Virus record (IMG/VR): IMGVR_UViG_3300038312_000388
Direction: 5' to 3' (one strand)
Length of the DNA stretch: 40,762 bases
DNA from: a virus
The notes below the pieces were generated by a model. The model saw only the letters and a list, made by a program, of their open reading frames with translations, was not told where the DNA came from and did not search any database. Positions 1 to 40,762 of the stretch are shown here, in pieces. Positions within the stretch are counted from its first letter, which is position 1; every line of letters begins with the position of its first letter. The position numbers were made by a program, and so were the translations under genes.

Positions 1-996
1 ATGAGTTACACAGAATACCTTGAATCACAAAACGTTTCCCCAACCTACATTCAAAAAACCATGGTTTCAATTAGGACATTCTACCGAGAATTTGAAATCG
101 AACTTCCACACCCGGTGCCAATTCGAAATGATGAACAAATATTGATCACAACAGACAACATGATCAACAAGGACCATATCAGAAAAGCAGTGAGCTTCGC
201 AAACAAAAAGTACCAGGCAATTATCTTGTTAGGAAGTTCAAGTGGTATGGGTGCTGCTGAAATGATAAACCTCACATTTGGAGACTTTTTAAAAGCGTTA
301 GAAATCAGCGAAAAACGGTTGCCTGATATGGGGGAACTTACACAAGTATTGGAGAAACGATCAGAATATGGCCTGATCCCAACTTGGAGGATCAAAAGGT
401 ACAAAACTGGAATGCCTTACTTCACATTTTCAAGTCCTGAAAGTACACGTGCAATTATGAATTGGCTCCAGGAATCTGATTATTATGGCCGTTACCCAAC
501 AAATCCAAAAGACTGGCTTTTTTATAATTATCGCTCCAAAGAGATACATAAAATAGACAACCGGATATTAGGTGTAAGTTTCGGTCGACTCAATGATAAG
601 TGTGGCTTTGGCCATCAAGGTCGTTTAAGATTCTTCAGATCCCACAACCTCAGAAAATTCTTCGCGACAACTCTTCAAAAGAATGGTGTGCAGCAGATAA
701 TCACGGATTGGCTTCTTGGACACAAATTAAATCCTGTGACGGGGGCATATTTCAAACCAGATATTCAAGCTGTGAAACAGGAGTATATGAAGGCGTTACC
801 TGATTTGTCATTAAGAGAAACAAATGTTAAAACAATTCATAGCAAAGAATATGAAGAATTAGTCAAACAGAGAGAAGATGAACAGAGGCAGTATCAGGAC
901 CAATTAGCTGAATTAAAAGAACAACAAAAGAAATTAGATGATAAGATTAAGATGATTGACCGGATTGAGGAGAAGTTGAATAATAAGTTGGGTTGA
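1..996 (+). CDS. int: Tyrosine recombinase/integrase (N-terminus may lie upstream of the window), C-terminal coiled coil
   Basis: H215-N-L-R218, LLGH241 and catalytic Y250 motifs. Box I reads SSGMGAAE, with Gly where the first catalytic Arg is expected. Confidence 0.9.
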   Translation: MSYTEYLESQNVSPTYIQKTMVSIRTFYREFEIELPHPVPIRNDEQILITTDNMINKDHIRKAVSFANKKYQAIILLGSSSGMGAAEMINLTFGDFLKALEISEKRLPDMGELTQVLEKRSEYGLIPTWRIKRYKTGMPYFTFSSPESTRAIMNWLQESDYYGRYPTNPKDWLFYNYRSKEIHKIDNRILGVSFGRLNDKCGFGHQGRLRFFRSHNLRKFFATTLQKNGVQQIITDWLLGHKLNPVTGAYFKPDIQAVKQEYMKALPDLSLRETNVKTIHSKEYEELVKQREDEQRQYQDQLAELKEQQKKLDDKIKMIDRIEEKLNNKLG

Positions 997-1045
997 TGGA
1001 GGGATGGTGACGGAGTTTGGTTTCGGTTTTTTTCCCTCCATCAAC
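992..1045 (+). terminator. 13-bp perfect inverted repeat at the integrase 3' end (hairpin/terminator-like)
   Basis: gttgatggaggga (992-1004) / tccctccatcaac (1033-1045). Confidence 0.55.
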
Positions 1046-1112
1046 TAGTATAGTAAATGTTTTCTTTGTTTAAATAGATATATCAGAAAAAGTGAGATTT
1101 CTTTTCTAGTTG

Positions 1113-1153
1113 AGGAGGATCCTGGGTAGACTAGAGATATGAGGGATCCTCCT
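1113..1153. repeat. 10-bp perfect inverted repeat
   Basis: aggaggatcc (1113-1122) / ggatcctcct (1144-1153). Confidence 0.55.
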
Positions 1154-1295
1154 TTATTTTTCACCAAAGTTCGAGGAAAACTTGGTCCACTACATGATAT
1201 GTAATATTTGGAATATAAATGTTATTATTATAAATAGTTGTAATATTTAAATAAGTATTACCACAAGTGAATAAAAAACTACAGAGGAAGAAAAC

Positions 1296-1706
1296 ATGAT
1301 GAGAATCAGTATGTCACTACCAAAAAAACTTTTAGATGAATTTGACGAAGTCTTAAAGGACCGAGGATACCAAGCACGATCAAAAGGTATACGAGATGCA
1401 CTTAAAGATTATATTGTCCGCTACCAATGGATGAATGAAATGGAAGGAGAAAGAGTTGGACTCATAAACGTCATCTACAATTACCACTACACCGGAATCA
1501 TGGAAGACCTGACCGACCTACAACATGAATACGCAAATTATATCAATTCCACAATGCGCCTTCCAATGACAGAAAAATACGTCATGGACGTAATAGTAGT
1601 TAAAGGAAATATAAAATTTATTCGAGCTTTAACAGAGAAGATCATGCGCCTCAGGGGAATAGAACACGTCAAACTCACCAGCCTAACCGCCAACAAAAAA
1701 CCGTGA
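1296..1706 (+). CDS. nikR: NikR-family regulator, copy 1, lacking three canonical Ni ligands
   Basis: N-terminal RHH (MRISMSLPKKLLDEFD...RSKGIRDAL) plus NikR C-terminal domain ending EHVKLTS. The HxH...C Ni site reads RLP...V. RBS gagga upstream. Confidence 0.92.
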   Translation: MMRISMSLPKKLLDEFDEVLKDRGYQARSKGIRDALKDYIVRYQWMNEMEGERVGLINVIYNYHYTGIMEDLTDLQHEYANYINSTMRLPMTEKYVMDVIVVKGNIKFIRALTEKIMRLRGIEHVKLTSLTANKKP

Positions 1707-1984
1707 AAAAACTTTTTTTTAACTTATTTAACCCTAATTTTTCTTTTAAAACGAGCTGATAAGGATCTCTCAAGATCCACACCAATTTAAACCTTATTAT
1801 TTATAAGTTTAAATTTTTGTTAACCCCTAATTACAGGGACAAGATAAAAAGATAGACAAAAAATTAAGATGGTAGGCAAGCTTGAAGGGAGACTAAAAGA
1901 AAAATATGTCAAACTATAGAATTTAAGGACTTTAACCCAAACAGATATTAATTAGAATTACTAATTTCCTATTGGGGTTCATAG

Positions 1985-3016
1985 ATGGTGGAAGAAGACG
2001 ATAACAACAAGGTTTCAACTACAATTAAGCTTAATTTCAGGTGTATTTATGAAGTTAATTTTAATCATGAGGATACTAAGGCTTTAAAAAACATAACAAA
2101 TGAATTTAATAATCTACCTAAATTTAAAGAAGACACTTTAGGAAACAGTAACGAAGGATTTATGGATTTTACAGATGATTTTAAAATAGAACCATTTATA
2201 GTTAGGCCTTGTGTAGACCCCAAAGACTCTTCAGAAACAACTAAATTGAGATATGAAAAAAAAATTTCCAATAAAGATATTTTATCTAAAAGATTTAGAT
2301 ATGCGACTTATACTGAAGGGAGAAATGAACCTAACTATGTAGAAGCAGATATTTTTTGGATTAAACCCTGTGATGTCTTATTAATTAAGGGTGGTAAATC
2401 TGCATGCGATAAAATTACAGATTATTTAATTAGATTTAATAATGTTGGCTTTACTGAAATCAAATTTGATCATGATTTTTTATTATGGATCCTCTATAGA
2501 TATGATCAGTATAATGGAGTTATGAGCAGTAGTACAACTGCAGATATAATAATTGAGAAAATTGATAAAGGGAGAACTCACGGCGAAGACACAAACGAAA
2601 ATGATATAGAATTTAAAGATGGACAATCTCGATTAATGCCATTTACAACATTATATGGATTATTAATAAACCATGAAATATTACACATTGGTGGGGACTT
2701 TCAATTTAGGAAAAAGGACCACAAAATTAATGCTAAATTAGCTAAAGATATTACTATGCACATATATGCAGATCATGTACTTAAAGGCAAATCTTATGGT
2801 GAAAAATGTGCTTTAGCCTTCCCTTTCATAATAGAAATGATGGAAATTTTTGAAAACTGGACAAAAATGCCTGCAAAAAGTAAGTATCCTGATGATAAAT
2901 TCTTCGATTCAGCGAAAGAATCATTTGAAACACAAATGCATTACTCTTTAGAAGGAATTAAAGAATTAAAGAAAAAATATAAAAAATTAAGGAAAGGGTG
3001 TTCGCATGGATCATAG
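1985..3016 (+). CDS. Hypothetical 343-aa protein, gene 1 of an AT-rich cargo operon (candidate defence)
   Basis: Long ORF; overlaps the next ORF by 11 nt; no recognised family. Confidence 0.8.
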   Translation: MVEEDDNNKVSTTIKLNFRCIYEVNFNHEDTKALKNITNEFNNLPKFKEDTLGNSNEGFMDFTDDFKIEPFIVRPCVDPKDSSETTKLRYEKKISNKDILSKRFRYATYTEGRNEPNYVEADIFWIKPCDVLLIKGGKSACDKITDYLIRFNNVGFTEIKFDHDFLLWILYRYDQYNGVMSSSTTADIIIEKIDKGRTHGEDTNENDIEFKDGQSRLMPFTTLYGLLINHEILHIGGDFQFRKKDHKINAKLAKDITMHIYADHVLKGKSYGEKCALAFPFIIEMMEIFENWTKMPAKSKYPDDKFFDSAKESFETQMHYSLEGIKELKKKYKKLRKGCSHGS

Positions 3017-3638
3017 GTTCTTTTATGTGTACGAAGTAAAAGGAAACATTAACGAATTAGACCAAGTGAATGAAAATCCTATGGAAATCGACGAAACGAA
3101 ATTTAAATTAAATTTAGACAAACGTGAAAAAATTAAATCAATAATCCCAAACTATTGTTTCTATGATCAAGAAGAAATTAAAGGCAAAATTGAAATTAAA
3201 AATGACATCCAAAGGTTAGTTCCTTTTAAAATACGATCACAATCAAAATTATTATTCATTGAAACTCCTTTTCAAAGGGAAAAATTAAAAATTATTAATT
3301 TTTTAGATCGTATATTTGAAAATTTAGAATTAGAAACATTTGTACCAACAAATAGAGCAGAAGTAAATTTTATATGCCATACAGCAAATTTTACCTCCTT
3401 TAAAGTATTTATTGATAATGAAATCGTTCGTAGCAATGAAACTGACAAAGATTTATGCGAGGGATTAATGAAAGATATGGAATTAATAGAAGTTACATTA
3501 AACATGGATATCAATAATGAAAACGTTACATTTTATTATTATGGGAATGCCATTCAATTTCCATCTTATGAACAAGACAAAGACATAGAAGGAGTTATTC
3601 AAGTATTTGAAAATACGATGATGACCCCTTCTAAATAG
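3006..3638 (+). CDS. Hypothetical 210-aa protein, gene 2 of the cargo operon
   Basis: Translationally coupled to both neighbours; N-terminal FFYVYEV resembles FRCIYEV of gene 1. Confidence 0.8.
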   Translation: MDHRFFYVYEVKGNINELDQVNENPMEIDETKFKLNLDKREKIKSIIPNYCFYDQEEIKGKIEIKNDIQRLVPFKIRSQSKLLFIETPFQREKLKIINFLDRIFENLELETFVPTNRAEVNFICHTANFTSFKVFIDNEIVRSNETDKDLCEGLMKDMELIEVTLNMDINNENVTFYYYGNAIQFPSYEQDKDIEGVIQVFENTMMTPSK

Positions 3639-3644
3639 ATTATC

Positions 3645-4313
3645 ATGTTACCCCCTAAAATCAAAACAATCACTGAATTATCATTAAAACCCCATAAGAC
3701 ATGGTTGCCTGTTTTTATTGGAGCTTGGATTGGAATTATTCCTAACCTTCCCAAATATTCTCCTCTTGAAGCTTTTCTTACACCTCTATGGTATGTTACT
3801 ATTCTCTTAATTTTACCATTCATTGCTATTTTAATTTACATACCCTTATTCTACTGGAAAATTTTCAAAAAGGTAACCATAATAAACAAAAAATATTTTG
3901 TTGATCTTATGGGAACTAATAATTTCATTGAGTTCCCTGAACTAATATTAAATGAAGATTTTGTCTCTAGATTTTCTTTTAAATTAAAATTTTATGGGGA
4001 CATATCTTCTAAACGATTAGTATTGCTTATTAAAAAAGCGCCAACGGTCAATATTTACCTCAAACAACACAATGAAAAACTAAACCAAGAATCAGAAAAC
4101 ATTACTAAGGACTTGTTTTACATAAAACAAGACTACGAACTTTTTAGTAGTTCTTTAAGTTACTCTATTTATATAGAAACTGCAAAAGCCGAAGATACAA
4201 CTAGATTAGAGATGTATCTAGAAGATGAAGAGTTCTTAAATAAAATAAGAATTAATCCCAATTTAAAACCCAAAAATTTAATTCATAGTGAAAACTTTTA
4301 CTTATCAAAGTAA
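3645..4313 (+). CDS. 2-TM membrane protein with soluble C-terminal domain, gene 3 of the cargo operon
   Basis: Two N-terminal hydrophobic segments (WLPVFIGAWIGII; LWYVTILLILPFIAILIYIPLFYW); 6 nt after gene 2. Confidence 0.8.
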   Translation: MLPPKIKTITELSLKPHKTWLPVFIGAWIGIIPNLPKYSPLEAFLTPLWYVTILLILPFIAILIYIPLFYWKIFKKVTIINKKYFVDLMGTNNFIEFPELILNEDFVSRFSFKLKFYGDISSKRLVLLIKKAPTVNIYLKQHNEKLNQESENITKDLFYIKQDYELFSSSLSYSIYIETAKAEDTTRLEMYLEDEEFLNKIRINPNLKPKNLIHSENFYLSK

Positions 4314-4504
4314 ATTTAAATAAATTTTAGGATTAAAAAAAGTTACTCTAAATCCTCTTTTTCCATACTACGATTAATAATGGACACATTTTAAATTGAG
4401 GTGTGTACATTCCTTAATTACTTCTCAAATGCACTAACTCTTTTTTTAAGCATATTAAAATACGATTAAACAGTGTCAAACAACATTTTACAGATAAGAA
4501 TAAG

Positions 4505-4544
4505 TGAAGACCGGGTCCAACGACCAAATCTTCCCCGGCCTTCA
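4505..4544. repeat. GC-rich hairpin with 11-bp arms (1 mismatch)
   Basis: tgaagaccggg (4505-4515) / cccggccttca (4534-4544), loop contains cgaccaaa. Confidence 0.5.
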
Positions 4545-4672
4545 TGACAACACCCAGGAGGCGCTGCCATGAATAATTGTGTTAGTGATAACTATAAACT
4601 TTTTGATCAAGAACAAAACGAAAATTTAAAATTAGAAAAAAGGGGTTGTTCATTAAGAACTCCTCATATATA

Positions 4673-4900
4673 TCATTTCTTAGATTTTTTGAGTTCTTCG
4701 TACCTGCGGAGGTATATATCTTCATTAGCTTCAATGAAGAGTTTTACAGCTTCTTTCCATGCAGAGTTCATGGGATCTTTATCAAATTTAATTTGTGCTA
4801 TTTCTTTCATGACTTTCAGGTCATCTTTAAAAACAGTTGCAGCGGTCCTTGTTTCGTTTGATACATCAACACTTTTTGTTTCCTTTGCCATAGATTCCAC
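4673..4900 (-). CDS. Putative ribbon-helix-helix repressor
   Basis: Strong RBS aaggaggtg before the GTG start; strand-helix-helix pattern (TRTAATVF-KDDLKVMKEIA-NSAWKEAVKLFIE); divergent from the early operon. Confidence 0.65.
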   Translation of the reverse strand: MESMAKETKSVDVSNETRTAATVFKDDLKVMKEIAQIKFDKDPMNSAWKEAVKLFIEANEDIYLRRYEELKKSKK

Positions 4901-4990
4901 CTTAACACCTCCTTTATCTGAATGTGTATTTATCTATTTCTTATACAATATACATTTTTTGTATTTAACTCTTTTTGTTCTAAAAAAATA

Positions 4991-5071
4991 TTTTGTACAA
5001 AATGTACAAACATTTAAATAGTAGTATGTTCACAGTACTAAATAACAATTTGTACAAAATGTACAAAATGT
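4991..5071. promoter_or_regulatory. Divergent promoter/operator region (lysis-lysogeny switch candidate)
   Basis: 19-bp direct repeat tttgtacaaaatgtacaaa at 4992-5010 and 5049-5067, containing the palindrome TTTGTACAAA, flanking TATA-like TTTAAATA (5013-5020). Confidence 0.7.
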
Positions 5072-5234
5072 GAAGGGGGCTTATTTTTTTTCCAATCCCT
5101 TCCAAATGGCTCTCATTGCGAGTAAGCCTGGCGGGTCTGGCAACACCATAACAGTAAGCTATGAGATTTTTTGCTTTGATTTTCCTCGAAGTTGACAACA
5201 AAATAAATATTTTTCATTCTTTTAATTTTTCAAA

Positions 5235-5281
5235 TTTTTTGGAGTCTCTATTGGCTCAAGGAAGAAAAATTAGGAGGTGAA
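5235..5281 (+). repeat. 47-bp direct repeat, copy 1 (5' of the HNH gene)
   Basis: ttttttggagtctctattggctcaaggaagaaaaattaggaggtgaa; 4 mismatches to the copy at 5790-5836; includes the RBS. Confidence 0.85.
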
Positions 5282-5284
5282 CGT

Positions 5285-5782
5285 TTGGTAAAAGAAATAT
5301 CTTTAACGCAAGGACAAGTCGCTTTAGTTGATGATGAAGATTATAATTACTTGAATCAATGGAAATGGGAAGCACGACATAGTCGAAGTAAAAGCAATTA
5401 TTATGCTGCACGGAAAAAGTATTTGGGAAAAATAAACGGAAAATATAGATTCGTAACAGTTAGAATGCACAGATTACTCATGAATGCTCCTAAAAACAAG
5501 CAAGTAGACCATATAAACCATAACACATTGGATAATAGGAAATGCAACCTTCGAATCGTGTCGCCCAGACAAAATATGCAAAATAGGGAGGTTAAATCCG
5601 CTTCAAGATATCCTGGAGTTTATTGGGAAAGATCACACAACCGATGGAGAGCACGTATTGTCATAGATGGTAAACCAAAACATTTGGGCTATTTTAAAGA
5701 TGAATGTGAGGCAGCCAAAGCCTATGAAAGGGCTTGTAGGTCTTTAGGTGAAGAACTTGTTTGTAAAATGGAATCTAAATAA
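5285..5782 (+). CDS. HNH homing endonuclease with C-terminal AP2 DNA-binding domain
   Basis: VRMHRLLM..VDHINHNTLDNRKCNLR (HNH) and YPGVYW...WRARI...HLGYF...EAAKAY (AP2). Confidence 0.92.
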   Translation: MVKEISLTQGQVALVDDEDYNYLNQWKWEARHSRSKSNYYAARKKYLGKINGKYRFVTVRMHRLLMNAPKNKQVDHINHNTLDNRKCNLRIVSPRQNMQNREVKSASRYPGVYWERSHNRWRARIVIDGKPKHLGYFKDECEAAKAYERACRSLGEELVCKMESK

Positions 5783-5789
5783 ATTTTAT

Positions 5790-5836
5790 TTTTTTGGAGT
5801 CTCTATTGGCTCAAAGAAGAGAAATTGAGAGGTGAA
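5790..5836 (+). repeat. 47-bp direct repeat, copy 2 (3' of the HNH gene)
   Basis: ttttttggagtctctattggctcaaagaagagaaattgagaggtgaa. Confidence 0.85.
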
Positions 5837-5839
5837 AAC

Positions 5840-5950
5840 ATGGATAAAAAGGAATGGTGGATTAGAGAAGTAGAAAGAGCAAAAAATATTGGAACACCTG
5901 AGGAAGTTGAGGAAGCCAAAAAAGGATTGAGAGAATGTGAAAGTCTGTGA
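5840..5950 (+). CDS. Small 36-aa hypothetical protein (not in the ORF track)
   Basis: RBS gaggtga; MDKKEWWIREVERAKNIGTPEEVEEAKKGLRECESL. Confidence 0.65.
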   Translation: MDKKEWWIREVERAKNIGTPEEVEEAKKGLRECESL

Positions 5951-5961
5951 GGTGAGTAAAC

Positions 5962-6708
5962 TTGAATGAATTAATGAAATTTGAGTTTAAAAACAATCAA
6001 AAATTAGAATGTGTTGAATTAGATGGAGAACCATTGTTTAATCCATTTAGTGTAGGAAGATGCCTTGAAATAGTAGATGGGAGTGTTAAAAACACATTAA
6101 CACACATGGACTCTGAAGACATCATAGATTTAAAATCTGATGTTGTAAATAACCGCGTCACGTTGAACGTGACGGAAGATTCTCCGAGGTTTTGGCTTCG
6201 TGAATCTGGTTTATATCTGTTTATTTTTAAATCAAGGAAAAAAGAAGCTAAAGCTTTCAAGAAATGGGTTGCTCGTGAAGTTCTCCCATCTATTCGAAGG
6301 ACTGGAGAATACAGTTTGAGTAAATCTGATTCTTTGGATCTTAGTTCTTCCTTGGATACTTTGCAGAAGCTTAATGTTGTAGAACCTCATGAGATTGCAG
6401 TTTCTAGTAATCAGTCTTACAGGGCCAAGCTTGCGAATCTGATTAATGATATTGCAAAGAGGAATCATAAAGGGCCACAGGTGCTTTATGAGGAATTATA
6501 TCATGTTTTTGCGGCCAAATCTGGAGTCTATATTCCAGAACAGGCTGAACAACTTGGTTTACGTCCTAATCAATATCTTAAAAAACATGAAGTACTTTCA
6601 ATGAATCTCTTTGATTTCGCCAGGAACTACTTTTATCATGGCAAAATGATTGTAGAACTCATAAATTTGGACCCTGCACAGAAGACTTTGGGAGAGTTCA
6701 AGGCATGA
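5962..6708 (+). CDS. Bro-N domain protein (antirepressor-like)
   Basis: ESGLYLFIFKSRKKEAKAFKKWVAREVLPSIRRTGEY is the Bro-N signature. Confidence 0.9.
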   Translation: MNELMKFEFKNNQKLECVELDGEPLFNPFSVGRCLEIVDGSVKNTLTHMDSEDIIDLKSDVVNNRVTLNVTEDSPRFWLRESGLYLFIFKSRKKEAKAFKKWVAREVLPSIRRTGEYSLSKSDSLDLSSSLDTLQKLNVVEPHEIAVSSNQSYRAKLANLINDIAKRNHKGPQVLYEELYHVFAAKSGVYIPEQAEQLGLRPNQYLKKHEVLSMNLFDFARNYFYHGKMIVELINLDPAQKTLGEFKA

Positions 6709-6770
6709 TTGGCCGTGAGTTTAAAATTATTTTTTAATTTTTTAATTCTTTTTTGGAGGTTTGATAGTTC

Positions 6771-6959
6771 ATGGATTGTTGTAAAATTTGTGGTGGTAAA
6801 GCGGATTATCGGGCGGTTGATAAGACTTTTAAGTTGTTGGCTCCTTTTTTGTGTAAGTCTTGTTTAAAGGATGTTTCTGTTCCGGGTAGTGAAGAGTTCT
6901 ATGAGAGGATACAGGGACAGGTGGAAGATAAAGGGAAAGAAGTTGTGGAGGCTAAATGA
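6771..6959 (+). CDS. Small Zn-finger protein
   Basis: CKICGG...LCKSC; RBS ggaggt. Confidence 0.7.
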   Translation: MDCCKICGGKADYRAVDKTFKLLAPFLCKSCLKDVSVPGSEEFYERIQGQVEDKGKEVVEAK

Positions 6960-7267
6960 TGGTACTTGCGTTTGAAAAACTTGGAAAGGAAATTGAAGGG
7001 GATTGTGGAACTATTTGCATGAAATATCGTGAACGTCATGGAATAAAGAGTGCACCGTTACACTGCAAGGATGAAGTTTGTTATGGTAAATGTCCATTCA
7101 CAGCTCCTTTGAATGTTGCTGGGGCTAAGCCTAGTTGGATTCTTTTAGAGGAATCTGAGTATATGAATCTTGTTTGTAAAGCTTCGCTTTATGATGAGAT
7201 GCAGGGCAGGCACAATCAGCCACATGGTGAACAGTTTAATGTTGTGAAGCTCCAGGAGGCTGTTTAG
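6956..7267 (+). CDS. Hypothetical Cys-containing protein
   Basis: Coupled to the upstream ORF (ATGA overlap). Confidence 0.65.
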   Translation: MMVLAFEKLGKEIEGDCGTICMKYRERHGIKSAPLHCKDEVCYGKCPFTAPLNVAGAKPSWILLEESEYMNLVCKASLYDEMQGRHNQPHGEQFNVVKLQEAV

Positions 7268-7268
7268 G

Positions 7269-7460
7269 ATGGAGAAGGTTGAGGTTATGCGTAAGAAGTC
7301 TGGTGAGATTTTGAAGGGTTTTGATGGTTGGGGTTATGGTGGAATCCTTATAACCCTCATTTTTGCTTTGATTGGGGCTATTGAGTCTTCAAAGAATCCT
7401 AAAGGCACTTATAAGTTTGTTTTAAACTTTTTAGATAAATCTGCAAAAGGGGGAAAATAG
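7269..7460 (+). CDS. Small membrane protein
   Basis: One hydrophobic segment GILITLIFALIGAI; operonic spacing. Confidence 0.6.
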   Translation: MEKVEVMRKKSGEILKGFDGWGYGGILITLIFALIGAIESSKNPKGTYKFVLNFLDKSAKGGK

Positions 7461-7462
7461 AG

Positions 7463-7699
7463 ATGGATAAGATCTTCGCGGTTGTAACCTGCCTCGGCAG
7501 CAGCATATTAGAACCAGACGTTCATGTTTTAGAATTGTTTGAGACACTTGAGGAAGCCGAAAAATACCAGGAAGGAATGAAGGACTGGAATATCCTCACA
7601 ATAGACCCGAATATGGTTTGGGGAGAAGGAAAGTATCCCTTTGAAAAGGTAGCAAAATTCAAAGAGGGTGCGGGGGTTGTTAAAGTTGAAGACGATTAA
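7463..7699 (+). CDS. Hypothetical protein
   Basis: Operonic spacing, RBS ggggg. Confidence 0.65.
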   Translation: MDKIFAVVTCLGSSILEPDVHVLELFETLEEAEKYQEGMKDWNILTIDPNMVWGEGKYPFEKVAKFKEGAGVVKVEDD

Positions 7700-8003
7700 A
7701 TTTGCGGAGGATTTCTCAAAGCTTGATAAGGAATATTTTACTTCAATCCGAAAGCCATCAAAGAACCTGAAATCTGGGAATGTCTATGAGATTAAGACAC
7801 CGACAAGGGAATTTAAAGCAGCTCTTGTAACACAGTCCAAGGTTCGGCTCTGTGAAATTCCAGAGAAAACCTTACTCCAGGATACATGTACCCAGAGTAG
7901 GATCCAGGCTGTAAATAAGTTGTGTGAATTTTATCCAAAATTAACAGAAGCCAGCCCCGTGAGATTGCTTTGGTTTAAACATGTTACAGAGGAGGCTGCT
8001 TAA
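7668..8003 (+). CDS. ASCH/PUA-like domain protein (alternative start TTG 7686)
   Basis: IKF..DFSKL...FTSIRK....GNVYEI pattern and final L.EFYP...V.LLWF are typical of ASCH-like proteins. Confidence 0.6.
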   Translation: MRGLLKLKTIKFAEDFSKLDKEYFTSIRKPSKNLKSGNVYEIKTPTREFKAALVTQSKVRLCEIPEKTLLQDTCTQSRIQAVNKLCEFYPKLTEASPVRLLWFKHVTEEAA

Positions 8004-8004
8004 A

Positions 8005-8211
8005 ATGGAGAAGTTTAAATCTTTCAATTTTGAGGATTTACGGCCACCAGAAGGCCTTCTTGTAAGGATCCAGAAAGTCAAATGTTCACCTGGAGATCTG
8101 GGTGGACTGCCATTTTTTGACCGGAACAGGCCCATTTGTGCTGGTGATAGAGTTCTTGTTAGAACTTCTTTTAATTGTTTTTATGAAGCCTGTTTTTTGA
8201 AAGGAGTGTGA
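8005..8211 (+). CDS. Hypothetical protein
   Basis: ATG 8005 after ggagg, in frame with the track ORF 7981-8211. Confidence 0.55.
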   Translation: MEKFKSFNFEDLRPPEGLLVRIQKVKCSPGDLGGLPFFDRNRPICAGDRVLVRTSFNCFYEACFLKGV

Positions 8212-8217
8212 TTTTCA

Positions 8218-8316
8218 ATGGTTAGTTGGGAACGTTATTATCAGGAAATGGAAATGGTGAATGAAGGAAAATACGGCCAGGACAAGGAAAAAGATGATAA
8301 GGAGGCTGAACAATGA
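8218..8316 (+). CDS. Small 32-aa acidic protein (not in the ORF track)
   Basis: RBS aaggagtgtga; MVSWERYYQEMEMVNEGKYGQDKEKDDKEAEQ; stop overlaps the next ATG. Confidence 0.6.
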   Translation: MVSWERYYQEMEMVNEGKYGQDKEKDDKEAEQ

Positions 8317-8561
8317 ATTGTCCACTCTGTGAAAGTCCAATGACAGAATATGATTCTTATTACAAGTGTTCTAACAAGAAATGCAAAATCCAGATGGATA
8401 AATGTCCAAGACAACTTCCAAAACAAAGCCTTTACCCGGCCAGGAAAAGGTTTTGGACTCCAAAGAAAGTTCAAGTTTTAGAGTTTTTGGCCATAATGGC
8501 CGTGATTGTGGCCTTTTTAGGATTTTTAGGAATGGGTGATGTACGCTTAGGAGGTTTCTAA
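8313..8561 (+). CDS. Zn-ribbon protein with C-terminal TM helix
   Basis: CPLCES...YKCSNKKC; hydrophobic FLAIMAVIVAFLGFLG. Confidence 0.7.
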   Translation: MNCPLCESPMTEYDSYYKCSNKKCKIQMDKCPRQLPKQSLYPARKRFWTPKKVQVLEFLAIMAVIVAFLGFLGMGDVRLGGF

Positions 8562-8563
8562 AA

Positions 8564-9184
8564 ATGAGCGAAGTTGAATTTAAAGCTGAAGATGGTTGGG
8601 AAGAAATGCCAGACTTTAAAAATGACACATGGTGCCCTAAAAAGAAAGGAGACCAACTACGAGGCATCTACACCAATAAAAGAATGAATGTTGGAGTAAA
8701 CAGGGCAAATCTATACACAATAAAGAACAGTGACGGGGAATGGGTTGTCTTCGGAACAGAAGCACTAAACAACAAGCTAAAAAATGTTCCAATAGGATAC
8801 GAAGTTGGAATAATTTATATGGGTGAGAAACCAAGCAAACCACCAAAAAAACCGTTCAAAATGTTCCGCGTCTTCAGAAGAGCACCTAAAAACCTGAAAA
8901 AACCTGAAACCAAAAAAGAAGAACAAAAACCGTCACCAAAAGAACAGGAAACAAAACCAGAGAAAGAAGAAAACAAAGCAGCAGGGATGAATCTCTCTGA
9001 TGACAGTGACACCTGGGGCTTGATTGAGATGATTTCAACAGATCTAGCTGCAGAACATAAACACGTTAATGATAAGGAAATCCTAAAACGTGCAATCCAG
9101 ATGAGTAAAGATTCAGCCCAGGACTTCACAGAAAAGGAATTAAAAGATGTTGAACGGGTTTTAAATCAGGGATTACTCAAATGA
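8564..9184 (+). CDS. OB-fold protein, putative ssDNA-binding protein, with a Lys/Pro/Glu-rich linker
   Basis: W.PKKKGDQLRGIY...LYTI...VFGTEALNNKL.NVPIG.EV.IIYMG..K....FKMFRV resembles viral OB-fold SSBs; next to PCNA. Confidence 0.55.
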   Translation: MSEVEFKAEDGWEEMPDFKNDTWCPKKKGDQLRGIYTNKRMNVGVNRANLYTIKNSDGEWVVFGTEALNNKLKNVPIGYEVGIIYMGEKPSKPPKKPFKMFRVFRRAPKNLKKPETKKEEQKPSPKEQETKPEKEENKAAGMNLSDDSDTWGLIEMISTDLAAEHKHVNDKEILKRAIQMSKDSAQDFTEKELKDVERVLNQGLLK

Positions 9185-9194
9185 GGGTGATAAT

Positions 9195-9980
9195 GTGGAA
9201 AGTCCATTTACCATAATTGTTGGCCATATTAGGGAGTTTAAGAGTTTTTTGAAGATGATTATGAGATCATCTACTTTTAGTGAGGATTTCCATGTGGAAG
9301 TGTCTGAGGAAGGGATGAGGATCCATGAATTGGATCGAAGTCATATTACATTTCTTGACCTTTTATTTCCACCTAAATTTTTTGATAAGTACCAATGCAA
9401 TGAGGCCACGGTGCTTAAACTGAATAGATATGATTTACTTTGGGTTTTAGATGGGTTTGATGAGGAGGAGGACCTTCTAGAATTATCCATGAATGGTGAA
9501 AAACTCCAAGCACGTACCTTGGAAGCAATTCATGAACGTAGATTTGAAATCTCCCAGGTAGACTTAGAATATGCACCTCCAAGTCTCCCAGATGTGGAAT
9601 ATCCAATTAACCTGAAAATAGCCCTCAGACAACTAATAAAAATCGTAGAGAACAGTCAGGGTGTAGGTGGAAGTTTAAAACTGAAATATCAATTTAACAG
9701 ACTATACTTCTGCATAATTGGTGAGACCCAAAAATATTATGGAAAAACCTTTGCAGCTGAGAAGAATGGAGCTTCAAAATGTTATAAATCCAACTATTCC
9801 ATTGAAAGATTTAAACCCCTCCTTAAACTATGTGAAGACAATAAGTTCCTCCCAGACATCATAGGAGACATATACATCCAATTCGATGATGATTCACCCA
9901 TCACCATAAAAACAGAACCATACCCAGATTGTCCCAGTTTCATGTTAATGATCGCACCAAGAATCGAAGCAGAGGAATAA
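9195..9980 (+). CDS. pcn: PCNA-like DNA sliding clamp
   Basis: EEGMRIHELDRSHITFLDL.FP..FFDKY and C-terminal F.DDSPI...LMIAPRIE match the PCNA pattern; size 261 aa. Confidence 0.82.
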   Translation: MESPFTIIVGHIREFKSFLKMIMRSSTFSEDFHVEVSEEGMRIHELDRSHITFLDLLFPPKFFDKYQCNEATVLKLNRYDLLWVLDGFDEEEDLLELSMNGEKLQARTLEAIHERRFEISQVDLEYAPPSLPDVEYPINLKIALRQLIKIVENSQGVGGSLKLKYQFNRLYFCIIGETQKYYGKTFAAEKNGASKCYKSNYSIERFKPLLKLCEDNKFLPDIIGDIYIQFDDDSPITIKTEPYPDCPSFMLMIAPRIEAEE

Positions 9981-9982
9981 AC

Positions 9983-10297
9983 ATGTCAGTTCAGGGCCGT
10001 ATACAAAAAGGACATAAAATATTCATGGATGGAAATGTGGACCTGGTCTTTGAAGATGAAACCATGATCCAATTCCATGTAAAAAGTGGGAAAAAGGACT
10101 ACTTGGTATCCATCAACACTAACGGATTCCGATGTAATGAATGTGAAGACTGGACATACCGCTGGAAGCCAAGCACAAACAATGGCGGCAGCTTCCTATG
10201 CAGCCACTGCTACGCCGCCATGTTCAAACTAGCAGAACTACAAGGAGTTAGTAATCCTGCCACCCTGGAAGTTCCACAAGCGAAGGAGATGAGCTGA
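9983..10297 (+). CDS. SWIM-type Zn-finger protein
   Basis: Y.V.....FRCNEC...LCSH; ATG 9983 after gagga. Confidence 0.7.
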   Translation: MSVQGRIQKGHKIFMDGNVDLVFEDETMIQFHVKSGKKDYLVSINTNGFRCNECEDWTYRWKPSTNNGGSFLCSHCYAAMFKLAELQGVSNPATLEVPQAKEMS

Positions 10298-10533
10298 TGA
10301 TTAAAGGCATGAATCAAGGCAAATGGTCTGAAGAGGAAAAACAATTCCTATTACGCCATGAAAGTTATCCTTCCTGGTTCATAGCAAAGCTCATGAAAAA
10401 GAAAGGATGGAACAGGACGGACAAGGCGGTAAGTTCTTATAAACACCGCCTGGAATGTGAGGGAGCAGTGCGAAATAGTCCACTTGGCCGGATCCTTGCA
10501 AGGCAGAAAAAGCTGAAGAAAGGAGGAAGTTGA
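10297..10533 (+). CDS. Myb/SANT-like HTH protein
   Basis: GKWSEEEKQFL...IAK...RTDKAV. Confidence 0.6.
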   Translation: MIKGMNQGKWSEEEKQFLLRHESYPSWFIAKLMKKKGWNRTDKAVSSYKHRLECEGAVRNSPLGRILARQKKLKKGGS

Positions 10534-11051
10534 TGACTAAATTTGAGCTTTGGGATAAGAAGACTAAAACCATGTTGAGAAAGGTTTATGATGCTGAAAA
10601 GATTTGTGATGAGGAAATAAACATTGGTTCAGATGGAAAACATCATTGGAATATTTTAACCATGGATCTGGATGACATAATGCTTAGTTTGGATGGTGAC
10701 ATGGTTTCTATTTCAGATGATACAGGTAAAGTTGTTGACTTAGGGGGAATTCCTGATAGATTCATTCTGAGAAGATATGCAGGCATTCATGTACAAGGTA
10801 AACCTCTCAGAGAATATGATCTGGTACGCATAGGAAATGATGAATATATTTATCTAGTTTTATTCAGCTTTTGCGAATTTAGGTTAACCTGTGTAAAGAA
10901 TAAAACCTGGGGATCTCCCCACACTTATGGCTTTAAAAATAAGCTTGTCATTGTCGGAAACTTAATGGAAAACCCTGAACTTGTTGAAGATATCAAACCA
11001 GAAGATTTTGAATCAAATCCAGAACTTAAGGAGCTATGGAATCATGATTAA
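10530..11051 (+). CDS. YopX-family protein
   Basis: KFELWDKK...RYAGI...GKPLREYDLV...IVGNLMENPELV. Confidence 0.75.
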   Translation: MMTKFELWDKKTKTMLRKVYDAEKICDEEINIGSDGKHHWNILTMDLDDIMLSLDGDMVSISDDTGKVVDLGGIPDRFILRRYAGIHVQGKPLREYDLVRIGNDEYIYLVLFSFCEFRLTCVKNKTWGSPHTYGFKNKLVIVGNLMENPELVEDIKPEDFESNPELKELWNHD

Positions 11052-11241
11052 AAAAGTATGCCCTCTCTGCGGTTCAAATGTTAAACCTTTCATGCGTAAG
11101 TCTCTGGATTATTGGGCCTGTACAAATCAGGAATGTAAAAATAGCAGGGCGAAATATGGATTTATCATTGGCGAAAACCTGGTTGAGGTGGAAGAAGATG
11201 AAGATTGGAGAGTGGAAGGTAACGGCCAGGATAGGCAGTAA
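11044..11241 (+). CDS. Small Zn-ribbon protein
   Basis: CPLCGS...WACTNQEC; ATG 11044 overlaps the previous stop. Confidence 0.65.
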   Translation: MIKKVCPLCGSNVKPFMRKSLDYWACTNQECKNSRAKYGFIIGENLVEVEEDEDWRVEGNGQDRQ

Positions 11242-11476
11242 AGAGGAGGCTGGATATTTGGCTTTTAGTGTGTCTTATGGTTGTACAATTTTCAGTTTTC
11301 ATCTGATTGACCTGGTAAATATTTGCAAGGTCCAGCGGGTTAATTATAAGATTGAAATCATTAAGCATCATAGGAAACGGTTCTGGTTTAATTACTGGAC
11401 TCCAATCTGGCATGATGGCAGGGGGCCTTACATCACAATGGGTTTAGGTTTAATAGCATTTTACAGGGGGTATTGA
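11198..11476 (+). CDS. Hypothetical protein
   Basis: ATG 11198 after gaggtgg; in frame with the track ORF 11078-11476. Confidence 0.55.
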   Translation: MKIGEWKVTARIGSKEEAGYLAFSVSYGCTIFSFHLIDLVNICKVQRVNYKIEIIKHHRKRFWFNYWTPIWHDGRGPYITMGLGLIAFYRGY

Positions 11477-11676
11477 ATGTGGATATGATGTTAAGTGAAT
11501 TGATTAAAGAGCTTACAGGGATTCATGAAGATAAAGGGGACATGCCAGTCTTTATTGGGTGGTGTAATCATGATTTCGAGCACAGGATGCAACCCGTACG
11601 GGGGATTGAGACCCGCGTTATCTCTTTCGGTGAGGATGCTGGCTGGTCACTCCAGATCCAAAACTGGGTGGAATAA
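11473..11676 (+). CDS. Hypothetical protein
   Basis: Coupled to both neighbours. Confidence 0.6.
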   Translation: MNVDMMLSELIKELTGIHEDKGDMPVFIGWCNHDFEHRMQPVRGIETRVISFGEDAGWSLQIQNWVE

Positions 11677-11826
11677 ATGGCAGATATTCAAGAAATATTC
11701 TGGGATAACATTCCAGCTGATGGGGAATGGCATAATATGGAGTTAAACGTGAAGATACAGGATGATTGCATTGTGATTGAGAGAACAACACATGGAATTA
11801 TTGTGGATGGGGAAAGGGTTGATTAA
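11677..11826 (+). CDS. Small 49-aa hypothetical protein (not in the ORF track)
   Basis: MADIQEIFWDNIPADGEWHN...; abuts the upstream stop, and the downstream ATG is at 11828. Confidence 0.6.
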   Translation: MADIQEIFWDNIPADGEWHNMELNVKIQDDCIVIERTTHGIIVDGERVD

Positions 11827-11827
11827 A

Positions 11828-12079
11828 ATGAGTTTAACTAAGGATGAAAAAAAATCTTGGGATGCTTTGAGGAATAAACAAGTAGATCAGGTTTGGGGTG
11901 TTGAAAATGAGTCGTATATTATACGTTTCAGAGATGGGTCTCGTGTAATAATCCCTATGACAAGAGAAAACACGATGAAATATTGCCCTGGCGAAGAGGA
12001 ACAGATAATTGATGAACTTTCCAGGATAAATTGCAGGAAAAAAGAGTTAATGGGAAAACTGGAAAAAATGAGGGAATAA
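11828..12079 (+). CDS. Hypothetical protein with C-terminal coiled coil
   Basis: ATG 11828, in frame with the track ORF 11777-12079. Confidence 0.6.
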   Translation: MSLTKDEKKSWDALRNKQVDQVWGVENESYIIRFRDGSRVIIPMTRENTMKYCPGEEEQIIDELSRINCRKKELMGKLEKMRE

Positions 12080-12081
12080 AG

Positions 12082-12246
12082 ATGGAAGGGATTGAAAGGT
12101 TGGAAGAAAAATCAAAGGAAAGTTCTGTGAGTTCCATCTGTCAAAATGGTTATGGAATCATCAATATAACTTTTGAGGATGGTACGGAGTTCGAAATATA
12201 CGCAAAAGATTTTAACTCAGATTTAGAGGTTGTAAAACTTCCATAG
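12082..12246 (+). CDS. Hypothetical protein
   Basis: ATG 12082 after gaggga. Confidence 0.55.
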   Translation: MEGIERLEEKSKESSVSSICQNGYGIINITFEDGTEFEIYAKDFNSDLEVVKLP

Positions 12247-12261
12247 TGGAGGATCTAAAAA

Positions 12262-12450
12262 ATGCGCAGTGAATTAGAAGTTAAAACGGATTGGATTAAC
12301 CTGAACCATGACCTGCGAAACGTCAAATACCTCCTCAAAACACGACCCCAAGATGAGAAATTAACAGACCTGGAGGGTAAACTGGAGAAACGATTAAAAA
12401 AAGTTGAAGCTGAAAAAGCAGGACTGAAGGTGGTGGGTGATGGCCGGTAA
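12262..12450 (+). CDS. Small coiled-coil protein
   Basis: RBS ggagga; helical charged sequence. Confidence 0.6.
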   Translation: MRSELEVKTDWINLNHDLRNVKYLLKTRPQDEKLTDLEGKLEKRLKKVEAEKAGLKVVGDGR

Positions 12451-12868
12451 AAACATAACAGTGTACATTAAAAAGAAGGATGAAGCCCTTATAAAAGAGG
12501 GAAAGAATGAGGGAATTAATCCTTCTTATGCCCTTTTAGAGGGTTACAAGTACCTCATGGGTAAATCTGCAAGGTACAGTGCACTTGAAAAAGAAAGAGG
12601 CAACCTACTTCAAAGGTTAACAGAAGTTGAATCAGAAATTGACTCATTAAAAGAGGATATTATAGTTGATCCTGACATGCAAAATGAGGTAATTATCAGA
12701 TTGAGACGGGCCTACCTAAGGGAACAGGCCATTTTGCCAGATATTTTAAGGAATAATCGTGTGAAGTTGGGTATGGGTAAAGCAGAGTTTAAACAGTTAG
12801 TCCAGGAGAAAGTGATAACTCCAATTGATAAGGGTGAGATTGATGAGTTCAACATCACTTCAGTGTAG
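12437..12868 (+). CDS. Putative DNA-binding protein (RHH-like N-terminus, coiled coil) adjacent to the candidate origin
   Basis: KNITVYIKKKDEALIKEG strand-helix pattern; RBS ggtggtg; last gene of the early operon. Confidence 0.6.
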   Translation: MMAGKNITVYIKKKDEALIKEGKNEGINPSYALLEGYKYLMGKSARYSALEKERGNLLQRLTEVESEIDSLKEDIIVDPDMQNEVIIRLRRAYLREQAILPDILRNNRVKLGMGKAEFKQLVQEKVITPIDKGEIDEFNITSV

Positions 12869-12870
12869 TT

Positions 12871-13103
12871 CAGTTGCAAGTGCTGCAAGTGTAACAAGTG
12901 TAAAAATGGTATACCCTCATAAACTACACGTGCCACATACACGTTGCACGTGTACTTTTTCAAGTGTAAAAAAAACTATACGTGGAGCTTCCACGTGTAC
13001 ACATGTAGATTACACGTGGAGTTCCTTGATTATACCTTATTTTATTATATTATATATTATATTATTATTTAATTAATTATTATTAATTAATAAATTATTT
13101 ATT
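12871..13103. other. Candidate viral replication origin (iteron-like repeats plus pure-AT tract)
   Basis: CAAGTG at 12877, 12886, 12895 and 12961; CACGTG at 12927, 12947, 12992 and 13013; 67 bp containing only A/T at 13037-13103. Confidence 0.55.
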
Positions 13104-13829
13104 CTTCCTGATTATTTCTTTTAGTTCCACGATCTCAGACTGTAACTCTTGCATTTCTCCTTTTAGTTCTTGTATCTCGTTTTGTTCGCAGTTCTTTCCG
13201 GATTTTTCTGTAAGCCATGAGGCTATTTGTGCTGTGAACATCCCCAGGAAAAGGACGCCTATGATCATCACGGTCATACTGATTAGTCTGCCGGATACTG
13301 TTGCTGGGTATATATTTCCACCATCTGTTGTCATGGTTGGTAGAACATACCAGAAAGCATCTCCTAAGTTATGCACGTTTGTATTTATTCCGGCTTCTAC
13401 AATGTAAAAAAGGATTGTACCTGCAATAACAGTCATTAATAATATTCCAAAACTCCAATCAAGGTGAGTTTCCTCAATAAACTCTTTTAGAAGTTTTGAA
13501 CCTTTGTTTAGTAGGATAAGTACTCGTATTAATCTTAGAAATCTGAAAGGGGCGAATTCTATTGGTATCATTGCGATTATGTCAATCCATGTCCATTTAT
13601 TTTTAAAAAATGCTTTTTTATCTTCTGTTTCATGGAGTCTGAGCATAAAATCACAGAAAAGTATAAAACAGACAGCTAAATCAAAATAGATTATACCTTG
13701 TGCAAGTAAAACCCCTACATTAGAGAAACTAGACCATGTAATCACGAAAACATCTATGATAACTAAGAATATTATAACAATGCTTGAAATAGTTCTAATC
13801 TTCATTTTTCTACCACTCAAAATAGTCAA
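13095..13829 (-). CDS. 6TM voltage-gated-type cation channel (K+ channel family) with an atypical filter
   Basis: S1-S3, S4 FRFLRLIRV, S5, pore helix DAFWY, filter TTDGGN, YPAT.SGR, S6 and a C-terminal coiled coil. Confidence 0.9.
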   Translation of the reverse strand: MTILSGRKMKIRTISSIVIIFLVIIDVFVITWSSFSNVGVLLAQGIIYFDLAVCFILFCDFMLRLHETEDKKAFFKNKWTWIDIIAMIPIEFAPFRFLRLIRVLILLNKGSKLLKEFIEETHLDWSFGILLMTVIAGTILFYIVEAGINTNVHNLGDAFWYVLPTMTTDGGNIYPATVSGRLISMTVMIIGVLFLGMFTAQIASWLTEKSGKNCEQNEIQELKGEMQELQSEIVELKEIIRKNK

Positions 13830-13889
13830 TTAAAATTTAGTTTAAGCATACCTTACTATTTAAATCATCTTAAAAAAAAGGAAAAGAAT

Positions 13890-14273
13890 TCAGGGGTTGC
13901 ATACTTTACATGGTACGTATCCTTGAGCTATTGCTTCATCTCTTGTGTTGAAATAGACTTTATGATCCTCACTCATCTTAGATACATATCTGCAACTTGC
14001 TAAGTGGAATTTATGTGTGTTTGAATTTCCCACATATGCTGCACTTGCAGAGGATGCTGTTGTTGAGGGCGTTGCAGTAGTTGTCACTGTGCTATTCTGT
14101 TCTGTAGTTGCAGGTGTTGCTGTGTTCTCAACTGGCGTTGAAGCATTACTCATAGATGTATTTGCAGATGTTGTCATGTTATCCGAGCTTGTGCAACCTG
14201 AAACAGCAACCACACCCACAATCAAAAATACAGTTAAAACCATTATTATTTTCTTATCCATTGCATAATTCAC
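13890..14273 (-). CDS. Putative lipoprotein with a Thr/Ala/Ser linker and C-terminal Ada-type Zn-binding domain
   Basis: Signal peptide ending VSGC; YVGNSNTHKFH...C.......EAIAQGYVPCKVCNP. Confidence 0.85.
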   Translation of the reverse strand: MNYAMDKKIIMVLTVFLIVGVVAVSGCTSSDNMTTSANTSMSNASTPVENTATPATTEQNSTVTTTATPSTTASSASAAYVGNSNTHKFHLASCRYVSKMSEDHKVYFNTRDEAIAQGYVPCKVCNP

Positions 14274-14479
14274 CTCCTACTTAGTATTATTATGAGGTTT
14301 TCAGGGTTCTAATAATAAAAGTTCCTGTTCCGATTATAATAGAAAAATTTATCGAGATAATAAAGAGAAATAGAAATATTCTATTTTATTAAGACGTAGT
14401 TAACAGTTTAATTTGAGAATAAACGTTTAATTTTTGTTTAAATCAACATCTTTATAAGAACATTGAAACTTAGTTAATA

Positions 14480-14508
14480 TTAAGATGTAATAATAAGTTA
14501 CATCTTAA
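14480..14508. promoter_or_regulatory. 11-bp perfect inverted repeat next to a TATA-like box
   Basis: ttaagatgtaa-N7-ttacatcttaa followed by tataaa at 14511. Confidence 0.55.
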
Positions 14509-14531
14509 AATATAAAAGGAAGCGAAATGTT

Positions 14532-14726
14532 ATGGAAAGCAAAAAATGTATATTCTGTAAAGAAGGAACTTATGAAGAATTTGCAACTTCTTCAACAGAT
14601 CCTCGTGTTATCTCCAATGTACAAGAATTAGGATTAAGAACAATAGCTAAAAATAATTGGAAAATCTTAATTTGTAATAAATGTGGAAATATGCAGTTCT
14701 TTAGGCAAGATTTGATAGGGGAATGA
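14532..14726 (+). CDS. Small Zn-ribbon protein
   Basis: CIFCKEG...ICNKCGNMQFF. Confidence 0.7.
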   Translation: MESKKCIFCKEGTYEEFATSSTDPRVISNVQELGLRTIAKNNWKILICNKCGNMQFFRQDLIGE

Positions 14727-15030
14727 GTATTTACTCTTTTCCTTGATTATTTCTTTGAAATTTTCCTAAAAATGGAGCATAACACTTATTTTTTAAGTTT
14801 TTAGCTTTAAGATTTACTAAAGATTTGGAAGTTGTTTTTGTGAATGTTCGGTATTTGCTTGGTGGCCTGTTACAGGTTTGGAGGCTGCAAGTTGAGAATG
14901 TGTATAAATTGAAGGCTTCTTTTTATTGAAATGGTTATTTCTCATGTGGGGAAAACTTTTTTAAGATAGAATTATCCGTATATATTAATATAAAAGTCTT
15001 TCGTTTTTGGTTGAACTAAACGGAGGTATT

Positions 15031-15342
15031 ATGGTGGTTCAAACAGTGTTATCAAATAAGGGATGGCCCTGCTGGGATAGACCGATACGGAACTCGGAGG
15101 ATTTGGAATCTTTTGAGAAATGGTTTATACGGAACTTTGGAGAGTCAACAGCGGAGTTCATGTATTCTTACCTGAAAGATTTAAAGCTTATACATCCAAG
15201 TTATCGTACATTACAGGATAGTAAAAAGGCTGTCAGGTATATGGGTCGGAAAATGGCAGATCAATTAGGCTTCAGTAACAAAAGCAAATATGATCCCAGG
15301 ACCAAGAATACTCGGAATGTCTGGATTTATAGGAATGTTTAA
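15031..15342 (+). CDS. Hypothetical basic protein
   Basis: ATG 15031 after ggaggt. Confidence 0.65.
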   Translation: MVVQTVLSNKGWPCWDRPIRNSEDLESFEKWFIRNFGESTAEFMYSYLKDLKLIHPSYRTLQDSKKAVRYMGRKMADQLGFSNKSKYDPRTKNTRNVWIYRNV

Positions 15343-15361
15343 AAAAAAGAGGTAAATTTAG

Positions 15362-15529
15362 ATGAATCGTTGGAATACAGTTAATTATAAGTGTGTTGAA
15401 TGTGGTTGTGTTATAAAAGTTACAGTTGATGAGGATAGACGGTTGCAGGAAGGTCTTTTTAAGTTAAAGCCGTGTAAGTGTGGTTCCAATAATTTTAAGA
15501 AGATTAAAAGTCAACAGGTAACATTTTAG
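15362..15529 (+). CDS. Small 55-aa Zn-ribbon protein (not in the ORF track)
   Basis: RBS gaggt; YKCVECG...KPCKCGSNNF. Confidence 0.7.
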   Translation: MNRWNTVNYKCVECGCVIKVTVDEDRRLQEGLFKLKPCKCGSNNFKKIKSQQVTF

Positions 15530-15657
15530 ATTTCTATTTTTTTTAATTAAGATTTTCAAAAGAATATTAACCCTAATTTTTGGCTTATTTTTCGTGTTTT
15601 AGTTTATACCCCTCTTGGTTACGTATATATTATTATGGGTTTTATGGAGGTTTGTTT

Positions 15658-16248
15658 TTGGGTGTAGATTGTGGGAAAATCTTTAATTCAAAGCATGGAA
15701 AGTGTGAACCTTCTCAGGTTAAAACAGGATTTAATCCTCAACTGGAAAGGCTGCCATCAAGGATCCAGTCTGGTAAACCGCGTTGTCCTATATGTGATGC
15801 AGTTGCTACGGATTCGGGTACTTGTCCGTACTGCCATACTAGAATTAAGAAAAGATGGAAGCCTGCAAGGGTTAAGGATTTTTTTGAGATATTTGCATTG
15901 AGAAATATCAAAGAAGATGAGGAGGTAATTCTCAAAGGAGTTACGGTTGATGTTTTATATAGTGATAAATCTTTTTTTGAGGAATTTAAGATGAAAAACT
16001 ATAATTTTGGTGACGAAATTTCAAATTATAAAAGTTATCCCAGACTTTTAAGTCAATTAGAAGAAAAAATGGCAGCAGTTAAAAATAAAAAAAGCATGCC
16101 ATTGGTTCACGTGGAGAAAGTTTTAAAATGTGAGGACTGCGGATGCACTATTAGCGTGCAGGACTTGGACCGTGGAGAAATAGTCTGTCCCAGGTGTGGT
16201 TTAGTTCAAGGCCAGATACAAATGCATGATGGGAGTGTGGTTTTATGA
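15658..16248 (+). CDS. Multi-Zn-ribbon protein with a C-terminal TFB/TFIIB-type zinc ribbon
   Basis: CPIC..., CPYC, then CEDCG....DLDRGEIVCPRCGLV; TTG 15658 after ggagg (the track ORF starts at 15580). Confidence 0.7.
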   Translation: MGVDCGKIFNSKHGKCEPSQVKTGFNPQLERLPSRIQSGKPRCPICDAVATDSGTCPYCHTRIKKRWKPARVKDFFEIFALRNIKEDEEVILKGVTVDVLYSDKSFFEEFKMKNYNFGDEISNYKSYPRLLSQLEEKMAAVKNKKSMPLVHVEKVLKCEDCGCTISVQDLDRGEIVCPRCGLVQGQIQMHDGSVVL

Positions 16249-16643
16249 GTATTTCATATGTTCCAAGAGTTCCACGTTGGGGATTACATGATGGAGTGAA
16301 ATATTCACCAAAACGCAGTATTTTAAAGGTTTGCCCTATATGCCACCACCTATTTGTACAATACAATCAGGGATATCGGATTTATTGTGGGGATATTTGC
16401 AGAATAAAAGCACATAGGGCACAAAAAAAGATTATAGATGCCAAAATCAGAGCAAAAAGGGATAAATTTGAGCACGCAGAACAGGAAAGAATCGCCTATG
16501 CACAAAAGCTAAGATCTAAAAGAACCTGGGGACCTGGAACCATGAAAATACCTAAACCCAAACTTGACAGTGAAGGAAACCCAGATTATGACGATTACCA
16601 CCAAAAACTATCCAAAAAATTAGCATGGATCCATGCCAAATGA
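16245..16643 (+). CDS. Basic Zn-finger protein
   Basis: CPICHHLF...IYCGDICR; coupled to the upstream ORF. Confidence 0.7.
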   Translation: MSISYVPRVPRWGLHDGVKYSPKRSILKVCPICHHLFVQYNQGYRIYCGDICRIKAHRAQKKIIDAKIRAKRDKFEHAEQERIAYAQKLRSKRTWGPGTMKIPKPKLDSEGNPDYDDYHQKLSKKLAWIHAK

Positions 16644-16854
16644 CCACATTACTTTACGTCCAGAAGATAGGGTAAGGAAACATAGAAAAAGTTTCCCCTA
16701 AAAACCAAGATCTCTTCAAACAAATCGAAGCCAAGATGGGGTTCAAATCCCCCATTTTCCACTTTAAATTACTTTATTTTCATTCCTTTATAGCCGTGAA
16801 GGTTTGAACTCTTTTTTGGGAGCCTGCATAGAACCAGGCCCCACCTTTTTAAGA

Positions 16855-17166
16855 TTATTCATTGAATTCCTGATTGTACATGTCCTGGAGTATATGGGAT
16901 TGTTCTATAATCTCTTTTTGTCTTGTGGTTTCATCTAGTTTATACCAGTATTCTTCGGGGCAGCGGACTGTTAAGTGAAGTTCACATGAGTTTTTGAAGG
17001 TGATATGGCCTTCTATGATTTCAGATCCTAGGTTTAGGATTTTATCTAGAAAGTTTTCCAGGTCTTTCCGGTCTTTTTCATGTTTAGATGGATCTTTAAA
17101 GACCAAGTTTATGATCGTGGCATTTGGAGAGTTTTTTTGAATTGTATATTCCACGTAATTTAACAT
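16855..17166 (-). CDS. Hypothetical protein (reverse-strand cargo)
   Basis: ATG 17166 after ggaggtg; hairpin gggagcctg/caggcccc just downstream. Confidence 0.65.
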   Translation of the reverse strand: MLNYVEYTIQKNSPNATIINLVFKDPSKHEKDRKDLENFLDKILNLGSEIIEGHITFKNSCELHLTVRCPEEYWYKLDETTRQKEIIEQSHILQDMYNQEFNE

Positions 17167-17253
17167 ATACACCTCCACACATGTTTAATAAATTATGTTT
17201 CATTATTAATACACTTTTTTGTTTTAAAACTAAAAATTAGGAGGAGATAAGAT

Positions 17254-17466
17254 ATGGCAGTTGAAGCATTTAAGAATTTGACAGGAGCAGGACAGTTAGC
17301 AGCGGTAGTGCAAGTAATTATTGTTGTAGTGCCCATGCTGACTTACTTAGAATCAGTGGTTTCTGCATCGCAGGCAGCTTACATAACATTTGCAATAACA
17401 GTGTTAAACGGCCTTGTTGTTTTAATACAGGCTGTTGGTGGCAATACTGCATTTGTAAAAGAATAA
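17254..17466 (+). CDS. Holin-like 2-TM protein
   Basis: RBS aggaggag; two hydrophobic helices in 70 aa. Confidence 0.55.
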   Translation: MAVEAFKNLTGAGQLAAVVQVIIVVVPMLTYLESVVSASQAAYITFAITVLNGLVVLIQAVGGNTAFVKE

Positions 17467-17493
17467 AATTTTGATGGATGAAAGGTGATCCTC

Positions 17494-17814
17494 ATGGGTA
17501 GATTACTAGATGAACCTGGATCAAAGAGTTCTTTGAAGATGAAAGCAGAGCCACAAGGCCACGAATGTATCCATGAAGACCTATTCACATCAATCAACAG
17601 ACGACTTGATGGTGTTGAATCAGAAAAAAAGGATACTGACGACAAACTCGATGAAATCAAAACCGCTGTGAATAATGTGGACAAAAAAGTGGACATCATA
17701 AACGCAATAAACAACAATAACGATTCTATTTTTAATAAAACAACAAACGTCCTCATGGTCCTTGCAAGCATCATCGGTGTTCTCATAGGACTTGGACTTA
17801 AAATCAGGTTCTAA
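17494..17814 (+). CDS. Coiled-coil protein with a C-terminal TM anchor (lysis-accessory-like)
   Basis: RBS aggtga; heptad region, then VLMVLASIIGVLIGLGL. Confidence 0.65.
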   Translation: MGRLLDEPGSKSSLKMKAEPQGHECIHEDLFTSINRRLDGVESEKKDTDDKLDEIKTAVNNVDKKVDIINAINNNNDSIFNKTTNVLMVLASIIGVLIGLGLKIRF

Positions 17815-17827
17815 ATGGGTGTTAAAG

Positions 17828-17935
17828 ATGGATGTAACAATATTCTATTTCTACGTTCTCATAGCCACAATCGCATTCATCATTTTAATGTGCGTACAGT
17901 TGAATGAAAGCTTAAAGAAATGTTCAAGCTGGTGA
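17828..17935 (+). CDS. 35-aa single-TM peptide (not in the ORF track)
   Basis: MDVTIFYFYVLIATIAFIILMCVQLNESLKKCSSW; fills the gap before the terminase. Confidence 0.5.
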   Translation: MDVTIFYFYVLIATIAFIILMCVQLNESLKKCSSW

Positions 17936-17941
17936 TTATCC

Positions 17942-18475
17942 ATGGCATATCCGCAAGAGGTTAAGGATTATGCGAAGGATCTGTTTTTGACATTGAACAA
18001 AGATGGCCAGCATAAGTACTCTGATCCGGAAATTGTTGGAAAAATTTCCACAAAATTTCCAAAATTAAGGAAATTTCCAGACAAGCGAACCATCAAAAAC
18101 TGGGAGAATGCAAAGGACCATGAAACCAAGAAATCTTGGAAGATGCTTTGGGATAATGGTGTGAGGCATGGTATTCAGAATGCGGTTCGTGATCGTGATT
18201 TAGAGCTTGCTGGTGAGGAAGAATTTGAAATCCAGATAGATAAAATTACAAGTCTACGTGTTGGTAATGCGATTAAGATTCAGGAGAAAATTTCCCAGGA
18301 TCTGGAAAAAGGGTGGAGTCTTTCTAAGGAGGATGTGGCGGCTCTGCGTGCGAGTGAAACTATTTTTTGTAATTTGAATCTTGAGAAGCAGACTGATAGT
18401 GATGATGCTGATATTGATTATGATTACCTGGAAAAGGTGCATGATGAAGATTGTGAGGATGCTGATGATGAATGA
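17942..18475 (+). CDS. terS: Terminase small subunit
   Basis: N-terminal HTH (YPQEVK..A..L...EI....TIKNW); acidic tail; directly before terL. Confidence 0.7.
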   Translation: MAYPQEVKDYAKDLFLTLNKDGQHKYSDPEIVGKISTKFPKLRKFPDKRTIKNWENAKDHETKKSWKMLWDNGVRHGIQNAVRDRDLELAGEEEFEIQIDKITSLRVGNAIKIQEKISQDLEKGWSLSKEDVAALRASETIFCNLNLEKQTDSDDADIDYDYLEKVHDEDCEDADDE

Positions 18476-19875
18476 ACTCAACACAACGCCGAAAGCTAGA
18501 ACAGGTCTGCAGTCGCCTTTATTCGTTTACCAGGTTCACCCAGGGACCACACTTCATACCAGGCCGCCACCTGAAAAAGATGGCCTGGAAATTAGAGGAA
18601 GTTGCACTTAAGCATAAGAAGCGTTTAATCATCAACACACCTCCACGGTTCAGTAAAACTACTTTTTGCAGTGTGAGTTTCCCGGTTTGGAGGATCTTCA
18701 AAAACCCCAACCTCCAAATCCTCATCATCACATATGGTGATGACTTAAGCTCAGAAATAGGTACACAAATCCGCAGACTGATAATTGAATATGGACCACT
18801 ATTCAATGTTTACCTCTCCAAACACACAGCCTCAAAAACCAAAGTCACATTTGTAGACCGCGACGGTAAAGAATACCGTGGCAAAATTGAAGCCCTAGGA
18901 TATAAAGGAGCCATCACTGGTAAAACTGGTGACATAATTATCATTGATGACCTGATTAAAGGTCCTGAAGATGCTTTAAGTCCAGCTTATACTCGGAAGA
19001 TTATTGATTTTTATAAATCCGCAATTTACACTCGTTTATTTGAAGATTCTGTTATCATTGTTGTATCAACAAGGTGGAGTAAGAATGACCTTGCGGGATA
19101 TCTTTTAGAGAACAGTTCAGAGGATTGGGATACTTATATTCTACCTGCGGTGGATGATGAAGGTAATTCAGCATGGCCTGAACGCTTTAGCAGCACGAGG
19201 ATGGCTACAATACAGAAAGAAGAGGGAGCCTTTTGGTGGAGTGCATTATATTTGCAGGAGCCGGAGGAGCTTGAAGGAGATGTCTTTGAAGGCGAATTCC
19301 TAACTATTCCTAGAAGTGAAGTGGATCCTGAAAGGAACTTTGAACGTGTTGTCAGATTCTGGGACCGTGCAGCCACCACCACTAAAGAGAATAGTGATGA
19401 TCCAGATTGGACTGTAGGCTTAAAAATGGCCCGTATAAACCCTAGATCCGCCCTGGCAAAGAAGTACAAAATTAAATATCTTGTTTTAAATGTTGTAAGA
19501 TTCCGTGACACACCGCTCAAGAACCGTCAAAAAATACAGAGAACAGCCCTACGTGATGGTAAGAGTGTTGAAATCTTCATGGAAGAGGAAGGTGGAAGCA
19601 GTGGAAAAGACACGATAGACACGTACCGCCGAGAAGTTCTGCACGGCTTCAGATTCCAGGGAATAAGATCCACGGGTAGTAAAGAATTAAGAGCTATGGG
19701 TGTGGCTGCATCTGTAGAGGCCCAGGAAACAGCATTCATTGAAGATTCAACTTGGAATGGAAATTTATTCCTAGAGATGAGAGCCTTCCCATATGGAAGT
19801 CATGATGACCAGGTGGATACTTTAAGCGGAGCTCATACCAGACTACGTAGAAAACCAGCTAAAGTATACATTTAA
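18472..19875 (+). CDS. terL: Terminase large subunit
   Basis: INTPPRFSKT (Walker A-like), GAITGKTGDIIIIDD (Walker B), nuclease FWDRA...D and HDDQVD. Confidence 0.96.
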   Translation: MNSTQRRKLEQVCSRLYSFTRFTQGPHFIPGRHLKKMAWKLEEVALKHKKRLIINTPPRFSKTTFCSVSFPVWRIFKNPNLQILIITYGDDLSSEIGTQIRRLIIEYGPLFNVYLSKHTASKTKVTFVDRDGKEYRGKIEALGYKGAITGKTGDIIIIDDLIKGPEDALSPAYTRKIIDFYKSAIYTRLFEDSVIIVVSTRWSKNDLAGYLLENSSEDWDTYILPAVDDEGNSAWPERFSSTRMATIQKEEGAFWWSALYLQEPEELEGDVFEGEFLTIPRSEVDPERNFERVVRFWDRAATTTKENSDDPDWTVGLKMARINPRSALAKKYKIKYLVLNVVRFRDTPLKNRQKIQRTALRDGKSVEIFMEEEGGSSGKDTIDTYRREVLHGFRFQGIRSTGSKELRAMGVAASVEAQETAFIEDSTWNGNLFLEMRAFPYGSHDDQVDTLSGAHTRLRRKPAKVYI

Positions 19876-19888
19876 AAGGAGGATAAAG

Positions 19889-21481
19889 ATGACAGCGACA
19901 AAAGCAACCCGAACACCATTCATGTATGCAATGAAGGATGGAAGCCTTGTAGATGCAGATGTACTTGAACAATACGCAATAAAGTCAGATGACAGTAAGC
20001 AACTTCCAGAGGATCCATGGATTGGAGAAAACCAGAAATACCCATCCTACATCAAAGCCCCACTCTACAACCCCTACGCCCTGGCACAGCTTCCAGAACT
20101 AAACGTGTACCACAACCGCTGCGTGAAAACCAAGGCAAATGACACAGTTGGGAAAGGTTACACATTAAATCCAGTTGGCGAGGATCCCTCTGATATGAAT
20201 AAGAAGATAATTCAGGAGTTTTTGGATAAGATTGTTACGGACAAGTTTTCAGGTACACGAACCGTGATGGGAGAACTCCTAAAATGCCAGATTAACTATG
20301 AGGGCCTTGGATACACAGCCTATGAAATTATCCGAATCGGAAATACCACCCAGGGCCAACCAGAATCTATTAAAAACATCCCAGCCCAAACCCTCCGAAG
20401 ATGCAATGATGGTGTGAGATTCGTCCAAAAACGAGGCGGTGAAACAAGATACTTCAAAGCCTTCGGCTACGACCAAGACGTTAACATGACCACAGGCGAA
20501 CTCGCACCACTAAACAGTCTACCTGCAGAACAACAGGCAAATGAGATCATATATTGGATGGATTACACACCACGAAGTGACTACTACGGCCTTCCAGACA
20601 TAATACCCAGTATACCAACAATCTATGGGGATTTAAGCCGTCAGAAATATAATATTGCTTTTTTCAGGAATTATGGTGTACCAGCTTATGCTATTTTTAT
20701 CACTGGTGACTTTGAGGACCAGGAGATCCTGGATGACAATGGTAAACCTACAGGTCAAACCGTGATGAAGAAAGCTATCCAGGACCATTTCAACACAATC
20801 GCCAAAAACCCACACGCACCAATGGCCATTGTAGTGCCAACAGGCGACAACCCCGACGCAAAAGTAGAAGTAAAATTCCAGGCCCTAAGCGTGGAAACCA
20901 AAGAAGCAAGCTTCAGACTCTACAGAACCGACAACCGAGATGAGGTAATAGCAGCACATGCCGTACCACCATACCGGATTGGAATCGCAGAAACAGGCAG
21001 CCTCGGAGGATCTACCGCGGAAGAGTCAACAGAGATCTATAAAGCCAGCGTGATAAAACCGCGACAAACTACGATTGAGGAGCTTTTTAATTATGCAATT
21101 ATTCAGAAAGGCTTTGAGGTAGAGGATTGGAAGCTTAAACTTGTTGAGATTGACACAAAAGACGAAGAAGCAGAACTCAACAAAGCCAAGGCAATGTTCC
21201 TGATGGGTGCAATAACCCCAAATCAGCTTATAAACGTGTTTGGTGATGGTTGGGGTTTGGAGACTGTGGATCATCCCGCTATGAATGCTCATTATGTTAA
21301 CAATATGGCAATAGATCTTCAAGTTCAACAGGATCAGGTGCCAGAAGATGTTATGAAGGCCCTTAAAACGCTTAAATCAAATCTTTTAGAGGTGGCTGAT
21401 AAATATGAAGGTAAATCCGTTCCGGGAGATGGCCATGAAGGTGGACGACTCCATCGAGCAGTTAAACAATTTACAATCTAA
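19889..21481 (+). CDS. Portal protein
   Basis: Follows terL; YYGLPDII, FFRNYGVP, VPPYRIG motifs of PBSX-like portals; 530 aa. Confidence 0.92.
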   Translation: MTATKATRTPFMYAMKDGSLVDADVLEQYAIKSDDSKQLPEDPWIGENQKYPSYIKAPLYNPYALAQLPELNVYHNRCVKTKANDTVGKGYTLNPVGEDPSDMNKKIIQEFLDKIVTDKFSGTRTVMGELLKCQINYEGLGYTAYEIIRIGNTTQGQPESIKNIPAQTLRRCNDGVRFVQKRGGETRYFKAFGYDQDVNMTTGELAPLNSLPAEQQANEIIYWMDYTPRSDYYGLPDIIPSIPTIYGDLSRQKYNIAFFRNYGVPAYAIFITGDFEDQEILDDNGKPTGQTVMKKAIQDHFNTIAKNPHAPMAIVVPTGDNPDAKVEVKFQALSVETKEASFRLYRTDNRDEVIAAHAVPPYRIGIAETGSLGGSTAEESTEIYKASVIKPRQTTIEELFNYAIIQKGFEVEDWKLKLVEIDTKDEEAELNKAKAMFLMGAITPNQLINVFGDGWGLETVDHPAMNAHYVNNMAIDLQVQQDQVPEDVMKALKTLKSNLLEVADKYEGKSVPGDGHEGGRLHRAVKQFTI

Positions 21482-21956
21482 AGTTTCAGTTAAAACTGAT
21501 GCAGATCTAACTTTTAAGCCAAACAAAGACCTTGGCGAAGGCAACGCATCGGATAGAAACCTTGAATATCGTCAAGCCCTTTTAACCTGCCTCAAAGAAA
21601 CCGTCTACAACCCCATGACTAAGATTCTCGATTCTGGGAAGAGTGTGGATGATGAGATACAGGCCCTGGATGGTTACATTGATGATTACATCAAAAAAGG
21701 CCAGGAAATTGTTGAAGAATATTTGACTGATGCATACCAAACTGGTGCAAAACAGGCAGTTTCACAGTTAAAGAAGGCAGCCAACAAACAAGGTGTGAAT
21801 ATTAAGCCGAAAATCCCGGATAAACCTGAACGCTTACAGCAAATCATACAGATGCAGCAGATGAATGTTGAAGATTATGGTTTAACCCTGCGTGGCCGCA
21901 TACGATCCGCGATAATGTCCAAACAATGGCTTGATAATTATGACAACAAAAAATAA
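21405..21956 (+). CDS. Head-module hypothetical protein (possibly the N-terminal part of a minor head protein)
   Basis: Between the portal and the gp7-like ORF; RBS gaggtg. Confidence 0.65.
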   Translation: MKVNPFREMAMKVDDSIEQLNNLQSKVSVKTDADLTFKPNKDLGEGNASDRNLEYRQALLTCLKETVYNPMTKILDSGKSVDDEIQALDGYIDDYIKKGQEIVEEYLTDAYQTGAKQAVSQLKKAANKQGVNIKPKIPDKPERLQQIIQMQQMNVEDYGLTLRGRIRSAIMSKQWLDNYDNKK

Positions 21957-22632
21957 AGGCCAACTCATAGACGACAATGAAGACTACGATCTTGACGATT
22001 ACTATGGGAACACCAATCAGGACAGTGAGAAGGATGGTAATTGGCTTTTTATGGTGGCAACTCTTCTTGGCGGAGCCTTTGCCGTTACAAGCCTCAACCC
22101 AACAGGAGACCGAGATAGTCCAAATTTAGCAAGCACACCTACATCTGTCAATGATATTTCAGATGAAACATTCAATACCATCATGAAATCCGAGATAGAC
22201 CCTGCTAAACTTGATAGTTCCGTTGAAAACCTACAATATGCTTACACTGATACAGAACTTGAGCAATACAAACAACTCGGTGAAGAACTCAAACAACACG
22301 GCCGCATAGAAGATCCCCGGACAATTGAAAACACAGCCATGACCTGGGCTGAAAACCGTAACGATGCAATGGGGATGTTTGGTGACCTTGAAGCCTACAA
22401 ATCTGGGGTATTGGATGATTATATTACGGCTGTTACAGAGTATGGTGCCACTATTGAAATTCCATGGACCTGTACCGGGGATAATCCCTGCAGGAACTGC
22501 TTAGACTTAGAGGCATATGGTCCTTATGACCCAGAAAACTATCCAGAACCCCCACACTTCGGCTGCCAATGCAATGATCCAATGGCAGATCCTGTGATAA
22601 CATTCCCTGAAGAGAAAGTTTTCGCAAGTTAA
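21931..22632 (+). CDS. Head morphogenesis protein (SPP1 gp7/Mu F-like C-terminal domain)
   Basis: W.C.GD..C..C..L...GPY......PPHFGCQC. Confidence 0.75.
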   Translation: MIIMTTKNKGQLIDDNEDYDLDDYYGNTNQDSEKDGNWLFMVATLLGGAFAVTSLNPTGDRDSPNLASTPTSVNDISDETFNTIMKSEIDPAKLDSSVENLQYAYTDTELEQYKQLGEELKQHGRIEDPRTIENTAMTWAENRNDAMGMFGDLEAYKSGVLDDYITAVTEYGATIEIPWTCTGDNPCRNCLDLEAYGPYDPENYPEPPHFGCQCNDPMADPVITFPEEKVFAS

Positions 22633-22721
22633 TCACCTGAAAATATAATCCTTAAAAACCCTTTTTTAAAGGTGAAAAACATGGTAGAAAAAGAAGTAAA
22701 TTCAATTTTTTTAGGTTACCA

Positions 22722-23126
22722 TTAATTTTTAACAGCTAAACTGGTGAGTTTAACGTGTTCTACTCCTTTAATGCGCATGATCTTCTCGGTTAAGTTGCGG
22801 ATGAATTTCACATCTCCTTTGAGTATTAACACATCCATAAAGTACTCTTCAGTCATGGGAATACGCATACTGGAATTGATGTAATCTGTGTATTCATGTT
22901 GAACATCCATTAAATTTTCCAGGACTCCACTGTGATTGTGATCATAGATCACATTTATCAATCCAATCCTTTCTCCTTCCATTTCATTCATCCATTGGTA
23001 ACGGACAATATAATCTTTAAGTGCATCTCGTATACCTTTTGATCGTGCTTGATATCCTCGGTCATTTAAAACCTCATCAAACTCATCTAAAAGCTTTTTT
23101 GGCAGTGACATACTAATTCTCATCAT
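22722..23126 (-). CDS. nikR: NikR-family regulator, copy 2, lacking three canonical Ni ligands
   Basis: ATG 23126 after gaggag; about 77% identical to copy 1 by manual alignment; the HxH...C site reads RIP...F. Confidence 0.92.
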   Translation of the reverse strand: MMRISMSLPKKLLDEFDEVLNDRGYQARSKGIRDALKDYIVRYQWMNEMEGERIGLINVIYDHNHSGVLENLMDVQHEYTDYINSSMRIPMTEEYFMDVLILKGDVKFIRNLTEKIMRIKGVEHVKLTSLAVKN

Positions 23127-23316
23127 AAACCAGGTCTCCTCTTCTAATTTTTTATTAAACAAAATATCTGTTGAATCAACCTATAAATCTTTCACGTTCA
23201 TCTATTTCAAATCAACCATTCAGGGAGTGATAAAATCATATCAGCGGACAATGGTTATGTTACAATTCTGTTTACAACTTATTAAAACAATTAAAAAGTG
23301 TAAAAGGAGGGATAAT

Positions 23317-25107
23317 TTGATAAAAATAAACAAAACAGCAGAGGATAATGCTAAAAATGCAATTGACAAGGGAAACATTGACACAGGCCCATGGGATGGG
23401 AGCAACTTTTCCATTGATGATTTAAAGAAATGGGCCCTTCTCATAGATGACTCACAAGACCCCGAAACCAAACAAGCCTACAGCTACCCCATAGGCTCCG
23501 GTGATCAACTCAACTCAAAAGCATTATCAAGTGCATTAGGATACAGTAAACACCCTAAAACTGGTAATGAAACTGCTGCATCAGCATTACAGGAGCTTGA
23601 TGATTTGCTTAAAGAAAAAGAAGATACAAGTTCACAGAAAGCAGCAGGAGATCCAACCACTGGTAGAACAGAAGCAGATTCTTACGAGGCAATAACTAAC
23701 ACGGTAAGATCAGCCATAAACCAACAGTTCTCAACTCCATTTTCACCATACGGGCCGGATTTGTGGGTTAAACTCACATTCCCTGACGCTGTGATTGTTG
23801 AACTCTTTGATGACGACAGCCTCTGGGAGATCCCTTATGAGATCAATGATGATGGATCCGTAAACCTGGACGATGCTACACAGGTCACAGAACAATACGT
23901 AACTCAAAAGGCCGCAAACCTCGGTTTGGACACGCGTCCTACAGTTGGTTTGATTGTGAATAAGAGTGAACCCGAACAGGTGGCTTATGCAGCTGTGGCC
24001 GTGCCTGGAGAACCTGACAGTGATGGTGAAATTCTTTCAGAAGAGGAGATTGAGTATGCTGCTCATAAGTGGATGGAAAACTACCGCAACATGGACATCA
24101 TGCACACCTTCAAAAACGTTGCCAATCCAGTAGAAAGTTACATCCTACCACAGGAGATGACTGTTAAAGCCTACGACCAGGAAATGACACTCCCAAAGGG
24201 TACCTGGGTTGTAGGGTCACACATTACAGACACGGATACCTGGGATAAAGTTGAGAAAGGAGAACTACGAGGGCATAGTTTAACTGGTGTGCGTGGCCAG
24301 TTAGCCGCAGCCAAATCTGCAATGCCTGGCGTGGCAGGTAAACGTACCTTAATAAAAGACCTTGGTGATTACTGGGAAGCTGCAACTGTTTCCATTGTGG
24401 ACACACCAGCCGTGCCAAAAGCCCTATTTTTTGCATTGAAGTCAAAGCCGCCAAAACAGAAGAAACCGAGCTTTGTACGCAAGGCTGGCCGTGCCATCAG
24501 TGACGCAACCTTAGGATCATTAAAGGAGGCAATGCAGAATATTCAGAATTTAATCAAGACTGCAGAAGATGAAAGAGCGACAGACCCACTTGAAGGTCTT
24601 TCACTGAATAGAAAACAAGCATGTAAGGATGTATCGGAGGTATTAGATATGGATGAGAAAGAATTAAAAGAATTAATAGAAACTGGAACCAAATCGGCGA
24701 TAAAATCTGAACTAGAACCAATTAAAACAGATATTGAAGCGTTGAAAACAGCACAGAAAGCAAACACTACTACACTGGTCTGCCCTGAATGTGGAGCAGA
24801 ATATACAGATCCAGACATTAAATTCTGCTCTGCTGATGGAACAGAATTAGAACCAAAAGACGATGGATCTGCAGGTAAATCAAAAGAAAACCTTAAAGGT
24901 GAACCATCACCTGTTGAAAAAAGACTTGATACTTTAGAGGAGGAAAACAAAACCCTCAAGAAAAAGCTTGGAATTCCAACAGAACCTTCCGGTTTGGGTG
25001 GCCAGGATGGGGATCCAGGAAAACCCACCCCTGCTGGTAAATCGTTCTATGAACGTATAGGTTGTGATCCACTGGGTAGACCAGCTAAGAAAGTTAAAGG
25101 AGAGTGA
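23317..25107 (+). CDS. Multidomain capsid maturation protease/scaffold (XkdF-like serine protease domain)
   Basis: TTG 23317 after aaggagg; VAVPGEPDSDGEILSEEEIEYAAH...MH, VESYI, GHSLTG; C-terminal coiled coil with a Zn ribbon. Confidence 0.85.
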   Translation: MIKINKTAEDNAKNAIDKGNIDTGPWDGSNFSIDDLKKWALLIDDSQDPETKQAYSYPIGSGDQLNSKALSSALGYSKHPKTGNETAASALQELDDLLKEKEDTSSQKAAGDPTTGRTEADSYEAITNTVRSAINQQFSTPFSPYGPDLWVKLTFPDAVIVELFDDDSLWEIPYEINDDGSVNLDDATQVTEQYVTQKAANLGLDTRPTVGLIVNKSEPEQVAYAAVAVPGEPDSDGEILSEEEIEYAAHKWMENYRNMDIMHTFKNVANPVESYILPQEMTVKAYDQEMTLPKGTWVVGSHITDTDTWDKVEKGELRGHSLTGVRGQLAAAKSAMPGVAGKRTLIKDLGDYWEAATVSIVDTPAVPKALFFALKSKPPKQKKPSFVRKAGRAISDATLGSLKEAMQNIQNLIKTAEDERATDPLEGLSLNRKQACKDVSEVLDMDEKELKELIETGTKSAIKSELEPIKTDIEALKTAQKANTTTLVCPECGAEYTDPDIKFCSADGTELEPKDDGSAGKSKENLKGEPSPVEKRLDTLEEENKTLKKKLGIPTEPSGLGGQDGDPGKPTPAGKSFYERIGCDPLGRPAKKVKGE

Positions 25108-25112
25108 TATTC

Positions 25113-26135
25113 ATGGCAGCAGTAGCAAGCAAAATGTTAAATGCAATGATGAATCAGCAGGCATTCAAAATAATCGACATCGGAGACATACCCGAAGGTG
25201 GCCTGCTTGGTGTTGAAAAACTAGCCGAATTCGTGAAAACCATCAGAGAAAACAGCCCAGTACTGGGAGAGGTTTCCTATGATGACATGAAAAGCTACAC
25301 CAAAGAAATACCACGTATCGACATGGCCAACGGCATATTAACACCAGGCCGTGACAATACAGGTGCAAAAAGAACACTCACATCATCCGACGAAGCCGGC
25401 GTGGATATACACACAAACAGCCTCACAGCAAAGGAATTAATCGCCCAAATAACCCTGGACTATGACACACTTGAAGATAACATTGAAAAACAGGGCTTCG
25501 AGGACACTGTTATAAACCTCATGGGTCTAGCTGCAAAGGAAGACCTTGAAAGATACTTCTTCTACGCAAACACCGCCATAACCTGGGGCGATACCAAAGT
25601 CAGCAAACTATTATCAATCAATGATGGCTGGCTTAAAACTGCAGGCGGACACATCTACGGTAAAGATGGAGCCAGCACCAGCAAAGACTTCGACCCCTCA
25701 GCAAGCAACTACCCAATAAACCTTTTTGATGCCCTAATTAAGAAAATGCCAAAAAAATACCTGGCAGATAGACAGAACTTCAGACTCTACGTACCCTTTG
25801 ATGTGGAGGACGCTTACAGGGACATCCTCGCAGATAGGGGAACAGTTCTTGGTGATAATGCTCTCATTGGAAATGACAATGTAACTTACAAGAAGATCCC
25901 CGTTGTGAATGTACCTTGCTTTGATGATGAAACATACACAGCCGTTAGTGGTATACCTGCAATGCTCACAAAACCAGTGAATCATCATTGGGGATTATGG
26001 AGGCAGATACGGGTTGAAAATGATAAGGATATTAAAGCCAGGAACGTTTTCAGCGTCATGACCCTACGTGGAGACTGCACCTATGAAGATGAGAACGCAG
26101 CCGTAACCGCCTGGATCAACAAAGCAGCCAGCTAA
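25113..26135 (+). CDS. Major capsid protein (HK97 fold expected)
   Basis: Directly after the protease/scaffold; 340 aa; LEDNIEKQGFEDT, INDGWLK motifs. Confidence 0.88.
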   Translation: MAAVASKMLNAMMNQQAFKIIDIGDIPEGGLLGVEKLAEFVKTIRENSPVLGEVSYDDMKSYTKEIPRIDMANGILTPGRDNTGAKRTLTSSDEAGVDIHTNSLTAKELIAQITLDYDTLEDNIEKQGFEDTVINLMGLAAKEDLERYFFYANTAITWGDTKVSKLLSINDGWLKTAGGHIYGKDGASTSKDFDPSASNYPINLFDALIKKMPKKYLADRQNFRLYVPFDVEDAYRDILADRGTVLGDNALIGNDNVTYKKIPVVNVPCFDDETYTAVSGIPAMLTKPVNHHWGLWRQIRVENDKDIKARNVFSVMTLRGDCTYEDENAAVTAWINKAAS

Positions 26136-26189
26136 TTAAATCTGGATTACTTATCCTTATTTTTTAAAAAAAAGGAGGCAATAACTAAA

Positions 26190-26636
26190 ATGTTGGAAAA
26201 TATGAGAGAAGCAGGAGCACTCTGGGGTCCTGCAAGAAGGTTATACCAGATCATAACCAGAAAAACCGGCAGAGAATACATCCCACTGCCTGCAGACAGT
26301 GCTGCAGCTGACACATTCGAAAAACCCATCCTGAAATGTGATGAAGAAAAAGGAATCACAATCAAAGCCATAGAATTAATCCCAATATCAGCGGTTGGAC
26401 AGGCAACAAATTATATGACCCTGGCCATTGTTGATAAAGGGGCAGATGGAACAGGAACAACATCCAAAGCCAGCCTGGACCTGAACAGCAGCCACACTGT
26501 AGGGGCCTATGCATCAATTGATGTTGTAACTACAGACTTCCAAGTTGCAAACGGTGAAGTCATAACTTTGAAGAAAACAGTGACAGGTAACGGGCAAGCC
26601 TGGCCCGGTGGCCTTGTCAAAATAACATACGAGTGA
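26190..26636 (+). CDS. Putative capsid decoration/structural protein
   Basis: Beta-rich Gly/Thr sequence directly after the capsid gene; RBS aaggagg. Confidence 0.6.
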   Translation: MLENMREAGALWGPARRLYQIITRKTGREYIPLPADSAAADTFEKPILKCDEEKGITIKAIELIPISAVGQATNYMTLAIVDKGADGTGTTSKASLDLNSSHTVGAYASIDVVTTDFQVANGEVITLKKTVTGNGQAWPGGLVKITYE

Positions 26637-26643
26637 CCAGGTT

Positions 26644-27030
26644 ATGACTTATGCTGATGAAGACGCTGTAAAAACCGAACTAAACAAGTTCGGAGCAGAC
26701 GGATCAGATGAGCTTACTGATGCCCTAATCACAAGAGCACTTGTCCGAGCCGACCAAATGGTCAAAAGAAAACTTGTCAACACAGAGATACCCACAACAG
26801 TGCCTGAGGAGGTTAAAGAGGCAGCAACACTCTACGCAGTATCAAGAGCATTAGACATCCTCTACCAGGACCAGGAAGCAAGAAGTCCCACAGCAGTTCA
26901 AAATGATAAAGATGCTGATGCAATCCTCCAAGGATACATTGATGAACACCCTGAGGAAACATCAGGACCCACAGTTTCCTTCATGGCCATTGTACCAGAA
27001 GACACTGATGACCCAGGACCACTATGGTGA
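26644..27030 (+). CDS. Head-tail connector/adaptor
   Basis: MTYA..D.VK; A...V...L; VPEEVKEAATLYA pattern; position. Confidence 0.7.
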   Translation: MTYADEDAVKTELNKFGADGSDELTDALITRALVRADQMVKRKLVNTEIPTTVPEEVKEAATLYAVSRALDILYQDQEARSPTAVQNDKDADAILQGYIDEHPEETSGPTVSFMAIVPEDTDDPGPLW

Positions 27031-27036
27031 CCCATC

Positions 27037-27486
27037 ATGGGCTACATCAGACTAAACATAAACGATAAAGTCTCCCCAGAACTCCAAGCCAAAATCGATG
27101 CATTACTCGGTGAGGCAAGCAATACCATGGATGATGTTGGGGATATTTACCTCGACGCAATGCAACAAGTAACACCAATCGGTGAAACCGGCGACCTATA
27201 TTATCAAACATGTGTTGAATCAGAAGGAGCACTCAAAAGAACAATATACAGTACCTCTCCACACTGGGATTTTGTTGCAGGTGGCCATGATGTACTCGGC
27301 CCAATATTTTCAGACTTACAACGTAGATGGTGGTTCTGGTACCTTTATAATGTTCTTGGTGGATGGTATGAACGTAAAACAATGGGGTATTATGAAGGTG
27401 TTGATTACCCGCTCGTTGCATTTGAGAATGGTGAGGGTGGAGTGAACAACCGTCTTGATGAATTCCTAGACTGGATCGTGAGTTGA
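27037..27486 (+). CDS. Neck/tail completion protein (HK97 gp10-like)
   Basis: TPIGETGDL motif; position. Confidence 0.6.
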   Translation: MGYIRLNINDKVSPELQAKIDALLGEASNTMDDVGDIYLDAMQQVTPIGETGDLYYQTCVESEGALKRTIYSTSPHWDFVAGGHDVLGPIFSDLQRRWWFWYLYNVLGGWYERKTMGYYEGVDYPLVAFENGEGGVNNRLDEFLDWIVS

Positions 27487-27989
27487 TACAAATGTTTGGA
27501 TATAAAAACTTGAAGGATGTTCTTAAATCAAAAGTTGCAGGTCTCACAGACCCTGAAGACACATCAAACCCTTCAAAACCAATTTTCAAGAGCGTTATAA
27601 GTGGGAAACCCTCAAAAGTCTCATTCTACTCTGGACCTGGGGCAGTTATACTCCTCGCAAATGCCTCAACAGTAAATTGGAAAGGAATGCACAAACAGAA
27701 ACGATTATCAGTTGTCCAAGGGGCCGTGTTAACATTCATACCCGGGGACACAGAAGATTCAATGGACAAATGTTTACATTACAGTGATATTGTCGGAGAT
27801 CTCTTTGAAGATAGATATGCTCTTGGCATTGAGGGAACACAGGTAGAACCCGTTCAAAGCATGGCCCAGGGCTGGAGAATTGTAGATCTCACAAAAGCCA
27901 CAGATATGAATACAAAACAGTTAAAAAAGACCACAACAGCTGCAACATTCTTTAACGTTTACAAGGGCAAGGAAAGAATGAAGAAATAA
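27483..27989 (+). CDS. Putative tail terminator
   Basis: Position before the tail tube gene; size 168 aa. Confidence 0.5.
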   Translation: MIQMFGYKNLKDVLKSKVAGLTDPEDTSNPSKPIFKSVISGKPSKVSFYSGPGAVILLANASTVNWKGMHKQKRLSVVQGAVLTFIPGDTEDSMDKCLHYSDIVGDLFEDRYALGIEGTQVEPVQSMAQGWRIVDLTKATDMNTKQLKKTTTAATFFNVYKGKERMKK

Positions 27990-28020
27990 AAAAACTCTAT
28001 CTCTTTTTTTAACAGTTCAT

Positions 28021-28296
28021 TTGAGTGTTAGCGAACGCTCTAAAAAGATTAGTGGGAGGTGTTTTAACATCACAGAAATGACTTTAAAAGATTTAAAAAG
28101 CACAATAGGACGGTATTGTGAGAATAAGGATTTTGAAACTGCAAAGAATTATGTTTGCAGTCATGGTCCAGCCCTGGGCTTGAACCTGGAGGAAGAATTA
28201 AAGAAGATTAAGAATTTCACTAAAAAACCTGTAAAACGGTCAGTAAAACAGGCTTCAGAAGTAAAACAGGACAAAAAAAGAGGAAGAGAGGAGTGA
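28021..28296 (+). CDS. Hypothetical basic protein
   Basis: ORF in the tail module; weak RBS. Confidence 0.45.
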   Translation: MSVSERSKKISGRCFNITEMTLKDLKSTIGRYCENKDFETAKNYVCSHGPALGLNLEEELKKIKNFTKKPVKRSVKQASEVKQDKKRGREE

Positions 28297-28302
28297 TAAA
28301 TA

Positions 28303-29076
28303 ATGCACACAGATATTGATTTAGAAAGTATTTTAATGAATGATTCAGTCGGATACGTCATAGGGGTGCCACACACAAAAGAAATAATGACAGGAGTTGT
28401 GGATGGTACAAATAAAGATTTCCTAACAGCAGCATATCCAATATACCCCCGAAGTGGCCTTAGTATTGTGCCAACCATTAGCGATATTGATGTTTTCGGA
28501 AGGAAAACCACAGTAGACACACCCTTAGTAGCATCAGCACTAAAAACAGTTACAGACCCAGGAACAGGTGATTCTGTAGAGGGAGGGGCAACCTTAGCAA
28601 CAGCACCAGCCGCCGAAAGTGCTGACAGTATTGTATCCAATTACTATGAAGAATTAGAACCATTTGTAGCCCAAAGCATAGCACCAACCGTGAAACAGGA
28701 CAGTAAGACAATCAAAAGGCTTAGAAGTACTAATGTAATGTATGCGTACGGTTCTATTGAAGTTTCACTTAAATCAGAAGAAATACTCAGTAAAAACGGT
28801 TTAAAACAATTACCTAAACTCTGTTATGAAGAATACACCCCAACCTCAGGAACGGTTGCAACAGGGTATAAAGCATATAAAATGGTAAGTAACCCAATAA
28901 ACCTCAAAAGTTACATAACATTCGAATACGACGACGACACACTTGGTAGAATCTACATGGACAAATGTCAGATGACACCCGACATCCCTGACGGTAAACA
29001 GGGTGATACAAGTAAGTTCAACATCAACATGAGTGTCCAGGGCGACATAATGATGCTTCTACCATCAGAAGTTTAA
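28303..29076 (+). CDS. Putative major tail (tube) protein with an extra N-terminal beta-domain
   Basis: Directly upstream of the tail chaperone; GVVDGTNKDF and DP.TG...TL..AP motifs; beta-rich C-terminal half. Confidence 0.65.
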   Translation: MHTDIDLESILMNDSVGYVIGVPHTKEIMTGVVDGTNKDFLTAAYPIYPRSGLSIVPTISDIDVFGRKTTVDTPLVASALKTVTDPGTGDSVEGGATLATAPAAESADSIVSNYYEELEPFVAQSIAPTVKQDSKTIKRLRSTNVMYAYGSIEVSLKSEEILSKNGLKQLPKLCYEEYTPTSGTVATGYKAYKMVSNPINLKSYITFEYDDDTLGRIYMDKCQMTPDIPDGKQGDTSKFNINMSVQGDIMMLLPSEV

Positions 29077-29134
29077 ACCCATAAATTCCCTTTTTTTATA
29101 TTTTTAAAACTTTTCAGAAGGAGGCCAAAATAAT

Positions 29135-29659
29135 ATGGCACTAAAATCACGAATACCAATTCCAAAACTTTACAAAACCAAAAAACTTGAGATAAACGGT
29201 CAAGAAATCGAAATAAGAGGATATAGATTCATAGATGAAGAATTTGTCGTACCACTCAGACAGGCAGCTTATGATCTTTCTACAATCTCAAAGAAAATGG
29301 AAGATGCAACTGGAAAAACAATACACGAAATTGTAGACTCAGAAGATGAAAGCGACAACAAATACACTCTCAAACAGGTTGAACAAGTGGGAGAAGTTGG
29401 AAAAGAAATAGAAGCACTTAGAGGCCAAACCGAGGAATTACAATACAAATTAGCACAACGAGGACTTAAACGGTTCTATTATGACGGTACAACCGAGGAA
29501 CTGGACGATCTACCAGACATTGACATTGACATTGAAGACGCTGCACTCATCGCAAACACCATGATAAGTTTAACAAGCTCACGACAGGTTAAAGGAAAAA
29601 AGGGAAAAAAGCAAAAAGGCCCAGCATCCAAGGAGAACTCCAAACCCTCCGAGAAGTAG
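29135..29659 (+). CDS. Tail assembly chaperone (G-like, in-frame product)
   Basis: RBS aggagg; between the tail tube and tape measure genes; slippery site near the 3' end. Confidence 0.8.
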   Translation: MALKSRIPIPKLYKTKKLEINGQEIEIRGYRFIDEEFVVPLRQAAYDLSTISKKMEDATGKTIHEIVDSEDESDNKYTLKQVEQVGEVGKEIEALRGQTEELQYKLAQRGLKRFYYDGTTEELDDLPDIDIDIEDAALIANTMISLTSSRQVKGKKGKKQKGPASKENSKPSEK

Positions 29660-29871
29660 AAGCCTGGATCAGCCTCAAAACAGGCTGGACACCAGACTAC
29701 ATTGAAGAATTAGAAATGGAATATATTAACAATATGATTTACATCAACAACCCACAAAAACCAGAGAAAAGCACTGAAGAACAAGAACAACAACTTAACA
29801 ACTTCATAGAAAAAGATCGAAGAATGAAAAAGAAAATACGAAAACAACAAAACAAGAAGGAAATGGGATAA
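29135..29871 (+). CDS. Tail assembly chaperone, extended form (GT-like) via -1 ribosomal frameshift
   Basis: G GGA AAA (29602-29608) and A AAA AAG (29605-29611) are in the correct phase; the -1 frame is open to TAA 29869-29871 and encodes AWISLKTGWTPDYIEELEMEY. Confidence 0.8.
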
Positions 29872-30612
29872 TTAACTAATAACCTGTAAGGTGTTAATTA
29901 TCATGTCAAAACCAGGTTTATCTGCATCAAAATCTGTGGATGTCATGTGAACCTGATATAAATTATCCCCTTTAGCAAAGTATACAGCTACATATCTTCC
30001 ACCTAAGTTATTAGATAGATCATCTGTACTTTTCTCAACATATTCCATTCCACTTACACCTGCAACATTTATGTTTGTTTCAGTGTAATTACCTATTTTA
30101 GTTGCTTGTATGTCCTGAACAACTGAATCAAATGTTGCAGGAATGGCAGGAGGTCCTGCAGCATATTCCTTAATAGATACGGGTTCTTCTACAAACACAT
30201 TACAATTTATGTTAGAAGAATGGGGGACATTACCTGTTCCAAATGCTAATTTATTGGTTGAACTTTCTGTCCAACTACTTGGATATTCAAACGTAAACGT
30301 TCCGTCTGAATAAGTTGTGTTAGTTATACCATGACTGGGAAAAATAAACCCACTTATTACAATTATTACAATTACACCAATACAACAGAGAAATGCAAGT
30401 CCTAACCATGGATTGCCTTTACTATCCACACTTTCAGATTTAACCTGTTTATCAGTGTCTTCCACCCCCTTAATTGATGCTTTGCCCTCATTTAAATTCT
30501 CAACATATTCTAGTTTTCCACCACACTGGCATTTATTGCTGAAGTCTGAGGGGTTTTCTCCTGGTTGGAGTTCATAATAACCTCCACATTTATTGCATTT
30601 TAGGTAACCCAT
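29872..30612 (-). CDS. Membrane protein: N-terminal Zn ribbon, TM helix, extracellular PsbP-like domain (moron)
   Basis: CNKCGGYY...KCQCGGKL; LAFLCCIGVIVIIVISGFIF; TYSDGTFTFEYPSSW; opposite strand inside the tail operon. Confidence 0.82.
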   Translation of the reverse strand: MGYLKCNKCGGYYELQPGENPSDFSNKCQCGGKLEYVENLNEGKASIKGVEDTDKQVKSESVDSKGNPWLGLAFLCCIGVIVIIVISGFIFPSHGITNTTYSDGTFTFEYPSSWTESSTNKLAFGTGNVPHSSNINCNVFVEEPVSIKEYAAGPPAIPATFDSVVQDIQATKIGNYTETNINVAGVSGMEYVEKSTDDLSNNLGGRYVAVYFAKGDNLYQVHMTSTDFDADKPGFDMIINTLQVIS

Positions 30613-30707
30613 CTTTTCCCATCCCCACCTTTTATTTAATTTTCTTAATTTCTTCTTAATTTTTCTAGTTATTTGTAATTTTCTATTTACACCAAAATTT
30701 TCAGGAC

Positions 30708-33700
30708 TTGATAAGCATGACAGATAAAACGCTCGGTATCACAGCTGAAATGGACATAGATGATGTTCTTTCAGGGTTAAGTGAACTTACACAAGAACTT
30801 GGTGATATACCAACTTCTATCAATACTGACATAAACCTTGCAGATTCAGGTACATCGATTGAAGAGGTTTCAGATCTGAAAACAGACCTCACAGATGTAG
30901 ATGGTATGGTTGCAACACCAACTATTGACGTGGAAGGTGATACGAGTGAGATCACAACTGCTGAAGAGGAGATGACTGAACTTGATGGTGAGGTAGCAAC
31001 ACCCACAATAGATGTTGATGCAGGGTCTATTGAAGAAGCCGCGTCGGCAGCATCAGCTCTTGGGGATTACTTGAGTGAAGATGCAACGGATGCAGGGAAT
31101 GTTTCAACTAACTTAGACGCAACTTCCGAGTCTGCAGATGCTGCGGCCGGTTCAGCTTCAACAATGGATTCCGCACTTGCAGGAATTACATCGCTCGGTA
31201 TTGCTGCAACACTTGATGCAGCAGTAACATCCGCAGGTAATTTCAATGACAGCTGGAACCGCTTAGCTATCTCAATGGGGGAAAGCAATCAATCAATCAG
31301 TGACACAAAATCAGAGTGGAGTTCAACAATAAGTGAAATTCAAGGAACAACCGACCGTACAGCCGGGAACATACGAACTGCCCTTATAAACCTTGGTACT
31401 GCTGGTGTTCATTCAAAGGACACACTGGTTACATCGGTTGACGCAATATCAGGGCATGCTTACGCAATAGGATCAAGTGTAAGTGCTGTATCCTCAACCT
31501 TTGAAAGTGCGGTACAAAGATCAACCTTTTCTGCAAGAAACTTAATATCATTGGGTTTAAACTCACAAGATGTCCTCAATGGAACAGGAATGACTATTGA
31601 CCAGTTAAGTACTGCTTGGAAAACAGCAGACAGCAACCAAAAGGCATTGTGGCTTTCTGAAATTATGAATGCTCACGATGGGACAAGTGCGAATGAAGAT
31701 TACAAAAACAGTTGGAACGCTGTAGCTGATCAACTAGATGCTGCATGGGAATATGTTTCAAGGATAGGTGGAGCATTACTTTTACCTGGTGCAAAATCAG
31801 CTGCAACAAGTCTTGCAAACGCATTAAAAGATGTAGCTGGTTGGGTTGATAAATTAAGTCCTGGAGTGAAATCATTTTTAGGTAACATTCTAGGGCTTGT
31901 CGCTGGTGTTGCTGTCATATCAGGCTTAGTACAAGCTTTTAAAAAAGTGAAAGATGCCCTAAACATAGTGGGCAACATAAAAGCAGTTGGGTCTGCGATA
32001 AATGGTCTTCCCACACTTCCAAGTCGAATTAGTACAAGTTGGAAAAATTTTAAAGAAGTAATGAGGGGTACTGAGAAAGAACCCACCTTAATAGGTAAAG
32101 CAATAAATGCAATTCCAAACATCCCTGACAAAGTTAAAGACAGTTTCTCAAAAATTAAGGATGTTGCAACAAGTGCAGGAGGATCTGTTAAGGATAAGTT
32201 AGGGAGTGTTATTGAGAAACTTAGTGGTGTTCCAAGTAAGGTTTCGGACTCATTTTCAAAGTTAAAGACCTTAGCCTATGATGTTGGTGGAACAGTTACA
32301 AGTAAACTGGGATCTGCGATTGAAAAGCTTAAAGGAGTTCCAAGTAGTGTTGTTGATTCATTCGGCAAGCTAAAAGATGCAATTATTGGGACAAGAGTTG
32401 CACAGGATGAAGAAACAGCTGCAGAGAATAGGGGGATTATTGCAAAGACTAAAGCAGCTCTTGCAAGTGCAGCGAAAGCCGCCAAGGAAGCCATAAGTAC
32501 AGCTGCAACAAAACTTGCAACAGCAGCACAAGCCGCCTATGATGCTGTGATGGATGCAAACCCCATCACGCTTGTTGTATTGGCAATAGCAGCTCTTGTA
32601 CTTGGTTTAGCTTACCTTTATACGCATGTTAAGAGTGTGCATGATGCGATAAACAATTTTGGTAAAGCTTTACAGGACTTCTGGAACTGGCTCACCCACT
32701 TGAACGGAAATGATATTTGGAAGTGGATATGGAGTGGAGTGCAGGATGCAATTAAACACGTTACAGATCCTTGGGACAATTTCGTAAGTTTCATCAAAGG
32801 ATTACCTTCTAACATGCAGAAATATGGGCAGGACATTATCAAAGCTCTTATAACTGGTGTGACCGCTGCAATTCCAGGTTTAACGCCTGCATTACAGGTA
32901 ATCAGTGCATTATTCCCTCATAGTCCTCCAAAATCCGGGCCACTATCAACAATCACAGCGTCGGGAATGACCTCATGGATTTCAGGAATATTTACGGGAG
33001 CTGTTAATGGGATAAAAAATGCAAGTAATACAATTATTTCAGCATTTAGAAGCATGGTTTCTGGCCTTCTTGGCGTTGATGCACAGATACGGGCTGCAGT
33101 AAAAAACATGGGTTTGACAATAATTAACACATTAAAAGCAATCCCTGGACAAGTTTCAGCGATTGGACAAAAGATCTGGACTGGACTAACAAGTGGAGTG
33201 TCATATGCGATTGCAGATGTGAAAAATGCTTGGAATCAAATAAAAGCAGCATTCACAGGTTTTATAAACTACCTCAAAAATCTACCAGCAACAATAGCAG
33301 CAACCGCAACCAAGATCTGGACTAGCATAACAACAGGCGTTGAAAATGGAATCAACACACTCAAAAGTAAGATAAACGGCCTCATCGCATGGATCCGAAC
33401 ATTACCTGGCATCCTCCAGAAAGATGCACAGAACGCTATAGATGGTATAAAAACGGGGATAACAAATGGTATCCGAAACATTGTATCTGCCCTTAAAACC
33501 CTTGAAACAGACTTTATGAATGGTGTAAAATGGATTGAAAGCATACCACAGAAAATGTACAACTGGGGAAAACAAATCATTGATGGACTTGTCAACGGTA
33601 TAAAAAGTGGAATGTCCGATTTAACAGGAGCCTTAGGAGAATTAAACAGCCTATTCCCACACAGCCCACCCAAAACAGGTCCTCTCAGTGAAATCACAGC

Positions 33701-34355
33701 AGGTAACATGCAGTCCTGGGCTTCAAATATCTCCCAGGCAGGAGTTTCAGGATTCAGTGAAATGACCTCCGGCGTTGCCTCAACCCTAAGTCAAATGTCA
33801 ATTAACACATCATCCACGTTAAGCCAGATACAAAGCACTGTAAGCAATTTCAGCGGGCAGATACAATCCTCTGCCACACAAATGTTCAGCATCGGACAAT
33901 CCATAATAAACAATCTAACTTCAGGCCTTGAAAACGGCATACCAGACTTATCCAATGTCTTCAGTCAAATCTCGAATATGTTCCCACACAGCCCACCCAA
34001 GGAAGGACCACTCTCCACGATCAAGGCGGAAAATATGCAGTCTTGGGGTCAAGGTTTAGCTTTGGCTGGTGCAAAGGGCCTTTCTGGTTTTTCGGGTTAT
34101 ATGAATAATTTAGTGAAGATCCCTAGTTTGCCTTCTATTTCTTCAGGAACAGGCTTAGTTGCTAATTCAGAGGCAGGACAGTTGGGTAATGTTATTTATC
34201 TTGAGGTGGCTGAGGGTGCCGTTCAGATCCATGGTAATGCTGATAAGAATGTTGTGAATCAAGGTGGAAACCTTCTAGGTAATAGTATATCCTCAAGCCT
34301 GCAGAAAGGCGCTGTAACAAATGGATTAAAACCAACTGTGATTTTAAGGAGGTGA
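30708..34355 (+). CDS. Tail tape measure protein
   Basis: 1215 aa, Ala/Ser/Gly-rich amphipathic helical repeats, central hydrophobic segments; position. Confidence 0.92.
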   Translation: MISMTDKTLGITAEMDIDDVLSGLSELTQELGDIPTSINTDINLADSGTSIEEVSDLKTDLTDVDGMVATPTIDVEGDTSEITTAEEEMTELDGEVATPTIDVDAGSIEEAASAASALGDYLSEDATDAGNVSTNLDATSESADAAAGSASTMDSALAGITSLGIAATLDAAVTSAGNFNDSWNRLAISMGESNQSISDTKSEWSSTISEIQGTTDRTAGNIRTALINLGTAGVHSKDTLVTSVDAISGHAYAIGSSVSAVSSTFESAVQRSTFSARNLISLGLNSQDVLNGTGMTIDQLSTAWKTADSNQKALWLSEIMNAHDGTSANEDYKNSWNAVADQLDAAWEYVSRIGGALLLPGAKSAATSLANALKDVAGWVDKLSPGVKSFLGNILGLVAGVAVISGLVQAFKKVKDALNIVGNIKAVGSAINGLPTLPSRISTSWKNFKEVMRGTEKEPTLIGKAINAIPNIPDKVKDSFSKIKDVATSAGGSVKDKLGSVIEKLSGVPSKVSDSFSKLKTLAYDVGGTVTSKLGSAIEKLKGVPSSVVDSFGKLKDAIIGTRVAQDEETAAENRGIIAKTKAALASAAKAAKEAISTAATKLATAAQAAYDAVMDANPITLVVLAIAALVLGLAYLYTHVKSVHDAINNFGKALQDFWNWLTHLNGNDIWKWIWSGVQDAIKHVTDPWDNFVSFIKGLPSNMQKYGQDIIKALITGVTAAIPGLTPALQVISALFPHSPPKSGPLSTITASGMTSWISGIFTGAVNGIKNASNTIISAFRSMVSGLLGVDAQIRAAVKNMGLTIINTLKAIPGQVSAIGQKIWTGLTSGVSYAIADVKNAWNQIKAAFTGFINYLKNLPATIAATATKIWTSITTGVENGINTLKSKINGLIAWIRTLPGILQKDAQNAIDGIKTGITNGIRNIVSALKTLETDFMNGVKWIESIPQKMYNWGKQIIDGLVNGIKSGMSDLTGALGELNSLFPHSPPKTGPLSEITAGNMQSWASNISQAGVSGFSEMTSGVASTLSQMSINTSSTLSQIQSTVSNFSGQIQSSATQMFSIGQSIINNLTSGLENGIPDLSNVFSQISNMFPHSPPKEGPLSTIKAENMQSWGQGLALAGAKGLSGFSGYMNNLVKIPSLPSISSGTGLVANSEAGQLGNVIYLEVAEGAVQIHGNADKNVVNQGGNLLGNSISSSLQKGAVTNGLKPTVILRR

Positions 34356-34360
34356 AGGTT

Positions 34361-35683
34361 ATGGGGTATGGTGATTGGACTATAAATGGGATAACTCCAA
34401 GGTGGATAACTGGTGATGGTGTTGATTGGACTGAATTCCCCAAGGTAACATTGCACTGTGCAGCCTATCCTGACGATTTTAATGCGGATGCAAGAGATGA
34501 GATAGAAGCCTTCAAAACCATAGCTGCAGATGTTATCAACAATAAACCTCTCATGAATGGTGGGACGGATCTTCAGGTTTCACGTGATGGCCAGATCGTC
34601 ACAATAACAGAGGGAAATAACTCCTGGCAGGGCGCCCTTTATTATCCTCAGTTTATTGAAACTGAGTTTGCGGATCAGTTGATTCAGTGGGATCTTATTT
34701 TTGAGTTGCAATTGGTGAATCTCCCGGCTTATGCGATTTACAGTCCCGATTACAGGCTTTATCGGAATATTGATTATCAGTGTTGGACTGAGGATGTTCC
34801 GGCTCAGACTGGTGGAACGGTTAGTGCTTTCCCGGGTACCGTTTCAGATACTCCTGTGGCAAATGGTACTTGGGGCTGGGAGAATCAAGGTCTAATTAGT
34901 GGTGATGATGGTTACACAGCCCATGCCTACAATGACAGTGGGGGTGTTGGTGGTTCTAAGCAGTTAATAGCTAATAATTTTGGTTTTAATATCCCCTCTG
35001 ATATGTTTGTAAGTCGTGTTCAGGTTAAAATAAAGTATGCAAATAATAGCCGAGTGAGAAGCCCTTACTTCAACATTGCAAAACATTACATGACACTTGA
35101 AGGGCCGAACATGGGAAGCCCCGTGGATGAAACTATTAAAGATTACAGCCAAGGAACAGATCCCAGCAATATGCAGACTATTGTCTATGATACTTTAGAC
35201 AGGTCTATCCCGTATTTCTCCAAGAACCCTGCAGATTATAACAGTTCAGATTTTAAGGTGAAATACTCCGCTACTCTGGACAAATACAAAGAGGTTTGGA
35301 TTGATTACATTCAAGTAATCATCACATATGTTCCAAAGGACCAGGATATGAGTTCTGATCCTAATGCTGCAGGCCGTGAAATTGGAATCATGACAATAAC
35401 AGAGGACAGAGCAGTTAAACAGGTTGAAGTTCAAGGAAACGCGTGTAACTTACCCGCTACGTTAGCAGTGAATGGGAATATTCAGAGTTGGCATTACAGC
35501 CACGACCACAACACAGATGACACTGGGGAGGATGGCCTGGAAACTTTAACCTTTACCATTTCCCCACCATCCATGATTTTAAGCTTTTTATCTAGTCAGC
35601 ATTTGGCGCCTGTGGATGGCGTGAATTCAGCTGCGTTAAACAGTGGTTGTTATTTGAAACAGGTTAAGGTGGTGTATGAATAA
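34361..35683 (+). CDS. Putative distal tail protein with an inserted beta-sandwich domain
   Basis: Immediately after the tape measure gene; RBS aaggaggtg; aromatic/Gly/Asn-rich central region. Confidence 0.55.
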   Translation: MGYGDWTINGITPRWITGDGVDWTEFPKVTLHCAAYPDDFNADARDEIEAFKTIAADVINNKPLMNGGTDLQVSRDGQIVTITEGNNSWQGALYYPQFIETEFADQLIQWDLIFELQLVNLPAYAIYSPDYRLYRNIDYQCWTEDVPAQTGGTVSAFPGTVSDTPVANGTWGWENQGLISGDDGYTAHAYNDSGGVGGSKQLIANNFGFNIPSDMFVSRVQVKIKYANNSRVRSPYFNIAKHYMTLEGPNMGSPVDETIKDYSQGTDPSNMQTIVYDTLDRSIPYFSKNPADYNSSDFKVKYSATLDKYKEVWIDYIQVIITYVPKDQDMSSDPNAAGREIGIMTITEDRAVKQVEVQGNACNLPATLAVNGNIQSWHYSHDHNTDDTGEDGLETLTFTISPPSMILSFLSSQHLAPVDGVNSAALNSGCYLKQVKVVYE

Positions 35684-36060
35684 TGGACCCTTTTTATGTT
35701 TTAGATGATGCGGGGAATCCTATTTCTAATCTTCTTTTCCAAAGTGTATATGCGAACACTGAAACAGGCGATCAAATTATCCAGATTGGCAGTGACGTAA
35801 ACGACCTATCCAACGTAGTTATTCAAACTTATCCAGTAGATTCAAGCCTTATACCTAACAGTATGAGAGATGCAAGCGCAGAATCATATAAATACATTGA
35901 ATTAAGCCTAAATGAAGTCGGATACTCAAATAAAATCACAATTGACTCCATTCCTTATGGTACATATAAAAAGATTTATGTTAAATTGGATGTTCCGGAT
36001 TATGCGGATGAAGGAAACTTTCTCTGTGGAATAAAAGTCACAGCAACCTACTTAAACTGA
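35683..36060 (+). CDS. Tail/baseplate structural protein
   Basis: Coupled start; beta-rich. Confidence 0.55.
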   Translation: MDPFYVLDDAGNPISNLLFQSVYANTETGDQIIQIGSDVNDLSNVVIQTYPVDSSLIPNSMRDASAESYKYIELSLNEVGYSNKITIDSIPYGTYKKIYVKLDVPDYADEGNFLCGIKVTATYLN

Positions 36061-36071
36061 AAACTGGAGGT

Positions 36072-36908
36072 TTGAAAAAGATGGCAATAAACAATTATGA
36101 TGGCATTATAAATGCAAGAGCAAACGGTGGAGCAGATGACCCAATATACATTAAAAACACCAGCATAACACCTGCAGCGGCAGGGAACTGGTTATCCCTT
36201 CTACGGAGTGCAGGAAGCCCAGGCCCAATGGTGGGAACCGCTGGAAATAATGGAGGAATCATGAACGTTACAGATCCTGGAGCAATTCCACTCATAAATC
36301 CAGGATCTAACAATAAATACCTCCTTAAATGTGGAGTTTCAGTTCCCTCAAACAATGGAATTGCAGCACTCCTTTTAATTGATGTCCTTTGGTTGGCCAA
36401 TTACTCCATAGCCTCAAGCCCAGGAAACATAACAATGCCCGCACTCACAAGGTACACAGATGGTAAAGGTGTTCAAATTGGTTGTGCGGTGAATACAGCT
36501 CTTTCAAGTGTAACGCCAACGGTTACAGTGACATATAATCCTGCTAGTTCGGATCAGGGGACCGGTCATAGTGTCAACACTGGGGCTTTCGCCTCTGCAT
36601 TGGCAGCTCCAAAAATGATGCCACTTGCAACCCCAAACCTTCCGCTGGCAGCAGGTGATACCGGGGTTACTTCAATAACAAATGTGAATATAAGCGCTAC
36701 AGGAACAGGAAGTATTGATCTATTCTTATATAAACCATTGGCCATGATACCAACCGTAAACGCAAACTCTATTATCGAATGGGATGGATTCACACCTTTA
36801 TCTGTTGATAGTGGTAGTAATTGTGGTTGTATTGGTTTTCTGGCTTTAAGTGGCGGAACAAATGCATGTGCAACCCAGATGGCCATGTTAAGAACCGTAA
36901 TGGGATAA
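36072..36908 (+). CDS. Tail/baseplate structural protein
   Basis: RBS ggaggt; Gly/Ala/Thr-rich beta protein. Confidence 0.6.
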   Translation: MKKMAINNYDGIINARANGGADDPIYIKNTSITPAAAGNWLSLLRSAGSPGPMVGTAGNNGGIMNVTDPGAIPLINPGSNNKYLLKCGVSVPSNNGIAALLLIDVLWLANYSIASSPGNITMPALTRYTDGKGVQIGCAVNTALSSVTPTVTVTYNPASSDQGTGHSVNTGAFASALAAPKMMPLATPNLPLAAGDTGVTSITNVNISATGTGSIDLFLYKPLAMIPTVNANSIIEWDGFTPLSVDSGSNCGCIGFLALSGGTNACATQMAMLRTVMG

Positions 36909-36922
36909 ATGGGGGTTTTAAA

Positions 36923-39256
36923 TTGATAAATGTTGGAGTTTCACCTGACTACCAGCCAACCCCTACAGGTTTAAACCCAAACAGGCCTTACCGTCTGGAC
37001 AATGGAATAATCAAAAGGCGTGTTGAACAGGGAAAATGGCTGCCTTTCCAGGCAAATAACCCTCCAGGAACTGTAACTCCTGTTGACCTCCACAAAGGAA
37101 TCATTTATCCTGAATGGCCCCATGTAGCCATATATGAACAACCCGGGTCCACCGATGGAGAATTAATTAATTACCCTGTTTTTATCACAATTCCTTATGT
37201 TTCAGGTTACATGCGAAGCGATTTTCAGGATATAAGGTTTGCAACCCTAGATGGTAGGAAATTGGATTATTGTTTTGTAGATTGTGTGGATGGTGATCAT
37301 GCCGATTTCTACGTTAAAATCCCAGATTTGTCAGCAAGTCCAGCTATAAATAATATAAAAGTTTACTGTGGGAATTTAAATGCCACAACAACAGCAGATC
37401 CAGATAATGTTCCTGCATTTTATAATTCAATGGATAATATTTCAGATTGGACTGTTGTAGCAGGAACTTGGACAAATCCTGGTGCATACACTCAATCTGG
37501 AAGTGGTGTGAAAGGTGGAATAAAAATCCACTTTCTTGATGATGGTTCCCCCAAAAATTATACTTTCCGAATACAACGTACAAGTGGATCCAACTGGGGA
37601 GGTATCTTATTACGCGGTATCACTGCAGACGCAGGGGGTAATGGTTACGAAAATGGGAATTTATTCCTGATTTACTCTGATCACATAGCAGCATATCTAT
37701 CCACCAATGGAAACAGTTCGTCCATAGCTTCACGTAATTATACCTTTTCACCTGGTGTTTGGTATAACATCCAAATTACAACCACGACTACAGGTTTTAT
37801 AGTCAACGTCAACGGCAACCAAGTATTAAACGTCACTAATTCCACTTATCCCACCGGAACCACGATCCGTTTCCTTTCTTACGATCCCGACATGTTTGAT
37901 GAACTAAACGTCATTCCAACAGCAACCCCACCAGCCACTGGAACCCTGGGCGCCTGGAGTGAAACTCGATATGTTTCAGCCACTGAAAATATAATGGTTC
38001 AGGGAAACGTTCTAGGCGATAGTCCTATGAGCGCACCCAAACCAGACGATGACATCGTTTTTGAAGTTGACGGCGTGGAATATGCAGGTTTGGAGAATTT
38101 CAATATTGAAAAGAGGGGTAATGATGCTGCCTCCACATTTGATGTGTCCTATTTAACAGCAGATGATTTAATCTTAATGACTGGTCAAGGTATAACATTT
38201 AAGGAACGTTATGGTGATAAAGACGGATTTTATTCAGGTGCTATCCAGGATGTAAAAGACAGTAATGTTGACAGCGAAAGAACCTGGACCATAACCGGAC
38301 GAGACACAGGATCCAAACTCATATCACAACCCTTCACACTAGCTTGCGTAGAATCCAATCCCACCAGCTACACCTCCTACCAGTTATTGGACATGATTCT
38401 GGACGGAATGGGCGTTGAACTAGGGCCCTGCGTGGACATAACAGTAACAGGAATTGTAAACCAAAACAATGTCTTTAAAGGCTTCGGGGGTAACTGGGAT
38501 ACACGAGCAGCTGCCTTAAATGACTTATTGGCTTTGGTTAGTAGGGTACTGGGTAAAAATGTTAACTGGTTTATTGATAAAAAGGGCCTTCTTAGAATCT
38601 TTTACACAGATGTTCCAGACACGAGCATAGGAATTAGTATTTTAAAAGATAATCCACGGATGTTAAGTTTAGAGGTTGAAGAAAACAGTGAAAACCTTGT
38701 AAATAATTTGACCGGTACTGCTGGAGAAAATAATAATATAACGACTCATCTTCAGGATACGGCCAGTATAAACGGTTGGACAGACCCAGACACTGGTTTA
38801 ATCTGGCCTGGTTACGGTGTGCAAACAGGGGAGCCAATACAAGACTCAACAATAACAAACCAATCAGATTTAAATGCAAAGGTACAAAATGAGTTAAACC
38901 TACATTCCAAACCTATTTTCACAGCAACAATTGTTTTAAGCCGATTCCCTGATTGTGAAATGGGCCAACCCGTTTACTTCCCAGATCATTATAAACTCCG
39001 AGGAATGACTTTTGTCATAACTGCTATAACCTTAAACGGGGATTCTGCAGACCGTACAACCACGATAGTTGCAACAACTGATCGTTCCATAATTGGCCCT
39101 TTAAGTGACTATGAAGCCGTAAATAGCATTGCAAAGTACGCAGTTAAAGAGTATGCACCGTTTACTGCCGTGGTTACGGATGTGGGAAAGAATGGTGTAA
39201 CAGTGCAGCCGGTGAACGAACCTGGAACAGTTAACGCCCGAAACCTTGGAGGTTAA
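36923..39256 (+). CDS. Baseplate hub/Tal-like protein with N-terminal DUF2341-like and lectin (ConA-like) domains
   Basis: YMRSDFQDIRF..LDG..LDY...ADFYVKIP (DUF2341-like); GVWYNIQIT...V.VNGNQV (ConA-like); C-terminal W.ITGRD, WFIDK.G.L..F, GQPVYF hub pattern; TTG 36923 after gggggt. Confidence 0.7.
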   Translation: MINVGVSPDYQPTPTGLNPNRPYRLDNGIIKRRVEQGKWLPFQANNPPGTVTPVDLHKGIIYPEWPHVAIYEQPGSTDGELINYPVFITIPYVSGYMRSDFQDIRFATLDGRKLDYCFVDCVDGDHADFYVKIPDLSASPAINNIKVYCGNLNATTTADPDNVPAFYNSMDNISDWTVVAGTWTNPGAYTQSGSGVKGGIKIHFLDDGSPKNYTFRIQRTSGSNWGGILLRGITADAGGNGYENGNLFLIYSDHIAAYLSTNGNSSSIASRNYTFSPGVWYNIQITTTTTGFIVNVNGNQVLNVTNSTYPTGTTIRFLSYDPDMFDELNVIPTATPPATGTLGAWSETRYVSATENIMVQGNVLGDSPMSAPKPDDDIVFEVDGVEYAGLENFNIEKRGNDAASTFDVSYLTADDLILMTGQGITFKERYGDKDGFYSGAIQDVKDSNVDSERTWTITGRDTGSKLISQPFTLACVESNPTSYTSYQLLDMILDGMGVELGPCVDITVTGIVNQNNVFKGFGGNWDTRAAALNDLLALVSRVLGKNVNWFIDKKGLLRIFYTDVPDTSIGISILKDNPRMLSLEVEENSENLVNNLTGTAGENNNITTHLQDTASINGWTDPDTGLIWPGYGVQTGEPIQDSTITNQSDLNAKVQNELNLHSKPIFTATIVLSRFPDCEMGQPVYFPDHYKLRGMTFVITAITLNGDSADRTTTIVATTDRSIIGPLSDYEAVNSIAKYAVKEYAPFTAVVTDVGKNGVTVQPVNEPGTVNARNLGG

Positions 39257-39261
39257 AAAGG

Positions 39262-39852
39262 ATGACTTCACAAGGAGATAATTCAATTGTCTACACCACC
39301 CAGAATGGTGAAAAAGTTGCCATACCTCCAGGAAACGCTCCTTCAATTGGAGATAAGGTTCTGGTTCACCGGCTGCCAGATGGTACCCTTGCAATTCATG
39401 GAAATTCAAGTATAAATGTGGGAGACACCGTACTTGTAACACGAACACGAACTGGTGAGTATATTGCAGTTAAAGGTGGAGTGACATCATCAAATTGTGT
39501 AAAAGTTACAGATGGATTCCTTAGAGATGTTAACTATCAATATGAGGTAGTTAACTTAGGAACCTTCAACTTTAACTGGGATGGTAAAGCCAGGGTTTAT
39601 TTAATGCAGTCATGCCAGAACACACCTAATGATACGATATGGGCGGATGATTATATTCAGGTTACAACTTCCAAGGGAACCCTTAATTCCCCATCTTATG
39701 ATGACTCCAACCATTATATCCAGTCAGGACCGCCCGTAGAGATTACTTCAATGTTAGTGGTGGGGGATAATGAGATCACCATAAACATTTGCGACTTATA
39801 TGCCTGGTCCATAGGCTGCGCGCCCCTTTACATCGTCCCCTACTACGGATAA
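39262..39852 (+). CDS. Putative baseplate spike/tip protein
   Basis: Two short repeats (SIGDKVLV, INVGDTVLV) like OB-fold spike N-termini, then a beta-rich domain. Confidence 0.5.
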   Translation: MTSQGDNSIVYTTQNGEKVAIPPGNAPSIGDKVLVHRLPDGTLAIHGNSSINVGDTVLVTRTRTGEYIAVKGGVTSSNCVKVTDGFLRDVNYQYEVVNLGTFNFNWDGKARVYLMQSCQNTPNDTIWADDYIQVTTSKGTLNSPSYDDSNHYIQSGPPVEITSMLVVGDNEITINICDLYAWSIGCAPLYIVPYYG

Positions 39853-39976
39853 TTTAACTTATTTCTCTTTTTTGAGGTGAACTAAACATGTGAGTTAGCT
39901 ACCGCTATGAGCGTTTTTTGAAGTGTTTTGCTTTTTATTTTTAAGCATTTTTTACAGAAATTAAGGAGATGACTTA

Positions 39977-40762
39977 ATGAAAGATTATAATGGATTAAAA
40001 CTCGGTAAATTACCATTCAAAGAAGATAAACGTGATTTAAAGTTAGCCCGATACATTGATAAAACCGTACTACCCACACCACCGGAAAGCACAAATGATT
40101 ATGAGGCTTTCGTGGATTATGGAATGTTCCTCAATAATAGCATTGGAGATTGTGCGGTTGCCGGACCTATACACATGCTAATGATCTGGCTTACTCAGGG
40201 TGGGAAGAAGCCGGAGTTTGTTGATGATAACGCATTAAAAACTTATGAGGCCATTTCTGGCTACGTTCCAGGAGATGAATCAACAGATGTTGGATGTAGC
40301 CTAAGGGATGTCCTGAAGTATTGGAGAAAAGTTGGGATACCTGATAAAAATGGTGTAATGCATAAAATAGGGGCTTTTGTCCAGTTAAACTGTAAGGACC
40401 ATGAGGAAGTTAAAATCGCCCAGTACCTTTTTAGTGCAATTGATATAGGTTTCATGGTTCCGGCCTATGCCATGGAACAATTCCAGAACGGCGATATTTG
40501 GGATGTTCAAACTAAAAACAGTGAGATAGAAGGCGGGCACTGTGTAATCCCTTCAGGATATGGAACAATTAAAATTCTTAAAGTAACAAAAGAAGGACTC
40601 TGGGTCATTACATGGGGTAAAGCCCAGTTCATGACCTGGAAATTCTGGGACAAATACGTAGATGAAGCCTGGGCCATACTCGACACAGAATTCCTCAAGA
40701 ATGGTAAATCACCGGATGGTTTTGACTTGAAAACCTTACAGGCCGACTTAAAAGCTTTATAA
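39977..40762 (+). CDS. Papain-like cysteine peptidase, putative endolysin
   Basis: NNSIGDCAVAG (Cys), EGGHCV (His), VITWG; RBS aaggag; end of the structural module. Confidence 0.75.
   Translation: MKDYNGLKLGKLPFKEDKRDLKLARYIDKTVLPTPPESTNDYEAFVDYGMFLNNSIGDCAVAGPIHMLMIWLTQGGKKPEFVDDNALKTYEAISGYVPGDESTDVGCSLRDVLKYWRKVGIPDKNGVMHKIGAFVQLNCKDHEEVKIAQYLFSAIDIGFMVPAYAMEQFQNGDIWDVQTKNSEIEGGHCVIPSGYGTIKILKVTKEGLWVITWGKAQFMTWKFWDKYVDEAWAILDTEFLKNGKSPDGFDLKTLQADLKAL

What the first reader, a model, noticed from the sequence alone, without database searches (positions are those of the whole stretch)
1296..23126. Two virus-encoded nickel-blind NikR paralogs in a methanogen provirus
Seen: two NikR-family genes (1296-1706 +, 22722-23126 -). 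By manual alignment they are 52/53 identical over the RHH DNA-binding region but differ at 30/81 positions in the metal-binding region. Both keep His77 but replace the other three ligands: His88/His90/Cys96 become R/P/V in copy 1 and R/P/F in copy 2. Established: the NikR high-affinity Ni site is His76, His87, His89 and Cys95 (E. coli numbering); NikR is a tetramer that usually represses Ni uptake when Ni-loaded; methanogens need Ni for F430/MCR, hydrogenases and CODH/ACS. Inference: these are not decayed copies (both ORFs are intact, with many synonymous differences). They may be Ni-independent regulators or dominant-negative subunits that heterotetramerise with host NikR and reset nickel uptake during lysogeny or lysis. 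One copy lies in the immunity region and one in the head module, which could mean stage-specific use.
Basis: partly seen in the sequence, partly recalled or inferred. Interest (0 to 1): 0.92.

Follow-up and report, generated by a model that had tools for sequence, protein, structure and literature searches.

The report
Virus-borne nickel regulators lacking nickel sites
A virus of a methane-producing archaeon carries two intact copies of the host's nickel-sensing gene regulator that have lost their nickel pocket but kept the DNA-reading part, so they may retune how the host takes up nickel, although similar pocket-less copies also sit in the host chromosome and nothing has been tested in the lab.

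Summary
Both NikR genes are intact: 52/53 and 30/81 hold, His77 is kept, and 88/90/96 read R/P/V and R/P/F. The host is Methanobacterium sp. UBA410, whose core NikR keeps all four ligands. Both copies are under purifying selection (dN/dS 0.02 in the DNA-binding domain, 0.14 in the metal domain). New here: a NikR operator derived independently from nikM promoters has its best site in the 41-kb virus directly upstream of copy 1, and no other viral gene has one, so any targets are host genes. The ligand loss is not a viral invention: the Arg88/Asp98 type also occurs on the host chromosome and in islands, and 23% of diverse NikR representatives lack ligands. The 52/53 identity is partly gene conversion. 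The copies are not sisters and met by head-module exchange, so stage-specific use is unsupported. Best model (0.4): mixed tetramers with host NikR, in which the retained His77 completes host sites and nickel-dependent repression is dampened. No viral NikR was found in PHROGs, INPHARED, IMG/VR scans or papers, and this scan had not noted it on other DNA.

The parts
1296..1706 (+). nikR* copy 1 (136 aa): RHH plus NikR_C; ligand positions H77/R88/P90/V96, second-shell D98; directly downstream of the integrase
   Evidence: same position in related proviruses L083, L111, L114, L116, L314
22722..23126 (-). nikR* copy 2 (134 aa): H77/R88/P90/F96/D98; antisense insert between a head gene and the prohead protease
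   Evidence: orthologue at the same site in L318, absent in the G004 head module and in the G001 provirus
1201..1228 (+). NikR-type operator GTAATA-N16-TATTAT, 95 nt upstream of copy 1
   Evidence: best site in the window for a matrix built only from nikM promoters (11.7 bits; local shuffle p 0.0025-0.007); only exact match in the window, 3 of 100 shuffles
1240..1261 (+). second pair of half-sites, GTAATA-N10-TATTAC, around a TATA-like TTTAAATA (1246-1253), probable copy 1 promoter
   Evidence: sequence; unique in the host genome; similar in L114, L116, L092; promoter function is inferred
1371..1454 (+). codons 26-53 of copy 1, nearly identical in DNA to copy 2 (22968-23051): gene-conversion tract
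   Evidence: 2 of 25 synonymous differences against 27 of 68 elsewhere, Fisher p 0.005; 50-nt exact run
1..996 (+). 3' 331 codons of a 398-aa tyrosine integrase (context)
4673..4891 (-). small divergent gene, candidate immunity repressor (context, distinct from nikR*)
   Evidence: its counterpart in the G001 provirus weakly hits Arc-like and repressor PHROGs (E 0.01-0.04); inference
4992..5067 (.). two exact 19-nt repeats TTTGTACAAAATGTACAAA (4992-5010, 5049-5067), candidate operators of the lysogeny switch (context)
   Evidence: 0 of 100 shuffles
21931..22632 (+). head-module gene left of copy 2 (context)
23227..25107 (+). XkdF-type prohead protease right of copy 2 (context)

Best explanation
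The two genes are working NikR paralogues of a mobile accessory lineage of the UBA410 group of Methanobacterium. They have given up their own Ni site and act on the host's NikR operators, most likely by co-assembling with the host's core NikR. Shown: three cis ligands are lost, the RHH and DNA-reading strand are host-like, selection is purifying, a host-type operator lies in the copy 1 promoter, and no other viral gene has one. Inferred: each NikR Ni site is built from three residues of one subunit plus His76/77 of a neighbour, so a viral subunit can complete a host subunit's site with its retained His77 but cannot hold Ni itself. Mixed tetramers then have fewer Ni sites and repress nikMQO and related genes less, or only at higher Ni. 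Because copy 1 should itself be repressed by Ni-loaded NikR, it would come on when Ni is scarce and keep uptake open longer (positive feedback). Copy 2 is a second, unregulated source acquired with a different head module.
For: RHH 48-49/52 identical to host core NikR, dN/dS 0.01-0.04 among viral copies. R3, S5, S7, R28, S29 and R33 are invariant in all 16 clade members. H77, R88 and D98 are invariant while 90 and 96 drift (P/S/Q; V/F/S/T). His76 is the trans ligand (PMC7055735). Position 77 is not structurally obligatory: sister accessory paralogues carry Y77 or E77 with H/H/C intact. The motif GTAATAC-N14-GTATTAC was found de novo in 30 nikM promoters; its best window site is upstream of copy 1 and the cobalt cbiM control scores lower. 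In the host the two perfect sites lie before nikM and before a flavin-reductase/CooC-like ATPase operon (the CooC label is my reading). The fold matches NikR metal domains at 1.2-1.4 A. The host has a canonical partner.
Against: There is no binding or assembly data. H77 invariance alone is weak, since 36% of metal-domain columns are invariant in the clade. The box is lost in L116 and absent before copy 2, L314 and the chromosomal copies, so it may be an inherited relic. Strong selection on DNA-contact residues fits a homotetrameric DNA binder equally well. Pro90 and changes at 62-66, 119 and 120 could impair mixing. A dampener is least needed when Ni is scarce, because host NikR is then already inactive. 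NikR is described as an obligate homotetramer (PMC11672702).
Confidence: 0.4

Rival explanations
1. Ni-independent, locked repressor. Arg88, paired with the shortened acidic neighbour Asp98, stands in for the metal and holds the homotetramer in a DNA-binding state. It represses NikR boxes constitutively and limits itself through the box in its own promoter.
For: R88 and D98 are both derived and both invariant in 16 members; they lie on adjacent strands 83-90 and 95-105, and same-face pairing is inferred from the known site geometry. DNA-contact residues are invariant, and an own-promoter box is typical of autoregulated viral RHH repressors (PMC5569661).
Against: Constitutive repression of nikMQO would harm a Ni-hungry host and its lysogen (inference). 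His-to-Arg is one transition and recurs in unrelated paralogues without Asp98. E98D also occurs with Cys loss in a separate H88 clade.
Confidence: 0.2
2. Local regulator of the mobile element, unrelated to nickel. The virus uses a de-sensitised NikR as a generic RHH repressor of its own promoter or of neighbouring cargo genes, perhaps through half-sites at another spacing.
For: The integrase-nikR*-cargo-BroN order is conserved in several proviruses, including diverged L314 at another site. A GTAATA-N10-TATTAC palindrome around the copy 1 TATA box is unique in the host genome. Archaeal viruses commonly use RHH repressors.
Against: No other viral promoter carries the box. The downstream cargo differs among relatives. 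A separate immunity-type gene and operators exist. Lone chromosomal copies with no virus nearby are also conserved.
Confidence: 0.18
3. The remodelled metal domain (an ACT-like fold) senses a different small ligand through H77/R88/D98 and couples it to NikR boxes.
For: The fixed derived triad and continued purifying selection in the metal domain (0.10-0.24). Many diverged NikR paralogues have other residue sets.
Against: Positions 90 and 96, which line the pocket, vary freely even between 91-94% identical proteins. The metal domain evolves about five times faster than in canonical NikR (median 0.03).
Confidence: 0.12
4. Near-neutral passengers: redundant accessory nikR copies that lost Ni binding and are kept only by selection against misfolded or toxic intermediates and by gene conversion.
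For: Patchy distribution, tRNA-adjacent orphan copies, relaxed metal domain, gene conversion, and 32 of 141 diverse NikR representatives lack ligands.
Against: No broken copy was seen among the clade members examined. Synonymous divergence reaches 1.3 with intact frames. Copy 2 against its orthologue shows 15 synonymous and 4 replacement codons. DNA-contact residues stay invariant.
Confidence: 0.08

Closest known systems
NikR (PF08753 + PF01402; NCBIfam PRK01002; P. horikoshii 2bj1, E. coli 2hza, H. pylori 6mrj)
   Same: Domain order, fold (metal-domain rmsd 1.2-1.4 A), His77, RHH, and 28-bp operator geometry (E. coli GTATGA-N16-TCATAC; here GTAATA-N16-TATTAC).
   Different: His88, His90 and Cys96 are replaced and Glu98 is Asp, so the His3Cys site cannot form in a homotetramer. 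The genes are on a virus.
Multiple NikR paralogues of Methanothermobacter (PMC3087415; a NikR1 homologue is high only under Ni limitation, PMC12350162)
   Same: Several nikR genes per methanogen genome; a Ni-repressed nikR paralogue has precedent.
   Different: Those are chromosomal, and the Methanothermobacter homologues retrieved here keep H/H/H/C. No ligand-less form is described in the passages read.
Plasmid-borne NikR of Methanoperedens (PMC9674854)
   Same: NikR on a mobile element of a methane-cycling archaeon.
   Different: There it sits beside CbiMNQO transporters on the plasmid. This virus has no CbiMNQO or other recognised Ni transporter and no second box.
Archaeal viral RHH repressors SvtR, AvtR and SSV1 F55 (PMC5569661)
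   Same: Virus-encoded RHH proteins with binding sites in their own promoters.
   Different: They are small stand-alone RHH proteins with viral targets. These are full-length host-derived NikR with a host-type operator and no other viral target found.

Membership tests
NikR | N-terminal RHH plus C-terminal NikR_C domain | tested here: met
NikR | His3Cys high-affinity Ni site (H76', H87, H89, C95) | tested here: not met
   only H77 kept; R/P/V and R/P/F. They are NikR homologues, not nickel-sensing NikR
NikR | DNA-recognition strand and helix-B contacts as in host NikR | tested here: met
   R3, S5, S7, R28, S29, R33 invariant; only S27 changed to A
NikR | Tetramer formation (homo, or mixed with host NikR) | not testable with these tools
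NikR | 28-bp operator with N16 spacer in a regulated promoter | tested here: inconclusive
   present before copy 1 (p 0.003-0.007) and L114, absent before copy 2, L116, L314 and chromosomal copies; binding not shown
NikR | Ni-dependent DNA binding | not testable with these tools
   needs EMSA and Ni titration
Viral immunity repressor (CI/F55-like) | Operators at the divergent early promoters of the virus | tested here: not met
   no NikR box near the BroN early operon; a different repeat pair and gene lie there
Virus-specific auxiliary gene | Variant confined to viruses | tested here: not met
   R88/D98 copies on chromosomes and in an island

The most novel reading that the evidence does not exclude
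Methanogen viruses carry 'half-site' NikR subunits that donate His77 in trans into mixed tetramers with the host repressor, are switched on through the host's own nickel operator, and raise the host's nickel set-point. This would be viral control of the trace metal that limits F430 and hydrogenase synthesis, by pseudo-metallosensor subunits.
Probability: 0.3. Interest if true: 0.85.

Novelty: new variant of a known kind. Interest (0 to 1): 0.55.

Why it matters
Nickel limits methanogenesis and reshapes the electron-flow proteome of Methanobacteriales (PMC12350162). No virus-encoded NikR turned up in PHROGs, INPHARED phages, three IMG/VR scans or the papers searched. If these proteins retune the host regulon, they would be a regulatory route by which viruses affect methane output in digesters, and natural probes of NikR allostery (what a tetramer with two or no Ni sites does). 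The work also yields a directly testable Methanobacteriaceae NikR operator. If they do not, they still show that genes annotated 'nickel-responsive regulator' often cannot sense nickel (23% of diverse representatives).

Tried and rejected
IMG/VR scans with copy 2, a canonical NikR, the clade alignment and the protease gave nothing; the window's own virus was not found either, so these blanks are weak. The single-sequence fold of copy 2 was poor (pLDDT 57) and was not used. Codon-model omega values from IQ-TREE could not be read out, so pairwise Nei-Gojobori values are used; several pairs are saturated. Expression: in RNA library X1 a 516-nt contig covers copy 2 with its flanks at depth 11.6, and exact copy 1 pieces have depth about 2-3, but contigs also cover intergenic provirus DNA, so DNA carry-over is not excluded; this is not counted as evidence. 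The sigma-70 promoter scan was uninformative. Rfam found nothing. Rodionov 2006 was not held, so the operator was derived here. No paper was found for E97/H87 contacts. Rejected: duplication inside this virus (AU p 0.03); stage-specific late use of copy 2 (antisense to the late operon, absent in the sister provirus); copy 1 as the immunity repressor; direct capture from the host core nikR (the copies nest in an accessory clade, 98/98). The family-wide search showed R88-level scores only in G001 of 314 genomes, but 205 lower matches were not inspected and diverged members could hide among them.
Full report
Observation. Both ORFs are present and intact. The counts 52/53 and 30/81 and the residues H77/R88/P90/V96 and H77/R88/P90/F96 are exact; both also carry D98 in place of the usual E. 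Pfam and NCBIfam place them with NikR. Alignment to solved NikR structures confirms that 88, 90 and 96 are the His-His-Cys ligands, whose roles, including the trans role of His76, are given in PMC7055735. A model of copy 1 keeps the NikR fold.

The element. Window 1-4615 is 99.98% identical to a contig of Methanobacterium sp. UBA410. The window matches metagenome contigs in which the element is integrated in a yjbQ gene (L108) and one that joins its right end to its left end (L110; 87.6 kb, about twice the 43.7-kb unit), which suggests an excised circular form. Integrase, terminase, portal, protease, capsid and a pseudomurein-type lysin mark a temperate head-tail virus.

Is the variant ordinary? 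No. Of 121 close homologues 103 have H/H/H/C, as does the host's core nikR. But it is not virus-specific either. Thirteen rows form an R88 group (SH-aLRT 94) that includes lone chromosomal H/R/Q/F genes, one in the host genome itself, and an island copy. Two of the chromosomal loci lie beside tRNA genes, and sister species lack the gene at the host's site, so they look like remnants of mobile elements (inference). A DNA tree without the ligand codons puts all of them, with accessory H/H/H/C, Y/H/H/C and E/H/H/C paralogues, in a clade (98/98) apart from core nikR. In that tree the chromosomal and viral R88 groups are not resolved as one clade, so a single origin is likely but not shown, and the direction of transfer is open. 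More widely, 32 of 141 alignable NikR representatives at 50% clustering lack one or more ligands.

The two copies. Copy 1 sits after the integrase in this virus, in close variants and in diverged relatives (L114 and L116 with H/R/S/T; L314 with H/R/Q/S at another site). Copy 2 is an antisense insert in the head module. It is present at the same site in an 88-92% identical virus (L318) and absent from a more distant head module. It is also absent from the UBA410 provirus, which shares both arms with the window but has another head module. The copies are not sisters in the metal domain (AU p 0.03). They met by module exchange, and codons 26-53 were later homogenised (2/25 against 27/68 synonymous differences, p 0.005), which inflates the 52/53 figure. 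Stage-specific use therefore has no support. A better immunity candidate is the divergent gene at 4673-4891 with two exact 19-nt repeats.

Selection. Copy 1 against copy 2 gives dN/dS 0.02 in the RHH and 0.14 in the metal domain. Other viral and island pairs give 0.00-0.04 and 0.10-0.24, and canonical pairs have a metal-domain median of 0.03 (95th percentile 0.12). Copy 2 against its orthologue has 15 synonymous and 4 replacement codons. The metal domain is relaxed but maintained. In 16 clade members the DNA-contact residues and H77, R88 and D98 are invariant, while 90 and 96 drift.

Operator. From 30 nikM promoters of Methanobacteriaceae, with no viral input, an unseeded search converged on GTAATAC-N14-GTATTAC; cobalt cbiM promoters scored lower. 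Assigning this motif to NikR is an inference from geometry and from the genes it precedes. In the host the two perfect sites precede nikM and an operon with a CooC-like ATPase. The best site in the window is 1201-1228, 95 nt upstream of copy 1 (11.7 bits; p 0.0025-0.007 against local shuffles). The next best is in the same promoter, and copy 2 has none. The box is kept in L114 but deleted in L116 and absent before L314 and the chromosomal copies, so it is not essential to the lineage. Since no other viral gene has a box, targets of a host-like RHH would be the gene itself and host nickel genes.

Mechanism. The best reading (0.4) is co-assembly with host NikR. The one ligand kept is the one donated across subunits, which is useful only next to a canonical subunit, and sister paralogues show the reverse loss. 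Mixed tetramers would have fewer Ni sites and repress less, and the box would make copy 1 inducible at low Ni. Rivals are a locked Ni-independent repressor (0.2), a local regulator of the element (0.18), a sensor of another ligand (0.12) and near-neutral passengers (0.08). Transcription is not established.

Comparison and verdict. These are NikR homologues that fail the defining Ni-site test. No viral NikR was found in PHROGs, INPHARED, IMG/VR scans or the literature searched, and earlier notes of this scan concern canonical nikR only. Precedents exist for multiple methanogen NikRs, a Ni-limitation-induced NikR homologue, plasmid NikR and viral RHH repressors. Verdict: real, selected and apparently undescribed, a new variant of a known kind. 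It is less exceptional than first scored because ligand-less paralogues are common and also chromosomal. Interest 0.55.

Noticed in passing
window 13095-13829 (-): Virus-encoded potassium-channel-like membrane protein (Ion_trans, Ion_trans_2; weak hit to the archaeal MVP family), antisense cargo; absent from the sister G001 provirus.
   Followed up: partly
L110:6560-7366 (-), just beyond the window's right end: TauE/SafE permease inside the provirus next to the pseudomurein lysin, also in the G001 provirus. Substrate unknown; no NikR box was found near it.
   Followed up: partly
window 4673-5067: Small divergent gene, replaced by unrelated small genes in sister proviruses, plus two exact TTTGTACAAAATGTACAAA repeats: a probable swappable immunity switch.
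   Followed up: partly
L110:8445-8465 and G001:C4 provirus ends: Attachment core of about 19 nt inside yjbQ; L110 holds the end-to-start junction and is about twice unit length, suggesting an excised circle.
   Followed up: partly
window 17933-34212: The whole packaging, head and tail-start block is exchanged relative to the UBA410 provirus while both arms are 88-100% identical.
   Followed up: yes
L124:1489-1899 and L126:1504-1911: Accessory nikR paralogues in sister species with the complementary defect: Y77 or E77 with His88/His90/Cys96 intact.
   Followed up: partly
P0009, P0018, P0020, P0032, P0120: Separate Methanobacteriaceae paralogues that lost Cys96 (to Ile), four of the five also with E98D; context not examined.
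   Followed up: no
L002-L079, upstream of core nikR: A conserved AATATTGTT-N5-7-CAATATTG palindrome upstream of the TATA box of core nikR in many genomes, unlike the NikR box: an unidentified regulator site.
   Followed up: no
window 9195-9980 (+): PCNA-like sliding-clamp homologue in the early operon.
   Followed up: no
window 5285-5782 with repeats at 5223-5281 and 5780-5836: HNH-AP2 endonuclease flanked by 59-nt 86%-identical repeats and missing from sister proviruses: a mobile insert.
   Followed up: no
window 1985-4313: Three-gene cargo cassette after copy 1 with no Pfam or PADLOC match; in L111 the slot holds a PDC-S01-like defence ATPase and in L314 an MJ0788/DUF2283 pair.
   Followed up: partly

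What the first reader, a model, noticed from the sequence alone, without database searches (positions are those of the whole stretch)
13095..13829. Proviral voltage-gated-type channel with a rewritten selectivity filter
Seen: a complete 6TM architecture with an Arg-bearing S4 and a C-terminal coiled coil. The filter (nt 13314-13331) reads T-T-D-G-G-N, one residue shorter than and different from T-T-V-G-Y-G-D, and the pore helix contains a Pro (WYVLPT). Established: TVGYG confers K+ selectivity, and NaK (TVGDG) is non-selective. Inference: a non-selective or Na+-permeable channel, or a dominant-negative subunit of a host K+ channel. It could alter membrane potential for superinfection exclusion or abortive infection in a cell that uses Na+ and H+ gradients.
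Basis: partly seen in the sequence, partly recalled or inferred. Interest (0 to 1): 0.76.

Follow-up and report, generated by a model that had tools for sequence, protein, structure and literature searches.

The report
Host-derived odd-pore channel in methanogen provirus
A tailed provirus of a Methanobacterium-type methanogen carries a working-looking voltage-gated-type ion channel gene without the potassium signature, but the odd pore is an inherited trait of a host channel family, and the gene sits in a cargo slot that sibling proviruses fill with other genes, including a defence-type kinase.

Summary
The ORF at 13095-13829(-) most likely starts at ATG 13805, giving 236 aa. It is a KvAP/Kv-like six-helix channel with a three-Arg S4, a Pro in the pore helix, a C-terminal coiled coil, and a pore loop TTDGGN that is one residue shorter than TTVGYGD.

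The loop is neither a sequencing error nor a viral rewrite. PTM(A/T)TDGGNI.P is conserved in 10 of the 11 members of its subclade that cover the loop; one has TNGG. These include chromosomal, non-viral genes of Methanobacterium paludis and related MAGs. That group sits in a well-supported Methanobacteriaceae clade of non-canonical filters nested among canonical TVGYGD channels. dN/dS is 0.08-0.26.

The proviral copy is a single-gene cassette (about 13090-13893) that shares its upstream TATA region with a chromosomal copy. It occupies a variable slot after a conserved 143-aa early gene. Sibling proviruses carry a PD-T4-6/Stk2-like kinase or other cargo there.

Non-selective or divalent-sensitive cation conduction is a reasonable inference but is untested. 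A dominant-negative role is unlikely. A defence role is supported only by position.

Verdict: a real channel and a new variant of a known kind, of moderate interest.

The parts
13095..13805 (-). Channel coding sequence, 236 aa plus stop.
   Evidence: the homologues start at MKI. Pfam Ion_trans, Ion_trans_2 and Lig_chan match. KvAP is the best solved relative. The AF2 model has a Kv fold.
13734..13787 (-). S1 helix (residues 7-24)
   Evidence: Hydropathy and segment mapping; AF2 helix 3-27.
13635..13712 (-). S2 helix (residues 32-57), with invariant F50 and an acidic residue at position 52 (charge-transfer-centre positions)
13554..13595 (-). S3 helix (residues 71-84), with D75 and the invariant S3b proline P81
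   Evidence: The S3b Pro is typical of KvAP/KvLm-type sensors (PMC2151562).
13500..13550 (-). S4 voltage-sensor helix (residues 86-102) with R88, R91, R94 and K101. It is shortened relative to sister subclades, which carry 3-4 more Arg repeats.
   Evidence: Alignment A1; AF2 helix 88-113.
13389..13466 (-). S5 helix (residues 114-139)
13335..13370 (-). Pore helix (residues 146-157), NLGDAFWYVLPT. P156 sits at the position of KcsA E71, as read from the alignment to KcsA-type chains.
13314..13334 (-). Pore loop M-T-T-D-G-G-N (residues 158-164), one residue shorter than the canonical T-T-V-G-Y-G-D
   Evidence: DNA contigs of two studies are identical here.
13203..13301 (-). S6 inner helix (residues 169-201), including FTAQIASWLT
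13098..13187 (-). C-terminal heptad-repeat helix (residues 207-236), the presumed tetramerisation coiled coil
   Evidence: The sequence shows 3-4 hydrophobic spacing. AF2 gives a continuous helix 170-235. The chromosomal 290-aa forms have this region lengthened by extra repeats.
13806..13889 (-). Upstream region of the channel gene. An oligo-T run (13872-13886) follows the neighbour's stop. An archaeal TATA-like TTTAAATA lies at 13857-13864, 52 nt before the ATG. This region is shared with L003 and with the chromosomal copy L005.
   Evidence: Assigning these motifs as promoter and terminator is inference.
13890..14273 (-). Neighbouring reverse-strand gene, probably starting at ATG 14261. It has a signal or lipobox-like N-terminus (..VSGC), a Thr/Ser-rich linker and a C-terminal Ada_Zn_binding/'sunset'-like domain. 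Channel-less sibling proviruses also carry it, so it is a fixed neighbour and not part of the channel cassette.
12869..13094 (.). Intergenic boundary element (CAAGTG/CACGTG repeats plus an AT-only tract). Homology to three sibling elements ends at 13089-13101, right at the channel's stop codon, so this is the left border of the variable slot.
12437..12868 (+). Conserved 143-aa early gene that marks the left side of the cargo slot in all sibling proviruses

Best explanation
The gene encodes a functional tetrameric cation channel with a voltage sensor. It belongs to a Methanobacteriaceae-specific lineage of small KvAP/MVP/KvLm-like channels that has given up the potassium signature.

Shown here:
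- The channel has the Kv fold and a six-helix topology.
- Its voltage sensor is charged but shortened.
- The remodelled pore is conserved as PTM(A/T)TDGGNI.P: Val becomes Asp, the Tyr is deleted, the trailing Asp becomes Asn, and a Pro sits in the pore helix.
- The gene is under purifying selection.
- It has a chromosomal (host) origin.
- In the provirus it is a one-gene cassette in a variable slot.

Inferred, not tested:
- The shortened loop cannot build the four K+ sites of TVGYG. It probably forms a short, wide NaK-, CNG- or iGluR-like filter that passes Na+ and K+ and is sensitive to divalent cations through the Asp ring.
- The cassette arrived with upstream sequence shared with the chromosomal gene, including a TATA-like box, and it points against the flanking phage genes. 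It is therefore probably transcribed on its own in the lysogen.
- There it would add the same cation conductance that the chromosomal gene gives other Methanobacterium strains (ion or membrane-potential homeostasis). Through its effect on membrane potential it may also hinder competing viruses.
For: Fold and family:
- Pfam Ion_trans and Ion_trans_2 match.
- KvAP is the best solved relative, E about 1e-15.
- The AF2 model has pLDDT 85.7 and Kv channels are the top Foldseek hits.

Conserved filter and clade:
- Ten of the 11 subclade members that cover the loop, at 61-95% identity, carry TDGGN; one has TNGG.
- In the tree, a 22-row clade of non-canonical filters (support 98/96) nests among TVGYGD channels.
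- The TDGG subclade has support 100/99, and the window sits deep inside it.

Selection:
- dN/dS is 0.08 against L003, 0.19 against L005 and 0.19-0.23 against the M. paludis type.
- The filter codons differ only synonymously.

Host origin:
- In M. paludis CP002772 and a MAG, the gene lies among Lon, HTH_5, Lactamase_B, SSF and AMP-binding/ACT genes, with no viral genes nearby.
- L005 and L017 are also chromosomal contexts.
- The upstream TATA region is shared with L005.

Cassette and slot:
- Sibling proviruses, 92-100% identical in shared modules, carry other cargo after the same 142-aa gene: a PD-T4-6/Stk2-like kinase, a DUF553 protein, or a NimA-like gene with NERD and DpnII-like genes.
- The left border falls at 13089-13101 in three comparisons.

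Pore character:
- The TDGG clade scores 34-36 bits on Pfam Lig_chan (iGluR pore), above the 30.8 cut-off. Canonical relatives score 17-27.
- Its Ion_trans_2 score drops from 59-69 bits to about 40.

Precedents:
- NaK (TVGDGN) keeps two sites and is non-selective (PMC9822992 abstract).
- NirBac channels keep a K-channel scaffold with replaced P-loops and are non-selective (PMC4607889).
- KvLm senses voltage with only three of eight conserved sensor charges (PMC2151562).
Against: - There is no functional measurement of any member of this clade, so selectivity cannot be read from sequence with certainty.
- The acidic residue is not universal. Sister subclades have E, N, A, T or V at that position, so an 'Asp ring' role is specific to this subclade at best.
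- One chromosomal short copy (G004:C10) carries an in-frame TGA and a frameshift, which hints that the gene is dispensable in some hosts. Assembly error is also possible.
- Most sibling proviruses found here lack the channel, so it is not needed for the viral cycle.
- Assigning L003 and the P0002 contig to proviruses rests on one flank or on the sunset-gene neighbour only.
- No host genome is held for this window, so it is unknown whether the lysogen also has a chromosomal copy.
Confidence: 0.55

Rival explanations
1. Defence or superinfection-exclusion effector. The lysogen uses the channel to collapse or shift membrane potential, either constitutively to block genome entry by other viruses or on infection as an abortive-infection switch.
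For: The gene is a reverse-strand, stand-alone cassette in a slot where sibling proviruses carry a kinase matching PD-T4-6/Stk2 defence models (E 9e-53). A related element also carries DpnII-like and NERD genes there. Membrane-depolarising defence effectors such as RexB are established (own knowledge).
Against: The channel matches no PADLOC model. The same protein type is an ordinary chromosomal gene in non-defence neighbourhoods. No sensor or partner gene is linked to it. The sunset-domain neighbour is also present in channel-less siblings.
Confidence: 0.2
2. Divalent-cation channel. The four Asp161 side chains form a high-field-strength ring, so the channel selects Ca2+, Mg2+ or a trace metal instead of passing monovalent cations freely.
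For: D161 aligns with the filter Val and sits at the loop apex position. By the Pfam Lig_chan match this region resembles the iGluR pore loop. Rings of acidic residues give divalent selectivity or block in Cav, CNG and TRPV5/6 channels (own knowledge).
Against: The position varies (D, E, N, A, T, V) between sister subclades, and P0007 has Asn within the TDGG group. The side-chain orientation is unknown.
Confidence: 0.15
3. An ordinary K+-selective voltage-gated channel despite the unusual loop.
For: The overall Kv fold is kept. The two threonines before the loop and two glycines are retained. JGI annotates close homologues as 'voltage-gated potassium channel'.
Against: The Tyr and one position of the signature are missing and Val is replaced by Asp. 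The Ion_trans_2 score is 20-30 bits lower than in canonical relatives. NaK and NirBac show that smaller or comparable departures abolish K+ selectivity.
Confidence: 0.1
4. A non-conducting or dominant-negative subunit that co-assembles with a host channel and silences it.
For: Methanobacterium genomes hold 3-4 paralogues of this small channel family, so partners could exist. The coiled coil could mediate mixed tetramers.
Against: The proviral protein has the same pore loop, sensor and coiled coil as the chromosomal genes. Its one difference within the 11-residue pore-loop motif from the other nine TDGGN members is A159T. Nothing marks it as a poison version.
Confidence: 0.05
5. A functionless passenger, recently picked up and decaying.
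For: It is absent from most sibling proviruses. One chromosomal relative looks broken.
Against: The frame is intact. dN/dS is 0.08 against the L003 copy at dS 0.6. The upstream TATA region is conserved.
Confidence: 0.03

Closest known systems
KvAP (Aeropyrum pernix), MVP (Methanocaldococcus jannaschii) and KvLm (Listeria): small prokaryotic 6TM voltage-gated K+ channels
   Same: The six-helix fold, an S4 with Arg at every third position, the S3b proline, the S2/S3 acidic and aromatic sensor residues, and the size (about 210-290 aa). They are the best sequence matches: KvAP at E 1e-15 and the KvLm pore at E 1e-10 in PDB, and the NCBIfam MVP model at 42 bits.
   Different: Those channels have TVGYGD and are K+-selective. 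This one has TDG-GN, a Pro in the pore helix, a shorter S3-S4 region and a C-terminal coiled coil. Its MVP equivalog score is far below the cut-off (42 against 300).
NaK (Bacillus cereus) and CNG-type non-selective pores
   Same: A K-channel-derived pore loop with a departure from GYG, an Asn after the second Gly (NaK: TVGDGN), and an acidic residue in the loop. The expected loss of the outer K+ sites is also shared (PMC9822992).
   Different: NaK is a 2TM channel with a loop of canonical length. Here the loop is one residue shorter, the Asp precedes the first Gly, and a voltage sensor is attached.
NirBac channels (PMC4607889)
   Same: A clade that keeps the whole scaffold of a K+ channel family but has replaced P-loops. 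It nests within canonical relatives and has been shown to be non-selective. This is the best precedent for the evolutionary pattern seen here.
   Different: NirBac has a Kir/KirBac scaffold, is bacterial, and its loop sequences are unrelated. None is reported on a virus.
Phage- and virus-encoded K+ channels: Lactobacillus phage JNU_P5/PLE 'ion transporter', Vibrio phage channels, and chlorovirus Kcv (PMC6163359)
   Same: They are virus-borne, host-like channel genes. JNU_P5 encodes a 251-aa 6TM channel with a C-terminal coiled coil next to its cI/Cro genes. It is 29% identical to this protein.
   Different: The phage channels I examined or read about have canonical filters: TTVGYGD in JNU_P5 and (T/S)T(I/V)GFGD in the Vibrio phages. 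They infect bacteria or algae. I found no archaeal-virus case in that review (the word 'archaea' occurs 0 times) or in the phage collection.
Ionotropic glutamate receptor pore (Pfam Lig_chan PF00060)
   Same: The TDGG clade passes the Lig_chan gathering score over the pore helix, loop and S6 (33.7-36.5 bits against 30.8), while canonical relatives do not. From my own knowledge, iGluR pore loops are also one residue shorter than K+ filters and are non-selective.
   Different: There is no ligand-binding domain, the topology is not inverted, and a voltage sensor is present. The match is modest and partly reflects the general S6 similarity between K+ channels and iGluRs.

Membership tests
Voltage-gated-like tetrameric cation channel superfamily (Pfam Ion_trans PF00520 / Ion_trans_2 PF07885) | The Pfam models are matched above their gathering scores | tested here: met
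   Ion_trans scores 39.6 bits (cut-off 25) and Ion_trans_2 scores 39.5 bits (cut-off 22.5).
Voltage-gated-like tetrameric cation channel superfamily | Six transmembrane helices, with S1-S4 as the sensor and S5-P-S6 as the pore | tested here: met
   KvAP aligns from S2 to S6. Hydropathy agrees. AF2 places the helices accordingly and Foldseek's top hits are Kv1/2/4/7 over 200-250 columns.
Voltage-gated-like tetrameric cation channel superfamily | An S4 with basic residues at every third position, plus S2/S3 counter-charges | tested here: met
   R88, R91, R94 and K101 are present. F50 is invariant, position 52 is D/E, D75 is present and P81 is invariant. The sensor has fewer charges than sister subclades.
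Voltage-gated-like tetrameric cation channel superfamily | Assembly as a tetramer around a central pore | not testable with these tools
   Only a monomer model was obtained. Tetramer formation is inferred from the family and from the C-terminal heptad repeats.
K+-selective channels (Kv in the strict sense) | The signature filter T-x-G-Y/F-G, with four K+ sites | tested here: not met
   The loop is T-T-D-G-G-N with a one-residue gap against T-T-V-G-Y-G-D in both HMMER and MAFFT alignments.
K+-selective channels (Kv in the strict sense) | Measured K+ over Na+ selectivity | not testable with these tools
   This needs flux or electrophysiology experiments.
NCBIfam NF040645 K_channel_Meth (MVP, hyperpolarisation-activated K+ channel, equivalog) | A score at or above the equivalog cut-off | tested here: not met
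   The score is 42.5 bits against a cut-off of 300.
NaK-type non-selective channels | A TVGDGN filter of canonical length on a 2TM pore-only subunit | tested here: not met
   The loop is one residue shorter, the Asp is in a different place, and the architecture is 6TM.
Ionotropic glutamate receptor channels (Pfam Lig_chan PF00060) | The Pfam model is matched above its gathering score | tested here: met
   The score is 33.7 bits (cut-off 30.8) over residues 149-210. This is specific to the TDGG clade.
Ionotropic glutamate receptor channels | An extracellular S1/S2 ligand-binding domain flanking the pore | tested here: not met
   No such domain appears in the 236 residues. The only Pfam matches above their cut-offs are the three channel models.
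Known anti-phage defence proteins (PADLOC-DB 2.0) | A match to any defence-system model | tested here: not met
   The channel matches 0 families. The kinase that replaces it in sibling proviruses matches PD-T4-6/Stk2 at E 9e-53.
Prophage/provirus moron (accessory cargo gene) | The gene lies inside a provirus, is transcribed independently of the flanking modules, and is present or absent among close relatives | tested here: met
   The window holds an integrase, a Bro-N gene, a PCNA-like gene, TerL, portal, protease, capsid and tape-measure genes. The gene lies on the opposite strand and GC skew inverts over it. The slot holds other cargo in siblings L018-21 and L026-27. Independent transcription is inferred from the conserved TATA region and has not been measured.

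The most novel reading that the evidence does not exclude
A stand-alone voltage-gated, non-K+-selective cation channel serves as a provirus-borne exclusion or abortive-infection device in methanogens. It would be interchangeable at one genomic slot with a PD-T4-6/Stk2-type kinase and other defence cargo. Voltage-sensor channels would then be a new class of antiviral effector, and this would be the first channel gene described on an archaeal virus. A related possibility is that the Methanobacteriaceae clade represents an undescribed filter type (TDGG/TEGS/TAGS) with its own ion preference.
Probability: 0.15. Interest if true: 0.85.

Novelty: new variant of a known kind. Interest (0 to 1): 0.55.

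Why it matters
For channel biology, this is a natural experiment. A well-supported, lineage-restricted clade keeps the whole Kv scaffold, but its pore loop has diversified into several conserved non-canonical forms, one of them a residue short with an Asp at the Val position. Measuring what these pores conduct would test how much of the K+ signature can be lost, and what replaces it, in a voltage-gated frame. NirBac did the same for the Kir scaffold.

For archaeal virology, it is a clean case of a host membrane-transport gene captured as a one-gene cassette into a cargo slot of a tailed methanogen provirus. I found no earlier archaeal-virus example in the literature and collections I could search. 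The slot itself, which also holds a kinase, DpnII-like, NERD, NimA-like and DUF553 genes in siblings, is a ready-made place to look for methanogen defence and fitness genes. The sequence occurs in runs labelled as single organisms, so bench tests may be feasible.

Tried and rejected
- Tetramer prediction (four copies, with an alignment) returned 'no answer' (score 0.16). It says nothing either way.
The third gave the monomer model used above.
- RNA evidence: one oligo-dT metatranscriptome contig covers only 12400-12771, the neighbouring 143-aa gene. Nothing was laid on the channel. All runs were contigs, so this is no evidence about expression.
- IMG/VR scans with the channel alignment, the 143-aa protein and TerL found no relatives. 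Megablast of the late region against GenBank phages found nothing.
- No whole genome is held for the window, so a chromosomal paralogue in the same host could not be sought.
- A direct alignment to solved iGluR chains could not be obtained, because K+ channels fill the top 60 hits even with a 35-residue query. The iGluR likeness therefore rests on the Pfam scores only.
- Literature searches for the motif (TDGGN and similar) and for methanogen-virus channels gave nothing relevant.
- Rfam found nothing in 12300-15000, and there are no tRNA genes in the window.
- A sequencing-error or singleton origin is rejected.
- A lysis-timing (holin-like) role was considered. It is thought unlikely because the gene lies on the opposite strand, has its own host-type upstream region, is far from the putative lysin gene at the right end, and is missing from most siblings.
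Full report
**1. What is at the coordinates**

The minus strand carries an ORF at 13095-13829, 244 aa from a TTG. Every full-length close homologue starts at the in-frame ATG at 13805 (MKI...), so I take the gene as 13095-13805, 236 aa, and number residues on that protein.

- Pfam matches Ion_trans (E 4e-10, residues 15-204), Ion_trans_2 (E 5e-10) and, unexpectedly, Lig_chan (E 4e-8, 33.7 bits against a cut-off of 30.8).
- The best solved relative is KvAP (6uwm/1orq, E about 1e-15). KcsA, the KvLm pore and Kv1/Kv7 channels follow.
- Hydropathy, segment mapping and an AlphaFold2 model (pLDDT 85.7) give S1-S6, a pore helix at 147-158, a loop at 159-169, and an S6 that runs on into a long C-terminal helix with heptad spacing.
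- Foldseek's best hits are Kv1, Kv2, Kv4 and Kv7 channels, aligned over both sensor and pore.
- S4 has R88, R91, R94 and K101. The S2 Phe and acidic residue, the S3 Asp and the S3b Pro are in place.
- KvLm shows that a sensor with few charges can still gate (PMC2151562).

**2. The pore loop**

The codons at 13314-13331 read T-T-D-G-G-N. HMMER against KvAP and MAFFT over 170 relatives both place a one-residue gap, aligning TTDG-GNIYP against TTVGYGDxxP. The Pro of WYVLPT is real.

Contigs of a 2020 soil run and a 2024 fermentation run match 12400-14400 with no differences wherever they were laid. This includes the filter codons. The AT-rich stretch 13029-13109 was skipped as repeat. One of the two runs may be the source of this DNA, and the stretch is held in full by runs of five studies.

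**3. Not a viral rewrite**

A search of 5.8 billion proteins gave 21 relatives.

- Ten of the 11 subclade members that cover the loop, at 61-95% identity, carry PTM(A/T)TDGGNI.P. One (P0007) has TNGG.
- The first Thr of TTDGGN is peculiar to this copy. The family has Ala there.
- More distant relatives (42-50% identity) have other conserved non-canonical loops: TEGSNN, TAGSSS/TAGSSN, TVGADG, TVGSVD and SGNSD.
- Below about 45% identity, the canonical TVGYGD takes over.

A maximum-likelihood tree puts all non-canonical forms in one clade (22 rows, support 98/96) nested among canonical small Kv channels. The TDGG group has support 100/99, and the window sits deep inside it next to P0002 and P0003.

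Named records and MAG labels place the clade mostly in Methanobacterium and Methanobacteriaceae. Complete genomes of that group hold 3-4 paralogues of the small-channel family.

**4. Host genes**

- In M. paludis (CP002772) and a related MAG, the 290-aa TDGG channel lies between Lon/HTH_5 and Lactamase_B/SSF/AMP-binding/ACT genes.
- None of the window's phage proteins hits those loci.
- The 243-aa form, about 80% identical to the window's protein, lies beside ACT, AMP-binding and rubredoxin genes (L005).
- A further short copy lies in a chromosomal setting among SOD, peroxiredoxin and ferritin genes. It is interrupted by a TGA at a conserved Trp and by a frameshift (L017).

**5. Selection**

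Pairwise Nei-Gojobori dN/dS is 0.08 (window against L003, dS 0.60), 0.19 (against L005) and 0.19-0.23 (against the M. paludis type, dS about 1.0-1.3). The filter codons differ only by synonymous changes, apart from the A/T at position 159. The loop is maintained by selection.

**6. The proviral setting**

The window holds an integrase (1-996), a Bro-N gene, a PCNA-like gene, the terminase large subunit, portal, a protease-containing head protein, major capsid and tape measure, almost all on the plus strand. The channel and its neighbour (13890-14273) lie on the minus strand, and GC skew inverts over them. The neighbour is a signal or lipobox protein with an Ada_Zn_binding/'sunset'-like domain.

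The 143-aa gene just left of the channel (12437-12868) has homologues on contigs up to 195 kb. Around them lie sibling proviruses that are 92-100% identical to the window in shared modules. After that gene the content differs:

- L018-L021 have a Ser/Thr kinase, genes of 229 and 274 aa, and then the same sunset gene. The kinase matches the PD-T4-6/Stk2 defence models at E 9e-53.
- L026/L027 have a 127-aa gene, a 598-665-aa DUF553 protein and small ORFs.
- L003/L004 have two sunset genes, a channel (88% identical), a NimA-like nitroreductase, and NERD and DpnII-like genes.
- The more distant L022/L023 have no reverse-strand cargo there.

Homology to three siblings stops at 13089-13101, exactly at the channel's stop codon. 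For L019 it resumes at 13894, the neighbour's stop codon. The channel is therefore a one-gene cassette of about 800 bp.

Its upstream 60-90 nt are shared with L003 and with the chromosomal L005 copy. This stretch includes a TTTAAATA box 52 nt before the ATG and follows an oligo-T run. The gene was probably taken together with its own promoter. That last step is inference.

**7. How it most likely works**

- Shown: the fold, the sensor, the conserved remodelled loop, purifying selection, the host origin, and the cassette in a variable slot.
- Inferred: a loop one residue short, without the Tyr and with Asp for Val, cannot form the four-site K+ filter.
- Precedents:
  - NaK (TVGDGN) keeps two sites and is non-selective (PMC9822992).
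  - NirBac channels, which combine a K+ scaffold with replaced loops, are non-selective (PMC4607889).
  - From my own knowledge, deleting YG from Shaker gives CNG-like non-selective, divalent-blocked pores, and iGluR pore loops are also one residue short.
- In line with this, the TDGG clade scores 34-36 bits on Lig_chan, against 17-27 for canonical relatives. It also loses 20-30 bits on Ion_trans_2.
- I therefore favour a voltage-gated, non-K+-selective cation channel, probably sensitive to divalents through D161.

Expressed from its own promoter in the lysogen, it would add the conductance that the chromosomal gene provides elsewhere. Whether that benefit is physiological or antiviral is open. 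The slot-sharing with a defence-type kinase is suggestive only, and the channel hits no defence model.

**8. Comparison with what is known**

Virus-borne K+ channels are documented in chloroviruses, Vibrio, Mycobacterium and Lactobacillus phages (PMC6163359).

- In GenBank phages, the best tblastn matches to this protein are only 25-31% identical.
- One of them, the Lactobacillus phage JNU_P5 'ion transporter' next to cI/Cro, is a 251-aa 6TM channel with a coiled coil and a canonical TTVGYGD filter.
- I found no archaeal-virus channel, and no description of the TDGG-type loop, in the searchable literature.

It is thus a new variant of a known kind on two counts. It is an undescribed filter lineage within the Kv-like superfamily, and it is a new host range for virus-borne channel genes.

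**9. Verdict**

Non-canonical, probably non-selective conduction is plausible. The 'rewritten by the virus' and 'dominant-negative' readings are not supported. A defence role is speculative.
- Interest is moderate (0.55). The finding is less singular than proposed, because the filter is a family trait. It is more solid and more testable than a singleton would be.

Noticed in passing
window 12869-13094; L019 10430-10642 and 12825-13000: The repeat-rich, AT-rich intergenic element that another note calls a candidate origin always lies between convergent genes. It occurs twice in sibling provirus L019, at module boundaries. This fits a bidirectional terminator or a recombination linker for cargo exchange at least as well as it fits an origin.
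   Followed up: partly
L018-L021 (e.g. L019 10691-11947, minus strand): In place of the channel, sibling proviruses carry a 418-aa Ser/Thr kinase matching the PADLOC PD-T4-6/Stk2/mad6 defence models (E 9e-53). They also carry a 487-aa pentapeptide-repeat protein a little further on.
   Followed up: partly
L003 211-2102 and 4683-5150: A related element carries a DpnII/MboI-like endonuclease, a NERD protein and a NimA-like (5-nitroimidazole reductase family, 136 bits, below the cut-off) PNPOx protein around its channel cassette.
   Followed up: no
window 13890-14273 versus L003 2305-3806: The window's 127-aa sunset-domain gene matches the first L003 sunset gene (124 aa) over its whole length at about 84% protein identity. 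Its C-terminal domain also matches the C-terminus of the second L003 sunset gene (351 aa). This suggests that recombination between the paralogous C-terminal domains removed the second gene.
   Followed up: partly
L017 9919-10612 (G004:C10:85118-85729): A chromosomal short-type TDGG channel copy carries a TGA at a conserved Trp codon and a frameshift before the coiled coil. It is a probable pseudogene, or an error of a long-read assembly. The same genome also has an intact 290-aa copy.
   Followed up: partly
window 1985-4313: The three-gene operon (343, 210 and 222 aa) is 100% identical at protein level in siblings L018/L019, although neighbouring genes differ by 6-25%. Two of its proteins (343 and 222 aa) hit no PADLOC model, and Pfam finds nothing in any of the three.
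   Followed up: partly
window 29872-30612 (minus strand): The N-terminal 40-60 residues of this second reverse-strand gene resemble the N-terminus of the NERD protein of L003, and ORFs in L012/L013 (49-59% identity). This is probably a shared zinc-ribbon or membrane-anchor module.
   Followed up: no
L010 and L011: Two loci with 43%-identical channel genes come from MAGs labelled Bacteroidota and Anaerolineales. Their channel genes match the window as closely as those of the Methanobacterium loci L008 and L012, so these contigs may be mis-binned.
   Followed up: no
L024 1363-2118 (Lactobacillus phage JNU_P5): A temperate Lactobacillus phage encodes a 251-aa 6TM channel with a canonical TTVGYGD filter and a C-terminal coiled coil, beside its cI/Cro genes. 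This is a bacterial-phage parallel to the present case.
   Followed up: partly
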